64,000 bases of DNA from the NCBI GenBank assembly GCA_044229845.1, contig JBGASG010000011.1, positions 1 to 64,000 of the forward strand, written 5' to 3'. Shown piece after piece: positions 1 through 64,000 of the stretch. Under the pieces are notes generated by a model that worked only from the letters and a program-made list of their open reading frames with translations, was not told the DNA's origin and did no database searches. The stretch is from Candidatus Obscuribacteraceae bacterium. GTDB taxonomy: Bacteria > Cyanobacteriota > Vampirovibrionia > Obscuribacterales > Obscuribacteraceae. The translations under genes were made by a program, and so were the position numbers. Positions within the stretch are counted from its first letter, which is position 1. Each line of letters opens with the position of its first letter.

Positions 1-104
1 CTGATAGCACCTTCATTCCCTTATCCATATATGGCAAAACGCCTGTGCCCCAGGGCTAACGCCACAGGAAGCGCCTGAGCCTGCGGCTCTTCGTAGGCTG
101 CGCG

Positions 105-770
105 TTACGGCGCCAAAATCGAAAGCGAGTCGACCACGGGATTGAGTTTTCGCGCGCGTGCATCGCTGGACGAAATTTCCTTGTCGCCGCTCAGTCCATT
201 CGGAGTTTCTTTGCCCGCGGGCGGCAGAAGTTGCACGCCCACACTCACCTTGCCTGACTTCGACTTCAGCTCTTTCTCAAGCTTGCCGCCGTTCCACGAA
301 ACCACGTTGCCGCCCATGTCCCAGTCGAATCCCAGGAATTTGAATGGCTTGCCGTTCAGCTTTTCCAGTTCGAGCAAGGTGGTACCGGTAGTGATACCAC
401 TGGACAGGTGCCAGGAACTGGGCTTATCACTGATGATGATTAATTCTGCGCCGTCACGTTTCTTCTGATCTTTCCAGACCACAGTGGCGCGCCACTTCGG
501 CTTGTCCGGATAGATCACCGTGCCTGGACGCTCTTCGCCTTCAGCCAGCGTAATCTTCTCTTGTTTGACATTCTTGGCGCCGAAATTGGCGTTCAACGCC
601 TTCTCCGAAGTAGATGCTCCGAGAAGCATCATCATCTTCGCGTTGGGCGGCTCCTTAATCACCAGATACGGTGCCTCGGGCAAACCGCCCTGAGCCAGAA
701 CGGCCAGGCAACTGCTCAGCAGAACAGATCCGCAAATCAAAGCCGGTCGTACAGCCTTCCGTGAAAACAT
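105..770 (-). CDS. Hypothetical secreted protein
   Basis: 221-aa ORF with signal-peptide-like N-terminus (ALICGSVLLSSCLAVLA); no recognised domain. Confidence 0.7.
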   Translation of the reverse strand: MFSRKAVRPALICGSVLLSSCLAVLAQGGLPEAPYLVIKEPPNAKMMMLLGASTSEKALNANFGAKNVKQEKITLAEGEERPGTVIYPDKPKWRATVVWKDQKKRDGAELIIISDKPSSWHLSSGITTGTTLLELEKLNGKPFKFLGFDWDMGGNVVSWNGGKLEKELKSKSGKVSVGVQLLPPAGKETPNGLSGDKEISSSDARARKLNPVVDSLSILAP

Positions 771-842
771 TGCTCAGTCCTCGCGCGTTCGAATTGTCGC
801 CAAAGCACAGTATACTGTCCCGAGTCTCCAGGAGCGCTATTC

Positions 843-1562
843 ATGTTTCGGAAAAAAGAGTCATTTGGCATCCTCAGCTTCGCGGCAGCAGCAGTTCTTT
901 GCGCAGCCCTCGCCCCTTGCGCACAGGCAACTCCGGCACAGGACGCGTTCAAGCAGGCGACTGACCTGGCACGAAAAGGCGATTGGAAAGGTGCGATTCC
1001 ACTGCTCGATAAGGCTATCAAGCTCAATGCGAAGTACGCAGTAGCTTATCAAGATCGCGCCGTCTGCTATGGTCATCTCGGTCAGAATGACAAGGCGCTG
1101 GTGGACTTGAATAAGGCAATCGAACTGAATCCCAAACTTCAAAAGGCTTATCTCGACCGCGCCACAGCGTACGGTCAGCTCGGGCAGGTGCAAGCGGCAT
1201 TCAAAGACTACTCGAAGGCGATTGACATCGACCCATCGGAGCCGACTTCGTTCCTGGGACGCGCCATTATCTATACGCGGCTGGAAGAGTTTCCTAAAGC
1301 AATCGCAGATTTGAACAAGGCGATCATGCTCAATCCAAAGCTGGTTGACGCCTATTTGACGCGCGCTGTCTGCTACGGTTCATTGAAGCAGTGGGACAAA
1401 GAAATCGAAGACTGCAACAAAGCCATCGCCATCGATCCGAAATGCGGCACCGCGTATAACAACCGCGCTGCGGCATACCAGGGTCTGGGCAAGACCGACT
1501 TGATGCAGAAGGATCTGGCTAAAGCGGCGCAACTTGGCACACACGGCACCGCGATGCCATAG
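843..1562 (+). CDS. Secreted tetratricopeptide repeat protein
   Basis: Signal peptide followed by about six 34-aa TPR units (AY..RA..Y..LG...KA..DLNKAI.LNPK); GGAG RBS upstream. Confidence 0.9.
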   Translation: MFRKKESFGILSFAAAAVLCAALAPCAQATPAQDAFKQATDLARKGDWKGAIPLLDKAIKLNAKYAVAYQDRAVCYGHLGQNDKALVDLNKAIELNPKLQKAYLDRATAYGQLGQVQAAFKDYSKAIDIDPSEPTSFLGRAIIYTRLEEFPKAIADLNKAIMLNPKLVDAYLTRAVCYGSLKQWDKEIEDCNKAIAIDPKCGTAYNNRAAAYQGLGKTDLMQKDLAKAAQLGTHGTAMP

Positions 1563-2677
1563 TGGTGGCTTCGCAGACCGGTGCCACCATTGCGGATCTG
1601 GACACGCCGATCATCGTCGTGGATATCGCTGCTGTGGAAAGAAACATCTCTCAGCTCTTCGAGCGGATGCAGAAGTTTGACGGCGTCTCGGTTCGCCCTC
1701 ATTTGAAGACGGGCAAGTGCGCCGAGATTGCCCGCATGCTCATTGCGGGCGGCGCGCAAGGCATTTGCGTCGCCAAGCTCAGTGAGGCGGAGGTCTTCAC
1801 TGATGCCGGCATAGAGGACATCTTAATAACGACCGAAATTGTCGGTCGCACGAAACTTGCAAGGTTGCTGAAACTGCATGCGCGAAACCCGAAGTTGAGG
1901 ATCGTTGTCGATAATTTGGCGGTGGCGCGCGATCTCAATGCACCGGCCCGGGAGACGAATAGCGCATCTCAGCCGATTCAGGTATTGATTGACCTGAACG
2001 TGGGACAGAATCGGACCGGAGTCGACTCCGCCGAAGAAGCGCTGTCGCTGGCGCGCGTGGTGGCGGACCTGCCGCACCTCAAATTGATCGGAGTTCAGGG
2101 ATACGAGGGACATTTGCAGCATCTAGCCGATGCCGAGCGCCAGGAGAAATGTCGCACCGCCATGTCCAAACTGAGTGAGGCGGTGAAGTTGCTGCGAAGC
2201 AATGGCTTTGATGTCCCTGTGGTCACCACTGGTGGTACCGGCACCGCGGAGATATGCGGGAGTTGTGAAGACATCACCGAAGTGCAACCGGGTTCGTTCG
2301 TGTTTATGGACGTCGCGTATCGCAACGCCACCAACGGCAAGTACGCGAATGCGCTGTCGGTGCTGGCGACCGTAATCAGCAAACCCACCCCCGACCGCGC
2401 CGTCGTCGATGCCGGGCTGAAGTGCCTGTCCGTCGATATGGGTTTCGCCGAGCCGAAGGGCATGCCCGAGTTCAGCTATCGACCTGCCGGTGACGAACAC
2501 GGCATCATCGAAAACAAAACCGCCGGCGGTGCCGTGCCCCTCAACGTGGGCGACAAAATCGAATTGCTGCCCGGACATATCGACACTACGGTCGCGCTAT
2601 TCGATCAATATCACATCATGCGCGACGGCAAACTGGAAGCCGTGTGGTCCATCGCCGCGCGCGGCAAAGTGCAGTAG
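1562..2677 (+). CDS. DSD1/D-threonine aldolase family PLP-dependent enzyme (alanine racemase fold)
   Basis: Motifs LDTP, RPHLKTGK (PLP lysine), GQNRTG, YEGHLQH, GGTGT, EVQPGSFVFMD, DAGLK, DEHG. Confidence 0.9.
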   Translation: MVASQTGATIADLDTPIIVVDIAAVERNISQLFERMQKFDGVSVRPHLKTGKCAEIARMLIAGGAQGICVAKLSEAEVFTDAGIEDILITTEIVGRTKLARLLKLHARNPKLRIVVDNLAVARDLNAPARETNSASQPIQVLIDLNVGQNRTGVDSAEEALSLARVVADLPHLKLIGVQGYEGHLQHLADAERQEKCRTAMSKLSEAVKLLRSNGFDVPVVTTGGTGTAEICGSCEDITEVQPGSFVFMDVAYRNATNGKYANALSVLATVISKPTPDRAVVDAGLKCLSVDMGFAEPKGMPEFSYRPAGDEHGIIENKTAGGAVPLNVGDKIELLPGHIDTTVALFDQYHIMRDGKLEAVWSIAARGKVQ

Positions 2678-2686
2678 CACTGCACT

Positions 2687-3445
2687 TCACGACACATCAT
2701 CGGGGACTGCCCTCAAGGGTTTGCCATCCAATTGTTGGCGGTCACCTGCGGGAAAGTTGTTGGGGAAGACACCATCGAAAGGATTTAAGTCTCCCGCCTG
2801 TGAGAAACTCTCGAATGCCTTCTGGTGGTCGCCCTTCTGAAAGTAAACGGTACCGATCGCGTAGTGGATCTGATGGCGTAATCGAATGTCTATCTTCTGG
2901 TCCGCATTCGCAGCATCAAGTGCCTTATTGAATGAAGCCAGGGCGCCGTCGACATCCTTCTCTTGTTGCAGTACACCAAGATTGTAATAAACAGTAGCCT
3001 TGAACGCAGGGCGAATCGCTGCGTTACCCGCTGCCGCAGCCTCTGCCTTCGCAAAACATTCGAGTTCCTTTTCTGAGTCCTTCAAGTCCGCATAGACTAT
3101 AGCCTTTCCAGCGTAGACATAAGGCAAAACGTTTTTGGACTCATTACTCTCCTTATCGGCAGAGCAAAGTTCTAACGCCTTGCCGAAAGCATCCAATGCC
3201 TCCTCGTTCCTTTTCATCGTGGACAAGCACTTGCCCATGTCGTAATAGGTTCGAGCGTTCTTCGAGACCTTCAGCGATCGACGATAACAGTCCAGTGCCT
3301 TGTCGTTCTGACCTTTTTGTTCATAGGCTGTTCCCATCGCCCAAAGACTCTTGGCCGAAACGCTGTCCAAATACGGCTCGCCCGCACCAAGTGCCGGCGC
3401 ATGCACAGTTAAAGCCGCGAGAACAATTGCACCAAGGATTCTCAT
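2687..3445 (-). CDS. Secreted TPR protein
   Basis: Signal peptide; TPR repeats (YYDMGKCL..MKRNEEALDAFGKALEL; YYNLGVLQ..ALASFNKAL). Confidence 0.85.
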   Translation of the reverse strand: MRILGAIVLAALTVHAPALGAGEPYLDSVSAKSLWAMGTAYEQKGQNDKALDCYRRSLKVSKNARTYYDMGKCLSTMKRNEEALDAFGKALELCSADKESNESKNVLPYVYAGKAIVYADLKDSEKELECFAKAEAAAAGNAAIRPAFKATVYYNLGVLQQEKDVDGALASFNKALDAANADQKIDIRLRHQIHYAIGTVYFQKGDHQKAFESFSQAGDLNPFDGVFPNNFPAGDRQQLDGKPLRAVPDDVS

Positions 3446-3449
3446 CGTC

Positions 3450-3683
3450 CTAATTCAGCCGTTGCGTCACACTCGGACCTATTGATCTGCGTCTGGCATC
3501 GCATCGTCCTTTCCAGAACCAAATCGCCGCTATGGATTCCAGCGATATCCCAATAACATTCGCAACTACCGCCAGCTCGACTGTTGTGTAGCAGATTATC
3601 GTCATCAGGAAGCCGACGCCAAACATGACTGCTTGGGCTATGAATGCGACGGTGCCACTAAGACTGGGTGGTACGGAGATCAT
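3450..3683 (-). CDS. Small hypothetical membrane protein
   Basis: 77 aa, two hydrophobic segments, abuts the downstream TPR gene. Confidence 0.5.
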   Translation of the reverse strand: MISVPPSLSGTVAFIAQAVMFGVGFLMTIICYTTVELAVVANVIGISLESIAAIWFWKGRCDARRRSIGPSVTQRLN

Positions 3684-4057
3684 GTTGAATGCTCGGGTAC
3701 TAGACCCAGTCTAGCATCGAGTTGTTGTTGCTGGATCCGCACATTTTCGAGCACGGCGTGAGCAGTTTTCGCCTCCGAGCCTCGAATTTAATGTCAAACT
3801 GGGCCGAGACGCCTCGAGAATGTGCGGATTACGCACATTGCAGTGCCACCCGTGGTCATCGCGCTGACGGTGGCCGCATGTACGCGGTCGTGCCACACTC
3901 GCTGCTGATGGTGGCCCGGTGATGGGCCACGCGAACCTTCAATACCGACAAAATTGCCGGTCGTGTCCCGGCCGAGGGCCACAATGGGCTGATTCGGCCC
4001 GCTGCTGGGCCGGTGCTGGTCAGTGTTCGCCGGAAGGGTCAGGGTCCGCCGGGTCAC

Positions 4058-4453
4058 TCACTCAATCGCGATGAAGAAGCCAGCTTCGTCGTAGGCGCGG
4101 CGCAACGGGTTCTGCACGGACAGCGATGTGTACAGATACGGAATGCCGTGCCGCCGAATCCAATCAAGTCGCCACTGAAACAACGACAACGCCAGTCCTC
4201 GTCCCCGATGCTTGGGATGCACGCACAAATCACAAAACACCGCGTGCCGCGCATTACCAGCAACAAAGCCCACACCAACTAATTGATTAGACTCGGTAGC
4301 CACACCAACGATGCACAGGGATTGCTCGAAACAATCATTCCAGCGCTGACGATCATCGTCGCCCCAACCAACGGATTCACGCAGAGCCATGACGTCTTCG
4401 ACGGCAAGCGCGTTGCGCTCGACGAAGTGATATCCGTTCGGTAGCGTTGCCAT
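4058..4453 (-). CDS. GNAT family N-acetyltransferase
   Basis: Motif A DLCVHPKHRGRGLA; LRESVGWG N-terminal motif. Confidence 0.85.
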   Translation of the reverse strand: MATLPNGYHFVERNALAVEDVMALRESVGWGDDDRQRWNDCFEQSLCIVGVATESNQLVGVGFVAGNARHAVFCDLCVHPKHRGRGLALSLFQWRLDWIRRHGIPYLYTSLSVQNPLRRAYDEAGFFIAIE

Positions 4454-4502
4454 GCCAGGACCGACCTTATGGTAGTACGCGTCGGCGGTGCGCCTTATCC
4501 AA

Positions 4503-4559
4503 CCGCTGCGCGGCTCAGTGTCCGCTGCGCGGCTCAGTGTCCGCTGCGCGGCTTAGCGT
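4503..4559. repeat. 19-bp tandem repeat (CCGCTGCGCGGCTCAGTGT x2 plus one degenerate copy)
   Basis: Copies at 4503-4521, 4522-4540 and 4541-4559; the last overlaps the stop of the Gln-rich gene. Confidence 0.85.
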
Positions 4560-5665
4560 CCGCGGCGTCCGCCGGCGCTACCGCGAGCAGCGGCACGCCC
4601 ACCGGCTGCCTGATTGTTCTGGCGGCGCACAGTGGCTGCGTTGTATCGCGCGGCTTTCTGATTCTGGTTCAGGTTGTCTCGCTTGTCTTTGCGATTGTCC
4701 TGACGATCCTGCTGGTTTTCTTGCCAGCTATTCTGCCCGCTCCACTGGTTGATGTACGCGTTGTTGTACGAATTGGGCGGCACGACTACCCGTCCGCCTG
4801 GTCCGTTGTAGTACACCTGGTTGCCCTGGCGGTAGCACGGCGTTCCATAAGGTATGCCGTAGTTGTTGTTTAGCGTGCTGCCCACTGCCGCACCAGCGAA
4901 CGCGCCGGCTGCCGACGTGACCGCATTGGCCACACCATGATGGCGTTTCTTGCCGGAGGAGTCGTCTTGGTTCTGCTGGTCCGCCGCAGCCTGCTGCTGT
5001 TGCTGCATGGACAGTTGCTGATCCTGGAGCGCTTGCTGTTGTTGTTGCAATGCCTGTTGCTGCGCTTGTTGTTGCATGGCTTGCTGTTGCAACGCCTGTT
5101 GTTGCGCTTGCTGCTGCATCGCTTGTTGCTGCAAAGCCTGTTGTTGTGCCTGTTGCTGAATGGCTTGTTGCTGCAGCGCCGCTTGCTGTTGGTTGAAACC
5201 ACCTGGCTGCGGAAAGCCACCACCCTGCTGCACATAGCCAGTCTGCGGAGGAGGCATGCCACCACCCTGCTGCACAGCAAGCTGTTGACGCAGCGCGTTA
5301 TTCTGCGCTTCCGCCTGCAGGTTCATTTGATCGACGGTCCATTGCAGCTGTTCCGCTGTCAATTTGACCGGCTGGTTCTTCGCGTTGATGTACCAGTAGT
5401 TGTTGGCGGCATCGCGATACGCAGCCACTGCCTGCGCATCCGGCGCAATGCCCAATCCCGGAATCACGACCTTGTATCCAGCCTTGGTGGTGATGTACTG
5501 CTTACCGTCAGTCCCGCGCTGCACGGGATAAAGTGTCATCGTGATCGGCGAGACCTGGGACGAAACCTGCGCAGGTCCCGTCGACTGTTGCGCCAGGGCT
5601 GCAGACGGCAACGACAGCGATGCAGACAGAAGCGCCCCGCTGACAATTCGCTTTGCGATTTTCAT
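4553..5665 (-). CDS. Secreted glutamine-rich low-complexity protein
   Basis: Signal peptide (…SAALA/QQ), central (QQQA[LIM])n tract, Gly/Asn/Arg-rich C-terminus; GAGG RBS. Confidence 0.85.
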   Translation of the reverse strand: MKIAKRIVSGALLSASLSLPSAALAQQSTGPAQVSSQVSPITMTLYPVQRGTDGKQYITTKAGYKVVIPGLGIAPDAQAVAAYRDAANNYWYINAKNQPVKLTAEQLQWTVDQMNLQAEAQNNALRQQLAVQQGGGMPPPQTGYVQQGGGFPQPGGFNQQQAALQQQAIQQQAQQQALQQQAMQQQAQQQALQQQAMQQQAQQQALQQQQQALQDQQLSMQQQQQAAADQQNQDDSSGKKRHHGVANAVTSAAGAFAGAAVGSTLNNNYGIPYGTPCYRQGNQVYYNGPGGRVVVPPNSYNNAYINQWSGQNSWQENQQDRQDNRKDKRDNLNQNQKAARYNAATVRRQNNQAAGGRAAARGSAGGRRGR

Positions 5666-5701
5666 ATTGCTTTCCTCTGTTTTGCGTGCGCGATGACCGA
5701 C

Positions 5702-8140
5702 TCAGTGCGGCCATTTCCAATCGGCAAACTCTGGTTTGTCGATTCCGTGCTCGTGCGCGTAGTTGCGCGCATCGATTTGCATATCTCTGAACTTAGATTT
5801 GGCATGCGCACCGGCAACGCGCAGTTTTTCAACGCGGTCGATGGCATCCATCGCCAGAGTGAAGCGATCAGTGTGGTTGTTGATCGCCAGTTCGAGAGGC
5901 GTGTTGATGTTGCCTTTCTCTTTATATCCACGCACGTGCAGGTTGTCGTGGTTGTTGCGCCGATAAGTAAGCCGGTGAATCAACCACGGATAGCCGTGGA
6001 AGTTGAAGATGACCGGTTGCTTCAATGTGAACAGGCTGTCGAAGTCTTTGTCGGAGGCACCATGAGGGTGTTCCGATTCGGGTTGCATCATCATCAAATC
6101 AACGACATTGACGAAACGAATCTTCAGCTCCGGAAACTCTTGCCGCAAGAGCCAGGTGGCAGCCAGCGCTTCCTGCGTGGCGATATCTCCGGCGCAAGCC
6201 ATGACGACATCCGGCTCTACTCCATGATCGTTGCTAGCCCAATCCCAAATACCCATGCCCTTTTCACAGTGACGTTTGGCAGTCTCCATATCCATATATT
6301 GGAGATGCTTTTGTTTGTCGCACACCATCACGTTGATGTAATTGACGCTGCGCAAACAGTGATCGGCACACGAGAGGAGCGAATTAGCATCGGGCGGCAG
6401 ATAGATGCGAATCACCTCCTGTCCTTTGTTCACAACCAGATCGAGAAATCCCGGATCCTGGTGCGTAAATCCATTGTGATCCTGGCGCCAAACTGTCGAT
6501 GTGATCAGCAGGTTCAATGATGCGATGTCGGCACGCCATGTTAGATGATTGCAAATGTCGAGCCACTTAGCGTGCTGGTTGAACATTGAATCGATGACAT
6601 GCACAAACGCTTCGTACGTCGCGAAGAAACCGTGACGACCGGTGAGAAGATAACCTTCCAGCCATCCCTCCAGGGTATGTTCGCTGAGCATTTCCAGAAC
6701 GCGTCCGTCGGTGGCCAGCTCGCCACCATCTGCATCATCAGCGAAGTAATCCGCCAACCAGAGTTTCTTGCTGGCGGCATAAACATCATCGAGCTTGTTC
6801 GAAGAGGTTTCGTCCGGTCCAAAAACGCGGAAGGAATTGGGGTTAGCTTTCAGAATATCGCGCAGCAGCTGCCCTGTGGGACGCGTATTCTCTGCTTCGT
6901 CGGCGCCGGGCCTGGACACTTTGACCGCGTAGCTTTCGAAAGCGGGCATCTTCAATGACTTATGCAGCAATCCACCATTTGCATGCGGGTTGGCACCCAT
7001 GCGGCGAGTGCCTTCCGGTGCCAGTTTCTTCAGCTCAGGCAGCAGGCGTCCTTCCTCATCAAACAATTCTTCCGGCATGTAACTGCGCATCCATTCCTCG
7101 AGAGCTTGTAGCTGCTTTGGATCTTTGTTGGCACCGGGCAGCGGCACCTGGTGTGCACGCCAGGAACCCTCAACCTTGTGACCGTTGATTTCCTTCGGCC
7201 CGCTCCAACCTTTAGGGCTGCGCAAAATGATCATCGGCCAGCGCGGACGAGCAGTGAATCCTTTTTCGCGAGCATCCTTCTGGATTTTTTGAATATCAGC
7301 GATGCACTTGTCCAGAGTGGCGGCCATCGCCTGGTGCATGCTGTCGAAGTCGCTGCCTTCGACGAAACAAGGCTCGTAGCCGTAGCCGCGGAAAAGGCTT
7401 TCCAGTTCGTCATGGCTGATGCGGGCGAGCAACGTCGGATTGTTGATCTTGTAACCATTCAAATGCAATATGGGCAACACGGCACCATCGCGCACCGGAT
7501 TGATGAATTTGTTGGAGTGCCACGATGTGGCCAGCGGTCCGGTTTCCGATTCTCCGTCACCGACTACAACGGCGGTGATCAAATCTGGATTGTCGAACAC
7601 CGAGCCGTAAGCGTGCGACACGCTATATCCGAGTTCTCCGCCTTCGTGTATGGAACCGGGTGTCTCCGGTGTGCAGTGACTGCCGATGCCACCAGGGAAT
7701 GAGAACTGCTTGAAGAAGGCCATCATGCCTTCTTCGTCTTCGCTCTTGTCCGGATAAATCTCGGAATAGGTGCCTTCCAGATAGACCGGCGCCAGCACGC
7801 CCGGCGCACCGTGTCCGGGTCCGGCGATGAAGATCATGTCCAGGTCGTGCTTCTTGATCAGGCGGTTGAGATGGATGTACGAAAAACTCAAACCAGGACT
7901 GGCACCCCAGTGTCCCAGCAACCGATTCTTGACATGCTCCATTTTCAGCGGCTCTTTGAGCAACGCATTACCGCGCAGATAAATCATGCCCGCCGCCAGA
8001 TAGTTACAGGCACGCCAGTAGGCATGCAGCTGTTTGAGCTCGTCCTTGCTGAGCGGCTCACCCTTTACCGTCGAGCGGGCGACTCCGAAGGGGCTCAGCA
8101 ATTCAGTTTCGGACTTTCGATCTGGTGAAACAGCGACCAT
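5702..8140 (-). CDS. xfp: Phosphoketolase (xylulose-5-P/fructose-6-P)
   Basis: 812 aa; [51 protein letters not shown] motifs. Confidence 0.97.
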
Positions 8141-8289
8141 TTCTCATCTCCTGGCAAGCGCCACATCGGACTCATATAAATAGATCCAGTCAATATATCA
8201 CCGCAAACGTGCTGCATATCGCCTGCGCGTTCAATTAGCGACTCTTCTTATTGGGCAGCTGATCGGGCGGCCGATCGGTCCCACGTAAC

Positions 8290-9078
8290 TTATTTCGCCA
8301 GCGCGTGCTTGGCTCCGAATTTTTGCCTGGCTTCTTCGAGTTTGGCTGCATCGCCGCGTTCACTTAAAGCTTTGAAATAGCGATCGAGTGCGCGAGAGAT
8401 GTTCGGATGATTGCCGCCGAATGCATACTGCATTTTTCTGATACCGTCGGAAGCCACGTCCGCATGCGCTTCGTCGGTCATCGGCGCGCAAGCTTGATAG
8501 ATCATGTCCGCGCGCACGTACTGGGGAGATTCAGGTCCCAAAACGACGCTGGCGATCTTCATCGCTTTTACGATGAGAACTTCCGCTTCGCTGTGACGCC
8601 CTAGTGTGAGGTAAAGTCCGCACAAATCCGAAAGTGAGTATGCCAATTGCACCGACGCCTCGGTGCCAAGCGCATCGAGGATCTCTATCGACTTTTGCAA
8701 TTCTTTTTCGGCGCCGCGCACATTACCGGCATCGGCTTGCGCTTGAGCATAGAAACGCAAAGCGACCGCTAACAGTTCGCGATCCATACGATCGCCGCTG
8801 GCTTGCAGAGAACTGATCGTTTTCTCGAGTTGCTTGCCCGCCTCAGGAGCACGCCCTGATGCAATCAACACCGCCGCGCTTGCAACGTCGGTTGCGTGCA
8901 GCGCAAATGCGCTTTCCGGCATGTCCACCGTCAGCTCCCGCGCTCTTGCCAGAAGATTGCGCGCCTGTTGAAACTCTCCTGCTTCGTATGCCATGCGAGC
9001 CGCGGCTAGCGTCGTCTTCCAGCGTTTGGTCTTGGCGTCAGTGCCACTCACAGCATCAATGACTCTCTTCTTTGCCAT
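8290..9078 (-). CDS. TPR-like (kinesin-light-chain type) protein
   Basis: Helical repeats with LAYSLSDLCGLY and FGGNHPNISRAL patterns. Confidence 0.75.
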   Translation of the reverse strand: MAKKRVIDAVSGTDAKTKRWKTTLAAARMAYEAGEFQQARNLLARARELTVDMPESAFALHATDVASAAVLIASGRAPEAGKQLEKTISSLQASGDRMDRELLAVALRFYAQAQADAGNVRGAEKELQKSIEILDALGTEASVQLAYSLSDLCGLYLTLGRHSEAEVLIVKAMKIASVVLGPESPQYVRADMIYQACAPMTDEAHADVASDGIRKMQYAFGGNHPNISRALDRYFKALSERGDAAKLEEARQKFGAKHALAK

Positions 9079-9153
9079 GCTTCTTCTCCCAGCTGGTGTG
9101 GGTTTCCTGGAGGCATAACTCTAGCAGGGTTTCATCGACTTGTCGTCAATGCC

Positions 9154-10716
9154 GTGACTTATCGCGGACAATACCGTCACGCTGATGATATGGTTGCCTG
9201 TGCAACAAATAGGAACGCAGTAAAAACGCGGAACCCAGTGCAAACACCAATGACATTGCGAAGCCGGGCAGTTGTGATGGTCGCAACAGTGGGTTGCGTT
9301 TGCACTCTCGTTTCCATGGCGCCACATAGGATCGCACCACGAGCGAACGCGCGCAGTTTCTCACAATCTGAAGTTTCGGACTGGCTGCTCAAGGGCGACG
9401 CACAACGGCAAGCGGGTCGCTACAGAGAAAGCAGGCGCTATATCGAGCGAGCCCTCGCTGCTCTGCAAGCTGAAAAGCCGGATTCCGCTGAAGGCACGGT
9501 GGCGCACGCCGCCAGACTCGCCGCCGCTTACAACTACTTGTCCCTGCTGCAAAATAACTGCGGGCAATTCACGCAGTCGGAAGCCAGTGCGCGCCAGGCG
9601 CTCTCACTGGCTAAAGACGCGCACCTCAATGACGAAACCGGCGCGATGCACAAAGTGGTGCTCGCCAATGCATTGCGTCAGCAGGGAAAATTCGACGAAG
9701 CGCTGCCACTTCTCGAAAGCGCTGTTGCCACATTGAAGAATGCGGAGAGCAGCAATCAAGCCTTGTTGGGCACCGCCACTAACAATCTTGGTGCGCTGTA
9801 CTTCTGGCGCGGTGACTACCAGAAAGCATTGGGCACCTTGCAGGAAGGTTTGCGCATTCGCATCGCGGCGCATGGCGCCAATCACGTCGATGTGGCGAAC
9901 TCCTATTTAGATCTCGCTTGCACCGAGATCAAATTGGGTCTGTTCATTGAAGCACTGAATCACGCGCGCGCCGCCTTGGAAATTCGGCAGGAGAAGCTTG
10001 GAAAGAAACATCCCGAGACGCTGGCATCCATGTCGACTCTGGCGGTTATTTATGAATATCGGAGCACCGCCCTCGATATCACTAACGCGCTGGCGCTGTT
10101 GCACGATGCAGTGGCAAACGGACGCAAAGCGCTGGGCGCGGACCACCCAGATCTCGCTCAATATGAAGACGACTATGCCAGCTTGCTGGGAGTACGAGAA
10201 GAATTCCGGCAGGCTCTGCCAATGATGAACGATTCGCTGCGAATCAGAAAGAAGGTGTTCGGTGCCGATAGCCGAGAGTACGCCGGCGGATTGCGTTCGC
10301 TGGCTCAGATCGAAACGTCGGCCGGTCACACGGATGCCGCCGGCACGCTATTGCAAGAAAGCGCCGCCATCTATAAAGCAAATGGACGGTCGCCCGATCA
10401 GGACTACGCGGATACCCTGGATGCTCTCGCTGCATACTACACAGAGAAGAAACAGTTGGAGCCTGCCCGCGAAGCGCTTGTCCAAGCGGTAAAGGCACGC
10501 GAAGCCGGGGGCGCGACCCGCGCTTACGCGGTCACCCTAGCGAATCTGGCGGAGGTTCTGCAAGCGATCGGTCGGACCGACGAAAGCAATGAAGCGCTCA
10601 AGCAAGCCAAATCAATTGTGGATGCCCTGCCAACAAGTCAGCGCAGTCACCCGGACTGCGCCTCCATTGTTTCTCGGTTTCAAAACTTGTTCGAATCTAC
10701 TGGGCAGAAACCTTGA
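9154..10716 (+). CDS. TPR (TPR_12/NPHP3-like) protein with N-terminal hydrophobic anchor
   Basis: Repeats such as HGANHVDVANSY, LGKKHPETLASMSTLA, LGADHPDLAQYE; true start may be ATG 9250. Confidence 0.85.
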   Translation: MTYRGQYRHADDMVACATNRNAVKTRNPVQTPMTLRSRAVVMVATVGCVCTLVSMAPHRIAPRANARSFSQSEVSDWLLKGDAQRQAGRYRESRRYIERALAALQAEKPDSAEGTVAHAARLAAAYNYLSLLQNNCGQFTQSEASARQALSLAKDAHLNDETGAMHKVVLANALRQQGKFDEALPLLESAVATLKNAESSNQALLGTATNNLGALYFWRGDYQKALGTLQEGLRIRIAAHGANHVDVANSYLDLACTEIKLGLFIEALNHARAALEIRQEKLGKKHPETLASMSTLAVIYEYRSTALDITNALALLHDAVANGRKALGADHPDLAQYEDDYASLLGVREEFRQALPMMNDSLRIRKKVFGADSREYAGGLRSLAQIETSAGHTDAAGTLLQESAAIYKANGRSPDQDYADTLDALAAYYTEKKQLEPAREALVQAVKAREAGGATRAYAVTLANLAEVLQAIGRTDESNEALKQAKSIVDALPTSQRSHPDCASIVSRFQNLFESTGQKP

Positions 10717-10942
10717 GCAGCTTGCTGTGCGACACAGAAACGCGCAGGTTGTTGCCGTCCCAGCCGCCACCGGGGAAGAAATTGGCGTCGGCAGCCGGCG
10801 CCGGTTCTTGAACGCTGGCTGCAGCCTTGGCTGGTTCGCTCTTCGCAGCTTTTTCGCCGGCAACCGCGTCCTTGGCTTGAACGCACGAGACGGAAGCCAC
10901 AAATCCAACCACCAGAGCCAGGGTCGACAAGCCAACTTTCAT
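10697..10942 (-). CDS. Small secreted hypothetical protein
   Basis: Strong RBS (AAGGAGTGGAG), signal peptide ending VQA, Ala/Lys/Pro-rich mature part. Confidence 0.6.
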   Translation of the reverse strand: MKVGLSTLALVVGFVASVSCVQAKDAVAGEKAAKSEPAKAAASVQEPAPAADANFFPGGGWDGNNLRVSVSHSKLLKVSAQ

Positions 10943-11029
10943 TTCTCCACTCCCTTATAGATGACGGTCGTTGCTTCTCACATAAGCATCTACCGGCGGC
11001 TTTCAGAAATTAGGAGGGAGGCGAAGAAA

Positions 11030-12400
11030 TTACATGGATTTGATTTCATCCAGCTTGCGCAGGCGTTCTTGAAGGATCTGGCTGGGCAACTCGCCCCGAC
11101 TGCGCAACTCCCGGTTTCTCAAGATGCCTCGAATGGCGGTATAGGGCGTATTAATCAGCGAATATGCCTGCCCGGTGCCGTGGGTGATACGGCCCGCGAA
11201 TCCCAATTTGTTGGCAGTGTCGAAGTCATCGTGGTACTTGAAAACAGCGATGGTGGCCAGCGTCGAGCTGGTCACCCCGGTCAGCCCGATCAGTGGACCC
11301 GAAATAGATTGCTGCTGGGCCACCTGCCGATACCGCTCAATCTGTTTGGTCTCGCGATCCAGCTGTGCATCGAGCAAACCACTGCGATTGGTGAGGTTGG
11401 CGACCTTTTGCAACCACTTGCCGTGGTCTTCGGACTGCGACTGGGCACAGAGCATTTGCTGCAACTCGTCGAGGTCGTCAGCGAGCAATGCGGGCCGTTC
11501 GTTGCCGATTTCTTTTGCCAGTTTCTTCTCCTGATACTTGCGAATCGCGATGCCGGCGAGATTGCGCACGATCGGGTTGACTGTCGCCACTGAGTTGCCG
11601 ACCAAACCGCAAATCACGGCCGGACGCGCAGCCTGTCGATTGGTAAAAGACTTCATCGCCAGGATTGCGCCGGACATGCGCGTGAAGTTTTGCGCTGAGT
11701 CGAGCGTGTAGAAAGTGTTTTCGCGCCACGCCTGATATCGCGAGTGACAGCTCCAATTTGAGTACTCGAAGACCAGTTGCTGGCGAATGCGACGCACCAG
11801 TTTTGTCTCCAGTTCCATGACGCGACGTCGCTCTTCGATCGGTTGAGCGGCGACCAGACTTTCGCGCGTCTTCAACAATGCGTCGGTGGAGGCGATGATG
11901 CGCTTGACGAACGCCAGCGAACGTCCGGGTGAGAAACCTTTGCGCTTCGCCTGCATCATGACCCATGTATTTTGCGCCAGTTCCAGAGCCGAGGCACCAC
12001 CACTAATGGCATTGCCGGTGATGCCGCATGCCACCGCTCTTTTCAGCGTCGGTCTGGAGATGCGAGCTGGACTGTCGAGCCCCTGAGACAACTGGGTCAA
12101 GTCGATGATGGTGCCGGTGAACGTGAGCGCGGTGCCCGCCTCCCTGCCAAGAGGGTAGGTGACGCTTCTCCACTTCTGGTGCCGGTTTGATTCCAGCTGA
12201 AAGTGCGCGTTGAACTTAGCCAGCTCGACAAGTTCAAGAAACAGCCGGCGATCGATCTCCGCCAGCGCCGCTGCATCGAATGAACTATCGGCGCCGCGGA
12301 CAGCAGGAGCAGCGGCGGTCGCGATCACAATAAAAAGGCAACACAGCAAAAACTGCTTGAATGCATGGTGCTTGATTGGTGCCTTCAACATCAACCGCAT
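11030..12400 (-). CDS. Secreted helical hypothetical protein
   Basis: 456-aa ORF, signal peptide, three Gly/Ala/Thr-rich hydrophobic blocks separated by charged helices. Confidence 0.75.
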   Translation of the reverse strand: MRLMLKAPIKHHAFKQFLLCCLFIVIATAAAPAVRGADSSFDAAALAEIDRRLFLELVELAKFNAHFQLESNRHQKWRSVTYPLGREAGTALTFTGTIIDLTQLSQGLDSPARISRPTLKRAVACGITGNAISGGASALELAQNTWVMMQAKRKGFSPGRSLAFVKRIIASTDALLKTRESLVAAQPIEERRRVMELETKLVRRIRQQLVFEYSNWSCHSRYQAWRENTFYTLDSAQNFTRMSGAILAMKSFTNRQAARPAVICGLVGNSVATVNPIVRNLAGIAIRKYQEKKLAKEIGNERPALLADDLDELQQMLCAQSQSEDHGKWLQKVANLTNRSGLLDAQLDRETKQIERYRQVAQQQSISGPLIGLTGVTSSTLATIAVFKYHDDFDTANKLGFAGRITHGTGQAYSLINTPYTAIRGILRNRELRSRGELPSQILQERLRKLDEIKSM

Positions 12401-12450
12401 TTTACTACGAGTTGACCGGTGCCGGCGCTCAGTTGAGTCCCAGCTGGGTT

Positions 12451-12879
12451 CTAGCTGGGCTGAGCAGGAGGCTGTTCGTGATGCAGCGTGGTGTGCCCGA
12501 ATTGCATCATCACCATTTGCCGTGACTTGCCGTGCAATCCGCTGTAAGCCAGTTCTTTATGCGAACTGCCGAAGACAACGTGTTCATAGGTGAGATTGCC
12601 GCGCGCGTCGACCTGCAGGTTGTACACGGTAGCTTCCAATCGCTCAGGGCTGTATCGAGTCCATGATGAGCCGTCGGCATTGCGCACAAACCCGGCTGCA
12701 TTCGCGTCGATAATTCTCAATATGCCGTTGGCATCCCATTCAATGGTCCGCAATGCATTTCCTTTCTCATCAAGTATCTGCATGCACTTGCTATCAACGT
12801 CGGGGGTCACGTTATTACCTCTGCCAAAAATATGTTCTATGCGGAGACCTGCAGTGACGTGCTCACTGCTCCGCTTCAA
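12451..12879 (-). CDS. Hypothetical protein (beta-rich; possibly a fragment)
   Basis: ORF with NADGSSW..VDARGNLTY beta-hairpin-like segments; start uncertain. Confidence 0.45.
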   Translation of the reverse strand: MKRSSEHVTAGLRIEHIFGRGNNVTPDVDSKCMQILDEKGNALRTIEWDANGILRIIDANAAGFVRNADGSSWTRYSPERLEATVYNLQVDARGNLTYEHVVFGSSHKELAYSGLHGKSRQMVMMQFGHTTLHHEQPPAQPS

Positions 12880-12941
12880 TGTCGATGAAGGTGTGGAATC
12901 CGCGACAGGGGAATCGCGGTGGATTTGTCGACTATGCTAGT

Positions 12942-12999
12942 TTCCCCCGCCTCAAGGAACAGTACGTTATTACGCACTATTTCCTCTGAGGCGGGGGAA
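12942..12999. repeat. Long imperfect inverted repeat/hairpin
   Basis: TTCCCCCGCCTCA-AGGAA (12942-12959) pairs with TTCCT-C-TGAGGCGGGGGAA (12981-12999); inner AGT/ACT and CGT/ACG pairs. Confidence 0.8.
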
Positions 13000-13287
13000 G
13001 AATACGAAGGTCGCCGGGCTGCGGTCCCGATTTCCTTCTCTCGTTCAGCGGGGATCAGTTAAGTCGGTAGCTTTGTTGAGAAGTTTTATCTCTTTTTCGG
13101 TCAGTTGCGAGTCGTGGTTCGCGTCGCTTGCTTCGAATACATCACGCAAGCCTGTGTAGAAGGAATGCGTGGCATAATCGCTGTCCATTTCTTGCGGGGG
13201 TAATCCCAATGTACAGCCAATCCCGCCACAAACAAGTGTGGCTACCCACACTGCCAGATCGACTGTCAGGACCAGTCCATCGAACTT

Positions 13288-14445
13288 TTAGACAGCACTC
13301 AGAGTCAATGTGAATCGAGCACCTTGATCGATTCTGCTCTTGCACGAAAGAAACCCGCCGTGCGCACGAGCAATTTCTGAGCACAGACAGAGCCCGGCAC
13401 CGGTGACCGGAGCGTATCGCCCTGAGGCTGATGCCTGAAAGAATCGCGTAAACAAATTGGGTAAATCCTCTGGAGCGATTCCTCTTCCATCATCCGCCAC
13501 CGCAATGTCGACATGATTATTAGTGCGCACCACTGATATCGAGACACTGGACCGGGCATGCCGGAGGGCGTTTTCAGTCAGGTGTTTCAATAGTTTGCTG
13601 ATCTCGGCTCGATCGACACGTACATTGGTTCGGCTGGACTGACCATCATTGATTTTCAACTGCAGCTGGATACCCCTTTTAAGACAGCCGCTTTTCAGCT
13701 CTGAAATGGGCTGAACGAGCAAATCAGTGACCGCACAGTCCTCCAGGTTTAGGTTGGCCCGATTATTTTTGTACCTGTATAAATCGAGAAGTATAGACAA
13801 CAATCGGCTGATGTCCCGGCTGTTATCACGCATCGCCAGCAGCGTCTCTGTTTGCTGCTCGTTGAGCGAACCAAAAGCACCATCCAGAAGCAATTCGCTG
13901 ACCCGCACATTGGCCAAAACCGGAGTATTCAGGCGGTGTTGCAGAACAGACAAAAAGTCTTCCACGAGGGCTGCCAGTTTCTCCTCTGCTTCCTGACGCT
14001 CGCTAAGATCGGTGAAAGTGACCACCATCGTGCCTGCTGCATCGCCCTTGGTGGCTGGCCAAACAGACCACCGCAGCATGCGGTGGCGTCCAGTCGGATG
14101 GCGGTACAACGCCTCCCCCGAGAGAGGGTATTGGGCATCGATCAGAGTTGCGGTCAGGCTCGGCGAGGAGCCGGTGGGAATCAGGCTGGACGCGAGCAAT
14201 GCACCAAGGGAGAGCCCTTGCATAGACTCGGGTTGCACACCCAAAACAACCTCACAGGTATGATTTGCCCAGAGTACGAGACGGTTCCTATCGAGTTCAA
14301 TGACGGACTGATCCGAGACATCCAACATCCGCTCAAAGCGATGCGGTGCGTGAGACTCCTGCGGTTTAGGTTGATTGTGCACCAGCGCGGCCCTTCTTCG
14401 ATGCCAGCTCCGTCTGTTAAATTGATTATTGCGAATCGGACTCAT
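13288..14445 (-). CDS. PAS-domain histidine kinase with atypical H-box
   Basis: PAS (LWANHTC..VLG), H-box DFLSVLQHRLNTP, N-box LTENALRH, G1 DDGRGI, G2 TGAGL; ATG at 14445 with GGAG RBS (ORF track extends to 14577). Confidence 0.88.
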   Translation of the reverse strand: MSPIRNNQFNRRSWHRRRAALVHNQPKPQESHAPHRFERMLDVSDQSVIELDRNRLVLWANHTCEVVLGVQPESMQGLSLGALLASSLIPTGSSPSLTATLIDAQYPLSGEALYRHPTGRHRMLRWSVWPATKGDAAGTMVVTFTDLSERQEAEEKLAALVEDFLSVLQHRLNTPVLANVRVSELLLDGAFGSLNEQQTETLLAMRDNSRDISRLLSILLDLYRYKNNRANLNLEDCAVTDLLVQPISELKSGCLKRGIQLQLKINDGQSSRTNVRVDRAEISKLLKHLTENALRHARSSVSISVVRTNNHVDIAVADDGRGIAPEDLPNLFTRFFQASASGRYAPVTGAGLCLCSEIARAHGGFLSCKSRIDQGARFTLTLSAV

Positions 14446-14485
14446 CTCCACTTCCACCAAAGGACGTAAGTTTGCATGGTACGCA

Positions 14486-14501
14486 TGGCCCGTTAGGCTG
14501 A
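14486..14501. promoter_or_regulatory. Island palindromic box (TGGCCC-GTTA-GGCTGA)
   Basis: Partial match to TCAKCC-N4-GGMTGA, 78 bp upstream of the response regulator start, in the divergent HK/RR intergenic region. Confidence 0.55.
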
Positions 14502-14579
14502 CTTGTCGCGGCTTGTCAAACCCCGGCGCTTGCAAGTATCGGTATGCTTTAATTCTCCATGACCGTGGGAGTGTCAACT

Positions 14580-15308
14580 ATGACAACTGACAACTCGGAA
14601 GACTCCATTATCAAAGTGGTCCTGGTAGAGGATCACCTGCTTACACGCATCGGGCTGAAAACCGTCATAGAACGCACGCCTGACATTCGCGTGATTGGCG
14701 AAGCCGAAAACGGCGAAGAAGCCGTGCAAAAAGTAAAAGAGTTAAAGCCGGACGTCGTATTAATGGACGTCGGCATGCCGATCATGGACGGTATCGAGGC
14801 TTCTAAACTGATCTCCAGCAGCACCGACGGCGTCGGTATTATTATGCTCACTTCTCATGATAACGAACGCGATATTTTTGCTTCTCTAGCGGCCGGAGCC
14901 TCCGGGTATTGCTTGAAAGACGTAGAACCGGAGCGTCTTTACACCGCCATTCGCAGCGTGCAGAAAGGTGACAGTTGGCTTGATTCGGCGATAGCGGCGA
15001 AGGTGCTCAAACAACAATCTGCCGTGCCCCACCCCGCACCGGCTGCGGGCAGCCCGACCGGAGCCGGAAGCACAGGCTCGGGTCCCGACGTGACGAAAGC
15101 ACAGCAAGGATTGCCGGAGCCTCTGTCGCCCCGCGAGTTGGAAGTGCTGAACCTTCTGGTTGAAGGACTTTCCAATCAAGAGATAGCCGACAAACTGATC
15201 ATTTCGCTAGCGACCGCTAAAACGCACGTTCGCAACATTCTGAACAAGCTGGCCGTCGATGACCGCACCCAGGCGGCCGTTCACGCAATGCGGCGCGGAC
15301 TGGTCTAA
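14580..15308 (+). CDS. NarL/LiaR-family DNA-binding response regulator
   Basis: REC domain (VEDH, LMDVGMP, LTSHD, YCLKD) and LuxR HTH LSPRELEVL..GLSNQEIA..TAKTHVRNILNKL..DRTQAA. Confidence 0.96.
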   Translation: MTTDNSEDSIIKVVLVEDHLLTRIGLKTVIERTPDIRVIGEAENGEEAVQKVKELKPDVVLMDVGMPIMDGIEASKLISSSTDGVGIIMLTSHDNERDIFASLAAGASGYCLKDVEPERLYTAIRSVQKGDSWLDSAIAAKVLKQQSAVPHPAPAAGSPTGAGSTGSGPDVTKAQQGLPEPLSPRELEVLNLLVEGLSNQEIADKLIISLATAKTHVRNILNKLAVDDRTQAAVHAMRRGLV

Positions 15309-15342
15309 GCACTCCCTCAATACGTCCTTTGACACACCGAAG

Positions 15343-15358
15343 TCAGTCGTAAGGTTGA
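15343..15358. promoter_or_regulatory. Island palindromic box (TCAGTC-GTAA-GGTTGA)
   Basis: Motif match 80 bp upstream of the USP start at 15439. Confidence 0.65.
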
Positions 15359-15438
15359 TTACGGCAGGCACTGCCTGTGCGACATTGGAATGGTGACGCA
15401 TGGCGTCGGTGCAGTTCTATGCCGCAGAGGTTGATCAA

Positions 15439-15951
15439 ATGAAAGTCCTGGTTCCGGTCGAAGATAAAGAATTCGGACAACACATCGTCGATTACATCAT
15501 CACTTGCAAATGGCCGGCGGACACAGAGTTTTGTGTATTCAACGCGATAGATCCCAACCGCCTCGATCATTTTGCGGAAATCTCATTTGGCGAGTTTCTG
15601 GAAGAAGTAGCAACTCAAGAGCGAGCCGACGCGCAGAGACTAGTCGCTCTGATAGTCGGACAGTTGCGCGACTCCATGAAAAACGCCGTAATCACCACCA
15701 AGGTCGTCGAAGGACATCCCAAAGACGAGGTTCTGCGCGCCGCTAAAGAATGGCCGGCCGACCTGATTGTCATCGGCTCTCATGGCAGAAACGCCGTGCA
15801 GAGATTTCTGCTCGGAAGCGTGTCGATGGCGGTGATCGGCGCTGCACCGTGCTCAGTGCTGCTCGTCAGGGCCAAAAACACTGCCGCGCCAGTCGCCGTT
15901 GAGAAACAAGAAGCCACCGCCACCAGTGGCAAAATGCACATCATTATTTAG
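15439..15951 (+). CDS. Universal stress protein
   Basis: MKVLVPVE start; G-x2-G-x9-GS motif (IGSHGRNAVQRFLLGSVS); APCSVLLVR. Confidence 0.93.
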   Translation: MKVLVPVEDKEFGQHIVDYIITCKWPADTEFCVFNAIDPNRLDHFAEISFGEFLEEVATQERADAQRLVALIVGQLRDSMKNAVITTKVVEGHPKDEVLRAAKEWPADLIVIGSHGRNAVQRFLLGSVSMAVIGAAPCSVLLVRAKNTAAPVAVEKQEATATSGKMHIII

Positions 15952-15964
15952 AGCGAGTTGGAAA

Positions 15965-16492
15965 ATGAAGATATTAATTGCCATTGAAAGCGAAACCTGC
16001 GCCAAGTCGATTGCTCGATTTATGGCCGAGCACTATTGGGGGGCAAATACCCACTTCAATGTTCTGAAAGTCTTGCCTCCATTGCGCGCCACAGCACCAT
16101 ATAATCTCTTGCCGTCCCCTGTACTGGACGACCTCGAACAGGAAACAAGAGCGATCGCAGAATCGTTCGTAAAAAGAGTAGCCGGCGCAATTTTGGACGA
16201 ATTGCATACCGAGCACGTTGATTGGCAGTTGCGTGATGGATTTGTTGCGGAGACGATCTTGGAAGCAGCCACTGAAATGCAGGCAGATCTGATCGTGCTT
16301 GGTTGTGGGCACAGGTCTCACAAATCGGTGTTCGGGCTCTATGGCTCCGTGCTCGGCGATGTTGCTGCGCACGCACAGTGTCCGGTTCTGGTCATCCGTC
16401 CACCGGTGGAAGAAACTTGCGCAGAGCCTTGCGCGCCGGAATCTGAGAAAGCCACAATCGGCGCGCCAGAAAAGACAGCTGCCCCGACCTAA
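15965..16492 (+). CDS. Universal stress protein
   Basis: MKILIAIE; ADLIVLGCGHR..GSV; AQCPVLVIR. Confidence 0.9.
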   Translation: MKILIAIESETCAKSIARFMAEHYWGANTHFNVLKVLPPLRATAPYNLLPSPVLDDLEQETRAIAESFVKRVAGAILDELHTEHVDWQLRDGFVAETILEAATEMQADLIVLGCGHRSHKSVFGLYGSVLGDVAAHAQCPVLVIRPPVEETCAEPCAPESEKATIGAPEKTAAPT

Positions 16493-16875
16493 CCGGTAGG
16501 GGGCGTAGACTTTCCAGTGGCTTGCTTGAGTTTTAGCGACTCCAGAGTCTTAACGTAGTTATACAGCGCCTTGAGCGCTTTCGGATTCTTGCAGAGATTG
16601 TCGTAGTACGGCATGTGTCCGCTCGGGCTGTTCAAATAGTCCTTGAAGAGCGCAAAGCTATTGAGTTTTTTTGACTCTACAAGACTCTTGCTGGGTTTAA
16701 TGATGTTGCCGCCGGCAACGTGACACGACGCGCAATACTGCTGGAAAGTCTCCTGCCCGGTGGCCTTCTTGGGCTTAGCCTCTGCCGGCTGAAGTCCAGC
16801 CTGTATCGCCAAAAGGGCACAAGTCAAGGCGCTCGCGGTTACCAAAATCCGGAGCACAAAGACGGCGTTTTTCAT
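16489..16875 (-). CDS. Monohaem cytochrome c, cytochrome c6-like
   Basis: Signal peptide (AEA), GQETFQQYCASCHVAGGNII..K.L and distal MP, resembling the c6 family pattern. Confidence 0.85.
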   Translation of the reverse strand: MKNAVFVLRILVTASALTCALLAIQAGLQPAEAKPKKATGQETFQQYCASCHVAGGNIIKPSKSLVESKKLNSFALFKDYLNSPSGHMPYYDNLCKNPKALKALYNYVKTLESLKLKQATGKSTPPTG

Positions 16876-16948
16876 TGAATGTCGTACTCCCTTTTTAGCT
16901 CTGGCTGAAGCGTACAGCAGTCTGCTTCGATCATCAACCGGTTAGTTA

Positions 16949-17314
16949 TCACGCGATGCGGGCAGCATTAGGCGGCTGATTGTCTCGTTCCACGACTTCT
17001 TCGTCATCAGGTTGCGCCAGTTCCAGCAGCTTTCGATAGTTTCTCATCGCCTGCCGCATTTCTGGAGCGTCAACCGGCATGCGACGCGACTTGCTCTGCA
17101 GGTCTTGCCCGTAAAAGCGCGCGGCAGTGACAAACTGTCCTTGCTGGCAAGCCATGCCCGCCAGCCGCACCAGTATCTGCTCCCGCGTGGCACATGTGAT
17201 GCTGCGAAATCTCAAAACACTCAGAAGCAATTGCTCAGCCGTGGACATATCGCCGGCGGCGTAGGCTTCGTCTGCGAGCCGCATAAACTCACTGGCAGTA
17301 TCGACAGTAATCAT
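16949..17314 (-). CDS. Small TPR-like hypothetical protein
   Basis: Helical pattern ADEAYAAGDMSTAEQLL; likely ATG 17314. Confidence 0.6.
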   Translation of the reverse strand: MITVDTASEFMRLADEAYAAGDMSTAEQLLLSVLRFRSITCATREQILVRLAGMACQQGQFVTAARFYGQDLQSKSRRMPVDAPEMRQAMRNYRKLLELAQPDDEEVVERDNQPPNAARIA

Positions 17315-17375
17315 GAGAGAGCACCGGGTTTCCTGTTTCTTATCTGAGTATGCGATTTTTTCGACTCGCCTCACA

Positions 17376-17414
17376 ACAGCCCAGAGGATGATCGCAGAGC
17401 CGTCTTTAGGACGA
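17376..17414. promoter_or_regulatory. Tandem island boxes (ACAGCC-CAGA-GGATGA; GCCGTC-TTTA-GGACGA)
   Basis: Boxes at 17376-17391 and 17399-17414; the first ends 83 bp upstream of the USP start at 17475. Confidence 0.65.
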
Positions 17415-17474
17415 GGCTAAATCTTGTTTTCGAGAGCACCATTAGGAGCGAGCTCCCAGGACAGGGAAAGAGTC

Positions 17475-18455
17475 ATGAATAATGGAAAAACCGGAAATAA
17501 GCTTTTGCTGGCATTGGATGCGGCGCTGCCGGCGCGCCACGCCGCGGAGACCGTATGGCGGATAGCCGCTACCACCGGCTGCGCCGTGGAGGCGGTCTGC
17601 GTGGTAAACCCGGATGCAGTTCAAGAGTTTATAGGTGGCACCGAACCCGGTCTGGTTGCTGTCGACACGTTTCTCGACTGCCGCGAACAAATCCTAAACC
17701 AATTGCGAGCAATTGCAGACAGCACTGCGGCAGCTTTCGAGGAAGACTCACGGCAACGCGGTATGCCCAGCAAATGCTCCGTCATCGTCGGCGATCCGCT
17801 GGAGCAATTAGGCAACCTATCTGATCGCTTCGACCTGGTCGTTGTCGGACACGGCATCAGTCGGCTGCCTTCCGAACTTACTCATTCCACCTTTGCAAAG
17901 CTGTCATTAGCGGAACAGATTGCCCATAGCTCAACAGCTCCTCTTTTAGTCGTGCAACAGCCGGGAGCCAGCTGGAATGCCACCACTATCCTTTTGTCTC
18001 CAGACCATATCAACGAACTGTACATCACCGAAACGCTGGGCTTTTCACGCGCACTGGACGTCGATCCGGAAATCCTCTTACTTTGCAGTGGCGTGGGCGA
18101 AGAAGGCTGGGTCGACCTGACCCACGATTTGCGCCAGGCCAATCCCGATCTGAAGGACGTAACCATAGGCACGATCCCCTGGCAAATTGGGCCACTCTGG
18201 TCACTGCAATCATACTGGGACGTTCCGTCCCCACACCCCTTTCACCTGGAACACACAACCATTCCTGTGATTCCGACACGCAAAGTGGGCGAGCGGCGCA
18301 TCACGCTGTTCGGAAATTCAGTCACGCTTTGGGTGAGATATCTAACAGAAGCACCGGCGATGCTGTTCTTCCCGGAAGAACGCAGCGGCAGATTCTCGTG
18401 GTCACAGTTGCAGGACTCTGTAATCACAGGTCCAAAGCCGGCACTGCTTGATTGA
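17475..18455 (+). CDS. Universal stress protein (divergent two-domain type)
   Basis: KLLLALD, VGDP, FDLVVVGHG, LAEQIAHSSTAPLLVV. Confidence 0.8.
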   Translation: MNNGKTGNKLLLALDAALPARHAAETVWRIAATTGCAVEAVCVVNPDAVQEFIGGTEPGLVAVDTFLDCREQILNQLRAIADSTAAAFEEDSRQRGMPSKCSVIVGDPLEQLGNLSDRFDLVVVGHGISRLPSELTHSTFAKLSLAEQIAHSSTAPLLVVQQPGASWNATTILLSPDHINELYITETLGFSRALDVDPEILLLCSGVGEEGWVDLTHDLRQANPDLKDVTIGTIPWQIGPLWSLQSYWDVPSPHPFHLEHTTIPVIPTRKVGERRITLFGNSVTLWVRYLTEAPAMLFFPEERSGRFSWSQLQDSVITGPKPALLD

Positions 18456-18467
18456 AACACGCTCGCC

Positions 18468-18530
18468 TCCACCATGCGGATGACTCAAGTTTCACACCTT
18501 CAGCAGAACATTGATCAGCCCTTAGGGGGA
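18468..18530. promoter_or_regulatory. Two island boxes (TCCACC-ATGC-GGATGA; TCAGCC-CTTA-GGGGGA)
   Basis: 18468-18483 and 18515-18530; the second ends 73 bp upstream of the USP start at 18604. Confidence 0.65.
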
Positions 18531-18603
18531 CAAAATGCCGGTGCCCCGAGACGACAATAGCAATAGCAGTATCACTAACCAAACCAGACTGAGGAATAAG
18601 GCT

Positions 18604-19455
18604 ATGACGTTCGAGAAAATTTTGGTTGCGCTGGACGGGTCCAAATTCAGCCAGGTTGCCGGTGAGTATGCGTTCTGGCTGGCGTCTGAGCTGGATGCTT
18701 CACTGACCGCGCAGCATGTGGTCGATCCGCGCCTGGTTGAACTGTTTGTAGCGCCCGAGTTCGCGGAAGAGCTGGGATTCACTCAATCAGTTGAGACGAG
18801 CGAGAAAGTCTACGCGGCAATTCGCAAAGTCGGCAAAACGATCCTCAATTTGTTTGGAACCGAAGCTCTCTCACGGGCTGTCAAAACGCACTGCATGCTC
18901 GACGAAGGTAACATAGTCGAGGAGATCGTAGGGCGCAGCGCGGATTTCGATCTGGTTGTGATCGGGCACCGCGGGCGAGGCGAAAGAAAACTGCCGGCCG
19001 AACTCGTCGTCGGCTCGATCGCTGAGCGCGTTGCAGTTTCAAGCAAGAAACCGACGTTAATCGCCGTACAACCTGTCAGTGAAGTGAAACAAATCATGGT
19101 GGCTTTTGACGGCAGCGAACCGGCCCGCGGCGCCCTGCTGATGGCAGAGAATCTGGCCAAGAACCTGTCGAAGCCCCTCAAAGCAGTAGTCGTAGTCGAC
19201 AGCAAGAAACAGGTCCCGGAAGGAACAGCAGTCTGTGAACAAGGGACCGAGCTGTTACGCGAATACTGGCCGGAAGATGTGTTCTGCCTCAAAACAGGTA
19301 AGCCGGCTAAAGTGCTTCGTGAGTATGCGAAAGAAACAGACAGCCTGCTGGTCGTGGGCGCATACGGCTTCAAGACACCTGAAGAGAATGTACTCGGAAG
19401 CACTACCACTCAGTTGGTGCGTAAAGCTGAAAGCAGCGTGCTGCTCTATCGCTAG
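18604..19455 (+). CDS. Tandem-domain universal stress protein
   Basis: FEKILVALDGS…DLVVIGHRG…VGSIAERV; second domain IMVAFDGSE…VVGAYG…LGSTT. Confidence 0.93.
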   Translation: MTFEKILVALDGSKFSQVAGEYAFWLASELDASLTAQHVVDPRLVELFVAPEFAEELGFTQSVETSEKVYAAIRKVGKTILNLFGTEALSRAVKTHCMLDEGNIVEEIVGRSADFDLVVIGHRGRGERKLPAELVVGSIAERVAVSSKKPTLIAVQPVSEVKQIMVAFDGSEPARGALLMAENLAKNLSKPLKAVVVVDSKKQVPEGTAVCEQGTELLREYWPEDVFCLKTGKPAKVLREYAKETDSLLVVGAYGFKTPEENVLGSTTTQLVRKAESSVLLYR

Positions 19456-19470
19456 TCGAAAGTCAAAGAG

Positions 19471-20310
19471 TCACTTGTGCTTAGCTGGGGCTGGTCTATT
19501 CGGCAGAGTCAGCAAAAACGCTGTGATCTTATCGATGTCAGCTTGCGGCAGGTTGAACTTCGGCATCATAGACGGGCGCTCCATGTGATCGCCTCGAGTC
19601 CGGACAATGTTAACCTCCGGATTCTTCACCTGCGAGGCGATGTAGGCAGCGCTGCGCCGTTCACCAATGCCGTCCAGGGACGGTCCGAACCAGCCTCCGA
19701 TGCCGGCGATCGAATGGCAGGCGGCGCAACCGTGATCGGAGAAAATCTTTGCTCCTTGCCTCGACTTCGTGGACGGCGGCTGGGGCTTGAAGCCTGGCTT
19801 TGCCGGCGGAGTTTCGTGAGACGCGATCTTATGGGCCCGAATTTCAAAACCTTCTTCCGGCGCAGGTAAAGTCAGCAAATACTTGACGACAGGCAAGGCT
19901 TTTGCTTCTGGCAGCTTAGGATGCGCCATCAATTCAGGCATGCCGTACAAGCGATCAAACTCCTTCTGACGACCAGGATCTGCAGAAAGACGAGTGAGCA
20001 GAAAGTGTTCGTCGCGCACACCACCGACAGCATCGAGGGGCGGTCCCAGACAACCTCCTTTACCTTCGATCGAATGACAATTGGCACAAGTCAGCTGGGC
20101 GTAGATTTGTTTGCCTTTTTCGCTATCAGCTGAAGCAGCGGCCGGCGTATAAGTAATTTTCTTGACCAGAACGTCGTGCTCAATTGCATCGTCTTCAGGA
20201 CCGGCAAGCGACGAACGCAAACTGCTGGCAACCAGCGACAGACAAAGCGCTCCCACCACAACCAGACCAGAGACAATGGGAGTCTCAATGGGCGACAACC
20301 GCACCTTCAT
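19471..20310 (-). CDS. Membrane-anchored dihaem cytochrome c
   Basis: N-terminal TM; CANCH and CAACH, each followed by GP.LD; start ATG 20310 or 20331. Confidence 0.88.
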   Translation of the reverse strand: MKVRLSPIETPIVSGLVVVGALCLSLVASSLRSSLAGPEDDAIEHDVLVKKITYTPAAASADSEKGKQIYAQLTCANCHSIEGKGGCLGPPLDAVGGVRDEHFLLTRLSADPGRQKEFDRLYGMPELMAHPKLPEAKALPVVKYLLTLPAPEEGFEIRAHKIASHETPPAKPGFKPQPPSTKSRQGAKIFSDHGCAACHSIAGIGGWFGPSLDGIGERRSAAYIASQVKNPEVNIVRTRGDHMERPSMMPKFNLPQADIDKITAFLLTLPNRPAPAKHK

Positions 20311-22720
20311 GCTTGGCATCCGCATTGGCAATAGCTCCTTCCATTTCGCTTACCATGAGCAGCGTCTTCAGAAATGCGTCTTCGTTGAGCGAAATGGAGT
20401 CGATACCTTGCTCGATCAAAAACCGCACCACTTCAGGATAATCGCTGGGCGCCTGTCCGCAAATGCCTATTTTGCGCTGGGCAGCCTTGGCTCCGGCAAT
20501 CGCCTTCGACATCGCAGATTTTACAGCAGCATCTCGCTCGTCGAACATCGAAGCCAAAAGTTCTGAATCTCGATCGACTCCAAGTACCAACTGTGTCAGG
20601 TCATTGGACCCAATGGAAAATCCATCGAATACTTCAGCAAAAGCGTCAACCGACAAAACATTGGCAGGCAACTCGCACATCACGTAGATCTCAAGCCCAT
20701 CTCGCCCTTGCACCAATCCGTTCGCCGCCAACTCCTCAATCACACGCGCACCCTCCCGCGGGGTTCGGCAAAATGGCACCATCAACTTGATGTTTTTCAA
20801 CCCCATTTGGGTTCGTACCCTGTCGATAGCCAGACACTCCAGCCAAAACCCATCTTTGTAGCGCTCATCGTAATAGCGGCAAGCGCCTCTAAAACCGATC
20901 ATCGGGTTTTCTTCATGCGGTTCAAAGTATTGACCGCCCAGCAGACTGGCATATTCGTTGGTTTTAAAATCCGACAATCGCACAATCACAGGGCGCGGAT
21001 AGAATGCAGCCGCGATGGTACCGATACCCTCGGCCAGTTTCGTGACGAAATAGTCGGCCGGCGTCGCATACGTCTGCGTCAATCGATCAATTTCTCTTCG
21101 CGTCTCCCGATCGACGATACGGTCTTTATGCACGAGCGCCATCGGATGCGCCTTCACTTCATCGGTGATGATAAACTCTTCGCGCGCCAGTCCGACTCCG
21201 GCGCTCGGCAATAGAGAAGACTTAAAAGCACTCTCCGGATTCCCGATGTTGAGCATCAGATCTGTTCGTATGCGTGGCAGTTCATCGATCACCAGCTCTC
21301 GACGCTTGTAGGGTACCGCGCCGGAATAAACATTTCCCTGCGAGCCCTCCGCACAAGAAACTGTAACCAGGCTCGGTTTCTCAAAAACGCGTGTAGCATT
21401 GCCGGTACCGACAACGCAAGGGACTTTCAGCTCGCGACTGATAATCGCCGCATGGCAGGTTCTGCCACCACGGTTGGTGATGATCGCCGCTGCCTTCTTC
21501 ATGATCGGTTCCCAATCGGGGTCGGTCATATCAGCAACGAGGACATCACCTTCTTCGAACTTATGCAGTTCTTTCGGTGAGTTAATCACACGCGCGACAC
21601 CGGTGCCGACGGCATCGCCGATCGCCCGTCCGGAGAGTAGTGGCTGTCCGGGCTTTTGCAATTCGTAGGTGACTATGCGGTTGTACGTCGCTTGTTTATG
21701 GATCGTTTCAGGGCGCGCCTGGACTATGAATAATTCTCCGGTCAGCCCATCTTTAGCCCACTCGATATCCATCGGCGTCCAGTGCCCGTGACGCTGAGAG
21801 TAGTGCTCCTCGATCTTGACGCCCCACTTCGCAAGTTGAATTGCCTCTTTGTCCGAAAGACTCAAGATTTCGCGCTCGTGCGGCAGGACATCTAAATTTT
21901 GCGTTCTCTCGGCGCTGTGCTCACGGAGAATCATTTTGCATTGCTTGGCTCCCACCTTGCGACGTATCACAGGATCGGGCGCCGTGCCGAGCGTCGGTTT
22001 GAAAACAATGATCTCATCGGGATCGACCCGCCCTTGCACGATGTTTTCTCCCATCCCCCAGGCGGACGTAATCAGAACCACATTCTTGTGTCCGCTTTCC
22101 GGGTCGAGGGTAAACATCACTCCCGAACAGGCAAGGTCGGAGCGCACCATTTGCTGGACGCCTATCGAAAGCCGCACCGCCATATGGTCAAAACCCTTGT
22201 CTATTCGATAAGAGATCGCCCGGTCTGTGAAAAGGGAAGCAAAGCAGTCAAGACAGGCATCCAACAAGTCGAGCACGCCTCTGACATTGATAAACGACTC
22301 TTGTTGTCCGGCGAAAGATGCGTCCGGCAGGTCTTCGGCTGTAGCACTGGAGCGGACCACCACCGCCACATTCTTGCCCAGTTTCTCCTCGAGATCTATG
22401 TATGCGCGCGCTATCTCGTCCTTCACTTCAGCGGGGATACCTGTTCGGCGCATCAACTCGCGAGCCTTTCGACCAGCCTCGGCAATCGAGCGCACATCGC
22501 CCGGCTTGATGTCGCTCAGGATGCCGCGCAATTTGTCTTCGGCGCCTTCCGAACTGAGAAGCAGCGAATATGCATCAGCTGTAATCACAAATCCAGTCGG
22601 GACGCTGATGCCGTCTTCAGTCAGTGACCCTAACATCTCGCCCAGCGAAGCATTTTTTCCGCCTACTAAATCTATATCGGAAAGATTGACTGCCTCGAGG
22701 TTTCGCACGAATAGATACAT
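20285..22720 (-). CDS. ppsA: Phosphoenolpyruvate synthase
   Basis: VGGKNASLGEM, VRSSATAEDLPDASFAGQQE, GGRTCHAAIISRE, EENPMIGFRGA, FSIGSNDLTQL. Confidence 0.97.
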   Translation of the reverse strand: MYLFVRNLEAVNLSDIDLVGGKNASLGEMLGSLTEDGISVPTGFVITADAYSLLLSSEGAEDKLRGILSDIKPGDVRSIAEAGRKARELMRRTGIPAEVKDEIARAYIDLEEKLGKNVAVVVRSSATAEDLPDASFAGQQESFINVRGVLDLLDACLDCFASLFTDRAISYRIDKGFDHMAVRLSIGVQQMVRSDLACSGVMFTLDPESGHKNVVLITSAWGMGENIVQGRVDPDEIIVFKPTLGTAPDPVIRRKVGAKQCKMILREHSAERTQNLDVLPHEREILSLSDKEAIQLAKWGVKIEEHYSQRHGHWTPMDIEWAKDGLTGELFIVQARPETIHKQATYNRIVTYELQKPGQPLLSGRAIGDAVGTGVARVINSPKELHKFEEGDVLVADMTDPDWEPIMKKAAAIITNRGGRTCHAAIISRELKVPCVVGTGNATRVFEKPSLVTVSCAEGSQGNVYSGAVPYKRRELVIDELPRIRTDLMLNIGNPESAFKSSLLPSAGVGLAREEFIITDEVKAHPMALVHKDRIVDRETRREIDRLTQTYATPADYFVTKLAEGIGTIAAAFYPRPVIVRLSDFKTNEYASLLGGQYFEPHEENPMIGFRGACRYYDERYKDGFWLECLAIDRVRTQMGLKNIKLMVPFCRTPREGARVIEELAANGLVQGRDGLEIYVMCELPANVLSVDAFAEVFDGFSIGSNDLTQLVLGVDRDSELLASMFDERDAAVKSAMSKAIAGAKAAQRKIGICGQAPSDYPEVVRFLIEQGIDSISLNEDAFLKTLLMVSEMEGAIANADAKHEGAVVAH

Positions 22721-22802
22721 GAGTTAGCTCCTTGCGCCCTGATTACCATATTGTCGGCGGTGCCGCGCTCATTTCCATTGACTTCAAGACTGATACAGCC
22801 CC

Positions 22803-22818
22803 TCCTCCTTTTGGTTGA
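22803..22818. promoter_or_regulatory. Island palindromic box (TCCTCC-TTTT-GGTTGA)
   Basis: Between divergent ppsA (82 bp away) and the hydrogenase operon (54 bp away). Confidence 0.6.
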
Positions 22819-22872
22819 TCCTGCCAGTCGGCAATTCTGTCAAAATCATGGTCGGCTGACCCAGAGGGGCAA

Positions 22873-23373
22873 ATGGCTGATCCGACGAACAGAGAAATCG
22901 CAGTTATTGGACTCGGAAACACCTTGAGAGGCGATGACGGTGTTGCCATGGCTCTGCTCGAGCATCTAGAAATCTCAGATACCCATGACTGGCACTGCTT
23001 TCCGTTAGGCACATTTTCGACCTTGATCGGGCAGTGTTTCAGAGGACAGAAGAAAGTCCTGATCATCGACGCCGTACACACCGGTGTCCGTCCGGGCACC
23101 CTGATTCTGATAGACCTGAGCCCGCCGCTTTCGACTTTGACACCGGGACGAATGCGGACGACTCACGGATTCTCATTCCTGGATGAAATCCAGATCCATC
23201 AGCAGTTCCTGCCTGAGCAGATCTGGTTTCTCGGCATCGAATCTGATGAATGCGGCGCCGGCGAGAAGCTGAGCGCCGCCATGCAATTACGTCTGCCCCA
23301 GCTGGTACAAGAAACCAGGAAAGTGCTAACTTGTATGGCCGCAAACGAGCCCGTCAGCTTTTACACAAGTTAG
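22873..23373 (+). CDS. Hydrogenase maturation endopeptidase (HycI/HybD family)
   Basis: GLGNTLRGDDGV, IIDAV, TTHG motifs. Confidence 0.92.
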   Translation: MADPTNREIAVIGLGNTLRGDDGVAMALLEHLEISDTHDWHCFPLGTFSTLIGQCFRGQKKVLIIDAVHTGVRPGTLILIDLSPPLSTLTPGRMRTTHGFSFLDEIQIHQQFLPEQIWFLGIESDECGAGEKLSAAMQLRLPQLVQETRKVLTCMAANEPVSFYTS

Positions 23374-23387
23374 TCCAAGAGTGACGT

Positions 23388-23774
23388 ATGCACGAATCAG
23401 CCATTGCCCAGAACATCTTGAAGATTGTCGAAACCAAGCTCTCCGCTCAGAGCCAGCACCCATCGGCAGGCGTTCTCCAGGCAGTGCACGTTGCCATCGG
23501 CGAGTTCCGCAATGTTGACCCGCAAAGCCTGGAGTTCGCCTTCGACTCATTAAAGACCGGCACCGATTGCCGCGCTTGCCGGCTCCAGATCGAAATTCAA
23601 ACCGCTCTGGCCCGTTGTGCAAGCAGCAACCACTCATATCGCCCCAGCCTCGAAAACGGCTTTCGCTGCACCGAATGCGGTGCCGGCATCGGTTATATGG
23701 AGCGGGGCGAAGAACTCGAGATTCGCGGATATACTTACACATCCCAGGCTGAGGAGCAATCGTCTTATGCATGA
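23388..23774 (+). CDS. hypA: Hydrogenase nickel metallochaperone HypA
   Basis: MHESAIA start, SLEFAFD, CTEC, GEELEI. Confidence 0.93.
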   Translation: MHESAIAQNILKIVETKLSAQSQHPSAGVLQAVHVAIGEFRNVDPQSLEFAFDSLKTGTDCRACRLQIEIQTALARCASSNHSYRPSLENGFRCTECGAGIGYMERGEELEIRGYTYTSQAEEQSSYA

Positions 23775-24426
23775 AACCGGCGACCCCCATCTGGTGGAAA
23801 AGATCCTGCAGAATAATGAAGACCTGGCTGCCCACAATCGCGAGCACTTCGATGAGCTGGGGCTGACGGCAGTCAACTTCATGAGCGCACCGGGCGCGGG
23901 CAAGACAACGTTGATTGCGTCCGTTCTGCACTTTCTGAGCGCTGCTTTTTCGGTGCGGGTAATTGAAGGCGACATGGTCGGCTCGCTAGATGCGGACCGG
24001 CTGAGAAAGTTGGGCGTCCAGGTCGAGCAAATATCCACCGGGCGTAGCTGTCACCTGGATGCACAAATGGTGGCACGAGTGTTGCACGACTCGCCCTTCT
24101 TCGAGAACTGCCAGTTTCTGATTATCGAAAACGTGGGTAATCTCGTCTGCCCGGCTGAGTTTCCACTTGGCGAACATAAGCGTGTGGTGTTGCTCTCGGT
24201 CACGGAAGGTGATGACAAGCCACTTAAGTATCCCGTGATTTTCCGCAATTGTGACGCCGTGGTCTTCACTAAGTGTGATCTGCTTCCTCACGTGTCATTC
24301 TCAATTGACCAGGCAGAGCATGCGATTCTCGGCATTCAACCGCAGTCCGAAATATTCCGCGTGTCGGCAAAGACAGGTGAAGGTATTGAAGAATTCGCTG
24401 CGTATTTGAGAGCTTTGCGTGCCTGA
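23767..24426 (+). CDS. hypB: Hydrogenase nickel incorporation GTPase HypB
   Basis: SAPGAGKTTL, CHLDA, ENVGNLVCPAEF, EGDDKPLKYP; ATG 23767 overlaps the hypA end. Confidence 0.96.
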   Translation: MHETGDPHLVEKILQNNEDLAAHNREHFDELGLTAVNFMSAPGAGKTTLIASVLHFLSAAFSVRVIEGDMVGSLDADRLRKLGVQVEQISTGRSCHLDAQMVARVLHDSPFFENCQFLIIENVGNLVCPAEFPLGEHKRVVLLSVTEGDDKPLKYPVIFRNCDAVVFTKCDLLPHVSFSIDQAEHAILGIQPQSEIFRVSAKTGEGIEEFAAYLRALRA

Positions 24427-24638
24427 TGTGTATTGCTATACCAGTGCGGATTATCTCAATAGAGGGTCCGCGCGCCACAGTCGAGATCGGCCAAAACACC
24501 CAGAGCATTTTGCTGACCGTAGATGCAAAAGTCGGTGATTGGGTGCTTTTGCATGCAGGGGCAGCCATCGGGCTCGTCGATGAAGAGTTTGCCAGACAGT
24601 CACTCCAGCTATTGTCTAGAATCAATCGACCAGATTGA
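24426..24638 (+). CDS. hypC: Hydrogenase assembly chaperone HypC/HybG (copy 1)
   Basis: MCIAIP start, VGDWVLLHAGAAI. Confidence 0.92.
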   Translation: MCIAIPVRIISIEGPRATVEIGQNTQSILLTVDAKVGDWVLLHAGAAIGLVDEEFARQSLQLLSRINRPD

Positions 24639-24745
24639 TAAACTTCCGGCAGTTAAGTCTTTCGGAGCATAGCCAACTGTTCGACCGGACGATGTCCGGC
24701 AAGGTTCGTCCGCGGTCAAATAAAGAGGTCGGAGGGCTTCTAGCA

Positions 24746-25822
24746 ATGGACCGTTTCTGCATACTGAATAAAAGCGACTTGCCACAATTGTTCGCCTGCC
24801 TGCAATCCTTCGGTCAGGTGTACGCGCCACGTCCGGTCTCAGAGCAGTCGTTTGCTTACAAAGCAGTGAATAGCGTAGACGAAATTTCAATGGCAGCCTT
24901 GCGCACGATCCTGCCTGCCAAGAAATTCTTTTATCCCGGCAACGAAGAGGTACTGCGCTATCAAAACGGCGAATTGATTGATCCGCTGGACCAGTCAGCA
25001 GATGGCTCAAACGCCGCCCCCAGGCAGGTCGTATTCGGCATTCACCCTTGCGAACTGGCAGGTATAGCAGTTCTAGACAAAATATTCGCCGCTCAACCTG
25101 CCGATCATCACTATTTGCTGAGACGGAAAAACACCCTACTGGTAGGCACTGGATGCATGCCGGACCAGCACTGTTTCTGCAAATCGACGGGCACGGATAT
25201 GCCGGAGTCGGCTTACGATCTGTTTCTCACCGATCTGGGCGACGAATTGATGCTGCAGGTGAGAACGCCACTGGGTGAATCCGTGGTGTCGGGTCTCGGT
25301 TGCCTGCAGGACGTTGATGCCATGGGAACCGGCGCCGATGTCTGCAAGGACAAATACCAAAATTTCTACATGCAACGCGCTGCCGCTTTTACCGCCGAAT
25401 TCGACGGAGAAGACCTGGCAGCCACCCTGGATGAAACGTGGCATAGCCCGGCCTGGGAAGAACTGGGTAGCCGCTGCTTGAGTTGCGGCAACTGCACTCC
25501 CGTCTGTCCCACCTGTTATTGCTTCGATCTGGTGGACGTAGCAGAACTGGACGGCTCAGCCAGTCGCCACCGCGAATGGGACAGTTGCCAGATTGCCGGA
25601 TTTGCCGGTGTCGCCGGCGGCTTCAACTTCAGACCGACGCCGGTCGATCGCTTGAAGTTCTGGTATCGCCACAAGCTTTACGGCTTCGAAGATCCATACG
25701 GTTTCCCGACTTGCATAGGTTGCGGTCGCTGCACTGTTTCTTGCCCGGCGGGCATCGACGACATCGTCGGCATGGTCAAAAGATTGCAGTCCGAAGCAAG
25801 GAGTCCCCAAGATGGCAACTAG
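24746..25822 (+). CDS. hydB: Group 3b [NiFe]-hydrogenase (sulfhydrogenase) beta subunit, 4Fe-4S dicluster
   Basis: FGIHPCE, CFC, RCLSCGNCTPVCPTCYCF, WDSC, CIGCGRCTVSCPAGID (AsrA/HydB family); ATG 24746 with GGAGG. Confidence 0.92.
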   Translation: MDRFCILNKSDLPQLFACLQSFGQVYAPRPVSEQSFAYKAVNSVDEISMAALRTILPAKKFFYPGNEEVLRYQNGELIDPLDQSADGSNAAPRQVVFGIHPCELAGIAVLDKIFAAQPADHHYLLRRKNTLLVGTGCMPDQHCFCKSTGTDMPESAYDLFLTDLGDELMLQVRTPLGESVVSGLGCLQDVDAMGTGADVCKDKYQNFYMQRAAAFTAEFDGEDLAATLDETWHSPAWEELGSRCLSCGNCTPVCPTCYCFDLVDVAELDGSASRHREWDSCQIAGFAGVAGGFNFRPTPVDRLKFWYRHKLYGFEDPYGFPTCIGCGRCTVSCPAGIDDIVGMVKRLQSEARSPQDGN

Positions 25823-26666
25823 CACAAGTTCTGATTCTACGTATATGCCATCGCGTGCGGTGGTGCTTTCGATTACCGAATTGACCGAGACCGATCGTTT
25901 ATTCACACTGGAAATATCCGACGAAAAGCTGCGGGACTGCCGTCCCGGTCAGTTCGTTCAGGTGTATTTACCGGGCGTCGGGGAGTGCCCGATTTCGGTC
26001 TGCTCAGGACTGGTGGGGGAAACAATACAATTGTGCGTCCGGCGCATCGGTCGTGTTACCGGCGCACTGTTTCAACTGCAGGTAGGTGATTATCTATTTC
26101 TGCGCGGTCCATATGGACAGGGATTTCCCGTGGACTCGCTACGAGGCAAAAACATCGTGATGGTGGCGGGCGGACTGGGTATTGCTCCCGTACGCTCGGT
26201 CTGGCAATATTTGCTCGCCCATCGAGAAGATTATGGACGGATTGTCCTCATCTACGGTGCCCGCAATCTGGTCGACCTGCTGTTCGCGAATGAACTGCAG
26301 GACATCGCCCACGGTGGCGGCATCGAGATTGAAATCGCCGCGGAGGAGACAGAAAAATCCAATTGGTGCGAGGTGCCGATCTTTAGAGGCGTGATTACGC
26401 GCCCCTTGCATGCACTGGACATGGATGCATCCTTCGCCGCAGTTGTATGCGGACCACCGGCCATGTACAGGTACGTGATTGCCGAACTGGAAGCAAAAGG
26501 CGTCAGTCCAGAAGATATCTACATTTCCCTTGAAAGACACATGAAGTGTGGTGTCGGCAAGTGCGGGCACTGTTTCATTGGCGGTCGATTTACTTGCAAA
26601 GCCGGTCCCGTGTTTTCGGTGTCCAGCATGACTGCCTGGCCGGAAGCTATGGAGTGCGCATCATGA
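25812..26666 (+). CDS. hydG: Group 3b hydrogenase gamma subunit (FAD/NAD(P)-binding, 2Fe-2S)
   Basis: PGQF, GPYGQGFP, AGGLGIAP, VCGPPAM, SLERHMKCGVGKCGHC…C.AGPVF. Confidence 0.93.
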   Translation: MATSTSSDSTYMPSRAVVLSITELTETDRLFTLEISDEKLRDCRPGQFVQVYLPGVGECPISVCSGLVGETIQLCVRRIGRVTGALFQLQVGDYLFLRGPYGQGFPVDSLRGKNIVMVAGGLGIAPVRSVWQYLLAHREDYGRIVLIYGARNLVDLLFANELQDIAHGGGIEIEIAAEETEKSNWCEVPIFRGVITRPLHALDMDASFAAVVCGPPAMYRYVIAELEAKGVSPEDIYISLERHMKCGVGKCGHCFIGGRFTCKAGPVFSVSSMTAWPEAMECAS

Positions 26667-27436
26667 AGTCCGCCACCGACACCGATTTACCTTCGATCGC
26701 TGTGTACAGCCTGACCGGCTGCGCAGGTGAATTGCTGATTATTCTGGAAAATTTGGATGCGATTTTGCCTTACGCACGAGTGGCAAGTTTTCCATTCGCG
26801 CAATCAAAAAATCAGTTAGCCGATGTCGACATCGCCTTCGTGGAAGGAACGGTCAGCCAGCCTCACGATCTGGAAAAGCTCAAAGAGATACGAGCCAACT
26901 GCCGGCACCTGGTCGCCGTTGGCACTTGCGCCGTCTGGGGTTGCGTGCAGAAGGGTTGTGCCACCAAAACCGCCAGGGAGCTTTCCAAAGCTGTTTATGG
27001 ACCCGACAGCAGCGTCACCTGCTTTGATCCGGAACCGCTGGAGAAATTTGTGCATGTTGACGTAAAGTTGCCGGGATGTCCAATAGATTCAACGCAGTTT
27101 CTGGCTGTGACTGCCAGCCTCTTAAGGGACCACCTGCCTTACATCAAGCACAAGCCTGTTTGTCTGGAGTGCAAACTACGCGAGAATGCCTGCGTCTTAA
27201 TTGAAAAGAACCTGCCTTGCCTCGGACCGGTCACAGCAGCCGGCTGTGGAGCTCTCTGCCCGACCGTCGGGGCTGCCTGCTATGGCTGCTTCGGTCCCTG
27301 CGACATGCCTCAGATGGCAGCAATGGCGCAGATATTGTTCGAGAAGGGATTCTCACTTTCGGAGATCATCAGTCGCCTGGTATCCTTTGGTGCACCGCGC
27401 GAACTGTTCTCTCGTATGGAAGTGAAAACAGCCTGA
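26663..27436 (+). CDS. hydD: Group 3b hydrogenase delta (small) subunit
   Basis: LTGCAGE, FVEGTV, GTCA..G, LPGCP, VCLECK..EN.C…CLGPVT.AGCGALCP…CYGCFGP. Confidence 0.92.
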   Translation: MKSATDTDLPSIAVYSLTGCAGELLIILENLDAILPYARVASFPFAQSKNQLADVDIAFVEGTVSQPHDLEKLKEIRANCRHLVAVGTCAVWGCVQKGCATKTARELSKAVYGPDSSVTCFDPEPLEKFVHVDVKLPGCPIDSTQFLAVTASLLRDHLPYIKHKPVCLECKLRENACVLIEKNLPCLGPVTAAGCGALCPTVGAACYGCFGPCDMPQMAAMAQILFEKGFSLSEIISRLVSFGAPRELFSRMEVKTA

Positions 27437-28788
27437 TGGCAGAAGCAGAAAGAAAAACCATCTATATCCCAGAGATTTCGCGGGTCGAAGGACACGCGGC
27501 TGTCGATGTGGTAATCGAGAATGGATGCGTCAAAGAGGTAAAACTGGACGTTTTCGAAGGCACCAGATTTTTCGAGCAAATCGTTGTCGGTCACAAGTTT
27601 GACGAAATAGCCCATCTCACCTCGCGTGTTTGCGCCATCTGCTCCACCGGTCACGTCATTGCCGCCGTGCGAGCCATCGAAACGATCTTTTCACTACAGC
27701 CAAACCGCCGCACCGAGCTGTACAGAGAACTGATGCATCTGGGCATGATCATCGAATCGCACGCAACACACATTTACGCCTTAGCGCTGCCGGATTTTCT
27801 GAACACACCGGATTTGGTGTCATTCGCTACAGGACATCCTGACAGATTCGCCGAATGGACGTTGCTGCGCAATCTGGGCGCTTCCATTCAGACAGCCATC
27901 GGTGGTCGCCCATTTCACCCCGTCAATCTGCACGTAGGCGGTCTCTCCTTTTATTCGCCGGCGGAAGACATCCAACACTTCACTGACTCTTGTAAGCAAG
28001 CATTGCCGGTTGCCGAATCGGTCTGTCGGCTGCTTTTGGAATTCAAACCAAGAGTGGCGCGCACCACGCAACCTGTGTTTCTCGCTCTCATACCAGATAG
28101 CGGCAACTATGGTTTCTTCGGACAGAAAGTACGTTGCAGCGCCGGCTGGGAAGCAGACATTCAGTCTTATCCCGACTACTTGATGGAACATTCGGTGCCG
28201 TACAGCCACGCAAAAAAATCCGCGGCTCGCGGGCAATCTTTGATGGTGGGCTCGATGGCGCGGCTGGCGTTATTTGGAGATCGCTTGGGAGGCAGAGCCA
28301 GGGAGCTCTTTGTCGAGAGTCCACTGGCGGATTCTGATACCAATACACTCTGGAACAACCTCGCTCAAGCAATCGAAGTTGTATATGCGCTGGAGAGAGT
28401 GCCGCAGATCATCGCTGAGATCGAAAGCCTGCCGTCCAGCATCACAACGCAAGAGCCGGTCACCGGCTGCCGGCAAGCGGGCTGGGCCGCCGGCGCTGTA
28501 GAGTGCCCGCGCGGCACGCTCTATCACTCTTACGAGTTGGATGCTGAAGGCACCATATTGCGAGCCGACATGATTACCCCATCCGCACAAAACACTGCAC
28601 GCATCGAGCTGGACATCAAAGAAGTCGTCGAGAACGAGCAGAACAACACTGACGCAACTGACTCGAACAGCCTGCAGAAGCAGCTAGAAACACTTGTAAG
28701 AGCCTACGACCCCTGCAACACCTGCGCCACGCACATGGTGCAAATCACTCATGTCCCGCCGGAGCAACTCGCTGCTCCTGATCGTTGA
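27436..28788 (+). CDS. hydA: Group 3b [NiFe]-hydrogenase alpha (large, catalytic) subunit
   Basis: ISRVEGH, RFFE, L1 SRVCAICSTGH, ECPRGTLYH, L2 RAYDPCNTCATH followed by a C-terminal cleavage extension. Confidence 0.95.
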   Translation: MAEAERKTIYIPEISRVEGHAAVDVVIENGCVKEVKLDVFEGTRFFEQIVVGHKFDEIAHLTSRVCAICSTGHVIAAVRAIETIFSLQPNRRTELYRELMHLGMIIESHATHIYALALPDFLNTPDLVSFATGHPDRFAEWTLLRNLGASIQTAIGGRPFHPVNLHVGGLSFYSPAEDIQHFTDSCKQALPVAESVCRLLLEFKPRVARTTQPVFLALIPDSGNYGFFGQKVRCSAGWEADIQSYPDYLMEHSVPYSHAKKSAARGQSLMVGSMARLALFGDRLGGRARELFVESPLADSDTNTLWNNLAQAIEVVYALERVPQIIAEIESLPSSITTQEPVTGCRQAGWAAGAVECPRGTLYHSYELDAEGTILRADMITPSAQNTARIELDIKEVVENEQNNTDATDSNSLQKQLETLVRAYDPCNTCATHMVQITHVPPEQLAAPDR

Positions 28789-29251
28789 CGGCTATTTGCC
28801 GATTAGTCATTTTTTTGAGTCTCTTTTTCTGCTTCAGTTTTACAACTTCCACAGAGCATGGAGCATCATGAACCACAGCCTCGGCGACACTGCCCAGAAC
28901 GGCGTGCTCAAAGCCCTGGCGTCCATGCGAGCCAATGACGATAAGATCGGCATCCCATTCCCTGGCCACTTGAGCTATTCGATTGCGCGCATACCCCTGT
29001 TCCAGCCTGGTTTCCACCACGACTCCAGTGTCAGGTCCGCTCAGTTGACTGTAGCGCTCAACTGCTTTGGCCAAAATTTTTGTTTGCGAGTCTATCACTT
29101 CGCCCGGCACGAATAGTCCGTAAGCCGGCGCCAGAGGCTCAGCCACCGAAAGAATTAAAATCTGCGAACCCGCCGGCCATTGACGCTGTGCCACTTTGTC
29201 CAGCGCCATTTGGCTGCACTGAGAGTTGTCGATGGCAATCAAAATCTTCAT
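28745..29251 (-). CDS. Universal stress protein
   Basis: MKILIAIDNS, WP.G, ADLIVIGSHGRQG…LGSVAEAV..APCSVEVV. Confidence 0.93.
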   Translation of the reverse strand: MKILIAIDNSQCSQMALDKVAQRQWPAGSQILILSVAEPLAPAYGLFVPGEVIDSQTKILAKAVERYSQLSGPDTGVVVETRLEQGYARNRIAQVAREWDADLIVIGSHGRQGFEHAVLGSVAEAVVHDAPCSVEVVKLKQKKRLKKMTNRQIAVNDQEQRVAPAGHE

Positions 29252-29371
29252 GGCTGCACTCCGCAGGGACCGATTGGTTATGCATCCAGTTTCCGATTTT
29301 TTTCGCCGACGGGCATCCTTCAAGTTAGGTATCTCTCTTGTGAAGCTGAATAGACTTCAGGCATTTGTCAA

Positions 29372-29387
29372 TCATCCTAAAGGATGA
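29372..29387. promoter_or_regulatory. Perfect island palindromic box TCATCCTAAAGGATGA
   Basis: 7-2-7 palindrome between the divergent USP and rhodanese genes (79 bp from the rhodanese ATG); identical copy at 44774. Confidence 0.8.
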
Positions 29388-29466
29388 GTCAAGGATCAAT
29401 CTTCGTGTGCATGCGCCGGTTGAAAAGGAATTCGATAATTGCTTGCAGGGATAAAGTAGGTTTCTC

Positions 29467-29988
29467 ATGAAGTTCGACCGCATCACCGTCAACAACGTCT
29501 ACAGTGCACTTAAAGAAGACGCCACCAGCTGCGATCTGGTCGACGTGCGCGACTTGAGCGATTTTCTCGATGAGCACATCGAAGGCAGCGTCAACGTGCC
29601 CCTGATGCACTTGACGAAAAAGTCGGCGGCGATTTCCAGAAACAAGCCTGTCTATCTAGTCTGCACCAATGGCAAGCTGGCGACAGACGCGGCGGAAACC
29701 CTGCGTGGACAGGGTTTCGAAAATGTCTATGTAATGGCGGGCGGATTGCTGGCCTGGAATGCGCAGGGTTTTCCGGTCAAACACGGAAGACATAGCTGGC
29801 TCTACAAACGGGAAGGACGCATAGCAGCAGGGCTGACCATCTTGCTGTTCGCGTTGATATGCTGCGACGGCAGCTGGAAAGCGGCAATCGTGCCTGGCAT
29901 TTTTGCCACCGTGCTGATCGCCTCCGCCTTCGCCGATCTGGTCTGGGCATGGTTGTGCCCAGCCGCCCCTGAAGAGAGGAAGGTCTGA
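29467..29988 (+). CDS. Rhodanese-domain membrane protein (YgaP/DUF2892-like C-terminus)
   Basis: LVDVR..F..HIEGS, active-site VCTNGKLA, GGLLAW, two C-terminal TM segments. Confidence 0.88.
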   Translation: MKFDRITVNNVYSALKEDATSCDLVDVRDLSDFLDEHIEGSVNVPLMHLTKKSAAISRNKPVYLVCTNGKLATDAAETLRGQGFENVYVMAGGLLAWNAQGFPVKHGRHSWLYKREGRIAAGLTILLFALICCDGSWKAAIVPGIFATVLIASAFADLVWAWLCPAAPEERKV

Positions 29989-29990
29989 CC

Positions 29991-30485
29991 ATGAAAGTAC
30001 TGGTGCCGCTGGACGACGCCCAATTGCTAGAACAAGTTGTCGAATTTATCATTGCGCAGAACCTCCCAGCGGAGACTCACTTTCGGTTATTGCATGTAAT
30101 TGAGTTCCAGCCGGACGAAGTGGCGCTGAGCTGTTCCTCCGAGGTGCACGTTTTCTTGCAGCAGCAGACTGAAGCGGCTGAAGGCCTGCTAACCAGTGCC
30201 GAAAAGCTAATAGTCAAGCATTACCCGCGCGCGTCGTGCACTCTGTCTGTTGTGCAGGGACTGCCGGTGGAGTCTATTCTGGAAGCAGCAACTGAATGGC
30301 AGCCGGATCTGCTTGTCATCGGCAGCCACAATCGGAAAGGGTTGGCGCACTTCTTCCTCGGTAGCGTCGCTGAAGCGGTATCAAAAAGCTGCAACTGCTC
30401 TGTTGCCCTGATCAGGCGCAAGGAAAGCCGGCTCGCCACGCCCTCAACGGCAGTAGAACTGGACACCCGCCCGATTGCATTCTAA
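29991..30485 (+). CDS. Universal stress protein
   Basis: MKVLVPLD; DLLVIGSHNRKG..FFLGSVAEAV. Confidence 0.92.
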   Translation: MKVLVPLDDAQLLEQVVEFIIAQNLPAETHFRLLHVIEFQPDEVALSCSSEVHVFLQQQTEAAEGLLTSAEKLIVKHYPRASCTLSVVQGLPVESILEAATEWQPDLLVIGSHNRKGLAHFFLGSVAEAVSKSCNCSVALIRRKESRLATPSTAVELDTRPIAF

Positions 30486-30547
30486 CGCGGGCGGTTAGCC
30501 TCTCAGATTTGTTACCATTTACCGGCACCTGAATAGGCGACCGGGAA

Positions 30548-32284
30548 ATGCAACCCGACAGCTTTTATACAAGCGATGAATTCGGTCCGGACGATATAGC
30601 CCTGCGTAAGCGCTGGCTGAATTTTACGGACGAGGATGAGGCTCTTTTGCGAGACATCCACCCTCTTATGAGGGAGAGCGTCGATCCTCTGATCGACGAT
30701 ATGTATGCGCACTTTCTCTCATTTCCGGAAACGTCGGCATTTTTTCCGGACGAACAAACTCTCAGGCGGGCACAGGAAGCACAAAAGCAATACTTCCTGC
30801 GCCTGACAGCCGGCAACTACGACGAGGACTATGTCAAAGACAGGCTGCGCGTAGGCACCACGCACTACAGTATAGGATTGGACCCCAAGTGGTACTTGGG
30901 TGCTTACAACCGCATTCTCAACTGGATGAGGCGCCTTGTCGCCAAGAAGTACAAGAATAATTTTGAGAAGTATGCCCAGACAGTAGCGGCTCTCTCTCGG
31001 GTAATTTTCTTTGACATGGGATTAGCCATAGATTCTTACTTCGTTGCCAAAGAACGCGCGGCCAGAGAACAGGCTCATGCTCTCAGCGCACTGGAAACCG
31101 AACGACGGGTCACAAAGAGCATTCTCGAAGACGCGCCGGTAGGTCTGGTACGGCTGGACCGCAACCTTCGCGTAGCCGAGTGCAATCCGGAGTTCGCCGA
31201 AATGCTGGAATTGCCGAAAGGCAAACAGCCAATCAACGAATTGCTTGCCGATCTGGCACCACAATTGTCACTGGCAGAATTTCAAAAAGTGCTGGAGATG
31301 GACGAACCTTACCGCGCCACGGCAGAACCTTTGTCGCTTTCAAGCTCGTCGGCAGTCGCTTACTACGACCGCGCTATCTGGCCGGTCAAGGATAAGGACG
31401 GGCAAACACTGGCCTTGCTTGCCATTTTTTCCAGCGCCAACGATCGGGTCTTGTTACAGCAACAGCGCGAGGATTTTGTCGCCACTCTCACGCACGACCT
31501 GAAAACACCGATTTTGGCAGCCAACCGAGCAATCAAACTTTTGATGGACGGTGACTTCGGTCCGGTGCAGGAATCTCAGACCCGCATACTGGAGACCATT
31601 CATCAAAGCAACGAAGCTCTGTACAAGCTGGTGCAGACACTCCTGGACGTATATCGGTACGACAGCGGCGCCAAAAAACTCTTGCTGGCGGAGCACGATG
31701 TAGCTTCCATGGTGAAACAACTGGTGAGCGAGCTGGAGCCCCTGGCTAAGACCAAAAGCGTTGGTGTCTCGGCAATACTCCCGGAAGCACCATATAAGGT
31801 GTTATGCGATGCAGAAGAGTTGCGGCGCGTATTACAAAACCTGGTCGACAATGCTCTCAAATTCACGCCCTCCGGCGGCAGTATCAACATCACGATGCAC
31901 CAGGCACCACCGGTTACCGAAATACAGGTAGCCGACACGGGAAAAGGCATCTCAGAAACTGACAAACCAAAGCTCTTTCAAAGATTTTGGCAGGCGGCGG
32001 GCAGCGGTAGATACTATGCTTCAACCGGACTGGGTCTTTACCTTTGTCGAAAAATCGTCGAACTGCACGGCGGTCGCATCGGCTGTCAGAGCCAACTGGG
32101 AACAGGCAGTACGTTCACTTTTACAATCGACCCCTCGCACATCACAGAAAAAGTTCGCGACGATTCCCGAAGTGAGAGCGCGGAAGGCGCCGGTGAGAGC
32201 GCGGAAGGCGCCGGTGAGAGCGCGGAAGGCGCCGGTGAGAGCGCGGAAGGCGCCGGTGAGAGCGCGGAAGGCGCCGGCGAGTAA
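30548..32284 (+). CDS. Globin-coupled sensor histidine kinase (protoglobin-PAS-HisKA-HATPase)
   Basis: Sensor globin (MYAHF, QKQYF, RVGTTHYSIGLDPKWYLGAY), PAS (ILEDAPVGLV..CNPEF), DFVATLTHDLKTP, NLVDNALKF, DTGKGI, GLGL. Confidence 0.93.
   Translation: MQPDSFYTSDEFGPDDIALRKRWLNFTDEDEALLRDIHPLMRESVDPLIDDMYAHFLSFPETSAFFPDEQTLRRAQEAQKQYFLRLTAGNYDEDYVKDRLRVGTTHYSIGLDPKWYLGAYNRILNWMRRLVAKKYKNNFEKYAQTVAALSRVIFFDMGLAIDSYFVAKERAAREQAHALSALETERRVTKSILEDAPVGLVRLDRNLRVAECNPEFAEMLELPKGKQPINELLADLAPQLSLAEFQKVLEMDEPYRATAEPLSLSSSSAVAYYDRAIWPVKDKDGQTLALLAIFSSANDRVLLQQQREDFVATLTHDLKTPILAANRAIKLLMDGDFGPVQESQTRILETIHQSNEALYKLVQTLLDVYRYDSGAKKLLLAEHDVASMVKQLVSELEPLAKTKSVGVSAILPEAPYKVLCDAEELRRVLQNLVDNALKFTPSGGSINITMHQAPPVTEIQVADTGKGISETDKPKLFQRFWQAAGSGRYYASTGLGLYLCRKIVELHGGRIGCQSQLGTGSTFTFTIDPSHITEKVRDDSRSESAEGAGESAEGAGESAEGAGESAEGAGESAEGAGE
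32172..32276. repeat. 21-bp coding tandem repeat x5 (GTGAGAGCGCGGAAGGCGCCG)
   Basis: Five perfect contiguous copies encoding (ESAEGAG)5 at the kinase C-terminus. Confidence 0.95.
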
Positions 32285-32298
32285 CCACGTATCGGTCG

Positions 32299-32757
32299 CT
32301 ACAGATATGGCTGCAGATGCTGCAACATGCAGTCCATAACGAGCGGGGCAAAGTGACCGCAACCAATAGGATCATCGACAGCCGCATGCGGCTTGTCTTC
32401 GAATTCCTGCCGGGCCGCCACCAGGCAGGACCGCACTTTATTGATGATACTCTCCACCTTGCTGCTCATTGCGTCAGAGCCAGGCTTGATGCCGCGCTTC
32501 ACCAAAGTAGACTCAATAACAGCCTTGGCCGCTTGCAGAGCCTGGCATGACGCTATGCACGCAGGTTGATCTGGCGAATGCTCCAGCAGTCCAAAATCCC
32601 GGGCGCTGTCTAACAGCGCCGCCGCGCAATTGTTGCGGTCCCGGACCAGGCGTTCAAGTACCGCCAACCGGGCATTTGGATAACGAAGACACATGCGGAC
32701 CAGCCCGTGAAGTAAAGCACAATTCAGTCTCTCACTCCCCGCGCCTGAGAGCATCAT
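32299..32757 (-). CDS. Hypothetical helical protein
   Basis: Fills the gap between the kinase and hypF; likely start ATG 32757 (longer ORF overlaps hypF). Confidence 0.5.
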   Translation of the reverse strand: MMLSGAGSERLNCALLHGLVRMCLRYPNARLAVLERLVRDRNNCAAALLDSARDFGLLEHSPDQPACIASCQALQAAKAVIESTLVKRGIKPGSDAMSSKVESIINKVRSCLVAARQEFEDKPHAAVDDPIGCGHFAPLVMDCMLQHLQPYL

Positions 32758-32769
32758 CCCTGCGGAGGG
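32754..32769. promoter_or_regulatory. Island box (TCATCC-CTGC-GGAGGG)
   Basis: 84 bp upstream of the hypF start. Confidence 0.5.
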
Positions 32770-32853
32770 TTGATAGGCACAAATCGGTCCGACTCGGGAG
32801 TCCAGAGGAAATTGGTGAGTTGATACAATTAAGTCCGCCATTGGAGTGTCGTC

Positions 32854-35223
32854 ATGTCCCCAGACTCCGCAGTTTGCCAGACCAGACGAGTGCGTGTTTG
32901 TGTGACCGGCATTGTGCAGGGCGTGGGCTTCAGACCCTTTGTTTACAAACTGGCAACCGAACACAATTTGAGCGGTTTCGTGCTCAATCAGGGCGGCGCG
33001 GTAGTGATCGAGGTGGAGGGTCCGGCGCCCGCCATCGAACTCTTCGAAAAGAACCTAACAACGCTTTCACCCCCACTGTCGCATGTCGAAACCTGCACAA
33101 GCTCGGAACAGCCGCCAAGATTTGACGAGTCAGCATTTGCAATAATCGAAAGCGAGCAGTCATCGCAATTCGTACGGTCCGTCGCACCGGATTCAGCTAC
33201 TTGCGAAGATTGTCTGCGAGAACTGTTCGACCCGGCTGACCGCCGCCATCGCTATCCGTTCGTCAATTGCACCAATTGCGGTCCACGTTTCACGATTATC
33301 AATGACTTTCCGTACGACCGGAAGCGCACAACGATGGCTTCGTTTAACATGTGCTCCGCTTGCGCTTCTGAATACGCAGACCCGACCAACCGTCGATTTC
33401 ACGCTCAGCCGAATGCTTGCCCGGACTGCGGACCGCAGTTGCAATTGTTCTCACCTGAAGAACAGACAGGCTTTCTCCAAGGTGATGCCGCTCTTGCAGA
33501 AACCGCCCGGATTCTCCGGACGGGTGGCATCGCTGCAATCAAAGGACTGGGCGGCTTTCATTTGTGCTGCGATGCCACCAATCACGATACCGTTGAGCGG
33601 CTGCGCCGCCGCAAGCACCGCTATGAGAAACCTTTCGCCGTCATGTTTCGCTCTCTTGCCGAAATTCAAAGCGACTGCCAGGTTTCCTCCCTGGAAGCGC
33701 AATTACTTTTATCGCATCGACGCCCGATTGTGCTTTGCCGTCTGTCAGCCGAACACCGATTATCCACCGCGATTGCTCCCGGACTCGATCGTGTTGGAGT
33801 GATGCTGCCATACACGCCACTGCATCATTTGCTGCTCAACGATTTCCAGGGACCGCTTGTGATGACCAGCGGCAACCTCAGTGACGAACCCATCTGCATC
33901 GATAACCAGGAGGCGCTGACTGAGTTGCGCTCCCTGTCCGATGTGATTCTTTTGCACGATCGGTCCATCGCCTCCCGCTATGATGACAGCTTGATGGTTT
34001 GCACCGGCAATGGTGGCAAGTCGAGGGCATTCTCACTAAGGAGAGCACGCGGTTACGCCCCCGATCCCATCAAACTGACGACTCCCCCTGCAAAGACAGT
34101 TCTGGCTGTCGGAGCGCATTTGAAAAACACGTTCTGCGTCACTGCCGGATCGTCGGCATACGTCAGCCAGCACATCGGCGACCTGGAGAATCTGCAAGCA
34201 ATCAGGCACTTCCAGGAAACGCTGGACCGTTATCTTTCCCTGTTTCAGCTGCAACCCGAATTGATCGCCTGCGATCTGCATCCAGATTATTTATCAACTT
34301 CACTGGCGCACGAACTCTCTCGGCGCCTGGAAATACCCGTCCGGACTGTACAGCATCATCACGCTCACATCGTCGCCTGCACCGCGGAATTCGGCATTAC
34401 CGAGCCGGTCCTGGGTGTGGCACTGGACGGCTCAGGTTACGGCAGCGACGGCACCATCTGGGGAGGCGAATTTCTCTTTTGTCACGGCAGTCAATTCAAG
34501 CGAGTGGCACACTTCGAGACAGTGCCGCTGATCGGCGGATCAAAAGCCGTCAAAAGCCCCTGGCGCATGGCACTCGCTTACCTGTACAAAAGAGAAAACT
34601 TCTCCTGGTTTGAGTCGGCAATTGCCGAGCAGATAAATCCAGTCCTGATTCGCGGAGTTCACCAACTGCTGGAGAAACACAGCAGCGCCCCGGAATCCGG
34701 TTTCAGCGCGCCGCTCACATCCAGCTGCGGACGCTTGTTCGATGCTATCGCCGCCGTGTCCGGTTTGCGACTGGAAGGAAGCTATGAAGGACAGCCGGCC
34801 ATGGAGCTGGAAGCAGCGGCACGCTCCGCGCTGCAGGCTGGCAACGGCGAACACCCGCGAAAGGACACCACCCACACCACATCTGACACCACATGCGACG
34901 CCGTGCTGCCCGTTGCCGACCTTGTCGAGCAGGCGGCTACGCAACGCCTGGCTGGATTGACACCGCCTGAGATAGCACTGCAATTTCACGTCAGACTGGC
35001 CAACCGGCTAAGCAGGAAGATCATCGCCCTGTGCAAGTCTTATTCTGTATCTACAGTCTGTCTGAGTGGCGGGGTGTTTCAAAATATGCTTCTACTGGAC
35101 TTGCTTATCAATCTGCTTGGTGACAGCATGCCCGATTTGCAGATTCTGCATCCCCGCCAACTACCCTGCAACGATGGTGGCATTTCACTGGGTCAAGCAG
35201 TGATTGCCGGCAATCAGGAGTAA
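32854..35223 (+). CDS. hypF: Carbamoyltransferase HypF
   Basis: GIVQGVGFRPFVY, zinc fingers CEDC/CTNC/CSAC/CPDC, KGLGGFHL, QHHHAH, TSSCGRLFDA, NDGGISLGQA. Confidence 0.97.
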   Translation: MSPDSAVCQTRRVRVCVTGIVQGVGFRPFVYKLATEHNLSGFVLNQGGAVVIEVEGPAPAIELFEKNLTTLSPPLSHVETCTSSEQPPRFDESAFAIIESEQSSQFVRSVAPDSATCEDCLRELFDPADRRHRYPFVNCTNCGPRFTIINDFPYDRKRTTMASFNMCSACASEYADPTNRRFHAQPNACPDCGPQLQLFSPEEQTGFLQGDAALAETARILRTGGIAAIKGLGGFHLCCDATNHDTVERLRRRKHRYEKPFAVMFRSLAEIQSDCQVSSLEAQLLLSHRRPIVLCRLSAEHRLSTAIAPGLDRVGVMLPYTPLHHLLLNDFQGPLVMTSGNLSDEPICIDNQEALTELRSLSDVILLHDRSIASRYDDSLMVCTGNGGKSRAFSLRRARGYAPDPIKLTTPPAKTVLAVGAHLKNTFCVTAGSSAYVSQHIGDLENLQAIRHFQETLDRYLSLFQLQPELIACDLHPDYLSTSLAHELSRRLEIPVRTVQHHHAHIVACTAEFGITEPVLGVALDGSGYGSDGTIWGGEFLFCHGSQFKRVAHFETVPLIGGSKAVKSPWRMALAYLYKRENFSWFESAIAEQINPVLIRGVHQLLEKHSSAPESGFSAPLTSSCGRLFDAIAAVSGLRLEGSYEGQPAMELEAAARSALQAGNGEHPRKDTTHTTSDTTCDAVLPVADLVEQAATQRLAGLTPPEIALQFHVRLANRLSRKIIALCKSYSVSTVCLSGGVFQNMLLLDLLINLLGDSMPDLQILHPRQLPCNDGGISLGQAVIAGNQE

Positions 35224-35229
35224 TGTGGC

Positions 35230-35511
35230 ATGTGTCTGGCGATACCGGGACTTGTGGAAACCATTTTTGAGGAGAACGGGCTCTCGATGGCGTCCGTAGA
35301 TTTTGGCGGTATCAGGCGAAACGTTTGCGTGTCGTACGTAGAGCATGTTCGCCCCGGACAATACGTGCTCGTGCATGTCGGCTTCGCATTGAGTATTGTC
35401 GACGAAGAGGAAGCAAAACGCTCCCTGTCGTCCATTGATGCAGCAGCCGAGCTGGGACTGCCCGAGCTGGGAGTGCCCGACGCGGGACGCGGGGAGGATG
35501 TTGAACCGTGA
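35230..35511 (+). CDS. hypC: Hydrogenase assembly chaperone HypC (copy 2)
   Basis: [23 protein letters not shown]. Confidence 0.95.
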
Positions 35512-36611
35512 AGTTCTTTTCCGAATTTAGAGACGAGACTCGCGCCAAGACTCTCAGTCGCCGCATTCATCAGCGTGTCAGCCGCCAGTGGAAGATCATG
35601 GAAGTGTGCGGCGGACAGACTCACGCCATCATGCAATACGGCATTCCAGATCTTCTGCCGCCCGAGATCGAACTGGTTCATGGACCGGGCTGTCCTGTAT
35701 GCGTGACACCAATCGACGTGATAGACCAGGCCATACAGATTGCCGGATCTGCTGACACCATTTTCTGCTCCTTTGGAGACATGCTCAGGGTACCCGGATC
35801 CAAGATGGATTTGCTAGCGGTAAAGGCGCAGGGAGCGGATGTGCGCGTTGTGTACTCGCCGATGGATTGCCTTGCAATCGCCAAGACCAATCCCACCAAG
35901 CAAGTCGTGTTTTTCGCCATCGGCTTTGAAACAACGGCTCCGGCTAACGCTATGGCTGTGGTGCAGGCAAACAAGCTTGCCATCTCAAACTTCTCAATGC
36001 TTTGCTCGCACGTTCTGGTGCCTCCGATTATGGAGAGCATGTTGAGCATGCCGGAGACTACCATTCAGGCATTTCTGGGCCCCGGTCACGTGTGCACTGT
36101 GATGGGCTCCCAGCAGTACGAGCCTATTGCCAGCCGCTTTCATGTGCCGATCGTGATATCAGGATTTGAACCTCTGGATATTTTGGAAGGCATAGCTCGC
36201 GCGGTCGAACAACTGGAGTCTGGTCGGTCTGAGGTAGAAATCCAGTACGCCCGCGCTGTTCGTCCGCAGGGCAATGAAGCGGCGAGAGCCGTCGTGGCTG
36301 AAGTCATGGAGCCCTGCGAGCGCAGCTGGCGAGGTATAGGAACTGTCCCCGCCAGTGGACTGCGCATCCGCGACCAGTACGTCCGCTTCGACGCCCTGAC
36401 TCACTTTTCGCTGCACTCAAGCGGCGGGCGAGACCACGAACAGTGCATCAGCGGACAAATTCTTCAAGGTTTGAAGAAACCTCCGGATTGTCCGGCTTTT
36501 GGCAAGCAGTGCACGCCCGAGCGCCCCCTCGGTGCCACCATGGTGTCCTCAGAGGGAACCTGCGCAGCCTATTATCGGTATGCACTGACAGCTCTGCGGG
36601 GGGATGATTGA
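35508..36611 (+). CDS. hypD: Hydrogenase formation protein HypD
   Basis: [37 protein letters not shown]. Confidence 0.97.
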
Positions 36612-36613
36612 TC

Positions 36614-37660
36614 ATGGTGCAAGAAGACGGCGCCGCTTGCTCACTGCCGCTGTTTCACGATCAATTCGTCGTGCTCGGTCACGGCAGTGGTGGCAGGTTG
36701 ACCAACAGCTTGATCGAAAACGTCTTTTTACCATTGCTGGGTAATCAGCATTTGAGAGCCGCTGAAGATGCGGCCGACGTAGCTCAACTGACCGGCCGCT
36801 GTGTGATTTCTACCGATAGCTATGTCGTGCAACCGATTATTTTTCCTGGCGGCAATATCGGATCGCTGGCGGTCAACGGCACCGTCAACGATCTCGCGAT
36901 GCGCGCGGCACGTCCGCTCTACCTGACGGCCGGATTTATTCTCGAGGAAGGACTCTCGATCGAAACGCTGCGTCAGATAGTTTCTTCCCTGGCAGCCACT
37001 GCCCAAGCGGCAGCAGTGCCGGTCGTAGCCGCCGACACCAAAGTCGTGAATCGGGGAGCAGGCGACCAGATATTCATCAACACAACAGGCATCGGTGAAC
37101 TGCTGCAAGACCCACCTCCCGGTGTCAGCCGTGTCCGGGCCGGAGATGCGATTATCGCCAGCGGAGATATTGGGCGACACGGCATAGCAATCATGTGCCA
37201 GCGGTCGGGATTGCAACTGGAGAGCACCGTCACCAGCGATTGCAGCAGTCTATTTCCGCTTGTTCAATCGATGTTGCCGACGGCAGATCTGCATTGCCTG
37301 CGCGACCTGACGCGGGGCGGTCTGGCAACTGTCCTCAATGAAATTGCCTGCGGAGCCGACGTGGGCATTGAGATTTCGGAGAAGTCAGTTCCTGTGAGCG
37401 AAGCAGTAAGAGCCGCCTGCGAATTGCTGGGGCTCGACCCACTTTATGTGGCTTGCGAGGGACGCCTGATAGCAATCATCAGCGAGGATCAAGCAGACTC
37501 CACGCTGGAGGCAATGCGTCGACATGGTGGTTGCCCCGATGCTGGTATCATTGGACGAGTGACTGCTGAACATCCTCGTCGCGTCGTTATGCAATCAGTT
37601 ATCGGTGGCCGTCGTATAGTCGACCGGCTCTCCGGCGAACAACTGCCACGTATCTGCTAG
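36614..37660 (+). CDS. hypE: Hydrogenase expression/formation protein HypE
   Basis: HGSGG, TDSYVV.P..FPGG.IG, NGTVNDLAM, RDLTRGG, C-terminal PRIC. Confidence 0.97.
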   Translation: MVQEDGAACSLPLFHDQFVVLGHGSGGRLTNSLIENVFLPLLGNQHLRAAEDAADVAQLTGRCVISTDSYVVQPIIFPGGNIGSLAVNGTVNDLAMRAARPLYLTAGFILEEGLSIETLRQIVSSLAATAQAAAVPVVAADTKVVNRGAGDQIFINTTGIGELLQDPPPGVSRVRAGDAIIASGDIGRHGIAIMCQRSGLQLESTVTSDCSSLFPLVQSMLPTADLHCLRDLTRGGLATVLNEIACGADVGIEISEKSVPVSEAVRAACELLGLDPLYVACEGRLIAIISEDQADSTLEAMRRHGGCPDAGIIGRVTAEHPRRVVMQSVIGGRRIVDRLSGEQLPRIC

Positions 37661-37965
37661 TGCCGTTGCACCGCTGGTGCACGACTGCAAAGTCGCAGTC
37701 CGGACTTAATGAGCGGATTCAAGAAAGGTCCTTGCAGATCGGCGGCCACCACCCTGGCCAGTCCGAGCGGTGTTACTGACACGCGCGGGACATCGGCACC
37801 GGCAAAGATCAGCGCCATCAACACTAGAAGAACCAGCAACCAAGAATTTCGTTTGTTAGTTCGGTGATGCGTCCGGTCGGTATTTGTCGCCGAGGTTGGC
37901 GGTTGGAAGACAGACACAGGCACATGCAGTGACCCGGTTGGTCTGTGTGTAGTAGTGGCGTACAT
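37657..37965 (-). CDS. Hypothetical single-TM protein
   Basis: ATG with GAGGTAAGGGG upstream; hydrophobic WLLVLLVLMALIFAG. Confidence 0.5.
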   Translation of the reverse strand: MYATTTHRPTGSLHVPVSVFQPPTSATNTDRTHHRTNKRNSWLLVLLVLMALIFAGADVPRVSVTPLGLARVVAADLQGPFLNPLIKSGLRLCSRAPAVQRH

Positions 37966-38117
37966 ACCCCTTACCTCGTTGACCTGAAACTGTCACTTTC
38001 AGTATCGACCTTTTGAAAGCTCTGCACATCGTCCATTCGACAGACTTTGCTAGTCCTCAGGAACGATGTTTGCACAGCTTCCAGCGGCAAAAATGTCTTA
38101 GTGAACGAGGGAAAGCA

Positions 38118-38807
38118 ATGAACACAGTCTGGATTGCACTGGCGCTGAGTGGTCTTCTCAGCGCCTCCATAGCCGCGACCGCCTCGTCATCGGTAGTGCC
38201 GGCGCCGGTGAGCGTCAATCCGCCCGCATCTCACACGTCAGCATCGCCGCAGTGGATACCGGTTCCGTCCTGGCTTGCGGGCACGTGGTGGGCAAAGTCT
38301 GAAGTCGTACTGTACTCGTACAATTACAGCACCAGGCAGTCCGTGACCACTGAGCCCTTAACTTTGACTATTTCCAGAGTCAGTACCATAGGCATGCAGA
38401 AGGACGGGCAGGGCACCATCTGGCATTACACGGGGCTGCCATACAATCGAATAACTCAGACCGACAGCTACACTGAGTTTCACGAAATAGAATCTACGGA
38501 GTTGCAGCGCAGCGACGCGCTGGAGGTGCGAGTGACAACGCGCGCCAGGGTAACTCGCACCGCAAAAGAGAATTCGCAACTTATCGACTCATTCTCCGAG
38601 TTAACCACTATCAGTTATGTGCCACTCCCAGAGGATGGTTTGATTCAGGCAAGCTTTTTGATCAGGGACTTCGACATGCAAGGCAGGCCGATGTATTTAA
38701 CCAGGGCAGTTTCTATCGAAAAGAGAATTAAGCCATTCGCGATCGTAGATTTGAATGAGCGCGGTAATTTACGACTCAAGTTTAATGAGTTCATGACAGG
38801 CCGTTGA
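38118..38807 (+). CDS. Secreted hypothetical protein
   Basis: Signal peptide from ATG 38118; W.PVP.WLAG.W and beta-rich body. Confidence 0.7.
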   Translation: MNTVWIALALSGLLSASIAATASSSVVPAPVSVNPPASHTSASPQWIPVPSWLAGTWWAKSEVVLYSYNYSTRQSVTTEPLTLTISRVSTIGMQKDGQGTIWHYTGLPYNRITQTDSYTEFHEIESTELQRSDALEVRVTTRARVTRTAKENSQLIDSFSELTTISYVPLPEDGLIQASFLIRDFDMQGRPMYLTRAVSIEKRIKPFAIVDLNERGNLRLKFNEFMTGR

Positions 38808-38867
38808 GCCGGCCCTGCGCACACATTTCTGCTAAAGTCGGGGCGGTTTTTCGCTTCTGGAGGTTCG

Positions 38868-39152
38868 GTGTCGAAGTTTCTTGTAATCTGGTCTCTGCAA
38901 CCCGACGGCTTACGTCAAGACTTAACGCAAGCGGTACTGCGCATGCCTGAGTATGCGAAAGACTTGAGAAACCGCAAAAAGCTCGACGTTCGGTATCACA
39001 TCGTCGGTGGACATGGCGGCGCATGGATTTACGACGTCGATAACAATGAAGAACTGGATCGGTTGCTGGCCATGTCTCCTGTCTACAACTTCGCAACTTA
39101 TACAGTTTATGCGCTAGCCAGAATGGATGATGACACGCCCTCTCAAAAATAG
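38868..39152 (+). CDS. Muconolactone delta-isomerase-like small protein
   Basis: 94 aa; FLVIW, Y.IVGGHGG..IYDVD..EEL..LL..SP…V.ALA pattern; GGAGG RBS. Confidence 0.65.
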   Translation: MSKFLVIWSLQPDGLRQDLTQAVLRMPEYAKDLRNRKKLDVRYHIVGGHGGAWIYDVDNNEELDRLLAMSPVYNFATYTVYALARMDDDTPSQK

Positions 39153-39160
39153 ATCTGCGC

Positions 39161-41887
39161 CTATTGCACCCATCGCTTGCGGCAGCGCAGCACCAGATAT
39201 GCCGCCGCCTCACTTACCAACCAGCCGACCGTGACGATGCCCAGTATCTCGGTCATGTGACTGAGAGACAGTGGAGTCGTATCCAAGATGGTATTGAGAC
39301 CTGGTAAGTACAAAGCTGCCAAAAGCAAGCTGTACGAGCAGAGCATCGAGACTGAGATTTGCCAGTTTATGCGGGATAAGCGAAGTTGGCCGTCGGCGAT
39401 AAAAAGCCATGACCAGGCCTGATACATAAGCGACAAGGACAATGCACAAAGTGCGACGGTTGGCAGCGCTCCTTCTTCGTAATGACAGACATGCCAGTAC
39501 TCAAGGCAAATGAACGCCGACGTCGCCGCTACCACAGCGCGCAGACAGATCTGCGAAAACTGCTGCATTCCAAACAGTCGTTGATTCGTCTTGCGAGGCG
39601 GACGATTCATCACCTCAGGGTCGGACGGCTGCAAAACCATTCCCAGTCCAGGGAATACGTGCATGATCAAGTTTAGCCACAGCAATTGCAACGGCGTTAT
39701 GTGCGCCCCAAGACCCAATATCACCGAGCCGGATACTGCCATTACCGAAGCCAGACTGGCGGTCAGCAAATAGCCGACCGCCTGCCGAATATTCTGATAG
39801 ATGCTGCGGCCGAATTTTATAGCCCGAATGATCGTACTGAAGTTGTCGTCGGTGAGCACCAGGGCCGAGACGTCGCGCGCCAGATCGCTTCCGCGCAGTC
39901 CCATGGCAATGCCGATGTTTGCTTGCTTGAGAGCTGGCGCATCGTTAACGCCATCGCCGGTCATAGCCACCACATTTCCGGCTCGCTGCAACCCCTGCAC
40001 CACGCTCAGCTTGAGTTCTGGGGTAGCACGCGCGATTACAGCGACGGACTTCAGTTTCTCAGCCAGATCAGCGCCGGCGATTGACTCTAATTCCTTGCCA
40101 GTCACCACCGCGTCTTCCCAGCCCGGATGGAGGATCCCCAACTCCCGCGCGATTGATTCGCCCGTCGCCGACTGATCGCCGGTAATCATCACTACTTCGA
40201 TACCGGCCTTGTGAGCATCGGCGATTGCCTCGGTTACGCCCTCCTTGGGGCGATCCGCCATACCAACCAGTCCCAAGAGTGTCATTTCGTTCTCGCAGTT
40301 CTCGAACTGGCGCTCTCTCACAGACGTGCGCACAGCGACGGCCAGCACGCGCAGCCCGCGCGCTGCCAACAACACATTCTGCTCGATAAAGTGGGCACTG
40401 GCCGCAGGGTCCAGCAGTTGGATATTACCGCCATCTAAATAGTGTGAGCAAATCGACAGCACAGACTCCGGAGATCCCTTGGTGAAGGCAATGTATTGCT
40501 TGTCGATGCGGTGCAACGTCGTCATGCGCTTCCTGGACAAATCGAATGGCAGTTCGTAAGCCCGTGGAAACTGTCGCAGCAAATCGTCCGGCGAATAGCC
40601 GGCTTTGCCGCCGGCGACCAGCAAGGCTCCTTCTGTCGGGTCTCCTAGAACCGCCCATTTACCGGTTTTTGGATCCGCCGCCAGGCTTGCATCGTTGCAC
40701 AGCATGGCGGCTCTGAGTAATTCAGACAATCCATGATTGAGGGACGGATCAACAGTTCTGCCACCATCTGTGAAAGAGCCTGCCGGATCGTAACCGCTGC
40801 CTGTGACCTTAATATGCAAGCAAAAGAGAACGATATCACTGACGACCAGCTGATTCTCCGTGAGAGTACCCGTCTTGTCGGTGCAAATCACGGTTGTGCA
40901 ACCGAGAGTCTCGACAGATGCCAACCGCCTTACCAGGGCTCCGAGCCTGACCATGCGCTGCGTGCCGATAGCAAGAGCGAGCGTGGCAAGCAGTTGCAAC
41001 CCTTCAGGAATGGCGGCTACGGCCAGCGCGATACCCACCTGAACCATGTACCAGAAAGGCTGTCCGACGGCCACACCAATGCCGCAGATGGTGACGGAGA
41101 GAATTACGGTCAACCAGGTGAGCTGGCCACCGAGATGATCCAGTTCCTTCTCCAGAGGGGTTGCACCACTGGTAGTTTCACTCAACAGTTTGCCCAGTGA
41201 GCCCAATCGCGACGCGCGACCGGTTGCTGTAACTACCGCCATCGCCCGACCAGCGGCAACAGTAGTGCCGGCGAAGACTTGCATGTCTTCAACCTTGCCA
41301 CCCGGCAGGGGCTCCGCCGATTTGAACACGCAGACACTTTCGCCCGTCAGAGCAGACTCATCCACGCTAAATGAAGCACACTCGACGATGCGCATGTCGG
41401 CGGGGACTCGCACACCAGACTCTAATTTCACAAGATCGCCGGGAACCAGTTCAACTATCGGCAACTCCACTTCCACTCCGGCGCGGAGCACGCGGATTTG
41501 ACCGCCAGCTAGTTTCTTCAATCTTGCCAACGAAACTTCAGCCTGCCTTTCAGTAAAAAATCCAATCGCTGCATTGATAAATATCGCGGCACCGATGGCG
41601 GCAGCTTGAGTATATTCTTTTAGAAGCACAGACAGGACGAGCGCAATTAACAGCAGAACAACTACAGAAGATATAAATTGGTGGATCAATGTTTGCCACC
41701 AGCGAGTGGCGGCAACGCTGGCGACTTCGTTGGGACCGTACTTGAGCAGTCGTCCCTGGGCATCCTCCGCCGCCAATCCATGACTGAGATCGGTCTGCAT
41801 GATCTCGGCCACCCGAGCCGCCGAAGCTGTCAACAGTTCGGCATTGCCCGCAGTAGGGGCTTTGGTGTCGGGTTGTGGAAGCGACAT
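39161..41887 (-). CDS. Type II cation-transporting P-type ATPase
   Basis: DESALTGES, AAIPEGL, ICTDKTGTLT, KGSPE, MITGD, MTGDGVNDAPALK; start 41887 or 41947. Confidence 0.95.
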   Translation of the reverse strand: MSLPQPDTKAPTAGNAELLTASAARVAEIMQTDLSHGLAAEDAQGRLLKYGPNEVASVAATRWWQTLIHQFISSVVVLLLIALVLSVLLKEYTQAAAIGAAIFINAAIGFFTERQAEVSLARLKKLAGGQIRVLRAGVEVELPIVELVPGDLVKLESGVRVPADMRIVECASFSVDESALTGESVCVFKSAEPLPGGKVEDMQVFAGTTVAAGRAMAVVTATGRASRLGSLGKLLSETTSGATPLEKELDHLGGQLTWLTVILSVTICGIGVAVGQPFWYMVQVGIALAVAAIPEGLQLLATLALAIGTQRMVRLGALVRRLASVETLGCTTVICTDKTGTLTENQLVVSDIVLFCLHIKVTGSGYDPAGSFTDGGRTVDPSLNHGLSELLRAAMLCNDASLAADPKTGKWAVLGDPTEGALLVAGGKAGYSPDDLLRQFPRAYELPFDLSRKRMTTLHRIDKQYIAFTKGSPESVLSICSHYLDGGNIQLLDPAASAHFIEQNVLLAARGLRVLAVAVRTSVRERQFENCENEMTLLGLVGMADRPKEGVTEAIADAHKAGIEVVMITGDQSATGESIARELGILHPGWEDAVVTGKELESIAGADLAEKLKSVAVIARATPELKLSVVQGLQRAGNVVAMTGDGVNDAPALKQANIGIAMGLRGSDLARDVSALVLTDDNFSTIIRAIKFGRSIYQNIRQAVGYLLTASLASVMAVSGSVILGLGAHITPLQLLWLNLIMHVFPGLGMVLQPSDPEVMNRPPRKTNQRLFGMQQFSQICLRAVVAATSAFICLEYWHVCHYEEGALPTVALCALSLSLMYQAWSWLFIADGQLRLSRINWQISVSMLCSYSLLLAALYLPGLNTILDTTPLSLSHMTEILGIVTVGWLVSEAAAYLVLRCRKRWVQ

Positions 41888-41980
41888 CGATGCGCACCTG
41901 GAAAACACTGATATGGCTATTATCCTGAAAGCCTGTCCTCCGGTCATCGTCCAGTTGGTACGCGGACTGATTGTTCCAGG

Positions 41981-41996
41981 TCATCCTGTCGACTTA
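41981..41996. promoter_or_regulatory. Island box (TCATCC-TGTC-GACTTA)
   Basis: Between the divergent P-type ATPase and USP genes. Confidence 0.55.
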
Positions 41997-42105
41997 GGCG
42001 CAGTCAGTCACCGACAATAGACATTTCGGTGGATGCCCTCCCCGGCGCCTACATTGGAAGATGCTCGTGTGAACTGTGACTGCGATTCGCGAGGATAGCG
42101 ACCCC

Positions 42106-42639
42106 ATGAAAATTCTGATTGCCACAGACGGCTCCGAGTACTCGCAAGCCGCTCTTGAGTCTGTCGCTGAGCGCCCGTGGCCCGCAGACACGTCGATCGT
42201 AGTACTGCATGTGGTGCAGACGCTGGCCCCCCAATACATCGGATTTAACTATGGATATGCCGAAGCGCTGGCAACCGTGGACGAAGCTGGGCGCAAAGAA
42301 GGGCGCAAAATACTTGATGATGCCGTCGACTTCTTAAAAGAGCGTTTGCCCGGTTGTCAGATAACAAATGTCATGTTAGACGGATACATTTTGGTCGGCA
42401 TCCTGGACGCCGCCGAAAAATTTGAAACCGACCTGATTATCGTCGGCTCACATGGGCGCACCGGGCTGGTTAAGTTCTTCATGGGCAGCGTCGCTGAAGC
42501 GGTGCTCAACCGTGCCCCGTGCTCTGTTGAGGTGGTGCGCAAACCAGTCAGACAGCAGCCCAAGCCTGAGCCGAAGTCGCAGTCGAAGTCGAAAAAATCA
42601 AGCAGCGCAGAAAAAACCAGGGCGGGACGCACCGGGTGA
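42106..42639 (+). CDS. Universal stress protein
   Basis: MKILIATDGSEYS, WP, DLIIVGSHGRTG..FFMGSVAEAV..APCSVEVVR. Confidence 0.94.
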   Translation: MKILIATDGSEYSQAALESVAERPWPADTSIVVLHVVQTLAPQYIGFNYGYAEALATVDEAGRKEGRKILDDAVDFLKERLPGCQITNVMLDGYILVGILDAAEKFETDLIIVGSHGRTGLVKFFMGSVAEAVLNRAPCSVEVVRKPVRQQPKPEPKSQSKSKKSSSAEKTRAGRTG

Positions 42640-43568
42640 GCATTGCGGATACTACCAGGACGGGACAATTAGCCGCGGCCCGTCGTGTGTTCGCCCTCAC
42701 ACTGCTGCTCAATCTGTCTGTGGCTTTAGCCAAACTACTCTGGGGTTTTGCCACTCATACACTGAGCATGGTGGCAGATGGGTTTCATTCGCTCCTCGAT
42801 GCCTCATCCAACATCGTCGGGATCATTGGCTTGAGTATTTCGACCAAGCCTCCCGATGCCGGTCACCCTTACGGACACAGGAAATTTGAAGCACTGGCAG
42901 CGATATTCATATCGTTCTTGATGTTTCTGTCCAGCTTCGAAATTCTCCGAGAGTGCTTAAATCGGCTGCTGGCGACCAGTGCCGACAAGCCGGACGTCAC
43001 GATCGGCAGTTATGCAATCATGCTGGTCACCATGGTCGTAAATATCGGCGTCTCTCAGTATGAGCGGCGGCAAGCCAAAGCCTTGCGAAGCGAACTATTG
43101 CTGGCCGATTCCATGCACACATTGAGTGATGTATATGCAACTGTCGGCGTGCTCATCTCCTTAGCGGCGATTCAAATGCAGATGACAGTGGTCGATGTGG
43201 CGGCAGCCATATTGATCGTCGTGATTATTTTCAAGGCCGGCTTTGGAATTATTCTCGTGCATCTGAACAGCCTCGTTGATGCTGCCGGCCTCGACGCTGT
43301 GGAGATTGAGAGGCTGGCAGTGTCAGTTCCCGGTGTGCTCGGCTGTCATAAAATACGCAGCCGCGGCATGAGCGACTGCGTATTCGTAGATATGCATTTA
43401 GTCGTTGAAGAAAGTCTGTCAGTAGCCGCCGCTCACGAGATCAGCCAGAAAGTGGAAGCCCTCCTGCTCAACTCAGACCGAGGCATAGTCGATGTCGTCG
43501 TCCATATAGAGCAGGAGCAGCCTGAATCGAAAGGCGCTTGCCACGAAGAGACGACACCATCCAATTAG
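42636..43568 (+). CDS. Cation diffusion facilitator (FieF-like) transporter
   Basis: ADGFHSLLD, HPYGHRKFE, ADSMHTLSD, C-terminal dimerisation domain (AHEIS..VE, VHIE). Confidence 0.93.
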   Translation: MSIADTTRTGQLAAARRVFALTLLLNLSVALAKLLWGFATHTLSMVADGFHSLLDASSNIVGIIGLSISTKPPDAGHPYGHRKFEALAAIFISFLMFLSSFEILRECLNRLLATSADKPDVTIGSYAIMLVTMVVNIGVSQYERRQAKALRSELLLADSMHTLSDVYATVGVLISLAAIQMQMTVVDVAAAILIVVIIFKAGFGIILVHLNSLVDAAGLDAVEIERLAVSVPGVLGCHKIRSRGMSDCVFVDMHLVVEESLSVAAAHEISQKVEALLLNSDRGIVDVVVHIEQEQPESKGACHEETTPSN

Positions 43569-43867
43569 TCGGGCATGTTTTCCAGGTTTTCCAGGCTGCC
43601 ACTGACTATCACATCATAGAGTCCGACAGCCAGTAGTCCTGCGGCACCGCCGACCGAACCGAAAGCAAGAGCAGCCATAATTACGCCTGTGAGCGTCATG
43701 TCCGGCAGCGGTCCGAAAACGAAGGGCACTGCCATCGCAGTAAAAACGAATCCGAGAATAATGCCGGCATTAAAAAGAACGTGCAGCGGCAGAGCCTTGC
43801 GTCGCACCGGCGCTACGGTCGTGGCGGTCCTGACTGTGCCGTGGTTGATTGTAAACATACGAGTCAC
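43565..43867 (-). CDS. Hypothetical two-TM protein
   Basis: Two hydrophobic helices; GAGAGG before GTG. Confidence 0.6.
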   Translation of the reverse strand: MTRMFTINHGTVRTATTVAPVRRKALPLHVLFNAGIILGFVFTAMAVPFVFGPLPDMTLTGVIMAALAFGSVGGAAGLLAVGLYDVIVSGSLENLENMPD

Positions 43868-43924
43868 CTCTCATCCAAATGCATCCTACGTAACTGATTT
43901 TCTCGATTTCACCCGCGAGAAACA

Positions 43925-43940
43925 TCGTCCGCAAGATGGA
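43925..43940. promoter_or_regulatory. Weak island box (TCGTCC-GCAA-GATGGA)
   Basis: Between the divergent TM hypothetical and the desaturase. Confidence 0.4.
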
Positions 43941-43994
43941 TAGAAGGCCGCCCATCGATTGATACCATGTGGTCGCGATTCGAGAGGTATCTCC

Positions 43995-44789
43995 ATGTGG
44001 CTTTTTATTTGTGTTTTTCTGATTGCGTACATGTATCACGGACTTGGTATCACGCTCGGTTATCATCGTTTGCTCTCGCATCGAGCGTACAAGGCTCCGA
44101 AGTGGCTTGAATACTTGATAGTGCTCGGTGGTTACCTGGCTATGGAAGGCTCGCCGATTTTCTGGGTATCGACCCACCGCCTGCATCACCGGTTCTCAGA
44201 CAGACCCGGCGATCCTCACTCGCCGGTGGATGGGCTCTGGCACGCCTTTGCCGGCTGGATGATCAAACCGCGGGTTTTTGTTTCTTCAGAGGAAAGCAGA
44301 CGACTGGCACCAGACCTCTACCGCGACCCGATCTACAGAGCTTTGCATTGCGCCCACAGCGGCATGGAAGGCTGGCTGTGTTTGACGATCTCCGCGATAT
44401 TCAGACTGGGGATCTTCCTTCTATTCGGTCCCGTTGTCTTTTTCGCTCATTTGCTTGGAAGTTTGCTGGCATTTTCGGCGCCGCTGATCGTCAATCTTTT
44501 CTGCCACATGCCCTGGCTTGGCTACGAGAGCCATGCCTGCGGCGACCAGAGTCGCAATGTGCCGGTGGTGGCATTACTTTCCTTCGGCGAAGGATGGCAC
44601 AACAATCATCACGCGTTTCCAGGCTCGGTGCGATTCGGGCTAAACCCACGCGAATTCGATATGACCTTCCAGGTAGCCCGTCTCTTGCAGGCGGTGGGAT
44701 TGATCCGCGACCTGGCAATCCCTCAAATCGTGCCGGTCAGCCAGGTGGAAGAAAGCAAACCGCTGGTGAAAAATCATCCTAAAGGATGA
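43995..44789 (+). CDS. Delta-9-type acyl-CoA/acyl-lipid desaturase
   Basis: His boxes GYHRLLSH, HRLHH..SD..GDPHSP, GEGWHNNHH. Confidence 0.93.
   Translation: MWLFICVFLIAYMYHGLGITLGYHRLLSHRAYKAPKWLEYLIVLGGYLAMEGSPIFWVSTHRLHHRFSDRPGDPHSPVDGLWHAFAGWMIKPRVFVSSEESRRLAPDLYRDPIYRALHCAHSGMEGWLCLTISAIFRLGIFLLFGPVVFFAHLLGSLLAFSAPLIVNLFCHMPWLGYESHACGDQSRNVPVVALLSFGEGWHNNHHAFPGSVRFGLNPREFDMTFQVARLLQAVGLIRDLAIPQIVPVSQVEESKPLVKNHPKG
44774..44789. promoter_or_regulatory. Perfect island palindromic box TCATCCTAAAGGATGA
   Basis: Overlaps the desaturase stop codon; 88 bp upstream of the PaaA-like gene. Confidence 0.8.
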
Positions 44790-44877
44790 TCGATTTATCC
44801 GCACGCTACGGCTCCCGGCTGATCACTTTTAGTCCTTAATCCTGAGATCATGGATGAAGCCATGAGGAGCTACTAAC

Positions 44878-45696
44878 ATGAAGATTTACGATACCGGCGA
44901 TACGCTGCCTGCGGAGTACCGAGCAGCTCTGATTGACCTGCTCTCATTCCAGGCTGACTCTGAATTTGCCGGCGGGCAGCGGGTGGGCGAGAATATGCGC
45001 TTTGCACCGCGCCCGGAGGAAGCCTATCGCCTCTCGAAAAAAATGATGGAAGAATGCGGCCATGGCTGGTATTGCTGGCAACTTCTGGAAGAGCTGGGTA
45101 TCGACGTTAACGCCCGGGTTGTCGAACTGGTCACCAATCCGCATAACCCAGACCCCAAGAAAGTGCGCGTCATCAATGGCTTCAAACACGAAAACTGGAA
45201 ACGTTTTTTCGACGAGTGGGCTGACGTTGCGATGTTTTCCACCGTGGTGACACCGGGTGCTGTTGCTTTTCTCGGACAATACCGAGAATCTTCCTATCTG
45301 CCCTGGCGCCGAGTCAGTGAGAGGATTTATCAGGAAGAGAAGGGGCATCTGGCCTTCGGCGTCTGGGCGGCGCGGCGCGTAATCGAATTCGATGGAGAAG
45401 CTGGGCGTGAACGCTTGCAAAAAGCGATACCCAAGTTTATGGCTATGGGACTCGGATTCTCCGGGCGTCCAGAGGACGAAAGCAAAAACTTCGCCCGTTA
45501 TTTCGAAATGGGCCTGAAATTAAAAACGTCCGACCAGCTGCAAGATGAGTATCTCGAGATAGTCTCGAAGCGTCTTTCCGTGCTGGGCTTAGAAATGCCT
45601 GCCAGCGTCGAACCCGACTACGAGATGAGGTTCGGCTATGGAATCGATGACGTCCAGACGCCCGAGCGGCTGCAGCCTGTCGGTAAGAGTAAATGA
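44878..45696 (+). CDS. PaaA/BoxB-like ferritin-fold di-iron oxygenase
   Basis: LPAEYR..L, QADSE, EECGH, W.D, SSY.P, EEKGH, GLKLKT.DQL pattern aligns with PaaA. Confidence 0.8.
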   Translation: MKIYDTGDTLPAEYRAALIDLLSFQADSEFAGGQRVGENMRFAPRPEEAYRLSKKMMEECGHGWYCWQLLEELGIDVNARVVELVTNPHNPDPKKVRVINGFKHENWKRFFDEWADVAMFSTVVTPGAVAFLGQYRESSYLPWRRVSERIYQEEKGHLAFGVWAARRVIEFDGEAGRERLQKAIPKFMAMGLGFSGRPEDESKNFARYFEMGLKLKTSDQLQDEYLEIVSKRLSVLGLEMPASVEPDYEMRFGYGIDDVQTPERLQPVGKSK

Positions 45697-45974
45697 AACA
45701 TGACGGCAGTAAGGCAACTGCCACCAGCAAGCAGCACGTAACCGATCCGGAGACCTGCATCCAGTGCTCGGCGTGCGAACTTGCCTGCCCTCAGAAGGCA
45801 ATCGAGTCCATTCTCGGTCGTTATTGCATCGACTTCGATAAATGCAAAGCTTGCGGCGCCTGCATTGAAGACTGTCCAACAGGCGCCTGCGATTGCTTTA
45901 TCGAAACGGATTCACCGTACTCGCCATCTGACCAATCAAAGTGGCGAACTCTGCCGTCTCCACCTACGATTTAA
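45693..45974 (+). CDS. 2x[4Fe-4S] ferredoxin, BoxA N-terminal-domain-like
   Basis: KQHVTDPETCIQCSACELACP…CKACGACIEDCPTGA…YS..DQ..W..LP; overlaps the upstream stop codon. Confidence 0.88.
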   Translation: MKHDGSKATATSKQHVTDPETCIQCSACELACPQKAIESILGRYCIDFDKCKACGACIEDCPTGACDCFIETDSPYSPSDQSKWRTLPSPPTI

Positions 45975-46458
45975 TAACTGCTCCGGCTGCGGCGCGAATC
46001 CGATCTTTGCGTTGCACTTTCACCTTCGAGCGCACAATCTCAACAGAACACGGCGCATAAATTGCCACCGTTTGCGAGACGCTACCCAACGGGTGGTTGC
46101 CAGAGAAGTCCTTGTTGTGACAGCCGACGTATATTTTGTCGGCGCTCCATTCAGCGGCGGCATTGATAATCTCTGCTGCCGGTGCGCCTTCTCTAATATC
46201 GAAGTGCACCATAAGATGAGGGTCTTTCGTCAAGATTCGGCTTCGTACGCGTTCACAGAAGTGCCCGGCGCGCAGTTTCCTCTCGTTGACTATGGCATTG
46301 AAAGTTTCTTCGAATTGCGGTCCGTCCGCCGGTATTCGAATCGGCGGCAGCACGGTCAGAACCTTCACCTGTGTATTCGTCGGCCATTGCCGCGCGAGCA
46401 GGGCATTGAGAAGCTCCGTGGACATGGGTGTGTCGTCAATTGCAATGATTGCTTTCAT
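45964..46458 (-). CDS. Universal stress protein
   Basis: MKAIIAIDD, WP, EGAPAAEII..A.EW.AD, LGSVS..APCSVEIVR. Confidence 0.9.
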   Translation of the reverse strand: MKAIIAIDDTPMSTELLNALLARQWPTNTQVKVLTVLPPIRIPADGPQFEETFNAIVNERKLRAGHFCERVRSRILTKDPHLMVHFDIREGAPAAEIINAAAEWSADKIYVGCHNKDFSGNHPLGSVSQTVAIYAPCSVEIVRSKVKVQRKDRIRAAAGAVIKS

Positions 46459-46471
46459 GTCGTTACTCCGA

Positions 46472-47113
46472 TTACTTATTGATTTGAGCGCCAGAGCGCG
46501 CCAGATTGCCACGACCGATGCAGATCGACTCTTCGTCGTCGAAGTGGGCACGCAACTCTCGGTGCAACACAGAGAGCCGGTCAAGTAGAGACGCGAAGTG
46601 CGGCAATCCCGGGATGTTCATCTTAAACTCATTCGTCAGCCCGCTCAGGACCTGCATCGTCTGCACAAATTCATGATGGTCGCACTGCAACTGGTGCAAG
46701 AGTTTGTCGAGATTGGCTTTCTGTATTACCTCCGCATCCGGCTCCGCTGCGTTGAGGACTGCCGCAAAAAGCACTGACTCTTCCCAGTGCAGATGCTCAT
46801 CAAGTTTCGCTTTGAACGATAGAACCGTATCTAAAATCAATGTCACAACGCCATCTTCGGCCAGCACGATCCGATCCGTTTCATCGCGTACCGTGGCTAC
46901 CAATCGTTCGATGTGCTCCAACTGATGTGACAGATAGCTGTGCTGAATCAGCCGCAGATAGCGCAGACAGTCTGACAGTGTACGCTTGCCTGTATAAGGA
47001 TTATGAAGAGGATGATGCTGATCGTCGTTGAGATCAGCCCGTCGAATCCAATCCAGAACCTGCGCCGGCGTCACCGCGGCCGGCTTGTGCTTGTGCTTGT
47101 GCTGCTGTTTCAT
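46472..47113 (-). CDS. Hemerythrin-like di-iron protein (RIC/YtfE-like)
   Basis: HSYL..QL, HLHWEESVLF, DH, HFDDEE motifs in YtfE-like spacing. Confidence 0.75.
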   Translation of the reverse strand: MKQQHKHKHKPAAVTPAQVLDWIRRADLNDDQHHPLHNPYTGKRTLSDCLRYLRLIQHSYLSHQLEHIERLVATVRDETDRIVLAEDGVVTLILDTVLSFKAKLDEHLHWEESVLFAAVLNAAEPDAEVIQKANLDKLLHQLQCDHHEFVQTMQVLSGLTNEFKMNIPGLPHFASLLDRLSVLHRELRAHFDDEESICIGRGNLARSGAQINK

Positions 47114-47129
47114 AGCAAGTCTCTAAAGC

Positions 47130-47633
47130 TCACGCGCGAGATGTATTCGGGACCCAGTCTTCGTGAGAACCAGAGTCCTTGATCTGGTTGATCATCTCCA
47201 TCGCTGCCTGCTGTCCTGAGGGCGTCCTGGTGTCAATCCCTTCCGAAACCGAGACCAGGCGCTTGTGCGCCGGTGCTCCGACAAACTCATGCAGCAACGT
47301 TCGCAGGTCGTGCCCGCGGTCGCACTCGTGTGATACCAAACGATCCAGATCGGACACAATCAAGCCGTCAGTGAAAGCCATTTGTCTTATGGCCTCCTGG
47401 AGAGAGGTCGCGCGGGTGTCTTGAAACACGATTTTGCGCGCCAGCTTCAGTCCGTGAATCTGGCAAAACTCGTTGATCAAATCGAGTTGTTGATTGATTG
47501 GCATGCTGTTATCGTCCTCTTTGAGGAAAGCCAGCAGGCTGCGGTTTCTCCCTGGCGCGTTTTCCGCCAGCTGGCTGTGAATCGTGCTGCGCAACTCAGC
47601 GCAATTACAGCGACTCTTGTTGTTGGAGATCAT
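47130..47633 (-). CDS. Resolvase/serine-recombinase catalytic-domain homolog, apparently inactive
   Basis: Q…I..FC…GL, LIVSDLDRL, LVSVSEGIDTRTPSG retained; YxRVS catalytic motif replaced by FLKED; no HTH. Confidence 0.7.
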   Translation of the reverse strand: MISNNKSRCNCAELRSTIHSQLAENAPGRNRSLLAFLKEDDNSMPINQQLDLINEFCQIHGLKLARKIVFQDTRATSLQEAIRQMAFTDGLIVSDLDRLVSHECDRGHDLRTLLHEFVGAPAHKRLVSVSEGIDTRTPSGQQAAMEMINQIKDSGSHEDWVPNTSRA

Positions 47634-47711
47634 GGTTCTTTCCTCGGCAGGTAACAAATCCATTTTCTGCGGAAAAGCTCCCCAACGCATGATCCGCGCG
47701 GCTGCCGACGC

Positions 47712-47727
47712 TCATCCTTGAGAGGTA
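47712..47727. promoter_or_regulatory. Island box (TCATCC-TTGA-GAGGTA)
   Basis: 78 bp upstream of the resolvase-like gene; near-identical to the box at 52885. Confidence 0.65.
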
Positions 47728-47749
47728 AAGGATGGGATGATCTTAGCTG

Positions 47750-48778
47750 TCACTGGGGCGGCAGCGACATCAGATACTCGGTGATACTCTTGACCTCTTG
47801 TGGAAACAACCCCGGGTTGACCATTTTGGTCGGCTGCTTCCCCTGGGAGATCCGCTTAAAGTGAGCATCCGGGTTGAAAATATGAGACTCAATATACTCG
47901 CGACTACGGCGCTGTCCAACGCCATCCAGTTTTGGCGCCAGTGAACCGCCTTGCTGACTGATGCTGTGGCAGGACAGGCAGCCCATCTCAACGATCAGCC
48001 TTCGCCCTTCAGGGCTTGGGTTCACAGCACCGCCGGCAACATCATCAGGCTTGACCGAAGCAGGGGTGGCGTGGGTCATGGGTGCTGCTGGTGTGGTCGC
48101 GGAGAGCGTGTGCAGATAGGCGATTAAAGCAGAAACGTCTTGAGAAGCGAACCGTGGATGCGGAAACAGCTCATCGTGCTTGATCAGTTTCACAAATTGA
48201 GCTTCGTTACTTTTGCCCAGTCGCAGGCGCAAATAGTTGTCGGTGCGTCGTTTGGTCACCGCTCCCAGAGGCGGACCCATGCAGCCACCGGCCGAACTTA
48301 TGCTGTGGCACATTACACAGTTGAGACTGTTATAAAGCTCCTTCCCTCGCAGCGCCGCCGCGCCGGTTTCGCTGTTTTTGCCCGCACTGGTCTGAACCGG
48401 ATTGGCAGCCAGCAAATAGTCGGCAATACTGCCTGCCTCCTCTTTGGAGAGCTGCATTTGCGGCATCAAGTTAGGATCGCCACCGAAAGCTTTTCCGTTT
48501 TTGGCGACGCTGGCTTCCGGGTCCAGCAAATGCTGAATGATGAAACTGCGCGTGCGATGCAAGTGATCGAGAGAAACACCACCCTCGGCCCCGGCACCGT
48601 CCATAGTGTGACACGTCAGGCATTGCTGAGCCTTGATCAGAGCCAGCCCACGTTTCGCCTGCGGCGAATTCTTGGCGGGCTGAGGTTGTTTGGGCGGCGG
48701 CGCTGAGTCAGCCCGGTCCCCGGCACAGACAAAAAGGCAGGCAAGGAATAGCAATCCGGCTTTTGCTGCTGTTTTCAT
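47750..48778 (-). CDS. Secreted trihaem cytochrome c
   Basis: Signal peptide; CLTCH, CVMCH, CLSCH in three class-I-like domains. Confidence 0.9.
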   Translation of the reverse strand: MKTAAKAGLLFLACLFVCAGDRADSAPPPKQPQPAKNSPQAKRGLALIKAQQCLTCHTMDGAGAEGGVSLDHLHRTRSFIIQHLLDPEASVAKNGKAFGGDPNLMPQMQLSKEEAGSIADYLLAANPVQTSAGKNSETGAAALRGKELYNSLNCVMCHSISSAGGCMGPPLGAVTKRRTDNYLRLRLGKSNEAQFVKLIKHDELFPHPRFASQDVSALIAYLHTLSATTPAAPMTHATPASVKPDDVAGGAVNPSPEGRRLIVEMGCLSCHSISQQGGSLAPKLDGVGQRRSREYIESHIFNPDAHFKRISQGKQPTKMVNPGLFPQEVKSITEYLMSLPPQ

Positions 48779-48818
48779 AATTTCCTTCAGAGGTTCGATA
48801 CGATTGTATTCGAGTTGC

Positions 48819-50141
48819 TCAAGAATACCAACGGAACGCAGAGCATTGCCGCTCCAGATCCTCCCTGAATTTAGGATGTGCGATAGTAATCAGCGCCCGC
48901 GCCCGCTCCTTCAGAGTCTTGCCATAAAGCTGTGCGATACCGAATTCGGTGACAACGTAATGCACGTCGGCACGGCTGGTCACCACACCGCTGCCAGGAG
49001 GAAGCAAGGCGCTGATGCGAGAAACGGTTTCATCTTTTGCGGTGGATGGCAGCGCGATAATCGCCTTGCCTCCGCGGGCCCTCGCCGCACCGCGGATGAA
49101 GTCCACCTGCCCGCCGAAGCCGCTGTAGAGAAAGCTCCCTATACTGTCTGCCGACACCTGCCCTGTCAAGTCCACCTGCAGCGCCGAGTTGATCGCTGTC
49201 ATCTTATAGTTCTGAGAGATTACAAATGGGTCGTTTATGAAATCGCTGGTTTGAAATTCGACGGCGGGATTGTTGTCCACGAAGTCATAAAGGCGCCGAC
49301 TGCCCATGACGAAACTGACCGCAATTTTGCCCGGCAAAATTGTCTTGGCGTCGTTCGTGATAGTGCCGCACTCCACCAGGTCGAGGATGCCGTCAGACAG
49401 CATTTCGCTGTGGACGCCGAGATTGCTCTTGCCGCGGATCGCACGCAATATCGCGTCGGGGATACGCCCGATTCCCAGCTGTAAGGTAGCTTCATCCTCG
49501 ACCAGAGACGCCACATTCAGTCCAATTCGCTCCTCTACCTCAGATGGTTGATCAGGCAGCAGCTCGGGCAGCGATTGGTCGCATTCCACAATGTGGTCGA
49601 GCCGACTGACATGTACGAAGGAGCGCCCCAGCGTGCGCGGCATTTGCTTGTTGACCTGGGCAATTACAATGCGCGCCTGTTTACGCGCGGCGAGCGTGCA
49701 ATCTACAGAGACGCCATAACTGCAAAAGCCGTGTCGATCAGGGGGCGAAACCTGTACCAGGCAAACATCAATTGGAATTTGCCCCGTCAAAAACAGATTC
49801 GGAATTTCGCTCAAAAATACCGGTAAATAATCGCCACGTCCACTGTTAATGCAATCCCTGACATTAGAGCCAATGAAAAGAGCGTGTACATTGAAAGATT
49901 GCGACAGCTCAGGCTTCGCGTAATCCGCCTCGCCCAAAGTTAGAATCTGGATGATATTGACGCCGCGAAGTTCCGGCGCCCGCTTCACCATGGCATCGAT
50001 GAGAGCACGCGGAGCGGCAGCGTTGGAGTGAATATAGACGCTGTCACCGGAACGAATCCGTCGCACCGCATCCTCGGCCGAACAAAGTTTCTTCCTGTAC
50101 TCAGTTAGCCAGGGCGCTTTTTCGATCAAATCACTGGTCAC
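48819..50141 (-). CDS. Acetyl-CoA hydrolase/4-hydroxybutyrate CoA-transferase family
   Basis: SPPDRHGFCSYG, LQLGIG.IP, LGVHSEM, INSALQVDLTGQV, GGQVDFIRGA, VVTEFG; GTG 50141 with GAGGAGG. Confidence 0.94.
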   Translation of the reverse strand: MTSDLIEKAPWLTEYRKKLCSAEDAVRRIRSGDSVYIHSNAAAPRALIDAMVKRAPELRGVNIIQILTLGEADYAKPELSQSFNVHALFIGSNVRDCINSGRGDYLPVFLSEIPNLFLTGQIPIDVCLVQVSPPDRHGFCSYGVSVDCTLAARKQARIVIAQVNKQMPRTLGRSFVHVSRLDHIVECDQSLPELLPDQPSEVEERIGLNVASLVEDEATLQLGIGRIPDAILRAIRGKSNLGVHSEMLSDGILDLVECGTITNDAKTILPGKIAVSFVMGSRRLYDFVDNNPAVEFQTSDFINDPFVISQNYKMTAINSALQVDLTGQVSADSIGSFLYSGFGGQVDFIRGAARARGGKAIIALPSTAKDETVSRISALLPPGSGVVTSRADVHYVVTEFGIAQLYGKTLKERARALITIAHPKFREDLERQCSAFRWYS

Positions 50142-50210
50142 CGATTGCCTCCTCGAAGCGCAGCGTTTCACGTCACGGTCTCATTGTCACCGCGAGCCGG
50201 ACCGCAAACA

Positions 50211-50226
50211 TCAGCCGGAAGGGTGG
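50211..50226. promoter_or_regulatory. Island box (TCAGCC-GGAA-GGGTGG)
   Basis: 69 bp upstream of the CoA-transferase start. Confidence 0.5.
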
Positions 50227-50275
50227 ATTAAACCCGCCGGAGTAAGTATTGAGGCTACGCGAGACCGCAGTCCCG

Positions 50276-51232
50276 TTAGCTCACATAAGTCTTGAGCGAC
50301 GTTCGCTTGGCACGTTCGCGCAGCTTCCGCATAGCGGTTATCTCAAGCTGTCGTGCCCGCTCGCGGCTTATACCCAGTTGTTTTCCAGACTCTTCCAGCG
50401 ATTGACACTGACCGCCTGTCAGTCCAAACCGCAACTCGATTACTCGTCGCTCTTGTGGACGCAGGCATTGCAGAAGACCGCGAACATCACGCTGCAGAAG
50501 GCTGGTCTCAGCGGCCGCCTCCGGTGAGTTGCTTTCATTTGTGTCCGTGACCATGTCGTGCAGAGATACTTCCGACTCGGCATTCGGTTGCATATCCAGG
50601 GAGACTACAGGCACACCCGCCTTGATAGCAGCCTCGACTTTAGTGGCAGGCAGGTTACAGTTTTTGCCGATCTCTTCTATGGAAGGTTGGCGGCCGAGGT
50701 CATGACGAAGCTTTTGCGATGATTTGGCGACTTTCTGGCGCGCCTCTTGAATGTGCACCGGCAACCTGACCAGCGACGCTTTGTCTTGAATGGCACGCTG
50801 TATCGACTGGCGTATCCACCAGGTGACGTACGTCGAAAGCCGGAAGCCGCGCGAGGGATCGAATTTCTTGACACCGGTAATTAATCCTAACGTGCCCTCT
50901 TGAATCAGATCTTGCAAACTTAGATTTGGATTGGAACTCGAGTATTTTTTCGCGATACTCACAACCAGTCGCAAATTGGATTGGATTAACTTGTTTCTGG
51001 CTCTTAGATCGCCACCATGAGAGGCTATCGCCAGCTGCATTTCCTTTTCGCGGGACAGTATTTCGTGATTGCAGATACGCGACAAGAAGTCTGGGTCGGA
51101 TTTTTTCGACTCCTCGACTTCATCGACTGATGATTCAGTTTCGTCGTCTTCGGCGCTGTTTTCATCGGCAAAGTCTTCGAGAATCATGCCGATATCGTCG
51201 TGAAATTTACGCGATGTTTTTTTGCTATGCAT
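50276..51232 (-). CDS. RpoD/SigA-family alternative (group 2-like) sigma-70 factor
   Basis: NLRLVVSIAKKY, DLIQEG.LGL, GFRLSTYVTWWIRQ, VSLD, region 4 SRERARQLE. Confidence 0.94.
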   Translation of the reverse strand: MHSKKTSRKFHDDIGMILEDFADENSAEDDETESSVDEVEESKKSDPDFLSRICNHEILSREKEMQLAIASHGGDLRARNKLIQSNLRLVVSIAKKYSSSNPNLSLQDLIQEGTLGLITGVKKFDPSRGFRLSTYVTWWIRQSIQRAIQDKASLVRLPVHIQEARQKVAKSSQKLRHDLGRQPSIEEIGKNCNLPATKVEAAIKAGVPVVSLDMQPNAESEVSLHDMVTDTNESNSPEAAAETSLLQRDVRGLLQCLRPQERRVIELRFGLTGGQCQSLEESGKQLGISRERARQLEITAMRKLRERAKRTSLKTYVS

Positions 51233-51350
51233 GCGGGAAGCTTATCTTTTAAGCCTTTGGAAACCTGATCACGCGGATCCGCGATCAACTACCAACTTCG
51301 ACGCCTGAAAAGCTCAGCTGTTCCGGGTTACGAGCTGAAGAAATAATGAA

Positions 51351-51378
51351 GAAACCGCACCAGGGATGGTGCGGTTTC
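51351..51378 (-). terminator. Rho-independent terminator after the MBL-rhodanese gene
   Basis: 12-bp stem GAAACCGCACCA/TGGTGCGGTTTC followed on the minus strand by a T-rich tail. Confidence 0.7.
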
Positions 51379-51413
51379 GGCGTCAGTGTGTTCCAACAAA
51401 ACTAACCCTTTTG

Positions 51414-52820
51414 CTATACGGAGGCTGTGACCATATCCGTTTCGAGCAAATATCCGGCCGCGTCCCAGGACTCAGTGCCACCAAGCACATTGACAACACC
51501 GGTATGTCCCGCGCGCTCGAGAACGCTCTGCGCGATAGCAGAGCGATAGCCGGCCGCACAGACCACCGCCACTGTCACCTCCCTGGACAATTCATAAAGA
51601 CGCTCCGGCAAACTAGCCAAAGGTATGTTGACCGCATCGGGAATATGTCCCAGCTCATACTCGCGCAATCGACGCACATCGAGTATCTGCAGAATGGTGC
51701 CGCACATGACTTTCTCGTAAAGGTCATCGACATTGGTTATTAATGCCGGCGTCACCTCAAAGTCGTCTTCGTGCCAGTCCAACCAGCCGTCTTCAAGATA
51801 ACCGCCAATCTTCTCCAGACCAACTCGAGCAAGTGAGCAAACTGCCTCTTCTACCGCATCATGATTGGCTGCCGCGAGAATAATGGTAGCGCAGTGCGGA
51901 ATCAAAGTTCCAGCCCAGGACGAAAAGCCGAGACCGGACGGAATGTGCAGGGAACCCACCAGGTGCGCATCCGTGTATTCTTTGTTAGTGCGCACATCCA
52001 GCAAGACCGCACCTTGATTGAGCATTGCCCGCGTGCGGGCAGATCCGAGTGCCTGCGGACGCGGCAGGGAGCTGAACCATGTGGCGCCCTGCCGATTGAT
52101 TTTCACATCCTCGGAGAAGTAGGCCGGTATCTCCGGCGTATGCTCGGTGACAAGCGAGATGAAAGATTCTCTGGACATTGGCTTGAGCGCGTAGTTAATT
52201 CGCTTCTGTCGTCCAATCGTGGAAGTCAGCTCCTTGCCGATTCTCTTCCCACAAAGCGAGCCGGCACCGTGAGAGGGGTAAAGCTCAGTCTCATCTGCAA
52301 GCTTCAGTATTTTGTCGTGCAGGCTGTCATACAGAAGTCCTGCCATCTCGCCTTCAGGATGCCCCTGCGACGCGGCCAGGTCAACCCGTCCAACATCGCC
52401 GCAAAACAAGGTGTCGCCCGAGAACAACTTCTCGGGACTGGTGGCGTCACTGGTATCACGCACCAACAAGCAGATGCTATCAATTGTGTGACCGGGTGTT
52501 TCCAGAACAGTAATTTCCAGAGTCCCCAGTTTGATCACGGCGCCGTCGCCCTTTGTCACGTGCGGGAAACGCAATGCCCTCGACTGGGCGCCGACAATGA
52601 TCTGGGCTCTGGTCCGCTCCGCCAACTCGCGATGACCACTGACGAAATCAGCATGCATGTGAGTCTCGATCACGTACCGGATTTTCAGTCCCGCGGCTTC
52701 GGCTTCGTCTATATAGCAATCGACATCGCGTTGCGGGTCTATTACAGCTGCTTCGCCTCCAGACCCGATCAGGTATGAAGCATGCGCCAGGCAAGGCTGA
52801 TAGAACTGTTTGAGAAACAT
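51414..52820 (-). CDS. MBL-fold persulfide dioxygenase-like protein fused to two rhodanese domains
   Basis: ETHMHADFVSG, TPGHT, SGDTLF.GDVGR.DL, HGAGSLCG; rhodanese LDVR and VCAAGYRS. Confidence 0.92.
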   Translation of the reverse strand: MFLKQFYQPCLAHASYLIGSGGEAAVIDPQRDVDCYIDEAEAAGLKIRYVIETHMHADFVSGHRELAERTRAQIIVGAQSRALRFPHVTKGDGAVIKLGTLEITVLETPGHTIDSICLLVRDTSDATSPEKLFSGDTLFCGDVGRVDLAASQGHPEGEMAGLLYDSLHDKILKLADETELYPSHGAGSLCGKRIGKELTSTIGRQKRINYALKPMSRESFISLVTEHTPEIPAYFSEDVKINRQGATWFSSLPRPQALGSARTRAMLNQGAVLLDVRTNKEYTDAHLVGSLHIPSGLGFSSWAGTLIPHCATIILAAANHDAVEEAVCSLARVGLEKIGGYLEDGWLDWHEDDFEVTPALITNVDDLYEKVMCGTILQILDVRRLREYELGHIPDAVNIPLASLPERLYELSREVTVAVVCAAGYRSAIAQSVLERAGHTGVVNVLGGTESWDAAGYLLETDMVTASV

Positions 52821-52884
52821 GCAGATACCCCTTTTTCAGACGAGCAACTGCAATTGATACTAGCTGGCGAACGCAACTAATTCA

Positions 52885-52900
52885 TCATCCCTGAGAGGTA
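52885..52900. promoter_or_regulatory. Island box (TCATCC-CTGA-GAGGTA)
   Basis: Between the divergent MBL-rhodanese (64 bp away) and NRAMP genes. Confidence 0.65.
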
Positions 52901-53017
52901 TGCGTTTGTGTCAGTCGACTGCCTCCCCCGAGATTTGCAGTCAGATAACCAATCCAATGACCGATGCGTCGTGCCTTGCCGGTTGCTAGATTGCACAGTA
53001 GGAAACTGAGCGATGAG

Positions 53018-54319
53018 ATGAGTTCGATGGCAAATGAGGTGCTAGAGTCGAATAAAAAAGGCCCAGCGCGTCTGTCCTCTTTGATCAAGAGTGTTGGACC
53101 TGGCGTGGTGACCGGCGCCGCCGATGACGATCCATCGGGGATCGTCACCTATACGGCTGCGGGATCGTCCTTTGGCTTTGGCTTTCTCTGGACCGCGCTC
53201 CTCACCTATCCGCTTATGTGCGCGGTAGAGTACATGTCGGCTAAAGTTGCTCTCGTCACAGGAGAGGGGCTGTCCGGGGTAATCAAAGAGCATTACGGAT
53301 CGAAAGTTGTTTTTGCGACTCTGGCTATATTGCTAATAGCCAACACGATCAATGCAGGTACTGATATTGGAGCAGTGGCGGCCGCAATCAATTTGCTGGC
53401 ACCAAAACTTCCTATTAGCTGGTTGATCATTCCCGTAGGTATGGTTGTGATTGCGCTCCAGGTTCTGTGCTCGTATGCAATGCTGAGACGAGTATTACAG
53501 TGGCTGACCGTCTCGCTGTTGGCCTATGTGGCCACCATCTTTTTCGTGAAGGTAGACTGGTCGTCCGTCATCTACAACACTATCGTTCCCCATCTGCAGC
53601 TCACTAAAGAATCAATGGCGATGTTGGTTGCAATACTGGGCACGACCATTTCGCCGTACTGCTTATTTTGGCAAGCGACGGAGGAAGTGGAAGAAGAGAG
53701 GGCGCAAGGCCGCGTAGAACGCAGTCAGAGGCTTGGCGTCACCGATAAGGAATTACGCGGTGCTGTTGACGATATCGACTTTGGCATGATGCTTTGTATC
53801 GGCGTCATGTACTCCATAATGCTCACGAGTGCCTGTGCCATTGACGGAGTTCACGGCATACAAATCAAGACCGCCGCGGATGCCGCTAGAGCCTTGCGAC
53901 CGCTGGCCGGTCCGGCAGCCGAACTGCTCTTCGCCGTTGGCATCATCGGCACCGGCTTGTTGGCAATTCCTGTACTAACCGCATCAGCAGCCTATGCACT
54001 GTCAGAAGCTTGGGGCTGGCAAGCGACCCTAGACACCAAACCATCTAAGGGTATCGGGTTCTACACCGTCATAATTGCGTCCGTCGTGATCGGCATCACT
54101 CTCGTCGAAGCGGGCGTCAATCCCATCTCTGCTCTGGTGTGGACCGCAGTATTGAACGGACTGCTGGCGCCACCGCTTCTGGTGCTGCTGATGTTGATTG
54201 CCAACAACAGGAATATCATGGGCACACGAGTTAATAGTTTGGGCGAGAATATCTTGGGCTGGTCAGCAGCCGGTATTATGACAGTCGCAGCCCTGCTTCT
54301 ATTTTTCTTGATGTTTTGA
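53018..54319 (+). CDS. NRAMP-related divalent metal transporter
   Basis: GPGVVTGAADDDPSGI.TY, LGTTISPY, about 11 TM segments; start 53018 or 53027. Confidence 0.9.
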   Translation: MSSMANEVLESNKKGPARLSSLIKSVGPGVVTGAADDDPSGIVTYTAAGSSFGFGFLWTALLTYPLMCAVEYMSAKVALVTGEGLSGVIKEHYGSKVVFATLAILLIANTINAGTDIGAVAAAINLLAPKLPISWLIIPVGMVVIALQVLCSYAMLRRVLQWLTVSLLAYVATIFFVKVDWSSVIYNTIVPHLQLTKESMAMLVAILGTTISPYCLFWQATEEVEEERAQGRVERSQRLGVTDKELRGAVDDIDFGMMLCIGVMYSIMLTSACAIDGVHGIQIKTAADAARALRPLAGPAAELLFAVGIIGTGLLAIPVLTASAAYALSEAWGWQATLDTKPSKGIGFYTVIIASVVIGITLVEAGVNPISALVWTAVLNGLLAPPLLVLLMLIANNRNIMGTRVNSLGENILGWSAAGIMTVAALLLFFLMF

Positions 54320-54332
54320 TTTCGTGCAAAGA

Positions 54333-54380
54333 AAAAACTGCGCAGAACCGGAGATTTCAGCATGGTACTGCGCAGTTTTT
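54333..54380 (+). terminator. Inverted repeat/terminator after the NRAMP gene
   Basis: AAAAACTGCGCAG (54333-54345) … CTGCGCAGTTTTT (54368-54380). Confidence 0.7.
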
Positions 54381-54535
54381 GAGTTGTCTTTACAAGGTCG
54401 AGCTTCGGTCGTTGCGGAAGTGGAAGTGGAATCAGTCTCAGGTATCAGTGTATGCATCAATCTATCCGAACAAAAGACACAAGACATCCGCACTGAGGAT
54501 GATTACCGTCTGGTAACTAGCTCAAAGACTCCCGC

Positions 54536-54551
54536 TCAGCCTTTAGGATGA
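54536..54551. promoter_or_regulatory. Island palindromic box TCAGCC-TTTA-GGATGA
   Basis: Full consensus match upstream of the second histidine kinase; weaker copy at 54487-54502. Confidence 0.72.
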
Positions 54552-54667
54552 CTGCAATTCTAGATTCACTCCTGGGATTGAAGACATGATGTTCCCTCGC
54601 GCTGATAATCCAAGTATAGCTACAAGGAGTTCCGTCTCTCTTAACTTCAGTCTTCAGTCAGACTCTC

Positions 54668-56446
54668 GTGTTAAGCGCAAAATACAATCCGTTCCGCGCT
54701 CTCACTTCGACACTGCGAGGTCGACTAGTCCTGCTCGTCTGTCTGGCTACATTGCCTGCGGTTCTGTTTACGCTTTATATGGCAGAAGGTGAACGGACGG
54801 CAACCTTGAAGCGGCATGAGGACGAAGGACAGCAAATTCTGAGAACCATTTCTCGCGATCATCTATACCAGATTGCCGGGGCCAAGAGTCTTTTGCAATG
54901 GCTGGCAGACAAGCTGGAAAATGACGAGAGTATTTCTTTTCTGCGTGACGCCAATTATCTCAACGCCTTTCTCTCAGGCTACCCGCAATTGGGAAACATT
55001 GCCGTCCTTGAGCCCAACGGAAATGTTTACGCCAGTGCTCGACCGCTAACTGAGCCGATTAACATGTTCAATTACGAGGCTATTCAGCGAGCCCTGAAAT
55101 CCCATGAGATTGAAACAGGCGGATATGCAATCGGTCCGATTGTAAAACGCCCGCTTTTGCACCTCTCGAAAGCCGTACGAGATAAAAGAGGAAACGTACG
55201 TTGGGTTGTCTTTGTGGCGCTCGATCTGGAGTACTTAAGCAAGCTGTGTGAACAGGCACAACTACCCGGCGAGCAAGTGCTTCTAATTGTCGATCGCGAT
55301 GGAACTGTACTGGCACACTCCAAAGCCGAGCACTCGACAGAGTACGCCACAGGTAAGCGAGTTCGTGAATTAGCTGAGCACGAGAACTCTCAAGGCGGTG
55401 ATCAAGTTCGACAGCCGGGCGCCATTGTTTTTAAACAAACGCCTTTGCAGGTGCCCGGTCTTTCGCTGGCAGTTTCCATTCCCACCAAACGAATACACGC
55501 CGAGGCCAATGCATCGTTTATTCGCATGACCACTATTCTTTCACTCCTGACTCTGTCTACAGTAGCTTCGGTTGTCTTTCTCGAAGAATTTTCGTTGCTC
55601 CGTTCTTTGCGATATCTGTCCACATGTACCCGTCGCTTTGGAGATGGAGACTATTCGGTGCGCATGAAAATTCCTCGCGGCTACGGCGAGCTGGAGCGCA
55701 TGGCCGATGTTTTCAACACCATGGCTGAACAGCTGGCGCAAAGGCATCAGGAAATCATAGCCTCCAACGCTCACTTCGACAAACTAACTCGTCACCTTCA
55801 AATTGCTCGCGAATCGGAATGCTTGAGAATTGCTCGGGACCTGCATGATGAGGTCGGGCAGGTATTGACCAGCATTAAGTTGGATTTGAGTTGCTTTCAG
55901 CCGCACTGCACTCAAAAGGATACGCTGCCCTGTGAAAACCACGTCGATCTGATCAAGACCAAGCTCGACGACCTGATTTCGTTTATCCGCACAATCGCAT
56001 CAGACTTGCGTCCACCAGTCCTCGATCGGATGGGGCTGGTAAAAGCCATTCAACTTCTGGCAAGAACCATCGAACGACAGAGCGACTTGATGATCGAAGT
56101 CGAAGCGCAGGTGGAAGAACCCCTCGATTGGCTGACATCAATCACCGTTTATCGGATTGTGCAAGAATCGCTGACAAATGTAGTAAGACACGCCCAGGCA
56201 ACTGAGGCAACCGTACGATTATCCACGGATGGGAGTCATATCCAGTTGAAAGTGCAAGACAACGGCAAGGGGTTTGTCGAGCCACAGAGCAACGAGCGAG
56301 AGGCACTGGGCATTCTGGGCATGCGAGAGAGGACTCGTTTGATAAATGGCACGTTCCTGATCTACAGCGGGATCGGCCGCGGCACCACTGTTGAGGCGTC
56401 TATTCCACAAGTGCAGCCTAACGAAAATGCGCATCTTGCTAGCTGA
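54668..56446 (+). CDS. Membrane sensor histidine kinase (Cache-like, HAMP, HisKA_3)
   Basis: Two TMs around an extracytoplasmic domain, HAMP (GELERMADVFNTMA), RIARDLHDEVGQ, QESLTNVVRHA, DNGKGF, GMRER. Confidence 0.93.
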   Translation: MLSAKYNPFRALTSTLRGRLVLLVCLATLPAVLFTLYMAEGERTATLKRHEDEGQQILRTISRDHLYQIAGAKSLLQWLADKLENDESISFLRDANYLNAFLSGYPQLGNIAVLEPNGNVYASARPLTEPINMFNYEAIQRALKSHEIETGGYAIGPIVKRPLLHLSKAVRDKRGNVRWVVFVALDLEYLSKLCEQAQLPGEQVLLIVDRDGTVLAHSKAEHSTEYATGKRVRELAEHENSQGGDQVRQPGAIVFKQTPLQVPGLSLAVSIPTKRIHAEANASFIRMTTILSLLTLSTVASVVFLEEFSLLRSLRYLSTCTRRFGDGDYSVRMKIPRGYGELERMADVFNTMAEQLAQRHQEIIASNAHFDKLTRHLQIARESECLRIARDLHDEVGQVLTSIKLDLSCFQPHCTQKDTLPCENHVDLIKTKLDDLISFIRTIASDLRPPVLDRMGLVKAIQLLARTIERQSDLMIEVEAQVEEPLDWLTSITVYRIVQESLTNVVRHAQATEATVRLSTDGSHIQLKVQDNGKGFVEPQSNEREALGILGMRERTRLINGTFLIYSGIGRGTTVEASIPQVQPNENAHLAS

Positions 56447-57056
56447 CGATCACTCGATGTTCCGCGCCGGACTGCGCCGGATAATCGAAGACTGCCGACC
56501 TGGTGTTTGTATCGTAGAAGCCGCTTCGTGTGATGAGTGCTTGCAGATTGCCCGTGCCGGCAAGTTGGATTTGATAATTCTGGATGTGTCCATGCATTCC
56601 CAAAACAGTCTGGGCATCTTGCCTGAAATCAAGAATTGTCAGCCTCATACACCGATCATGATGCTCAGTATGCATGCCGACACTGAGTTTGTTGTGCAGG
56701 CACTGCGAGCCGGAGCGTCGGGCTATTTGACAAAGGAGCACACTGCAGAGGAGCTGATTCGAGCAATCGACACTGCCCTCTCCGGGCAGCGCTACGTCAG
56801 TTCATCGCTGGCAGAAAACCTGGTTGATCTTATCGCTGGCGGCACATCGGACAAGCCGCACGAAGCCCTATCGGTACGCGAGCGAGAAGTATTCTTGTTA
56901 ATCGCAGCCGGAAAATCACTGTCCGAAATTGCCAGGCTTCTCTCGTTGAGCACCAAGACGGTAAGCACATACAGAACCAGAATCTTGGAAAAAATGGCGC
57001 TCGGTTCCAATGCCGAGTTGATGCGATATGCACTACGCAACAAACTGGTTGACTGA
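56427..57056 (+). CDS. NarL/UvrY-type response regulator
   Basis: MRILLADDH, LDVSM, LSMH, HTH LSVREREV..KTVSTYRTRILEKM. Confidence 0.95.
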   Translation: MRILLADDHSMFRAGLRRIIEDCRPGVCIVEAASCDECLQIARAGKLDLIILDVSMHSQNSLGILPEIKNCQPHTPIMMLSMHADTEFVVQALRAGASGYLTKEHTAEELIRAIDTALSGQRYVSSSLAENLVDLIAGGTSDKPHEALSVREREVFLLIAAGKSLSEIARLLSLSTKTVSTYRTRILEKMALGSNAELMRYALRNKLVD

Positions 57057-57080
57057 CCAACGCTCTGCAAGCATTTAGCA

Positions 57081-57099
57081 TGTAGGAATTCTTCCTACA
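57081..57099. promoter_or_regulatory. Palindrome TGTAGGAA-TTC-TTCCTACA, candidate site for the adjacent regulator
   Basis: 8-3-8 perfect inverted repeat between the RR and the TDT transporter; resembles the GacA/UvrY TGTAAG-N6-CTTACA class. Confidence 0.65.
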
Positions 57100-57179
57100 C
57101 ACTGCGTCGTCTTAATTCCGACTGAACAATGAGAATTTCGCCGATAGGCAGAATTCGGCTCTGGGGTCACACTGTTAGT

Positions 57180-58328
57180 ATGGAAGACGCTATATGCACT
57201 ACCAAACAAGTTGAGGCACCACCCGAGGCCCGCCTCTGGCTAGGCTACGTGACAAAGACACTAGCTCAACTCCATCCGGCCTATTTCGCCCTGGTAATGG
57301 CTACAGGAATCGTATCTCTCGATTGTCATCTTCTGGGACTGGAAGAGTTCGCCCGCTTCCTCTTTCTTGTCAATGTCGCGGCATACTCCATACTCCTCGT
57401 TCTATACCTGTCGCGACTCGCCTTGTTTACGTCCAACTTCATAGAGGATTGTTTTTCCCACAAGCGGGCCTTCGGCTTCTTCACTATAGTTGCTGCTACT
57501 AATGTCCTGGGCTCTCAGTTCTCTCAACTGGCAGGAAATATGGCAGTTGCACAAGCGCTGTGGTGGCTGTCTCTGGTCTTCTGGCTTGCATGCACGTACA
57601 GCATTTTTGTGTTCCTGGTGGTCAAAAGAGAGAAGCCCAGCTTCGAAGACGGCATCAACGGCGGCTGGCTGGTTGCAGTCGTCGCCACGCAGTCGATGTG
57701 CGTGCTGGGCACCCAGGTTAGACCTCAACTGTTCGCGCATCCGGATCTCTCAGTTTTGCTTTTGTTCTCATTCTGGCTCTTTGGTGGCATGCTCTATATC
57801 TGGTTGATCTCGCTGATCTTCTACAGATACATGTTCTTTAGATTCGAGCCATCAGATCTGATACCACCTTATTGGATCAACATGGGAGCAATGGCAATCA
57901 GCACGCTGGCGGGCGCCGAGCTGGTCAACAGATTTGGCGGCCTACATCCGATTACCGAAATGCTGCCTTTCGTCAAAGGGCTGACGCTGTTTTACTGGGC
58001 AACCGCCACCTGGTGGATACCCATGCTATTCGGACTCTTTGCCTGGCGCCATCTGGTACGGCGTTTCAAGTTTACTTATGACCCTCTCTACTGGGGGCTC
58101 GTTTTTCCCCTGGGTATGTATTCAGTTTGTACGCTGCGCCTGGCAGCCGCCATAGATGTCCTGGCTCTGTCCGGTCTGGCTCAAATTTTCTTGATCTTCG
58201 CTCTGGTTGCCTGGCTGCTGACTTTCCTCAGCATGGGGCAGCGGCTCGTGTACCCGGTCGTGTTGGCTTTGAGAGTGGTGAAATTTATTTGTTTTGGAGG
58301 AATGAAAGATGACAGCGCAAGGAAGTGA
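57180..58328 (+). CDS. TDT/SLAC1 family (tellurite/C4-dicarboxylate/sulfite) transporter
   Basis: PAYFALVMATGIVS, FGFFT.VAA, GWLVAVVATQS, PPYWINMGAMAISTLAG, WGLVFPLGMY. Confidence 0.9.
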   Translation: MEDAICTTKQVEAPPEARLWLGYVTKTLAQLHPAYFALVMATGIVSLDCHLLGLEEFARFLFLVNVAAYSILLVLYLSRLALFTSNFIEDCFSHKRAFGFFTIVAATNVLGSQFSQLAGNMAVAQALWWLSLVFWLACTYSIFVFLVVKREKPSFEDGINGGWLVAVVATQSMCVLGTQVRPQLFAHPDLSVLLLFSFWLFGGMLYIWLISLIFYRYMFFRFEPSDLIPPYWINMGAMAISTLAGAELVNRFGGLHPITEMLPFVKGLTLFYWATATWWIPMLFGLFAWRHLVRRFKFTYDPLYWGLVFPLGMYSVCTLRLAAAIDVLALSGLAQIFLIFALVAWLLTFLSMGQRLVYPVVLALRVVKFICFGGMKDDSARK

Positions 58329-58644
58329 CAGTGCTTTGACTTACGCACCATGCTTGTTGGACGTATGCAGACGAGACTCCAGCCGGCACCGCGAGAAGGA
58401 ATGCCCGGTTGCTCGACTAAAATCCGGAAAAAATCTGGTTATGGCAGGATTTGTGGTGTGCCTGACTGGCGTACTAGCTTATTGCGCATTCGCTTTGATA
58501 CCGCCTGATCAATTTCTGGTGAACCCAACATTCTCCGCCGGTTGCGTATCTGTGATCGCTATCGGGTTTTTGTTGTGGCTAGTGGGCGCAATTCGCTACT
58601 TCAACGCGGCCATCGATGCCGGTGATGCCGAAAACCTGTTCTAG
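58309..58644 (+). CDS. Hypothetical two-TM protein
   Basis: Two hydrophobic helices in the C-terminal half; start uncertain. Confidence 0.55.
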   Translation: MTAQGSDSALTYAPCLLDVCRRDSSRHREKECPVARLKSGKNLVMAGFVVCLTGVLAYCAFALIPPDQFLVNPTFSAGCVSVIAIGFLLWLVGAIRYFNAAIDAGDAENLF

Positions 58645-58664
58645 ACGTCGAGTTCTCTCTCGGA

Positions 58665-58680
58665 TACCTAATAAGGATGA
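58665..58680. promoter_or_regulatory. Island box (TACCTA-ATAA-GGATGA)
   Basis: Reverse complement TCATCC-TTAT-TAGGTA; 83 bp upstream of the PRTase ATG. Confidence 0.62.
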
Positions 58681-58763
58681 CCTTCTTTATCCTCTAGAAT
58701 CATGCACCGAAACGGATTACTGGCGACAATGTGCACAGTCCGAATTGCTGGCAGGTGCATAAT

Positions 58764-59495
58764 ATGGTCAAGGATTCACTTTTCGACACCACAAGTCTAA
58801 ACGAGGAAATATTCAGCGACCGGCAGCACGCCGGCAAGTACATCGGCAGCCGCCTGCGATCTATGTATTCCGCCGCCGATGACGCTCTACCAATGGTAGT
58901 AGCGATCGGTAGGGGCGGCATACCTGTCGCTTACGAAACATCCAGAGTGCTGGGAGTGCCGTATTTCAGTGCATTAGGTTGCCGAAAGATCCCCTGCAAT
59001 ACAAACAGAATGGTTCCTATTGGGGTGGCTACCGCCGAAGGCGTCGCGGTAGTTAACGACCAAATGGTGCGAATCACCGCTCTTCCCGAACCGGTGCTCG
59101 ATGCTAAGAAAGCACAGGCAATCAAAGACGCCAAGTTTGATCAAACTGCGTTCGATGCATCCTCTCATTTAGGATGTGCAGACTTCACTGCTCGGGACGT
59201 TGTGTTGGTTGATGATGGTATCTCTACCGGAATGACTGCTCTGTCCGCTATCCGGTCGATGAAACAGCGAGCGGTACGCAGTATAACGCTGGCTGCGCCT
59301 GTAGTGTCCAACGATGTCCTGCCACAGCTTGAGCGTGAATGCGACGCGGTTGTCTATTCTTTCAAGATGAACCATATCTTGTCGCTCGAGGACTATTATA
59401 ACGATTTCCCCCGCGTAACACTGGCTGAGGCGACGAGACTGCTATCTACCCAGTTGATGTTCGAGCAATCGTCGAAGCTTGCCTCTGCCGTGTAG
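58764..59495 (+). CDS. Phosphoribosyltransferase-domain protein (Rv0571c/Rv2030c N-terminal type)
   Basis: FSDRQHAG, GRGGIPVA, RKI, VLVDDGISTGMT, LAAPV, YY.DF.V. Confidence 0.9.
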   Translation: MVKDSLFDTTSLNEEIFSDRQHAGKYIGSRLRSMYSAADDALPMVVAIGRGGIPVAYETSRVLGVPYFSALGCRKIPCNTNRMVPIGVATAEGVAVVNDQMVRITALPEPVLDAKKAQAIKDAKFDQTAFDASSHLGCADFTARDVVLVDDGISTGMTALSAIRSMKQRAVRSITLAAPVVSNDVLPQLERECDAVVYSFKMNHILSLEDYYNDFPRVTLAEATRLLSTQLMFEQSSKLASAV

Positions 59496-59524
59496 AGCGC
59501 TTCGCCGCCGGTGCTGGGCAAAGA

Positions 59525-59540
59525 TCATCCGAAGGGATGA
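59525..59540. promoter_or_regulatory. Perfect island box TCATCC-GAAG-GGATGA
   Basis: Extends to GATCATCC…GGATGATC; 79 bp upstream of the ORF at 59620. Confidence 0.8.
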
Positions 59541-59619
59541 TCGCGATCCGTCTTCAGCCTGATCGTAAGCAACTGGATTTGCGTCAGAATCAAGGAAGAT
59601 CGTAGCGAGACTGACTTCA

Positions 59620-60030
59620 ATGTCCACGAGTCTCAAGTTGAAGCGCCCGAAAGCCACCGCCCTCTCCGGATTTGCTCCGCTTTTCCGGCCCCCCGACCAC
59701 GTTTATCTGCAGAGTATCGCCTCCTGGTTGACCGCAGTCAGTATGTATTACCCAAAGTCAGGGCGTCATCTCCAGAAGTTTCATATTGAAGCTACTGAGT
59801 GTGGTGTTGATAAGATGGGTGTTTTGTTCAAGCTGGCTTTCGGCACTCCCAAGCAGTATGCGGCAATTCTTGAAAGCTGCCAGTCATTGAGTGAAGAAGA
59901 TCTGAATGACCTTGCCGAGAACGCATTGCTTCGCCCCCTTACGCAGTTAGCAGAAGATTTGCGAGCGGCCCGAAGCCCGTACAAATGGCTGGCGCTGAGC
60001 GTGGTCGAGGTTTTGAAAACGACGAAGTAA
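59620..60030 (+). CDS. Hypothetical protein
   Basis: 136-aa ATG ORF filling the gap, preceded by a perfect box. Confidence 0.65.
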   Translation: MSTSLKLKRPKATALSGFAPLFRPPDHVYLQSIASWLTAVSMYYPKSGRHLQKFHIEATECGVDKMGVLFKLAFGTPKQYAAILESCQSLSEEDLNDLAENALLRPLTQLAEDLRAARSPYKWLALSVVEVLKTTK

Positions 60031-60055
60031 GGTCACGTTCGATAACCACGGATGC

Positions 60056-61060
60056 TCAATCGATTTTTCCGTAGGAATGCAGCCCGCCAAAGCCCAGGAC
60101 GTTGAAGCCCAGATAGGTAAGAAGTGTCAACAAAAGCCCGAGGACTGCAACGACGGCAACGGCATCGTTTGATCTGCCTGACCTGCCTGACCTGGTGCGC
60201 AAGTGCATGTAAATTGCATAAGTGAGCCAGGTCACCAGCGACATGGATTCCTTTGGGTCCCAGGACCAGTATGTGCCCCAGGCATGGTTAGCCCAGAGGG
60301 CACCGCTGATGATGCCAAAGGTCAGGAGCGGAAAGCCCAGCGTAATACAACGATGTGAAATTTCATCATACATGCGCGCCTTTGGCAAGTCGGGTCCGAC
60401 AATCTGCCGCTCTTGCTGCAAAAAGAAGGCGGCCAGTATCAGCAAGAATATGCTGCCGACCCAAAAGATTACATGCAGCAGATTTTGGGCGAGCGCATGA
60501 CTCAGCCCTAGGGCAATTGAAAGAAACGAAACCAGGATAGCTCCTGCCAGTGCCGCGGTTGTTTTGCGACGAAACTGCGTCCACAGATAAGCTACGGCGC
60601 TTGCGCCACCACACAGAAACAGAGCATAAGAGATCATCAATGGCGGTACATGGACAACGCGCCAGTTACTTACCAGGGCAGGCATCAACGGCATGACTGT
60701 GCGTTGGGATTCCGGCAGCCAGCTGCAGAAGAGAAAGATGGAACATACTGCCAGGGCTGTTGCAACGCCGAAACGAGCGTCGCGGTAACGCCAGGCAATA
60801 TAAAGGTAAACTCCGGTGAGCGACCAAGCAAATAGCACAAGGCTTTCATAGAGATTGGCTGTCGGAAAGCGTGCCGCCTGAAGTCCCCTAAACACCACAG
60901 CTCCAGTGATACCGATAAATGTGATGGTAAAAGCGATCAGAGCCAGTCTGCTACACCATTCCTGCTTGCTTCGAAAGGCCTTTCCCATAATGAATAACCA
61001 CAAGGAAACCAGTCCGGCCAATCCTGCGACATTTGTCAGTGCTGCATCGGTTGCTATCAT
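60056..61060 (-). CDS. ccsA: Cytochrome c biogenesis System II haem lyase CcsA/ResC
   Basis: FP..NLYES, PAL.SNW..HV, GALWANHAWGTYWSWDPKE (WWD domain), GLHSYG. Confidence 0.95.
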   Translation of the reverse strand: MIATDAALTNVAGLAGLVSLWLFIMGKAFRSKQEWCSRLALIAFTITFIGITGAVVFRGLQAARFPTANLYESLVLFAWSLTGVYLYIAWRYRDARFGVATALAVCSIFLFCSWLPESQRTVMPLMPALVSNWRVVHVPPLMISYALFLCGGASAVAYLWTQFRRKTTAALAGAILVSFLSIALGLSHALAQNLLHVIFWVGSIFLLILAAFFLQQERQIVGPDLPKARMYDEISHRCITLGFPLLTFGIISGALWANHAWGTYWSWDPKESMSLVTWLTYAIYMHLRTRSGRSGRSNDAVAVVAVLGLLLTLLTYLGFNVLGFGGLHSYGKID

Positions 61061-62400
61061 GAGTTGTTCGTCCTCACTGAGGTGGTGGGCAACAATTCGA
61101 AATTCGAAGTACCTGACGCAGGTTTCAAATGCGGAGCTACGACTTGAGCAATGGACTCAAGCTCATTTTCAGCCAGAGATTGGAAAGGTGTTGGTTCCCA
61201 ACCCAGATAAAGAGAAAGACGGCTGTCATCGCCGGTTTCCAGGCAGGCGAATATGCGGCAACGAGGTACTGATACCAGCGCTGCACCCATGAGTAAAAAG
61301 ACGAAGGATGCATGCACAAGCGGCAACCCCGGATCGTATTTGTACTGCAAAGTGGTGACGGCAACTGGGGCTTCGTAAGCAATTTTCAACGCATCAAGAG
61401 TGACAGTTTGTTTTAGTTTCAGGTCCGCAAGGAAGTTTGCCGACGGCTGCTCATCCAGTACTCCGTATATCTGCAAAGACGCGCCGTCGGAAGCAACCAC
61501 AACAACCAGAGAGAGGTCTTTCGAGAGTGAAACCACTCCGGCAAGTGAATTGCCAATTCTCTCAAGCGGCACCTGCGCAAGTTGTTTCCCGAACTTGAGG
61601 GTGACTGCTTTGAGCTGCCAGTCAGCCTGGTAGTAAGTCACACTGTTTACTGTCAACGGATTGTTGACAGAAGTTATGCCTTGCGATCGAAGATGACCGT
61701 GTTTGTCCAGAATCTCCAGTTCTGTTTTCCATTGCTTGGGCTCTCCGGACGGATGATTTTCTCGCCTGGTGTCTTTGATCACCAGCCAGTCTTGCTCAGC
61801 CTTTCCCAGCAGTGGTTGTTGCGCATGAATCGCCGGCACAGACAACCTGGAGCCGACGGTGCCAGAGACACAACCTGAATAACCGCAAGCCGCCGAGAAA
61901 GCTACTCCTCCCAGCAAGAGGAACAGTCCCAGATGTGTGCAGGGGCCGGCCAGGTAACCCATTCGTCCCTTCTCGAAAATGAGCCGGCTTCCCGCGTCGG
62001 TAACTAAGAAGCGGCGGGCTCTCATGAATTTCACCAGTTCCAGTCGACTTTCGACGCTGTCACTTACATCAATCGAGATTGAGTGGGACATAGACGCGAT
62101 TTCTCCTGCGCTCTTACCTCTGCCCGGAATCAGCCTGTGAGTTACGCGAGAACGCTGCCGTGAGACGCTGCAAGCAACGAGATTGAGAAACAGCATACCA
62201 GTGACAAGCAAGAAGAGGCTGGAGCTGAATACTCTATTCAACCCGAGCATCGCTATAATTCTGGCTATAGCGTCGCCGAAGCGGGCACAAAGCTCTTCCT
62301 CATTGATGCTCTGTGGGATGTAGGCACCAGCGAAAACAAGCAGGCACAAAGCCACCATCAAGAGAATTGTCAATTTAAGGGAGGATAGTGAACTCAACAT
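61057..62400 (-). CDS. resB: Cytochrome c biogenesis System II protein Ccs1/ResB
   Basis: LSSLKL..L, IPQ, F.S..F, NL.ACS, H.G, SVNNPL, YQADW, YDPG; start 62400 or 62451. Confidence 0.88.
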   Translation of the reverse strand: MLSSLSSLKLTILLMVALCLLVFAGAYIPQSINEEELCARFGDAIARIIAMLGLNRVFSSSLFLLVTGMLFLNLVACSVSRQRSRVTHRLIPGRGKSAGEIASMSHSISIDVSDSVESRLELVKFMRARRFLVTDAGSRLIFEKGRMGYLAGPCTHLGLFLLLGGVAFSAACGYSGCVSGTVGSRLSVPAIHAQQPLLGKAEQDWLVIKDTRRENHPSGEPKQWKTELEILDKHGHLRSQGITSVNNPLTVNSVTYYQADWQLKAVTLKFGKQLAQVPLERIGNSLAGVVSLSKDLSLVVVVASDGASLQIYGVLDEQPSANFLADLKLKQTVTLDALKIAYEAPVAVTTLQYKYDPGLPLVHASFVFLLMGAALVSVPRCRIFACLETGDDSRLSLYLGWEPTPFQSLAENELESIAQVVAPHLKPASGTSNFELLPTTSVRTNNS

Positions 62401-62428
62401 AGCTTCTCGCACAGCAGCTGTTCCGTGT

Positions 62429-63478
62429 TCAAGAGCGGCCGGTCGCGGCAAAACGGCGCACTACATATGGTGTCCAACGCCGGTCGAGGATTTCAGCGAT
62501 GATTTTGTGAGCCCCGGCGCATAAAGCCGCACGTTCCGCCAGATTCGACTCGACTACTTGAGCCAGATCGTCGACCGTGTATAGTTTGGTCTCTGAGAAA
62601 CCGCCGATTGCGGGATCTACATTGCGCGGCACCGACAGATCTATCACCACACCCGGCACAGTTGCCTGTTTCTCAAGCTCTGCCCGAGTCAGCACGAACT
62701 CCGGCGCCGCCGTGGTCACGATAACAACGTCGGCTCCAGCTGATAACTCATGCCTCTCTTCGTACGAATGACAGAGAGAGAGCCGCCCCTCCACATTCAG
62801 CTCCTGCATACCCAGAAGACCCTCGCCGCTTCGATTGACGACCTGAATGGATGGACAGTCGCGCGAGGAAAGCAGCTGCTTCGCGCACATCTGGGCGGCT
62901 CTTCCTGCTCCCACCAGCAAGAGAGTGCGACTCTTCAGCCCGCCGAAATTCTGGCGTGCAATTTCGATGGCAGCAGCGCCTGTAGAAACAGCTCCGCTGC
63001 TAATTTTGGTTTCTGTGCGCACACGCTTGCCACAGTGCAGAGCTAAATCAAATAAACGTCTCAATACAGGTCCGGCGCAGTCAGCATCGAGAGCCGCCTG
63101 GTAAGCATCCTTTACCTGCGCCAGAATTTGCCCTTCGCCCACCACCATGCTCTCCAGACCACTGGCAACCCTGCACAGATGAGCTACAGCCTGCTCATCC
63201 GTCTTCACCATACTCGGTGCAAGATCGTGATGATCAGATACTGCCTGCACTGCCTGGAAGAACGATTTGACCTGTGAAGTTCCTTCCTCGCGTCCCGTTG
63301 TGACTGCATAAACCTCAAAGCGATTGCATGTCGCGATGATTGCTGATTCATTTATCGCCGGCAAAGACTGGAGATGCTTGAGAGCTTGATGCAGGCAGGA
63401 AGGCGGGATGGTCAGCCGCTCGCGTACGGCGACCGGCTGTGATTTGTAATCGAGTCCGCAAGCGATCAGGTGAGGCAC
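62429..63478 (-). CDS. hemA: Glutamyl-tRNA reductase (short form)
   Basis: PV.VRE, ATCNRFE, SGLESMVVGEGQILAQVK, GAG, DLSVPRNVDP; 349 aa. Confidence 0.93.
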   Translation of the reverse strand: MPHLIACGLDYKSQPVAVRERLTIPPSCLHQALKHLQSLPAINESAIIATCNRFEVYAVTTGREEGTSQVKSFFQAVQAVSDHHDLAPSMVKTDEQAVAHLCRVASGLESMVVGEGQILAQVKDAYQAALDADCAGPVLRRLFDLALHCGKRVRTETKISSGAVSTGAAAIEIARQNFGGLKSRTLLLVGAGRAAQMCAKQLLSSRDCPSIQVVNRSGEGLLGMQELNVEGRLSLCHSYEERHELSAGADVVIVTTAAPEFVLTRAELEKQATVPGVVIDLSVPRNVDPAIGGFSETKLYTVDDLAQVVESNLAERAALCAGAHKIIAEILDRRWTPYVVRRFAATGRS

Positions 63479-63538
63479 TTTTATCCACCAACCTAAGACA
63501 TTCAGCTTTAAAATAGCAATAGTTTCCAGACGGTAACC

Positions 63539-63554
63539 ACAACCGGAAGGCTGA
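63539..63554. promoter_or_regulatory. Island box (ACAACC-GGAA-GGCTGA)
   Basis: 60 bp upstream of the hemA start. Confidence 0.6.
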
Positions 63555-63813
63555 TTTCAGGAAGGATCATTCGCTTGTATGTTCCTAAGAACCCTCTCTG
63601 AATTCTGCTTGTGCAAAACTTCGCCCATCTTCTCGTTCGAGCGATTGATACCAATAGGTGGCCAACTGGAAGATAACGGTCGCAGCCCGATTCAGTGCCC
63701 GAAAAGCAGTGCTGCATACGAATTGGTGTATCCATCTGTCGGTGGATGTCGACAGTTGCAGTCCGCAGTAGTATTCAGATGTATGGTGCTTTAGAAACTA
63801 CTGCGTGAGGTCT

Positions 63814-64000
63814 TTGACTTTGATTCTCCATGATAAAGAAATTGTCTGTCGCGACTGCTCTGCACCGTTTCTGTTTTCTGTTGGTGAACAGGAGTTCTTT
63901 CACGCGAAAGGACTGACCAATGAGCCTAAGCGATGCGCCAAATGCCGGTTGCTTGCCCGCCACCAGAGAGAAGGAGCGGAAAGCCCCCTGAATAGAATTC
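63814..64000 (+). CDS. Zinc-ribbon (zf-trcl-like) protein, partial; runs off the window
   Basis: Manual translation: HDKEIVCRDCSAPFLFSVGEQEFFHAKGLTNEPKRCAKCR; GAGG upstream of TTG; absent from the ORF track. Confidence 0.85.
   Translation, partial: MTLILHDKEIVCRDCSAPFLFSVGEQEFFHAKGLTNEPKRCAKCRLLARHQREGAESPLNRI

Follow-up and report, generated by a model that had tools for sequence, protein, structure and literature searches.

An Obscuribacterales genome, from a non-photosynthetic relative of cyanobacteria, holds its genes for low-oxygen survival and anaerobic respiration in one very large cluster, and these genes share a DNA switch that is probably set by a haem-containing globin kinase (GHK) and its partner regulator (RR1). 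We consider it fairly probable that the whole represents a low-oxygen master switch of the Obscuribacterales, most of whose targets happen to lie on one contig here. The order is uncultured, and its lineage is central to how the sister groups of cyanobacteria came to handle oxygen. With a sensor, a regulator, and a binding site (the box) defined, one can predict the oxygen response from sequence and test it using two soluble proteins.

The window, by which we mean the entire 64,000-nucleotide stretch analyzed, contains the following features, identified by a Pfam scan of 81 open reading frames, an NCBIfam search, and de novo and matrix-based searches for the box (box positions carry no strand).

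13288..14577, minus: HK1, globin-less PAS-HisKA-HATPase, GHK paralogue (Pfam)
14580..15308, plus: RR1, NarL/LiaR-type response regulator, proposed box binder (Pfam, alignment)
15342..15359: box, 17.7 bits, upstream of USP-USP operon (de novo, matrix scan)
15400..16492, plus: two USP genes (Pfam)
16489..16875, minus: monohaem cytochrome c (Pfam)
17375..17415: two boxes, 16.8 and 11.4 bits, divergent promoter (matrix scan)
17475..18455, plus: divergent USP (Pfam E 0.04; 28% to USP neighbour, E 5e-16)
18514..18531: box, 16.5 bits (matrix scan)
18604..19455, plus: tandem-domain USP (Pfam)
19471..22720, minus: ppsA (PEP synthase) and dihaem cytochrome c (Pfam, NCBIfam)
22802..22819: box, 15.6 bits, between ppsA and hydrogenase operon (matrix scan)
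22873..28788, plus: hycI, hypA, hypB, hypC, four-subunit group 3b [NiFe]-hydrogenase (Pfam, NCBIfam)
28745..29251, minus: USP (Pfam)
29371..29388: near-perfect box, 23.0 bits, upstream of rhodanese-USP-globin kinase (de novo, matrix scan)
29467..30485, plus: rhodanese-domain protein and USP (Pfam)
30548..32284, plus: GHK, protoglobin-PAS-HisKA-HATPase (Pfam)
32753..32770: box, 14.8 bits, upstream of hypF (matrix scan)
32854..37660, plus: hypF, hypC, hypD, hypE (Pfam)
39161..41887, minus: type II P-type ATPase (Pfam, NCBIfam)
41980..41997: weak box, 11.6 bits, between ATPase and USP (matrix score)
42076..43568, plus: USP and CDF cation transporter (Pfam)
43924..43941: box, 14.2 bits, upstream of desaturase (matrix scan)
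43995..45974, plus: fatty-acid desaturase, PaaA-like di-iron protein, 2x[4Fe-4S] ferredoxin (Pfam, NCBIfam)
44773..44790: perfect box, 24.8 bits, outside training set, upstream of PaaA-like/ferredoxin (matrix scan)
45964..50171, minus: USP, hemerythrin, resolvase-like, trihaem cytochrome c, acetyl-CoA hydrolase/transferase (Pfam)
50276..52820, minus: alternative sigma-70 factor, MBL-rhodanese persulfide dioxygenase-like protein (Pfam, NCBIfam)
52884..52901: box, 14.0 bits (matrix scan)
54486..54552: two boxes, 15.4 and 20.1 bits, upstream of HK3-RR2 pair (matrix scan)
54668..57056, plus: dCache-HAMP-HisKA_3 kinase HK3 and NarL-type RR2 (Pfam)
58764..59495, plus: PRTase-domain protein (Pfam)
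59524..59563: two boxes, 21.2 and 14.8 bits (matrix scan)
60056..63478, minus: hemA, ccsB, ccsA (Pfam)
63538..63555: box, 13.9 bits, upstream of hemA (matrix scan)
Past the window to contig end, C20:143 kb: continuation of the regulon (box scan, NCBIfam)

Much of an initial annotation made from the window alone withstood this analysis: the gene inventory was confirmed, the proposed cyanobacterial-relative lineage agreed with the taxonomic placement, and the count of eight USPs was reached with seven Pfam-positive genes plus the divergent one. The hydrogenase had its best NCBIfam matches to ShyA/B/D and HydG-type models, all under equivalog cut-offs, and in the PDB it best matched alpha subunits of the cytosolic/sulfhydrogenase kind, with which both of its CxxC motifs align. 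The alpha/beta/gamma/delta sulfhydrogenase-type subunits and Ni-binding Cys motifs that characterize group 3b were present.

The palindrome common to the cluster, ATCAtCC-n4-GGaTGAT, emerged de novo from intergenic DNA. A degenerate pattern matched 23 times compared with 10.6 +/- 2.9 in shuffled sequence (none of 100 shuffles reached 23), a count that is biased because the pattern was derived from the same window; the unbiased test is a held-out scan of C20 64-143 kb and the rest of the genome. Run at a threshold of at least 16 bits, a matrix trained only on the window scored 7 sites inside its training region; C20 64-143 kb yielded 11, and a further 2 came from the other 5.02 Mb. Since the 79 kb that follow the window, unseen in training, contain 11 such sites, the cluster spans at least 130 kb, and position 63554, offered earlier as its right boundary, is only the edge of the window. 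Sites of at least 14 bits stood at the heads of 12 of 26 putative transcription units in the window's island (training) and 16 of 43 held-out units, compared with 0 of 8 in window positions 1-13.2 kb and 5 of 2477 elsewhere in the genome. Against the model, no strong box was found at 27 of the 43 held-out heads, qNor included (6.8 bits); in its favour, the cbb3-type/bc operon had none. Both the palindrome and the idea of one shared regulon gained support from held-out enrichment. The box was also correctly described as LiaR-like: the LiaR skeleton, T(X)4C(X)4G(X)4A, fits 125 of 148 sites. Among 160 oriented sites, a -10 element peaked 29-31 nt from the box centre (52 versus 9.7 expected), which is activator geometry. 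Neither of two other motifs was enriched, a DosR core pattern giving 2 matches at up to 3 mismatches versus 3.96 expected and an FNR-type pattern giving 36 versus 27.6 +/- 5.9 (10 of 100 shuffles reached 36). An N-terminal Cys cluster is missing from the one clear member of the Crp family, and an FNR-type protein was not found.

Extension beyond the window added narGHJI, qNor, hcp, nrdDG, Hsp20s, and a bd-like oxidase operon. The island also holds ric, two NnrS-like genes, an Rrf2 regulator, SulP, FtsH, and a BCAM0308-family gene above its NCBIfam cut-off; many members of the narGHJI, qNor, hcp, ric, NnrS-like, and Rrf2 set are boxed. By its gene content (narGHJI, qNor, nrdDG, hcp, bd-like oxidase), the extended cluster looks like a regulon for anaerobiosis and NO in general, not for dormancy alone.

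GHK is the only protoglobin in the assembly. Its globin residues Tyr53, Gln79, and His106 and the THDLKTP motif, which includes the H-box H316-D-L-K-T, did not vary in any of the 21 relatives that were correctly extracted, a count that leaves out the G067 kinase, extracted in the wrong frame. Tyr53 and His106 align with HemAT Tyr70 and His123, and the GHK globin matched that of AfGcHK (E 1.4e-7). Pfam found no GAF domain in GHK, whose kinase core is HisKA (PF00512), and its PAS domain had no significant relative among solved structures. An AlphaFold model (6-sequence alignment, pLDDT 71.6, pTM 0.38) links three domains through long helices. Structure searches gave nothing more specific than generic PAS-kinases (Foldseek) and generic PAS-HisKA clusters (ESM Atlas), neither of which bears on polarity. 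RR1 had LiaR/VraR as its best solved relative (161 bits; DevR, 110 bits). It retains LiaR Lys177/Thr178 and has Ala in place of LiaR Lys174; in LiaR, Lys177 is in contact with the consensus C/G pair (PMC4482077).

GHK and RR1 lie 15 kb apart in the source genome, but the pairing first proposed for the globin kinase and the regulator at 14580 is supported by relatives: a protoglobin-PAS-HisKA kinase and a LiaR-like regulator stand head-to-head in 61 of 63 genomes, as they do in all 22 of the regions fetched. Protoglobin was present in 70 of 77 genomes of family f1 and 2 of 2 of family f2. In the conservation check named beforehand, the pair, box, and gene set turned out to be order-wide and clustering and order to be variable: relatives' clusters range from a few genes to >60 kb, with gene order shuffled and boxed operons elsewhere on the chromosome. 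Across 107 genomes there were 449 box sites versus 33 for a reversed control, and 19 family-f1 regions held 120 sites versus ~8 for permuted matrices, with 6 of the 19 not above the permuted maximum. The box remains upstream of orthologous operons when these are unlinked from the pair, as in the closed genome G004, where ~1.9 and 2.6 Mb separate boxed nar and bd-like/bc operons from the kinase. The pair also occurs in family f2, yet the strict box pattern matched in 0 of 3 genomes. Pair-less genomes proved unusable as a natural control: the island of same-genus G072 ends at a contig end, and the other negatives are incomplete. Sites of at least 11 bits occurred in 1 of 22 kinase-regulator gaps, the rate of random windows (4.4%), and we rejected autoregulation of the core pair on this ground; the 11.1-bit site at 14485 may be chance.

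Outside the order, 10 globin loci from families f4, f9, and f11 had no head-to-head pair and 2 sites in total, and two cyanobacterial RR1 homologues (~46%, similar helix) had no USP cluster and sites of only 12-14 bits. In 13 loci of sister family f8 with an RR1-like helix there were 35 sites versus 2.6 permuted, and in 8 loci whose regulator helix differs there were none; the box tracks the regulator recognition helix across families. A quick tree does not unite the f1 and f8 regulators as one clade. A FixL-like PAS with an aligned His was found in 8 of 12 f8 partner kinases, and this His was absent in the other 4, though some have boxes. Family f8 thus appears to pair the same box with a FixL-type haem-PAS kinase, and FixL is oxygen-off (PMC8697598).

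HK1 is indeed a GHK paralogue (33% identity over 259 aa), with its true start probably near 14445, but the role assigned to it as a DosS/DosT-like partner has to be given up. Its H-box, H-R-L-N-T, has Arg at H+1 and no catalytic acidic residue, and it belongs to a derived globin-less clade present in 15 of 107 genomes. Such paralogues keep the docking helix and phosphatase Thr, lack the kinase Asp, and often have a box; HK1 is probably kinase-dead and phosphatase-competent, that is, phosphatase-only. Another paralogue lies at C20:82344. Both pseudo-kinases of genome G000 have weak or no boxes (11.1 and 9.5 bits). Analyses of pseudo-kinase loci leave out 6 of 18 loci, which were not parsed, and the pseudo-kinase and regulator trees are both quick trees. 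The HK3-RR2 pair, overlooked by the initial annotation within its span, is a boxed target and includes the window's only HisKA_3 kinase; it is not conserved within relatives' clusters and was rejected as master pair for that reason.

In the model we favour, cytoplasmic GHK would bind haem through its protoglobin domain, report O2, and signal to RR1, its conserved head-to-head partner in the genomes. Without O2, GHK would phosphorylate RR1; with O2 it would be off, or act as a phosphatase through its D-x-x-T motif, opposite to AfGcHK and NmpU. Phosphorylated RR1 dimers would bind boxes centred at about -42, where promoter geometry fits class II activation of sigma-70 promoters. The genes switched on would provide for the fermentative disposal of H2 (group 3b hydrogenase, PpsA, acetyl-CoA hydrolase/transferase), for respiration of nitrate and NO together with NO repair (narGHJI, narK, qNor, hcp, ric, NnrS-like), and for making dNTPs anaerobically. 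They would also encode a bd-like oxidase/bc module, supply haem and cytochrome c, and include a set for persistence (USP/Hsp20/FtsH). Paralogues of the HK1 type, which lack the globin, probably take phosphate off RR1 and would thereby provide feedback or additional inputs.

Promoter geometry and target content together predict that GHK is off with O2. In AfGcHK the Fe(II)-O2 form is active and the deoxy Fe(II) form is not (PMC8697598), and NmpU is predicted to be active with O2 (PMC11841059). Both characterized globin kinases being active with O2, the polarity required here is unprecedented for this type of sensor kinase, and the same regulon and pair could instead work with GHK on in O2 and the inversion elsewhere, either because unphosphorylated RR1 activates or through an unlinked inverter like NmpS, which performs that task in NmpRSTU (PMC11841059). 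The distal Tyr/proximal His layout common to GHK and AfGcHK-type globins fits such a scheme. We nevertheless judge it unlikely: a tblastn search with G000 island proteins, which misses unlike genes, found no third conserved signalling gene by the pair in 22 regions, LiaR-type regulators show better DNA binding when phosphomimetic (PMC4482077), Vibrio RsbR is a known deoxy-on globin sensor (PMC4976288), and f8 kinases carry a FixL-like PAS. An oxygen-off globin kinase or a hidden inverter would be interesting either way, and a sharp biochemical test could tell them apart. The main signal might also be NO (or CO) at the globin haem, making this primarily a nitrosative-stress/denitrification regulon, as the many boxed genes of the nar, NO, and Rrf2 set would allow. 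This is quite unlikely given the pair's commonest neighbours, namely USPs (17 of 19 regions), acetyl-CoA hydrolase (10), hydrogenase subunits (8-10), and ppsA (8), with nar and qNor near it in 1 region each. The nrdD product and the hydrogenase are, moreover, anaerobic enzymes sensitive to O2.

That another factor (RR2, the island's Rrf2 or sigma factor, the Crp protein) binds the box and RR1 is a mere neighbour would explain the boxless kinase-regulator promoter and suit the usual pairing of HisKA_3 kinases with NarL regulators, as in HK3-RR2. We regard it as very unlikely, since HK3, rrf2, and the sigma factors are missing from nearly all relatives' clusters, the box matches the LiaR skeleton while the RR2 helix differs, the box covaries with RR1-type helices across families, extra RR1 copies lie directly 3' of a box in G017, G086, and G094, and the FNR-type pattern is not enriched. 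Hardly credible, and already disfavoured, is a recently acquired genomic island of genes that are not co-regulated, with a coincidental likeness to DosR. GC content of 0.53 versus ~0.555 in most contigs and distal IS66, IS256, and group II intron genes would suit it, but the pair and gene set occur throughout the order, rearranged but with the box conserved, some of the island is present in a same-genus genome (with one block at 84-94% identity), and ARAGORN found no tRNA on the contig.

The organism occurs in sludge, digester, and drinking-water metagenomes, so transcriptomes of cycled bioreactors could test the regulon. In four sludge/bioreactor metatranscriptomes, contigs span 15.1-23.8 kb and cover 4.5-14.4 kb only in patches; the runs were picked using 15.1-23.8 kb, the contigs carry no level, start, strand, or oxygen label, and we do not count them as support.

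DosRST kinases have a HisKA_3 core and a GAF-haem sensor, whereas GHK is protoglobin-PAS-HisKA and HK1 is likewise HisKA. The haem kinase and NarL-family activator of DosS/DosT-DosR, and of Streptomyces OsdKR, are nevertheless shared. DosR targets include alpha-crystallin, ribonucleotide reductase, a cation ATPase, and several USPs (PMC3721108), to which M. smegmatis adds a group 3b hydrogenase and PEP synthase (10.1101/2023.09.11.557286). USPs, alpha-crystallin, P-ATPase, group 3b hydrogenase, and PEP synthase all occur here, with control suggested by their boxes, and the functional convergence on DosR proposed earlier is borne out. RR1 is nearer to LiaR/VraR than to DevR, the box differs from the DosR site and is also unlike the OsdR consensus (PMC5069765), and one active kinase with predicted pseudo-kinases serves a core pair that is not autoregulated.

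The Burkholderia lxa locus (PMC3721108) comprises 50 genes over 50.7 kb with a shared motif at 17 intergenic points, order variable among relatives, six USPs, alpha-crystallin, a sulphate transporter, a cation ATPase, and a Zn protease. The likeness extends to a large cluster with multiple USPs, Hsp20s, SulP, ATPase, FtsH, the BCAM0308 family, and a shared motif; the lxa motif is Anr/Fnr-like (TGA-N6-TCA), unlike the LiaR-like box, and the cluster here also has hydrogenase and anaerobic respiration genes. The first description of a single island is thus true of this genome, with a larger extent, variable clustering in relatives, and the lxa precedent to set beside it. Myxococcus NmpRSTU, in which a protoglobin kinase heads a hypoxia regulon with USP, P-type ATPase, haem synthesis, and hemerythrin genes, uses an oxygen-on kinase, the inverter NmpS, and an NtrC/sigma-54 regulator at GCGCA-N5-TGCGC (PMC11841059). 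GHK resembles AfGcHK and NmpU in joining a HisKA kinase to a sensor globin that has a distal Tyr and a proximal His; it differs in its PAS before HisKA and direct pairing with a putative NarL-type sigma-70 class II activator. No hybrid inverter like NmpS was found in the pair neighbourhoods, the partner is NarL-type and not an NtrC-like sigma-54 regulator, and the box is followed by a sigma-70 -10 element. RR1 shares with LiaR/VraR the recognition-helix Lys/Thr and the site, whereas the kinase is cytoplasmic HisKA rather than the intramembrane HisKA_3 kinase of LiaFSR/VraTSR, LiaF and LiaS were not found, and the targets are not envelope-stress genes.

The initial interpretation therefore stands for lineage, regulon, box, pairing, and convergence, and is revised for the role of HK1, for the emphasis on dormancy, and for the island's size and precedent. 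Its claim of novelty needs narrowing too: a protoglobin-headed hypoxia regulon is known from Myxococcus, with another regulator class and an inverter kinase, and what appears undescribed is the combination of globin kinase, partner regulator, and shared box. A bolder proposal, which we hold tentatively as somewhat likelier to fail than to stand, is that one LiaR-like activator and one box form the FNR/DosR equivalent of non-photosynthetic cyanobacterial relatives, with two unrelated haem sensors, a protoglobin (Obscuribacterales) and a FixL-type PAS (f8), on the same kinase core, the first oxygen-off globin-coupled kinase, and tuning by box-induced phosphatase-only pseudo-kinases. The system works like DosRST, lxa, and NmpRSTU and is a member of none, and as another independent convergence, beside DosR and lxa, on a USP/Hsp20/ATPase/hydrogenase/PpsA set, it opens the way to comparison across phyla.

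The regulon probably governed by a globin-containing kinase and a NarL-type regulator is real and order-wide, and its clustering is extreme in this genome. The contig that carries it, C20, spans 143,479 nt of a 5.16-Mb assembly that is 88% complete; the window covers its initial 64 kb, with the signaling genes arranged as follows.

13288-14577, reverse strand: HK1, globin-less paralogue of GHK
14580-15308, forward strand: RR1, NarL/LiaR-type regulator
30548-32284, forward strand: GHK, protoglobin-PAS-HisKA-HATPase kinase
54668-57056: HK3/RR2, second two-component pair

Palindromic motif discovery in intergenic DNA recovered the box ATCAtCC-n4-GGaTGAT. A matrix trained on 18 window sites and then applied genome-wide placed 7 sites of at least 16 bits in 12.8-64 kb, 11 in the 64-143 kb of C20 held out from training, and 2 across the remaining 5.02 Mb. 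Sites of at least 14 bits stood at the heads of putative transcription units, drawn from our own gene calls, in 12 of 26 cases within the window's part of the island (the boxed cluster), 16 of 43 in the held-out part, 0 of 8 on the island's left flank, and 5 of 2,477 elsewhere; 27 of the 43 held-out heads, that of qNor included, had no strong site. As the island extends to the contig end, its size is at least 130 kb. A strong, terminator-like inverted repeat (12940-13010) lies at its left edge, and the phosphoketolase gene immediately to the left (5702-8140) lacks a box; the homologue in the closed genome G004 sits within a boxed cluster.

Relatives were surveyed across 107 genomes of the order, which are related to one another, so that all counts come from nonindependent samples. 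Protoglobins occur in 70 of 77 genomes of the window's family (f1) and both genomes of family f2 of the same order (at least 85% complete); the largest other family has them in 1 of 231. RR1 matches at E<=1e-75 were found in at least 64 of 107 genomes, a lower bound because 26 candidates were scored per genome and the gene was present in fetched DNA of the "negatives" G037, G073, and G080. Kinase and RR1 lie head to head within 700 nt in 61 of the 63 genomes having both genes listed, the exceptions being the window's own genome and another whose kinase is fragmented; the arrangement was consistent in all 22 fetched regions from the order. Within 40 kb of this pair, 19 f1 regions contained USPs (17 regions), hydrogenase subunits (8-10), acetyl-CoA hydrolase (10), hypF (9), ppsA (8), ftsH (8), and a P-ATPase (7). 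These regions held 120 box sites versus about 8 with permuted matrices, and 13 of 19 exceeded the permuted maximum. A strict 18-mer pattern gave 449 sites in the 107 genomes against 33 for a reversed control, with zero in three f2 genomes.

Gene content and synteny in related MAGs, the comparison proposed in the initial annotation, support one shared regulon: pair, neighbors, and box recur order-wide in shuffled gene order. Packaging as one island holds for this genome, where clustering is near complete, but in relatives the cluster may comprise just a few genes (G073, G053, G063) or exceed 60 kb (G043, G080). In G004, a nar cluster about 1.9 Mb and a CydA-like operon about 2.6 Mb from the pair both carry 21-bit boxes, and in G043 a CydA-like operon and ric are likewise boxed though distant. 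The conserved unit is therefore the regulon, with near-complete clustering its extreme. G043 also has a 21-bit box 5' of HPPD-like and homogentisate-dioxygenase-like genes (L125:3958-6410), O2-consuming enzymes that are odd in a low-oxygen regulon.

Among 148 sites of at least 14 bits, 124 have a gene start within 300 nt and 8 lie deep inside called genes. On 160 gene-oriented sides, -10-like hexamers, scored with an approximate matrix, peaked 29-31 nt from the box center (52 versus 9.7 expected; best three-position window elsewhere, 20), which puts the box near -42, the position of a class II activator. The closest solved relative of RR1 is LiaR/VraR (161 bits; DevR, 110 bits). RR1 retains LiaR Lys177, which touches the guanine bases in the C/G pair of the consensus (PMC4482077), and Thr178, with Ala at the Lys174 position, and the T(X)4C(X)4G(X)4A skeleton fits 125 of the 148 sites. 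Families f3 to f11 belong to the same class. In f8, regulators with an RR1-like helix came with 35 sites versus 2.6 permuted (13 loci; neighbors USP, Hsp20, nar, and qNor); eight loci in f3, f9, and f11 encoding a different helix had zero. Counting against RR1 as the binder, the core kinase-regulator promoter has no box, and in a quick tree the regulators of f1 and f8 did not come out as a single clade. The box and the RR1-kinase pairing are well supported, and RR1 is the putative binder. In some genomes RR1 has a second copy, separate from the kinase and directly downstream of a 21- to 23-bit box (L113:9426-10148, L114:8425-9147, L112:7249-7953), which suggests an inducible positive-feedback copy.

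GHK is the sole protoglobin of the assembly, with a globin domain that matches those of Geobacter GCS, Vibrio RsbR, HemAT, and AfGcHK. Full-length relatives in named genome records number five (six loci in all), at 61-63% identity, every one from Candidatus Obscuribacterales. All 21 correctly extracted relatives (G067 excluded) share Tyr53, Gln79, His106, and the H-D-x-x-T box without exception. Kinase activity requires an acidic H+1 residue and phosphatase activity an H+4 Thr/Asn (PMC3510030); because both positions are kept, GHK is predicted to have both activities. About five tandem copies of an acidic 7-residue unit close the protein (32130-32284), beyond the region aligned with relatives, and are possibly a local expansion.

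AfGcHK is on with O2 and off when deoxy (PMC8697598), and NmpU is predicted to share this polarity, inversion requiring NmpS (PMC11841059). Since an anaerobic-gene activator is here paired directly with the kinase, the simplest reading is that GHK would be deoxy-ON, a prediction helped by a Vibrio globin stressosome that is activated in the deoxy state (PMC4976288) and by f8, in which a FixL-like PAS with the aligned His is present in 8 of 12 partner kinases and absent from the other 4. The overall mechanism is a prediction from sequence, sharply testable. At the f8 loci (L157-L173, e.g., L130:325-2220), the RR1-like regulator is co-oriented behind a globin-less kinase, mostly with FixL-like heme-PAS, and the same box is often immediately 5' of the regulator, with nar, qNor, USP, and Hsp20 genes nearby. 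In f4, stand-alone protoglobins of about 200 aa (L105, L106; 11 of 23 with a hit) occur with an RR1-like pair elsewhere whose kinase lacks the heme-PAS His, a possible split-sensor arrangement.

Both paralogous kinases named initially are present, but HK1 is best read as a phosphatase-only modulator, a predicted role for its type. In HK1, as in a paralogue at C20:82344, the H+1 residue is Arg, and such altered kinases occur in 15 of 107 genomes. In a quick tree, the 12 parsed loci of 18 group as a single clade inside GHK-like cores (SH-aLRT 100), with Arg or Lys at H+1 and Thr kept; the first N-box Asn is His in the 11 shown. Eight of the 12 have a box of at least 12 bits near their start, this genome's two being without.

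Pfam (81 ORFs) and NCBIfam confirmed each gene listed initially, including eight USPs, the eighth divergent; that inventory had left out HK3/RR2, a sigma-70 factor, a hemerythrin, and an acetyl-CoA hydrolase/transferase. A resolvase-N-like protein (47130-47690) may be a regulon member rather than a mobile-element remnant, as it recurs near the pair in G037, G054, G071, and G080. A lone PaaA-like di-iron protein and a ferredoxin (44878-45974) follow the genome's strongest box; the G004 homologue is likewise boxed and adjoins the kinase.

The held-out part encodes ric, nrdDG, narGHJI with cytochrome b/Rieske, two narK, qNor, hcp, and two NnrS-like genes; hemY, an AhbD-like radical SAM protein, and a CydA-like/cytochrome b/Rieske operon; and three Hsp20s, further USPs, SulP, FtsH, HtrA, encapsulin, and a BCAM0308-family gene. 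The Family 1 encapsulin shell gene (L007:14157-15402; C20:77157-78402) lies behind a 21-bit box, with an NnrS-like gene and a 139-aa gene without clear family, a possible cargo, 5' of it. Tandem tyrosine phenol-lyase and tryptophanase-like genes (L008:1796-5265; C20:84796-88265) have homologues near the pair in G067. At C20:119076-125544 (L009-L010), the two parts of a split hcp are separated by IS66 and a fragment of a group II intron reverse transcriptase; a second intron reverse transcriptase lies 3' of qNor, and IS256 at about 134.4 kb.

Literature searches, including Obscuribacterales with globin, found no description of this system in the text available, and supplementary MAG annotation tables could still list its genes. 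Melainabacterial respiration is treated in PMC6349859 and PMC5877343, in whose available text no regulator was found. DosR controls Hyh and a PEP synthase (10.1101/2023.09.11.557286), the lxa locus and its overlap with DosR are described in PMC3721108, and the OsdR consensus is given in PMC5069765. The initial DosR-like label fits the content, but a defining DosRST feature is absent. With a defining feature of each system missing, the regulon functions like DosRST and lxa in its content and has a sensor like that of NmpRSTU.

Follow-up and report, generated by a model that had tools for sequence, protein, structure and literature searches.

NarL-type response regulators are usually paired with HisKA_3 kinases, and the heptamer of NarL itself is TACYYMT. 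Among the better-described relatives, the CesR box reads TCAGHCTnnAGDCTGA (PMC4447274), and the E. faecalis LiaR consensus is T(X)4C(X)4G(X)4A, whose C and G are read by Lys177 and Thr178 (PMC4482077). Tandem boxes have been described for DevR (PMC3177182), and in M. smegmatis a low-oxygen-induced cluster, msmeg_3932-3955, contains a devR copy (PMC2799521). In the AfGcHK and NmpRSTU systems, the output regulon has a link to oxygen use, and one of its members is a Usp gene (PMC11841059).

Here we analyse a 16-base palindrome, TCATCC-N4-GGATGA, which recurs upstream of about twenty operons, in about 19 intergenic regions, on one contig (C20), the first 64,000 nucleotides of which form the stretch called the window below. 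The host lineage is a non-photosynthetic relative of the cyanobacteria. As binder of the palindrome we propose RR_A, a NarL/LuxR-type response regulator encoded on the plus strand at 14580..15308, in which Pfam recognizes a receiver domain (Response_reg, 3e-27) and a GerE helix-turn-helix (2e-19).

Distribution of the palindrome

The strict form of the motif, TCAKCCNNNNGGMTGA (TCAKCC-N4-GGMTGA), matches the window four times (29372, 44774, 54536, and 59525) against 0.04 expected, and a count of four was reached in none of 100 shuffles of the window; when up to two mismatches are allowed there are 23 matches against 10.6 +/- 2.9, a number again reached in 0/100 shuffles. Across the 5.16-Mb genome the strict form has ten matches, seven of them on C20, a contig of 143 kb representing 2.8% of the genome; those beyond the window lie at C20:65013, 79847, and 95656. 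When a matrix built from these seven sites was scanned genome-wide, its 11 best matches all fell on C20, adding sites at 118957, 69483, 126439, and 89518. An unbiased count of spaced dyads in 79 island intergenic regions, relative to the rest of the genome, returned only pieces of ATCATCC-N4-GGATGAT as its top 25 dyads (P down to 9e-13 over 60,907 tests), and the motif derived from them, ATCATCC-TWWA-GGATGAT, equals the one found by eye. The palindrome that a sequence-only reading had picked out is genuine and more extensive than supposed; all 19 of the positions listed in that reading carry the sequences attributed to them. The motif is specific to C20 intergenic DNA, and constitutes a class of transcription-factor site upstream of island genes.

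Individual sites were scored with an 11-site matrix, and chance was taken as the number of equal-or-better positions expected per 51 kb. Eight of the 19 claimed sites fall below 0.5 (29372, 44774, 54536, 59525, 15343, 17376, 22803, and 18515) and 32754 is borderline at 0.7; by score alone the other ten are at chance level (14486, 17399, 18468, 41981, 43925, 47712, 50211, 52885, 58665, and 63539), with matrix scores below zero at 43925 and 47712. Taken as a group, weak sites are genuine: matches scoring at least 4 in intergenic DNA number 17 between 13 and 64 kb of the window (0.52 expected) and 27 in the whole island (1.26 expected), counts that include the island sites on which the matrix was trained. 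Upstream of genes in the first 13 kb no copy had been noticed, and no position in the first 13.2 kb scores 4 or more, the best reaching 2.9 and 3.4. The asymmetric subtype TCATCC-N4-KAGGTA has four copies in the genome, three of which, at 47.7-58.7 kb, are the island copies already remarked on.

Sites, operons, and promoter context

The island extends from ~14 kb to ~128-134 kb of the contig, and encodes Usp proteins, a NiFe hydrogenase with hyp genes, PEP synthase/PPDK, the class III ribonucleotide reductase NrdDG, NarGHJI, qNor, NnrS, RIC/ScdA, Hcp, Hsp20, rubredoxin, a second two-component system, and more. Operons fronted by the palindrome are those of anaerobic and nitrosative-stress physiology, that is, of survival at low oxygen or in the presence of NO. 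Just 3' of RR_A, where relatives carry a site too, TCAGTCGTAAGGTTGA (15343..15358; score 15.8, 0.03 expected per 51 kb) precedes a two-gene Usp operon, whose ATG at 15439 is 80 nt away. Between divergent hypothetical genes, ACAGCCCAGAGGATGA (17376..17391; score 12.4) is accompanied by the weaker site 17399 at a tandem spacing of 23, and the orthologous 'hyp343' gene of G013 also has a site. The tandem-Usp gene, whose G010 orthologue has a site, is preceded by TCAGCCCTTAGGGGGA (18515..18530; score 10.3), with 73 nt separating the site from the ATG (18604). TCCTCCTTTTGGTTGA (22803..22818; score 14.4) separates a minus-strand PEP synthase/PPDK-type gene from a plus-strand hydrogenase operon, to which Pfam assigns HycI, HypB, HypC, and four hydrogenase subunits, with gaps of 82 and 54 nt. 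The consensus sequence TCATCCTAAAGGATGA is a strict match at two places: at 29372..29387 (score 31.0, unequalled in the rest of the genome), between a minus-strand Usp gene and the plus-strand rhodanese-Usp(-globin kinase) genes, with gaps of 79 and 120 nt; and at 44774..44789 (score 32.3), 88 nt from the gene for a PaaA-like di-iron protein, orthologues of which have sites in G016 (24.4) and, in decayed form, in G003 (6.5). Two further strict matches, TCAGCCTTTAGGATGA (54536..54551; score 25.6) and TCATCCGAAGGGATGA (59525..59540; score 26.3), stand upstream of the second two-component operon, with a weaker second site 49 bp upstream, and upstream of a gene for a hypothetical protein of 136 aa, with a gap of 79 nt and a secondary site 22 bp on.

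Among the weaker sites, TCATCCCTGCGGAGGG (32754..32769; score 8.7) lies upstream of hypF-hypCDE, 84 nt from the ATG, and the start of the G024 HypF gene carries a site with a score of 21.2. The weak candidate TCATCCTGTCGACTTA (41981..41996; score 6.2, not above chance alone) lies between a minus-strand P-type ATPase gene, whose G024 orthologue has a site scoring 14.6, and a plus-strand Usp gene. The asymmetric variants, identified by pattern count, are of uncertain status in the case of TCATCCTTGAGAGGTA (47712..47727) and of TCATCCCTGAGAGGTA (52885..52900), the latter between MBL-rhodanese (minus strand) and Nramp (plus strand) genes with gaps of 64 and 63 nt; the third, TACCTAATAAGGATGA (58665..58680; score 1.8), precedes a phosphoribosyltransferase gene whose G016 orthologue has a full palindrome scoring 21.0. 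Upstream of RR_A itself, TGGCCCGTTAGGCTGA (14486..14501) is a weak candidate (score 6.2, 1.8 expected per 51 kb). It had been taken to suggest autoregulation, a claim that finds no support here: in eight of eight relatives the intergenic region 5' of the regulator contains no position that reaches a score of 1 (the highest, at one locus, is 0.5), and 14486 is probably not a conserved site.

The site-to-start distance had been described as near-fixed, and the 14 gaps listed can be reproduced with particular choices of start codon, but the distance is a band and not a fixed value. For seven of the nine window sites scoring at least 8.7 the distance to a flanking start is 73-88 nt, but this is so for only one of 11 strong sites in the rest of C20, where gaps run from 55 to >200 nt; in three genomes the promoters of PaaA-like genes have gaps of 88, 36, and 66 nt. 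No consensus sigma-70 promoter was found beside six sites in the 14-33 kb region, nor any fixed offset to a -10 element among 42 oriented sites. Seven of 20 close pairs of sites, from five genomes, are spaced 22-24 bp apart, and a weaker second site at this distance suggests that two dimers are bound at some promoters.

The proposed regulator, its predicted sensor, and competing readings

The best solved relatives of RR_A are LiaR (5hev, 161 bits), VraR, NarL, and DevR (110 bits), and its recognition helix, ISLATAKTHVRNILNKL, is invariant in eight of nine aligned orthologues. The likeness of this helix to that of LiaR/VraR, noticed by eye, holds up: the KTHV motif is common to both, and RR_A (AKTHV) keeps residues matching LiaR Lys177 and Thr178. 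Orthologues of RR_A (65-75% identical; E<=1e-90, a cut chosen after seeing a gap in the list) occur in 16 of 40 relatives from the Obscuribacterales/Melainabacteria. Around them, matrix matches scoring at least 10 number 16 in 116 kb (G024), 6 in 40 kb (G013), 9 in 60 kb (G016), 16 in 100 kb (G014), 5 in 60 kb (G010), and 4 in 17 kb (G017), against 0.76 per 100 kb in the present genome (G000) outside C20, and ten named Obscuribacterales/Melainabacteria loci hold 29 matches in 182 kb, compared with 19 in 1.19 Mb at 70 control loci (non-orthologous NarL-type regulators, other phyla); part of this co-occurrence follows from the training of the matrix on island sites and the choice of the relatives' regions around the regulator. 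The strict WW-spacer form, TCATCCNWWNGGATGA, has 33 sites in 41 genomes against three for the reversed control, and is present in 10/16 orthologue-bearing genomes (absent in 6/16) versus 5/24 others (Fisher P=0.0097, with kin not independent). Targets with a site in at least two genera comprise PaaA-like, NnrS, Hcp, a hyp405-Rieske-cytochrome b operon, hyp257, HypF, Usp genes, PRTase, a beta-eliminating lyase, and hyp343. The same motif, regulator, and many targets recur jointly in other Obscuribacterales/Melainabacteria genera. Five orthologue-less genomes mostly lack the targets (PaaA-like in 1/5, NnrS in 0/5, tandem-Usp in 1/5), and the regulator with its regulon appears to have been acquired and lost as a single block.

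The conserved partner of RR_A is a cytoplasmic globin-coupled histidine kinase, encoded here on the plus strand at 30548..32284 (Pfam: Protoglobin 6e-41, PAS, HisKA, HATPase_c), and its orthologue directly adjoins that of RR_A in 6/6 relatives examined and at nine of the ten named loci. In the present genome the two genes are 15 kb apart, and this distance, together with the HisKA type of the kinase, counts against the reading preferred below. Divergent to RR_A is a minus-strand PAS-HisKA kinase gene (13288..14577; Pfam PAS_4, HisKA, HATPase_c), the true start of which is probably downstream of the longest-ORF start, and whose product is 33% identical to the globin kinase in its core. The second two-component system (54668..57056, plus strand; Pfam) pairs a dCache-HAMP-HisKA_3 kinase with a NarL-type regulator, RR_B, and is a target, not a conserved binder. 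The single Crp/Fnr-type gene of the genome is on another contig.

Together, the LiaR-like and invariant recognition helix, the LiaR-type box, and the co-occurrence across genomes argue that RR_A most probably has A-TCATCC-TWWA-GGATGA-T as its operator, to which it would bind as a dimer. Conserved gene adjacency points to the globin-coupled kinase as the sensor, which would detect gas through its haem and drive RR_A; a fall in oxygen or the appearance of NO would then yield phosphorylated RR_A, binding the palindrome as a dimer, or as two dimers where sites are 22-24 bp apart, and activating island promoters. An activator role, as the sequence-only reading assumed, is plausible given the position of the sites 5' of starts, the lack of an adjacent consensus sigma-70 promoter, and the activating habit of LiaR, DosR, and NarL. 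We lean, on balance, towards this reading as a whole, in which operator, sensor, and activation at low oxygen or with NO are combined.

Known globin-coupled kinases are active with oxygen bound, and repression would fit that behaviour instead: RR_A, phosphorylated in air by the O2-bound kinase, would repress the island and release it when oxygen falls, an alternative that we regard as possible though doubtful. Both AfGcHK and NmpU depend on haem and are active in the oxygen-bound form, which counts against a kinase switched on in hypoxia and causing activation, and the hypoxia-on output in Myxococcus requires an additional, inverting kinase (PMC11841059); no inverting kinase lies beside the globin kinase/RR_A pair at the loci examined. 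If 5' UTRs measure 20-40 nt, a site located 55-90 nt before the start could overlap the -35 region. At three promoters, metatranscriptome contigs, which cannot show RNA ends, start 44-47 nt past the motif (at 15402, 18577, and 22862); if a short 5' stretch is missing from these contigs, the motif would coincide with -35 or lie immediately upstream of it. Repression would, however, lead one to expect strong promoters, and a consensus -35/-10 pair is absent at or beside the sites. With boxes of this kind, DosR and NarL serve chiefly as activators. The same is described for LiaR (PMC4482077).

An island Rrf2-family (NsrR-like) NO-sensing repressor (C20:88987-89427 and 108765-109160) could in principle own the operator in place of RR_A, as sites front classic NsrR-type targets, namely RIC/ScdA-NnrS (65013), Hcp (118957), and the NarK region (106936), and four genomes have the palindrome directly 5' of an Rrf2 gene (G000 89518; G024:C24:255890/256009; G019:C28:11002; G013:C7:1612), as would fit autoregulation. 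We hold this to be improbable, since G017, G010, G009, and G022 all have strict sites and no Rrf2 relative at E<=1e-25, the first being 98% complete with three strict sites and a local cluster, while the closest Rrf2 orthologues (68-71%) belong to G001 and G019, both without a strict WW-spacer site. Further, none of the six motif-rich regions surrounding RR_A has an Rrf2 homologue, the majority of targets (Usp, hydrogenase, PPDK, and PaaA-like) are not of NsrR type, and the box matches the LiaR family consensus (PMC4482077). That another LuxR/NarL-type protein binds the sites seems very unlikely. The consensus site 54536 upstream of the RR_B operon could reflect autoregulation by RR_B (56427-57056), and the three asymmetric half-sites of TACCT type all fall within 7 kb of that operon; RR_B nevertheless has no orthologue (E<=1e-45) in 40 relatives, although motif and targets are conserved there. 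A second LiaR-like regulator on contig C8 shares the KTHV recognition helix, which counts against the preferred assignment to RR_A, but is only 44% identical, is encoded far from every site, and has its orthologue in G001, a genome without a strict WW-spacer site. It is scarcely credible that the palindrome is a small repeat element, or an RNA or DNA hairpin (terminator or attenuator), and not a protein site. The inverted repeat is perfect over 6 bp with a 4-nt loop, and some copies are directly 3' of the preceding gene, 44774 ending on a stop codon; yet variants break pairing without compensation (TCAGCC...GGATGA, TCACCC...GGCTGA, TCATTC...GGCTGA), genomes ranging over 32-56% G+C conserve the sequence itself and not the pairing, no T-run follows, flanks are unique, and sites are located in divergent promoter regions.

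Comparison with described systems

With the LiaFSR/CesSR/VraSR systems of Firmicutes, RR_A shares its best solved relative and a recognition helix of the form KTHV(S/R)NIL, and the secondary sites adjoining some palindromes recall the extended footprints of LiaR. The suggested likeness to a CesR/LiaR-type box is borne out, as the invariant T, C, G, and A at motif positions 1, 6, 11, and 16 of the 11-site matrix occupy all four fixed positions of the LiaR consensus, and the architectures of that consensus and of the CesR box are both matched by the palindrome (PMC4447274, PMC4482077). Unlike in LiaR/CesR, motif position 4 is mostly T, not G, and LiaR Lys174 is replaced by Ala. LiaF, an intramembrane-sensing LiaS-type kinase, envelope-stress genes, and conserved autoregulation are all absent, and the RR_A system is not a LiaFSR-type envelope-stress system. 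NarXL/NarQP is similar in its NarL-family regulator, in having nitrate reductase among its targets, and in its 7-2-7 inverted arrangement, and the TACCTCT/TACCTAA half of the three asymmetric sites resembles the NarL heptamer; the main half-site here, however, is TCATCCT, and the sensor is not NarX-like.

AfGcHK (Anaeromyxobacter) and NmpU (Myxococcus NmpRSTU) offer the protoglobin-domain sensor kinase, but theirs is a multi-step relay ending in an NtrC-type, sigma-54-dependent regulator, whereas the kinase described here goes with a NarL/LiaR-type regulator and a palindrome of 16 bp. The mycobacterial DosR/DevR-DosS/DosT system likewise has a NarL-family regulator driven by haem-based gas-sensing kinases (predicted in our case), a palindromic operator with a central CT-WW-AG core (DosR consensus string in PMC2275270 and PMC2703886), and a regulon with clustered members, rich in Usp, Hsp20/alpha-crystallin, nitrate respiration, and anaerobic-type ribonucleotide reductase. 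It differs in several respects: here the predicted sensor haem is in a globin (protoglobin) domain rather than GAF, the kinase is HisKA and not HisKA_3, the outer half-site is TCATC and not GGGA, RR_A is nearer LiaR/VraR than DevR by the bit scores given above, there is no conserved autoregulatory site, and the lineage is Melainabacteria, not Actinobacteria. The conserved globin-coupled kinase partner and the low-oxygen and nitric-oxide target genes nonetheless make the system DosR-like in function.

Distribution and form of the palindrome

The palindrome is concentrated on a single contig, the 143,479-bp C20, of an assembly of 5.16 Mb in 22 contigs (G000); the window covers bases 1-64000 of C20. 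In the window, the strict form TCAKCC-N4-GGMTGA occurs four times against 0.04 expected, and four copies were reached in none of 100 dinucleotide-preserving shuffles, which bears out enrichment over shuffled background; allowing up to two mismatches raises the count to 23, with 10.6 +/- 2.9 expected. Seven of the ten strict copies in the whole assembly lie on C20 (29372, 44774, 54536, 59525, 65013, 79847 and 95656), and a matrix built from these seven placed the eleven top scores of the genome on C20 as well, adding 118957, 69483, 126439 and 89518. Iterating the matrix on all genome hits was abandoned, as it drifted towards TCATCG...CGATGA words of coding sequence, and island-trained matrices were preferred for that reason. 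Independently of the earlier pattern, spaced trinucleotide dyads were compared between 79 island intergenic regions and 3,339 elsewhere; the top 25 were nothing but pieces of ATCATCC-N4-GGATGAT (CATCCT, TCA-n10-TGA, ATC-n12-GAT), with P as low as 9e-13 among 60,907 dyads tested. Alignment of the sites gives an 18-bp motif, A-TCATCC-TWWA-GGATGA-T, in which positions 1, 6, 11 and 16 of the palindrome are T, C, G and A in 22 of 22 matrix strands, and the 16-18 bp inverted repeat is a candidate for the short, dimer-bound kind of operator that characterizes NarL/FixJ regulators.

The sequence-only reading had listed 19 sites in the window, and the sequences that it gave are present at all 19 coordinates. 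When these were scored one by one with a matrix of the eleven C20 sites, eight stood far above background and 32754 was borderline, but ten were individually indistinguishable from chance, among them 43925 and 47712 with scores below zero. As a class, weak variants are strongly enriched in island non-coding DNA: at a score of at least 4, the 4.8 kb of intergenic DNA between 13 and 64 kb of the window holds 17 matches where the intergenic DNA of other contigs predicts 0.52, and the whole island holds 27 against 1.26, although the eleven training sites fall inside these counts, so that non-training sites account for an excess of about 16-20. The claimed absence of sites at the start of the window also stood, the first 13.2 kb being without any score of at least 4; phosphoketolase, TPR proteins and similar genes occupy the first 13 kb. 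In four genomes the motif-rich region has a phosphoketolase (XFP) gene at its border: at 5702-8140 (-) of the window, with no site upstream, at G024:C38:141705-144101, at G013:C12:265417-267807, and at G016:C1:608743-611130, where a weak site (score 10.6) lies upstream.

Three sites in the window (47712, 52885 and 58665) are asymmetric, with one GGATGA half and one TACCT(C/A) half, the TACCTCT version of which resembles a NarL heptamer. This pattern has only four copies in the genome, and none of the three in the island is more than 7 kb away from the second two-component operon (54668-57056, +). On another contig, three adjacent intergenic regions (G000:C9:24522, 25760 and 27216; L126) carry TCGTCC/TCAGTC forms scoring 12.5-16.3 beside genes for a rhodanese, a CoA-disulfide-reductase-like rhodanese fusion, an ArsR-type regulator and bestrophin-like proteins; we did not retain this trio as regulon sites, and it probably reflects another regulator or chance. 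Further, in seven of 20 close pairs, from five genomes, a second, weaker site lies 22-24 bp from a stronger one, start to start (window 17376/17399 and 59525/59547; G013:C12:279358/279382; G014:C49:285081/285105 and 329381/329403; L049 2740/2762; L054 11295/11318), a spacing that recalls the adjoining secondary sites of LiaR and the tandem boxes of DevR.

A near-fixed distance between palindrome and start codon had also been proposed. All 14 gaps cited for it (78, 80, 83 and so on) can be reproduced, but they require particular start codons, nine of which have a Shine-Dalgarno-like sequence and five of which do not; start codons are uncertain because our gene calls are crude longest open reading frames, chosen greedily. 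The proposal holds in part within the window, where a flanking start lies 73-88 nt away for seven of nine sites scoring at least 8.7, but fails elsewhere: on the rest of C20 only one of 11 strong sites has such a gap (the values being 55, 60, 65, 69, 76, 90, 103, 104, 124, 129 and >180), and orthologous promoters differ, with gaps of 88, 36 and 66 nt at PaaA-like genes and of 76 and 161 nt at NnrS. The varying gaps therefore describe a promoter-proximal band and not a fixed distance. Alignment of 42 oriented sites gave no support to a fixed promoter geometry either, as it revealed no conserved -10 offset and, downstream of the motif, nothing conserved except flanking A/T. A scan of 14-33 kb for consensus sigma-70 promoters returned seven promoter-like sites, fewer than the average of 10.2 in shuffled sequence, and the six motif sites of that interval have none next to them.

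Gene content and transcripts of the island

The island, which begins near 14 kb and ends near 128-134 kb of C20, is packed with genes for anoxic life and nitric oxide, and sites scoring at least 10 occupy nineteen of its intergenic regions, seven of them between divergent genes. It encodes NarGHJI with a NarK-like transporter, a quinol NO reductase, NnrS, RIC/ScdA, rubredoxin and hemerythrins; a four-subunit, group-3-like NiFe hydrogenase with HycI and HypABCDEF-type maturation genes; a class III ribonucleotide reductase (NrdD/NrdG), a PEP synthase/PPDK-type enzyme, an acetyl-CoA hydrolase/transferase, a P-type ATPase and c-type cytochromes; seven Usp proteins, two Hsp20 proteins and an encapsulin; and, among regulators, two of the Rrf2 type, two of the NarL type, two extra sigma-70-family factors and four histidine kinases. 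A hybrid-cluster protein (Hcp/prismane) gene is present as N- and C-terminal reading frames (L004 1890-8544, C20:118890-125544), interrupted by an IS66 element (orf2 and transposase) and a group II intron reverse transcriptase, and its promoter retains the strong site at 118957. The NarI frame (L002 16429-17772, C20:97429-98772, -) ends in a C-terminal Rieske 2Fe-2S domain, and an orthologue of similar length occurs in the related genome G024.

Parts of the island are present in RNA libraries. Of the words sampled from window 28700-32300, 15-35% are found in sludge and bioreactor metatranscriptomes, and Logan contigs from four runs of three studies, mostly at least 99% alike, cover genes for Usp and tandem-Usp proteins, PPDK, hydrogenase subunits, rhodanese, the globin kinase and a sigma factor. 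Coverage is deepest in all four runs at a 100-aa hypothetical gene without a Pfam match (43565-43867, -), with contig depths of 69, 126 and 34 in runs X1, X2 and X5 and a mean of about 15 in X4; the X1, X2 and X5 contigs end at 43867-43883, some 40-55 nt from the weak site at 43925. Contigs cannot reveal RNA ends, and an uncovered stretch is not evidence of silence; contig ends at 15402, 18577, 22862, 29453 and 17462 are upper bounds at most and not evidence of transcription starts, and the contigs have no bearing on regulation. High expression of the Ca. Obscuribacter narGH genes during the anaerobic phase is reported in PMC9723799.

The candidate regulator and its relatives

The response regulator RR_A (14580..15308, +) combines Response_reg (3e-27) and GerE (2e-19) domains, the hallmark of the NarL/FixJ family, and matches NarL (1a04) at 125 bits; its closest solved relatives are E. 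faecalis LiaR and S. aureus VraR, followed by NarL, ChrA and DevR. In the LiaR-DNA structures of PMC4482077, recognition-helix residues Lys177 and Thr178 read two bases of the consensus T(X)4C(X)4G(X)4A, its C and its G, and Lys174 contacts non-consensus bases. On the assumption of a four-residue offset between chain and published numbering, RR_A has the equivalents of Lys177 and Thr178 (A-K-T-H-V) and alanine in place of Lys174. The palindrome contains T(X)4C(X)4G(X)4A as given there, which sustains the resemblance to a LiaR/CesR-type box that had been noticed by eye. Against the lactococcal CesR box, TCAGHCTnnAGDCTGA (PMC4447274), the likeness is divided: TCAGCC...GGCTGA variants fit fully, but the main form has T for G at position 4, one difference per half-site. 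Eight of nine aligned RR_A orthologues have an identical recognition helix, in step with the conserved motif. We infer from these correspondences that RR_A probably binds the palindrome.

The distribution of regulator and sites among relatives is consistent with this assignment. Orthologues of RR_A with 65-75% identity (E<=1e-90) occur in 16 of 40 related genomes; the sole genome of the same genus lacks one, its best match being 53% identical. In all six relatives whose neighbourhoods were fetched, the orthologue directly adjoins that of the globin kinase (a protoglobin-PAS-HisKA-HATPase protein, window 30548-32284, +), and around these six there are 16, 6, 9, 16, 5 and 4 sites scoring at least 10 in stretches of 116, 40, 60, 100, 60 and 17 kb, respectively, the background in our genome outside C20 being 0.76 per 100 kb. 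Ten named loci, from MAGs that bear the label Candidatus Obscuribacterales, Ca. Obscuribacter or Ca. Melainabacteria and including at least one (L048) that is the same record as G016, carry 15.9 matches per 100 kb (29 in 182 kb), and 70 control loci with non-orthologous NarL-type regulators of other phyla carry 1.6 (19 in 1.19 Mb). The globin kinase is divergent from the regulator in nine of the ten; the tenth, from a genome of 32% G+C, has a 51%-identical regulator and a PAS kinase instead, and a perfect site is still there. The strict form TCATCCNWWNGGATGA is present in 33 copies in 41 genomes against three for the reversed control, and in 10 of 16 orthologue-bearing genomes against 5 of 24 others, a comparison in which related genomes are not independent and the orthologue cut was chosen after the list was seen. 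Orthologous targets that carry the site in at least two genera comprise the PaaA-like gene, NnrS, Hcp, the hyp405-Rieske-cytochrome b operon and hyp257, as well as HypF, PRTase, beta-eliminating lyase, hyp343 and Usp genes. In five genomes without an RR_A orthologue the targets are mostly missing too, and the one PaaA-like orthologue found among them, in G003, retains only the TCATCC half with a degenerate second half (L127 2338-2353, on G003:C18; score 6.5, 66 nt upstream), which may be a decaying site.

Two sets of related observations concern other regulators. Open frames of about 270-310 aa that resemble the N-terminus of RR_A occur at G011:C61:25637-26104 and G011:C61:26336 and at G019:C3:60244-60735, and one of them adjoins a strict palindrome; their likeness to RR_A, at 61-64% identity, is confined to its first 165-170 residues, and they may be regulators that share its receiver domain and bear another output domain. 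At five loci from Actinomycetota and one Gemmatimonadota MAG (L084 6914, L088 6918, L104 6831, L107 7023 and L108 6838), a palindrome TCA(A/G)CCGATCGG(T/C)TGA of the same box architecture lies 3.0-3.2 kb upstream of a regulator homologue with the helix TVK(T/S)HL.H.Y.KL, a pattern that points to a connection across the family between helices of this type and boxes of the form TCAxCC-N4-GGxTGA.

Other candidate binders of the palindrome fare worse than RR_A. The NarL-type regulator of the second two-component operon, RR_B, would be a local candidate, yet it has no orthologue at E<=1e-45 in the 40 relatives. An Rrf2/NsrR operator is less probable but would suit the presence of the palindrome upstream of Rrf2 genes in four genomes; against this, a search at E<=1e-25 gave no Rrf2 relative in G017, G010, G009 or G022, all four of which have strict sites, so that the regulator is not found wherever the operator is, and Rrf2 relatives are present in genomes without sites. 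A Crp/Fnr-type binder was discarded, the sole such gene of the genome lying on another contig, C6. That the inverted repeat acts as a hairpin is unlikely, since variants disrupt pairing without compensation and the sequence itself is kept over genomes of 32-56% G+C.

The suggestion that RR_A regulates itself was not upheld: the region upstream of its gene scores only 6.2, and none of eight relatives reaches a score of 1 upstream of the regulator (best 0.5). In five of these eight loci (L048, L049, L051, L052 and L053), a TATAAT-like element (TATAATTAGA and close variants) lies between globin kinase and regulator, about 40-60 nt 5' of the regulator start, and looks like a constitutive -10.

Proposed regulon and its relation to known systems

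In the mechanism that we propose, the globin kinase would sense O2, NO or CO and thereby set the phosphorylation of RR_A, which would bind the palindrome as a dimer, with a second dimer at some promoters on the weaker site 22-24 bp away. RR_A would more probably activate than repress its targets, given that the sites lie upstream of start codons with no consensus promoters alongside, and given the precedent of LiaR-type activators. Repression, with promoters released in anoxia, is the less probable sign, and draws support from characterized globin-coupled kinases that are active with O2 bound (PMC11841059). The globin kinase may itself belong to the regulon, judging from its position 62 bp downstream of rhodanese-Usp genes that follow the 29372 site. 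Overall, we would give an even chance to a reading in which a LiaR-type regulator of Obscuribacterales is wired directly to a globin-coupled kinase that senses O2/NO and, through one 16-bp palindrome, commands a block of anaerobic-survival genes of more than 100 kb with some 20 promoter regions; by convergence, the lineage would then have reinvented the mycobacterial DosR dormancy regulon with another haem sensor and an envelope-stress-type DNA-binding domain, as a "regulon island" gained and lost whole.

Obscuribacterales are a non-photosynthetic sister lineage of cyanobacteria, and to our knowledge there is almost no genetics for Melainabacteria/Vampirovibrionia. CC-licensed PMC and bioRxiv full texts yielded no description of Obscuribacter two-component regulation or of such a regulon, which would be the first reconstructed for these bacteria. 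The proposal gives a globin-coupled histidine kinase a concrete putative wiring; direct transcriptional output of such kinases is known only for a myxobacterial NtrC-type relay (PMC11841059). It would also illustrate re-use of a LiaR-type DNA-binding domain and box for oxygen/NO control, and it yields a list of genes, many hypothetical, for the response of these bacteria when oxygen runs out, relevant to life in sludge with alternating anoxic and oxic phases. More broadly, the extreme clustering of a putative regulon on one stretch of DNA makes it a useful case for the movement of regulons between genomes.

Among known systems, LiaR/VraR/CesR are alike in DNA-binding domain and box. Their partner differs, being an intramembrane LiaS/VraS-type kinase (HisKA_3) in LiaFSR and a soluble protoglobin-PAS-HisKA neighbour here; no LiaF-like gene was found in the annotated island, nor was a counterpart seen to the autoregulatory box or the regulon of LiaFSR. 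AfGcHK/NmpU are alike in the predicted sensor. The mycobacterial DosRST dormancy regulon would be alike in function. The DosR/DevR regulon, with Usp, small heat-shock protein, nitrate respiration and anaerobic-type ribonucleotide reductase genes, is induced by hypoxia and NO, and the island appears to match its content with seven Usp and two Hsp20 genes, NarGHJI, NrdDG and the group-3-like NiFe hydrogenase. RR_A is not a DosR orthologue, however, as DevR (3c3w) comes sixth with 110 bits, LiaR, VraR, NarL and ChrA all being placed ahead of it, and the palindrome shares only the central CT-WW-AG of the Dev box, GGGACT-WW-AGTCCC. The conserved neighbour is a protoglobin-domain kinase, a predicted haem sensor whose fold differs from the haem domain of DosS/T. 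As the defining features of both LiaFSR and DosR are lacking, we class the system as a variant of the NarL-family two-component regulon.
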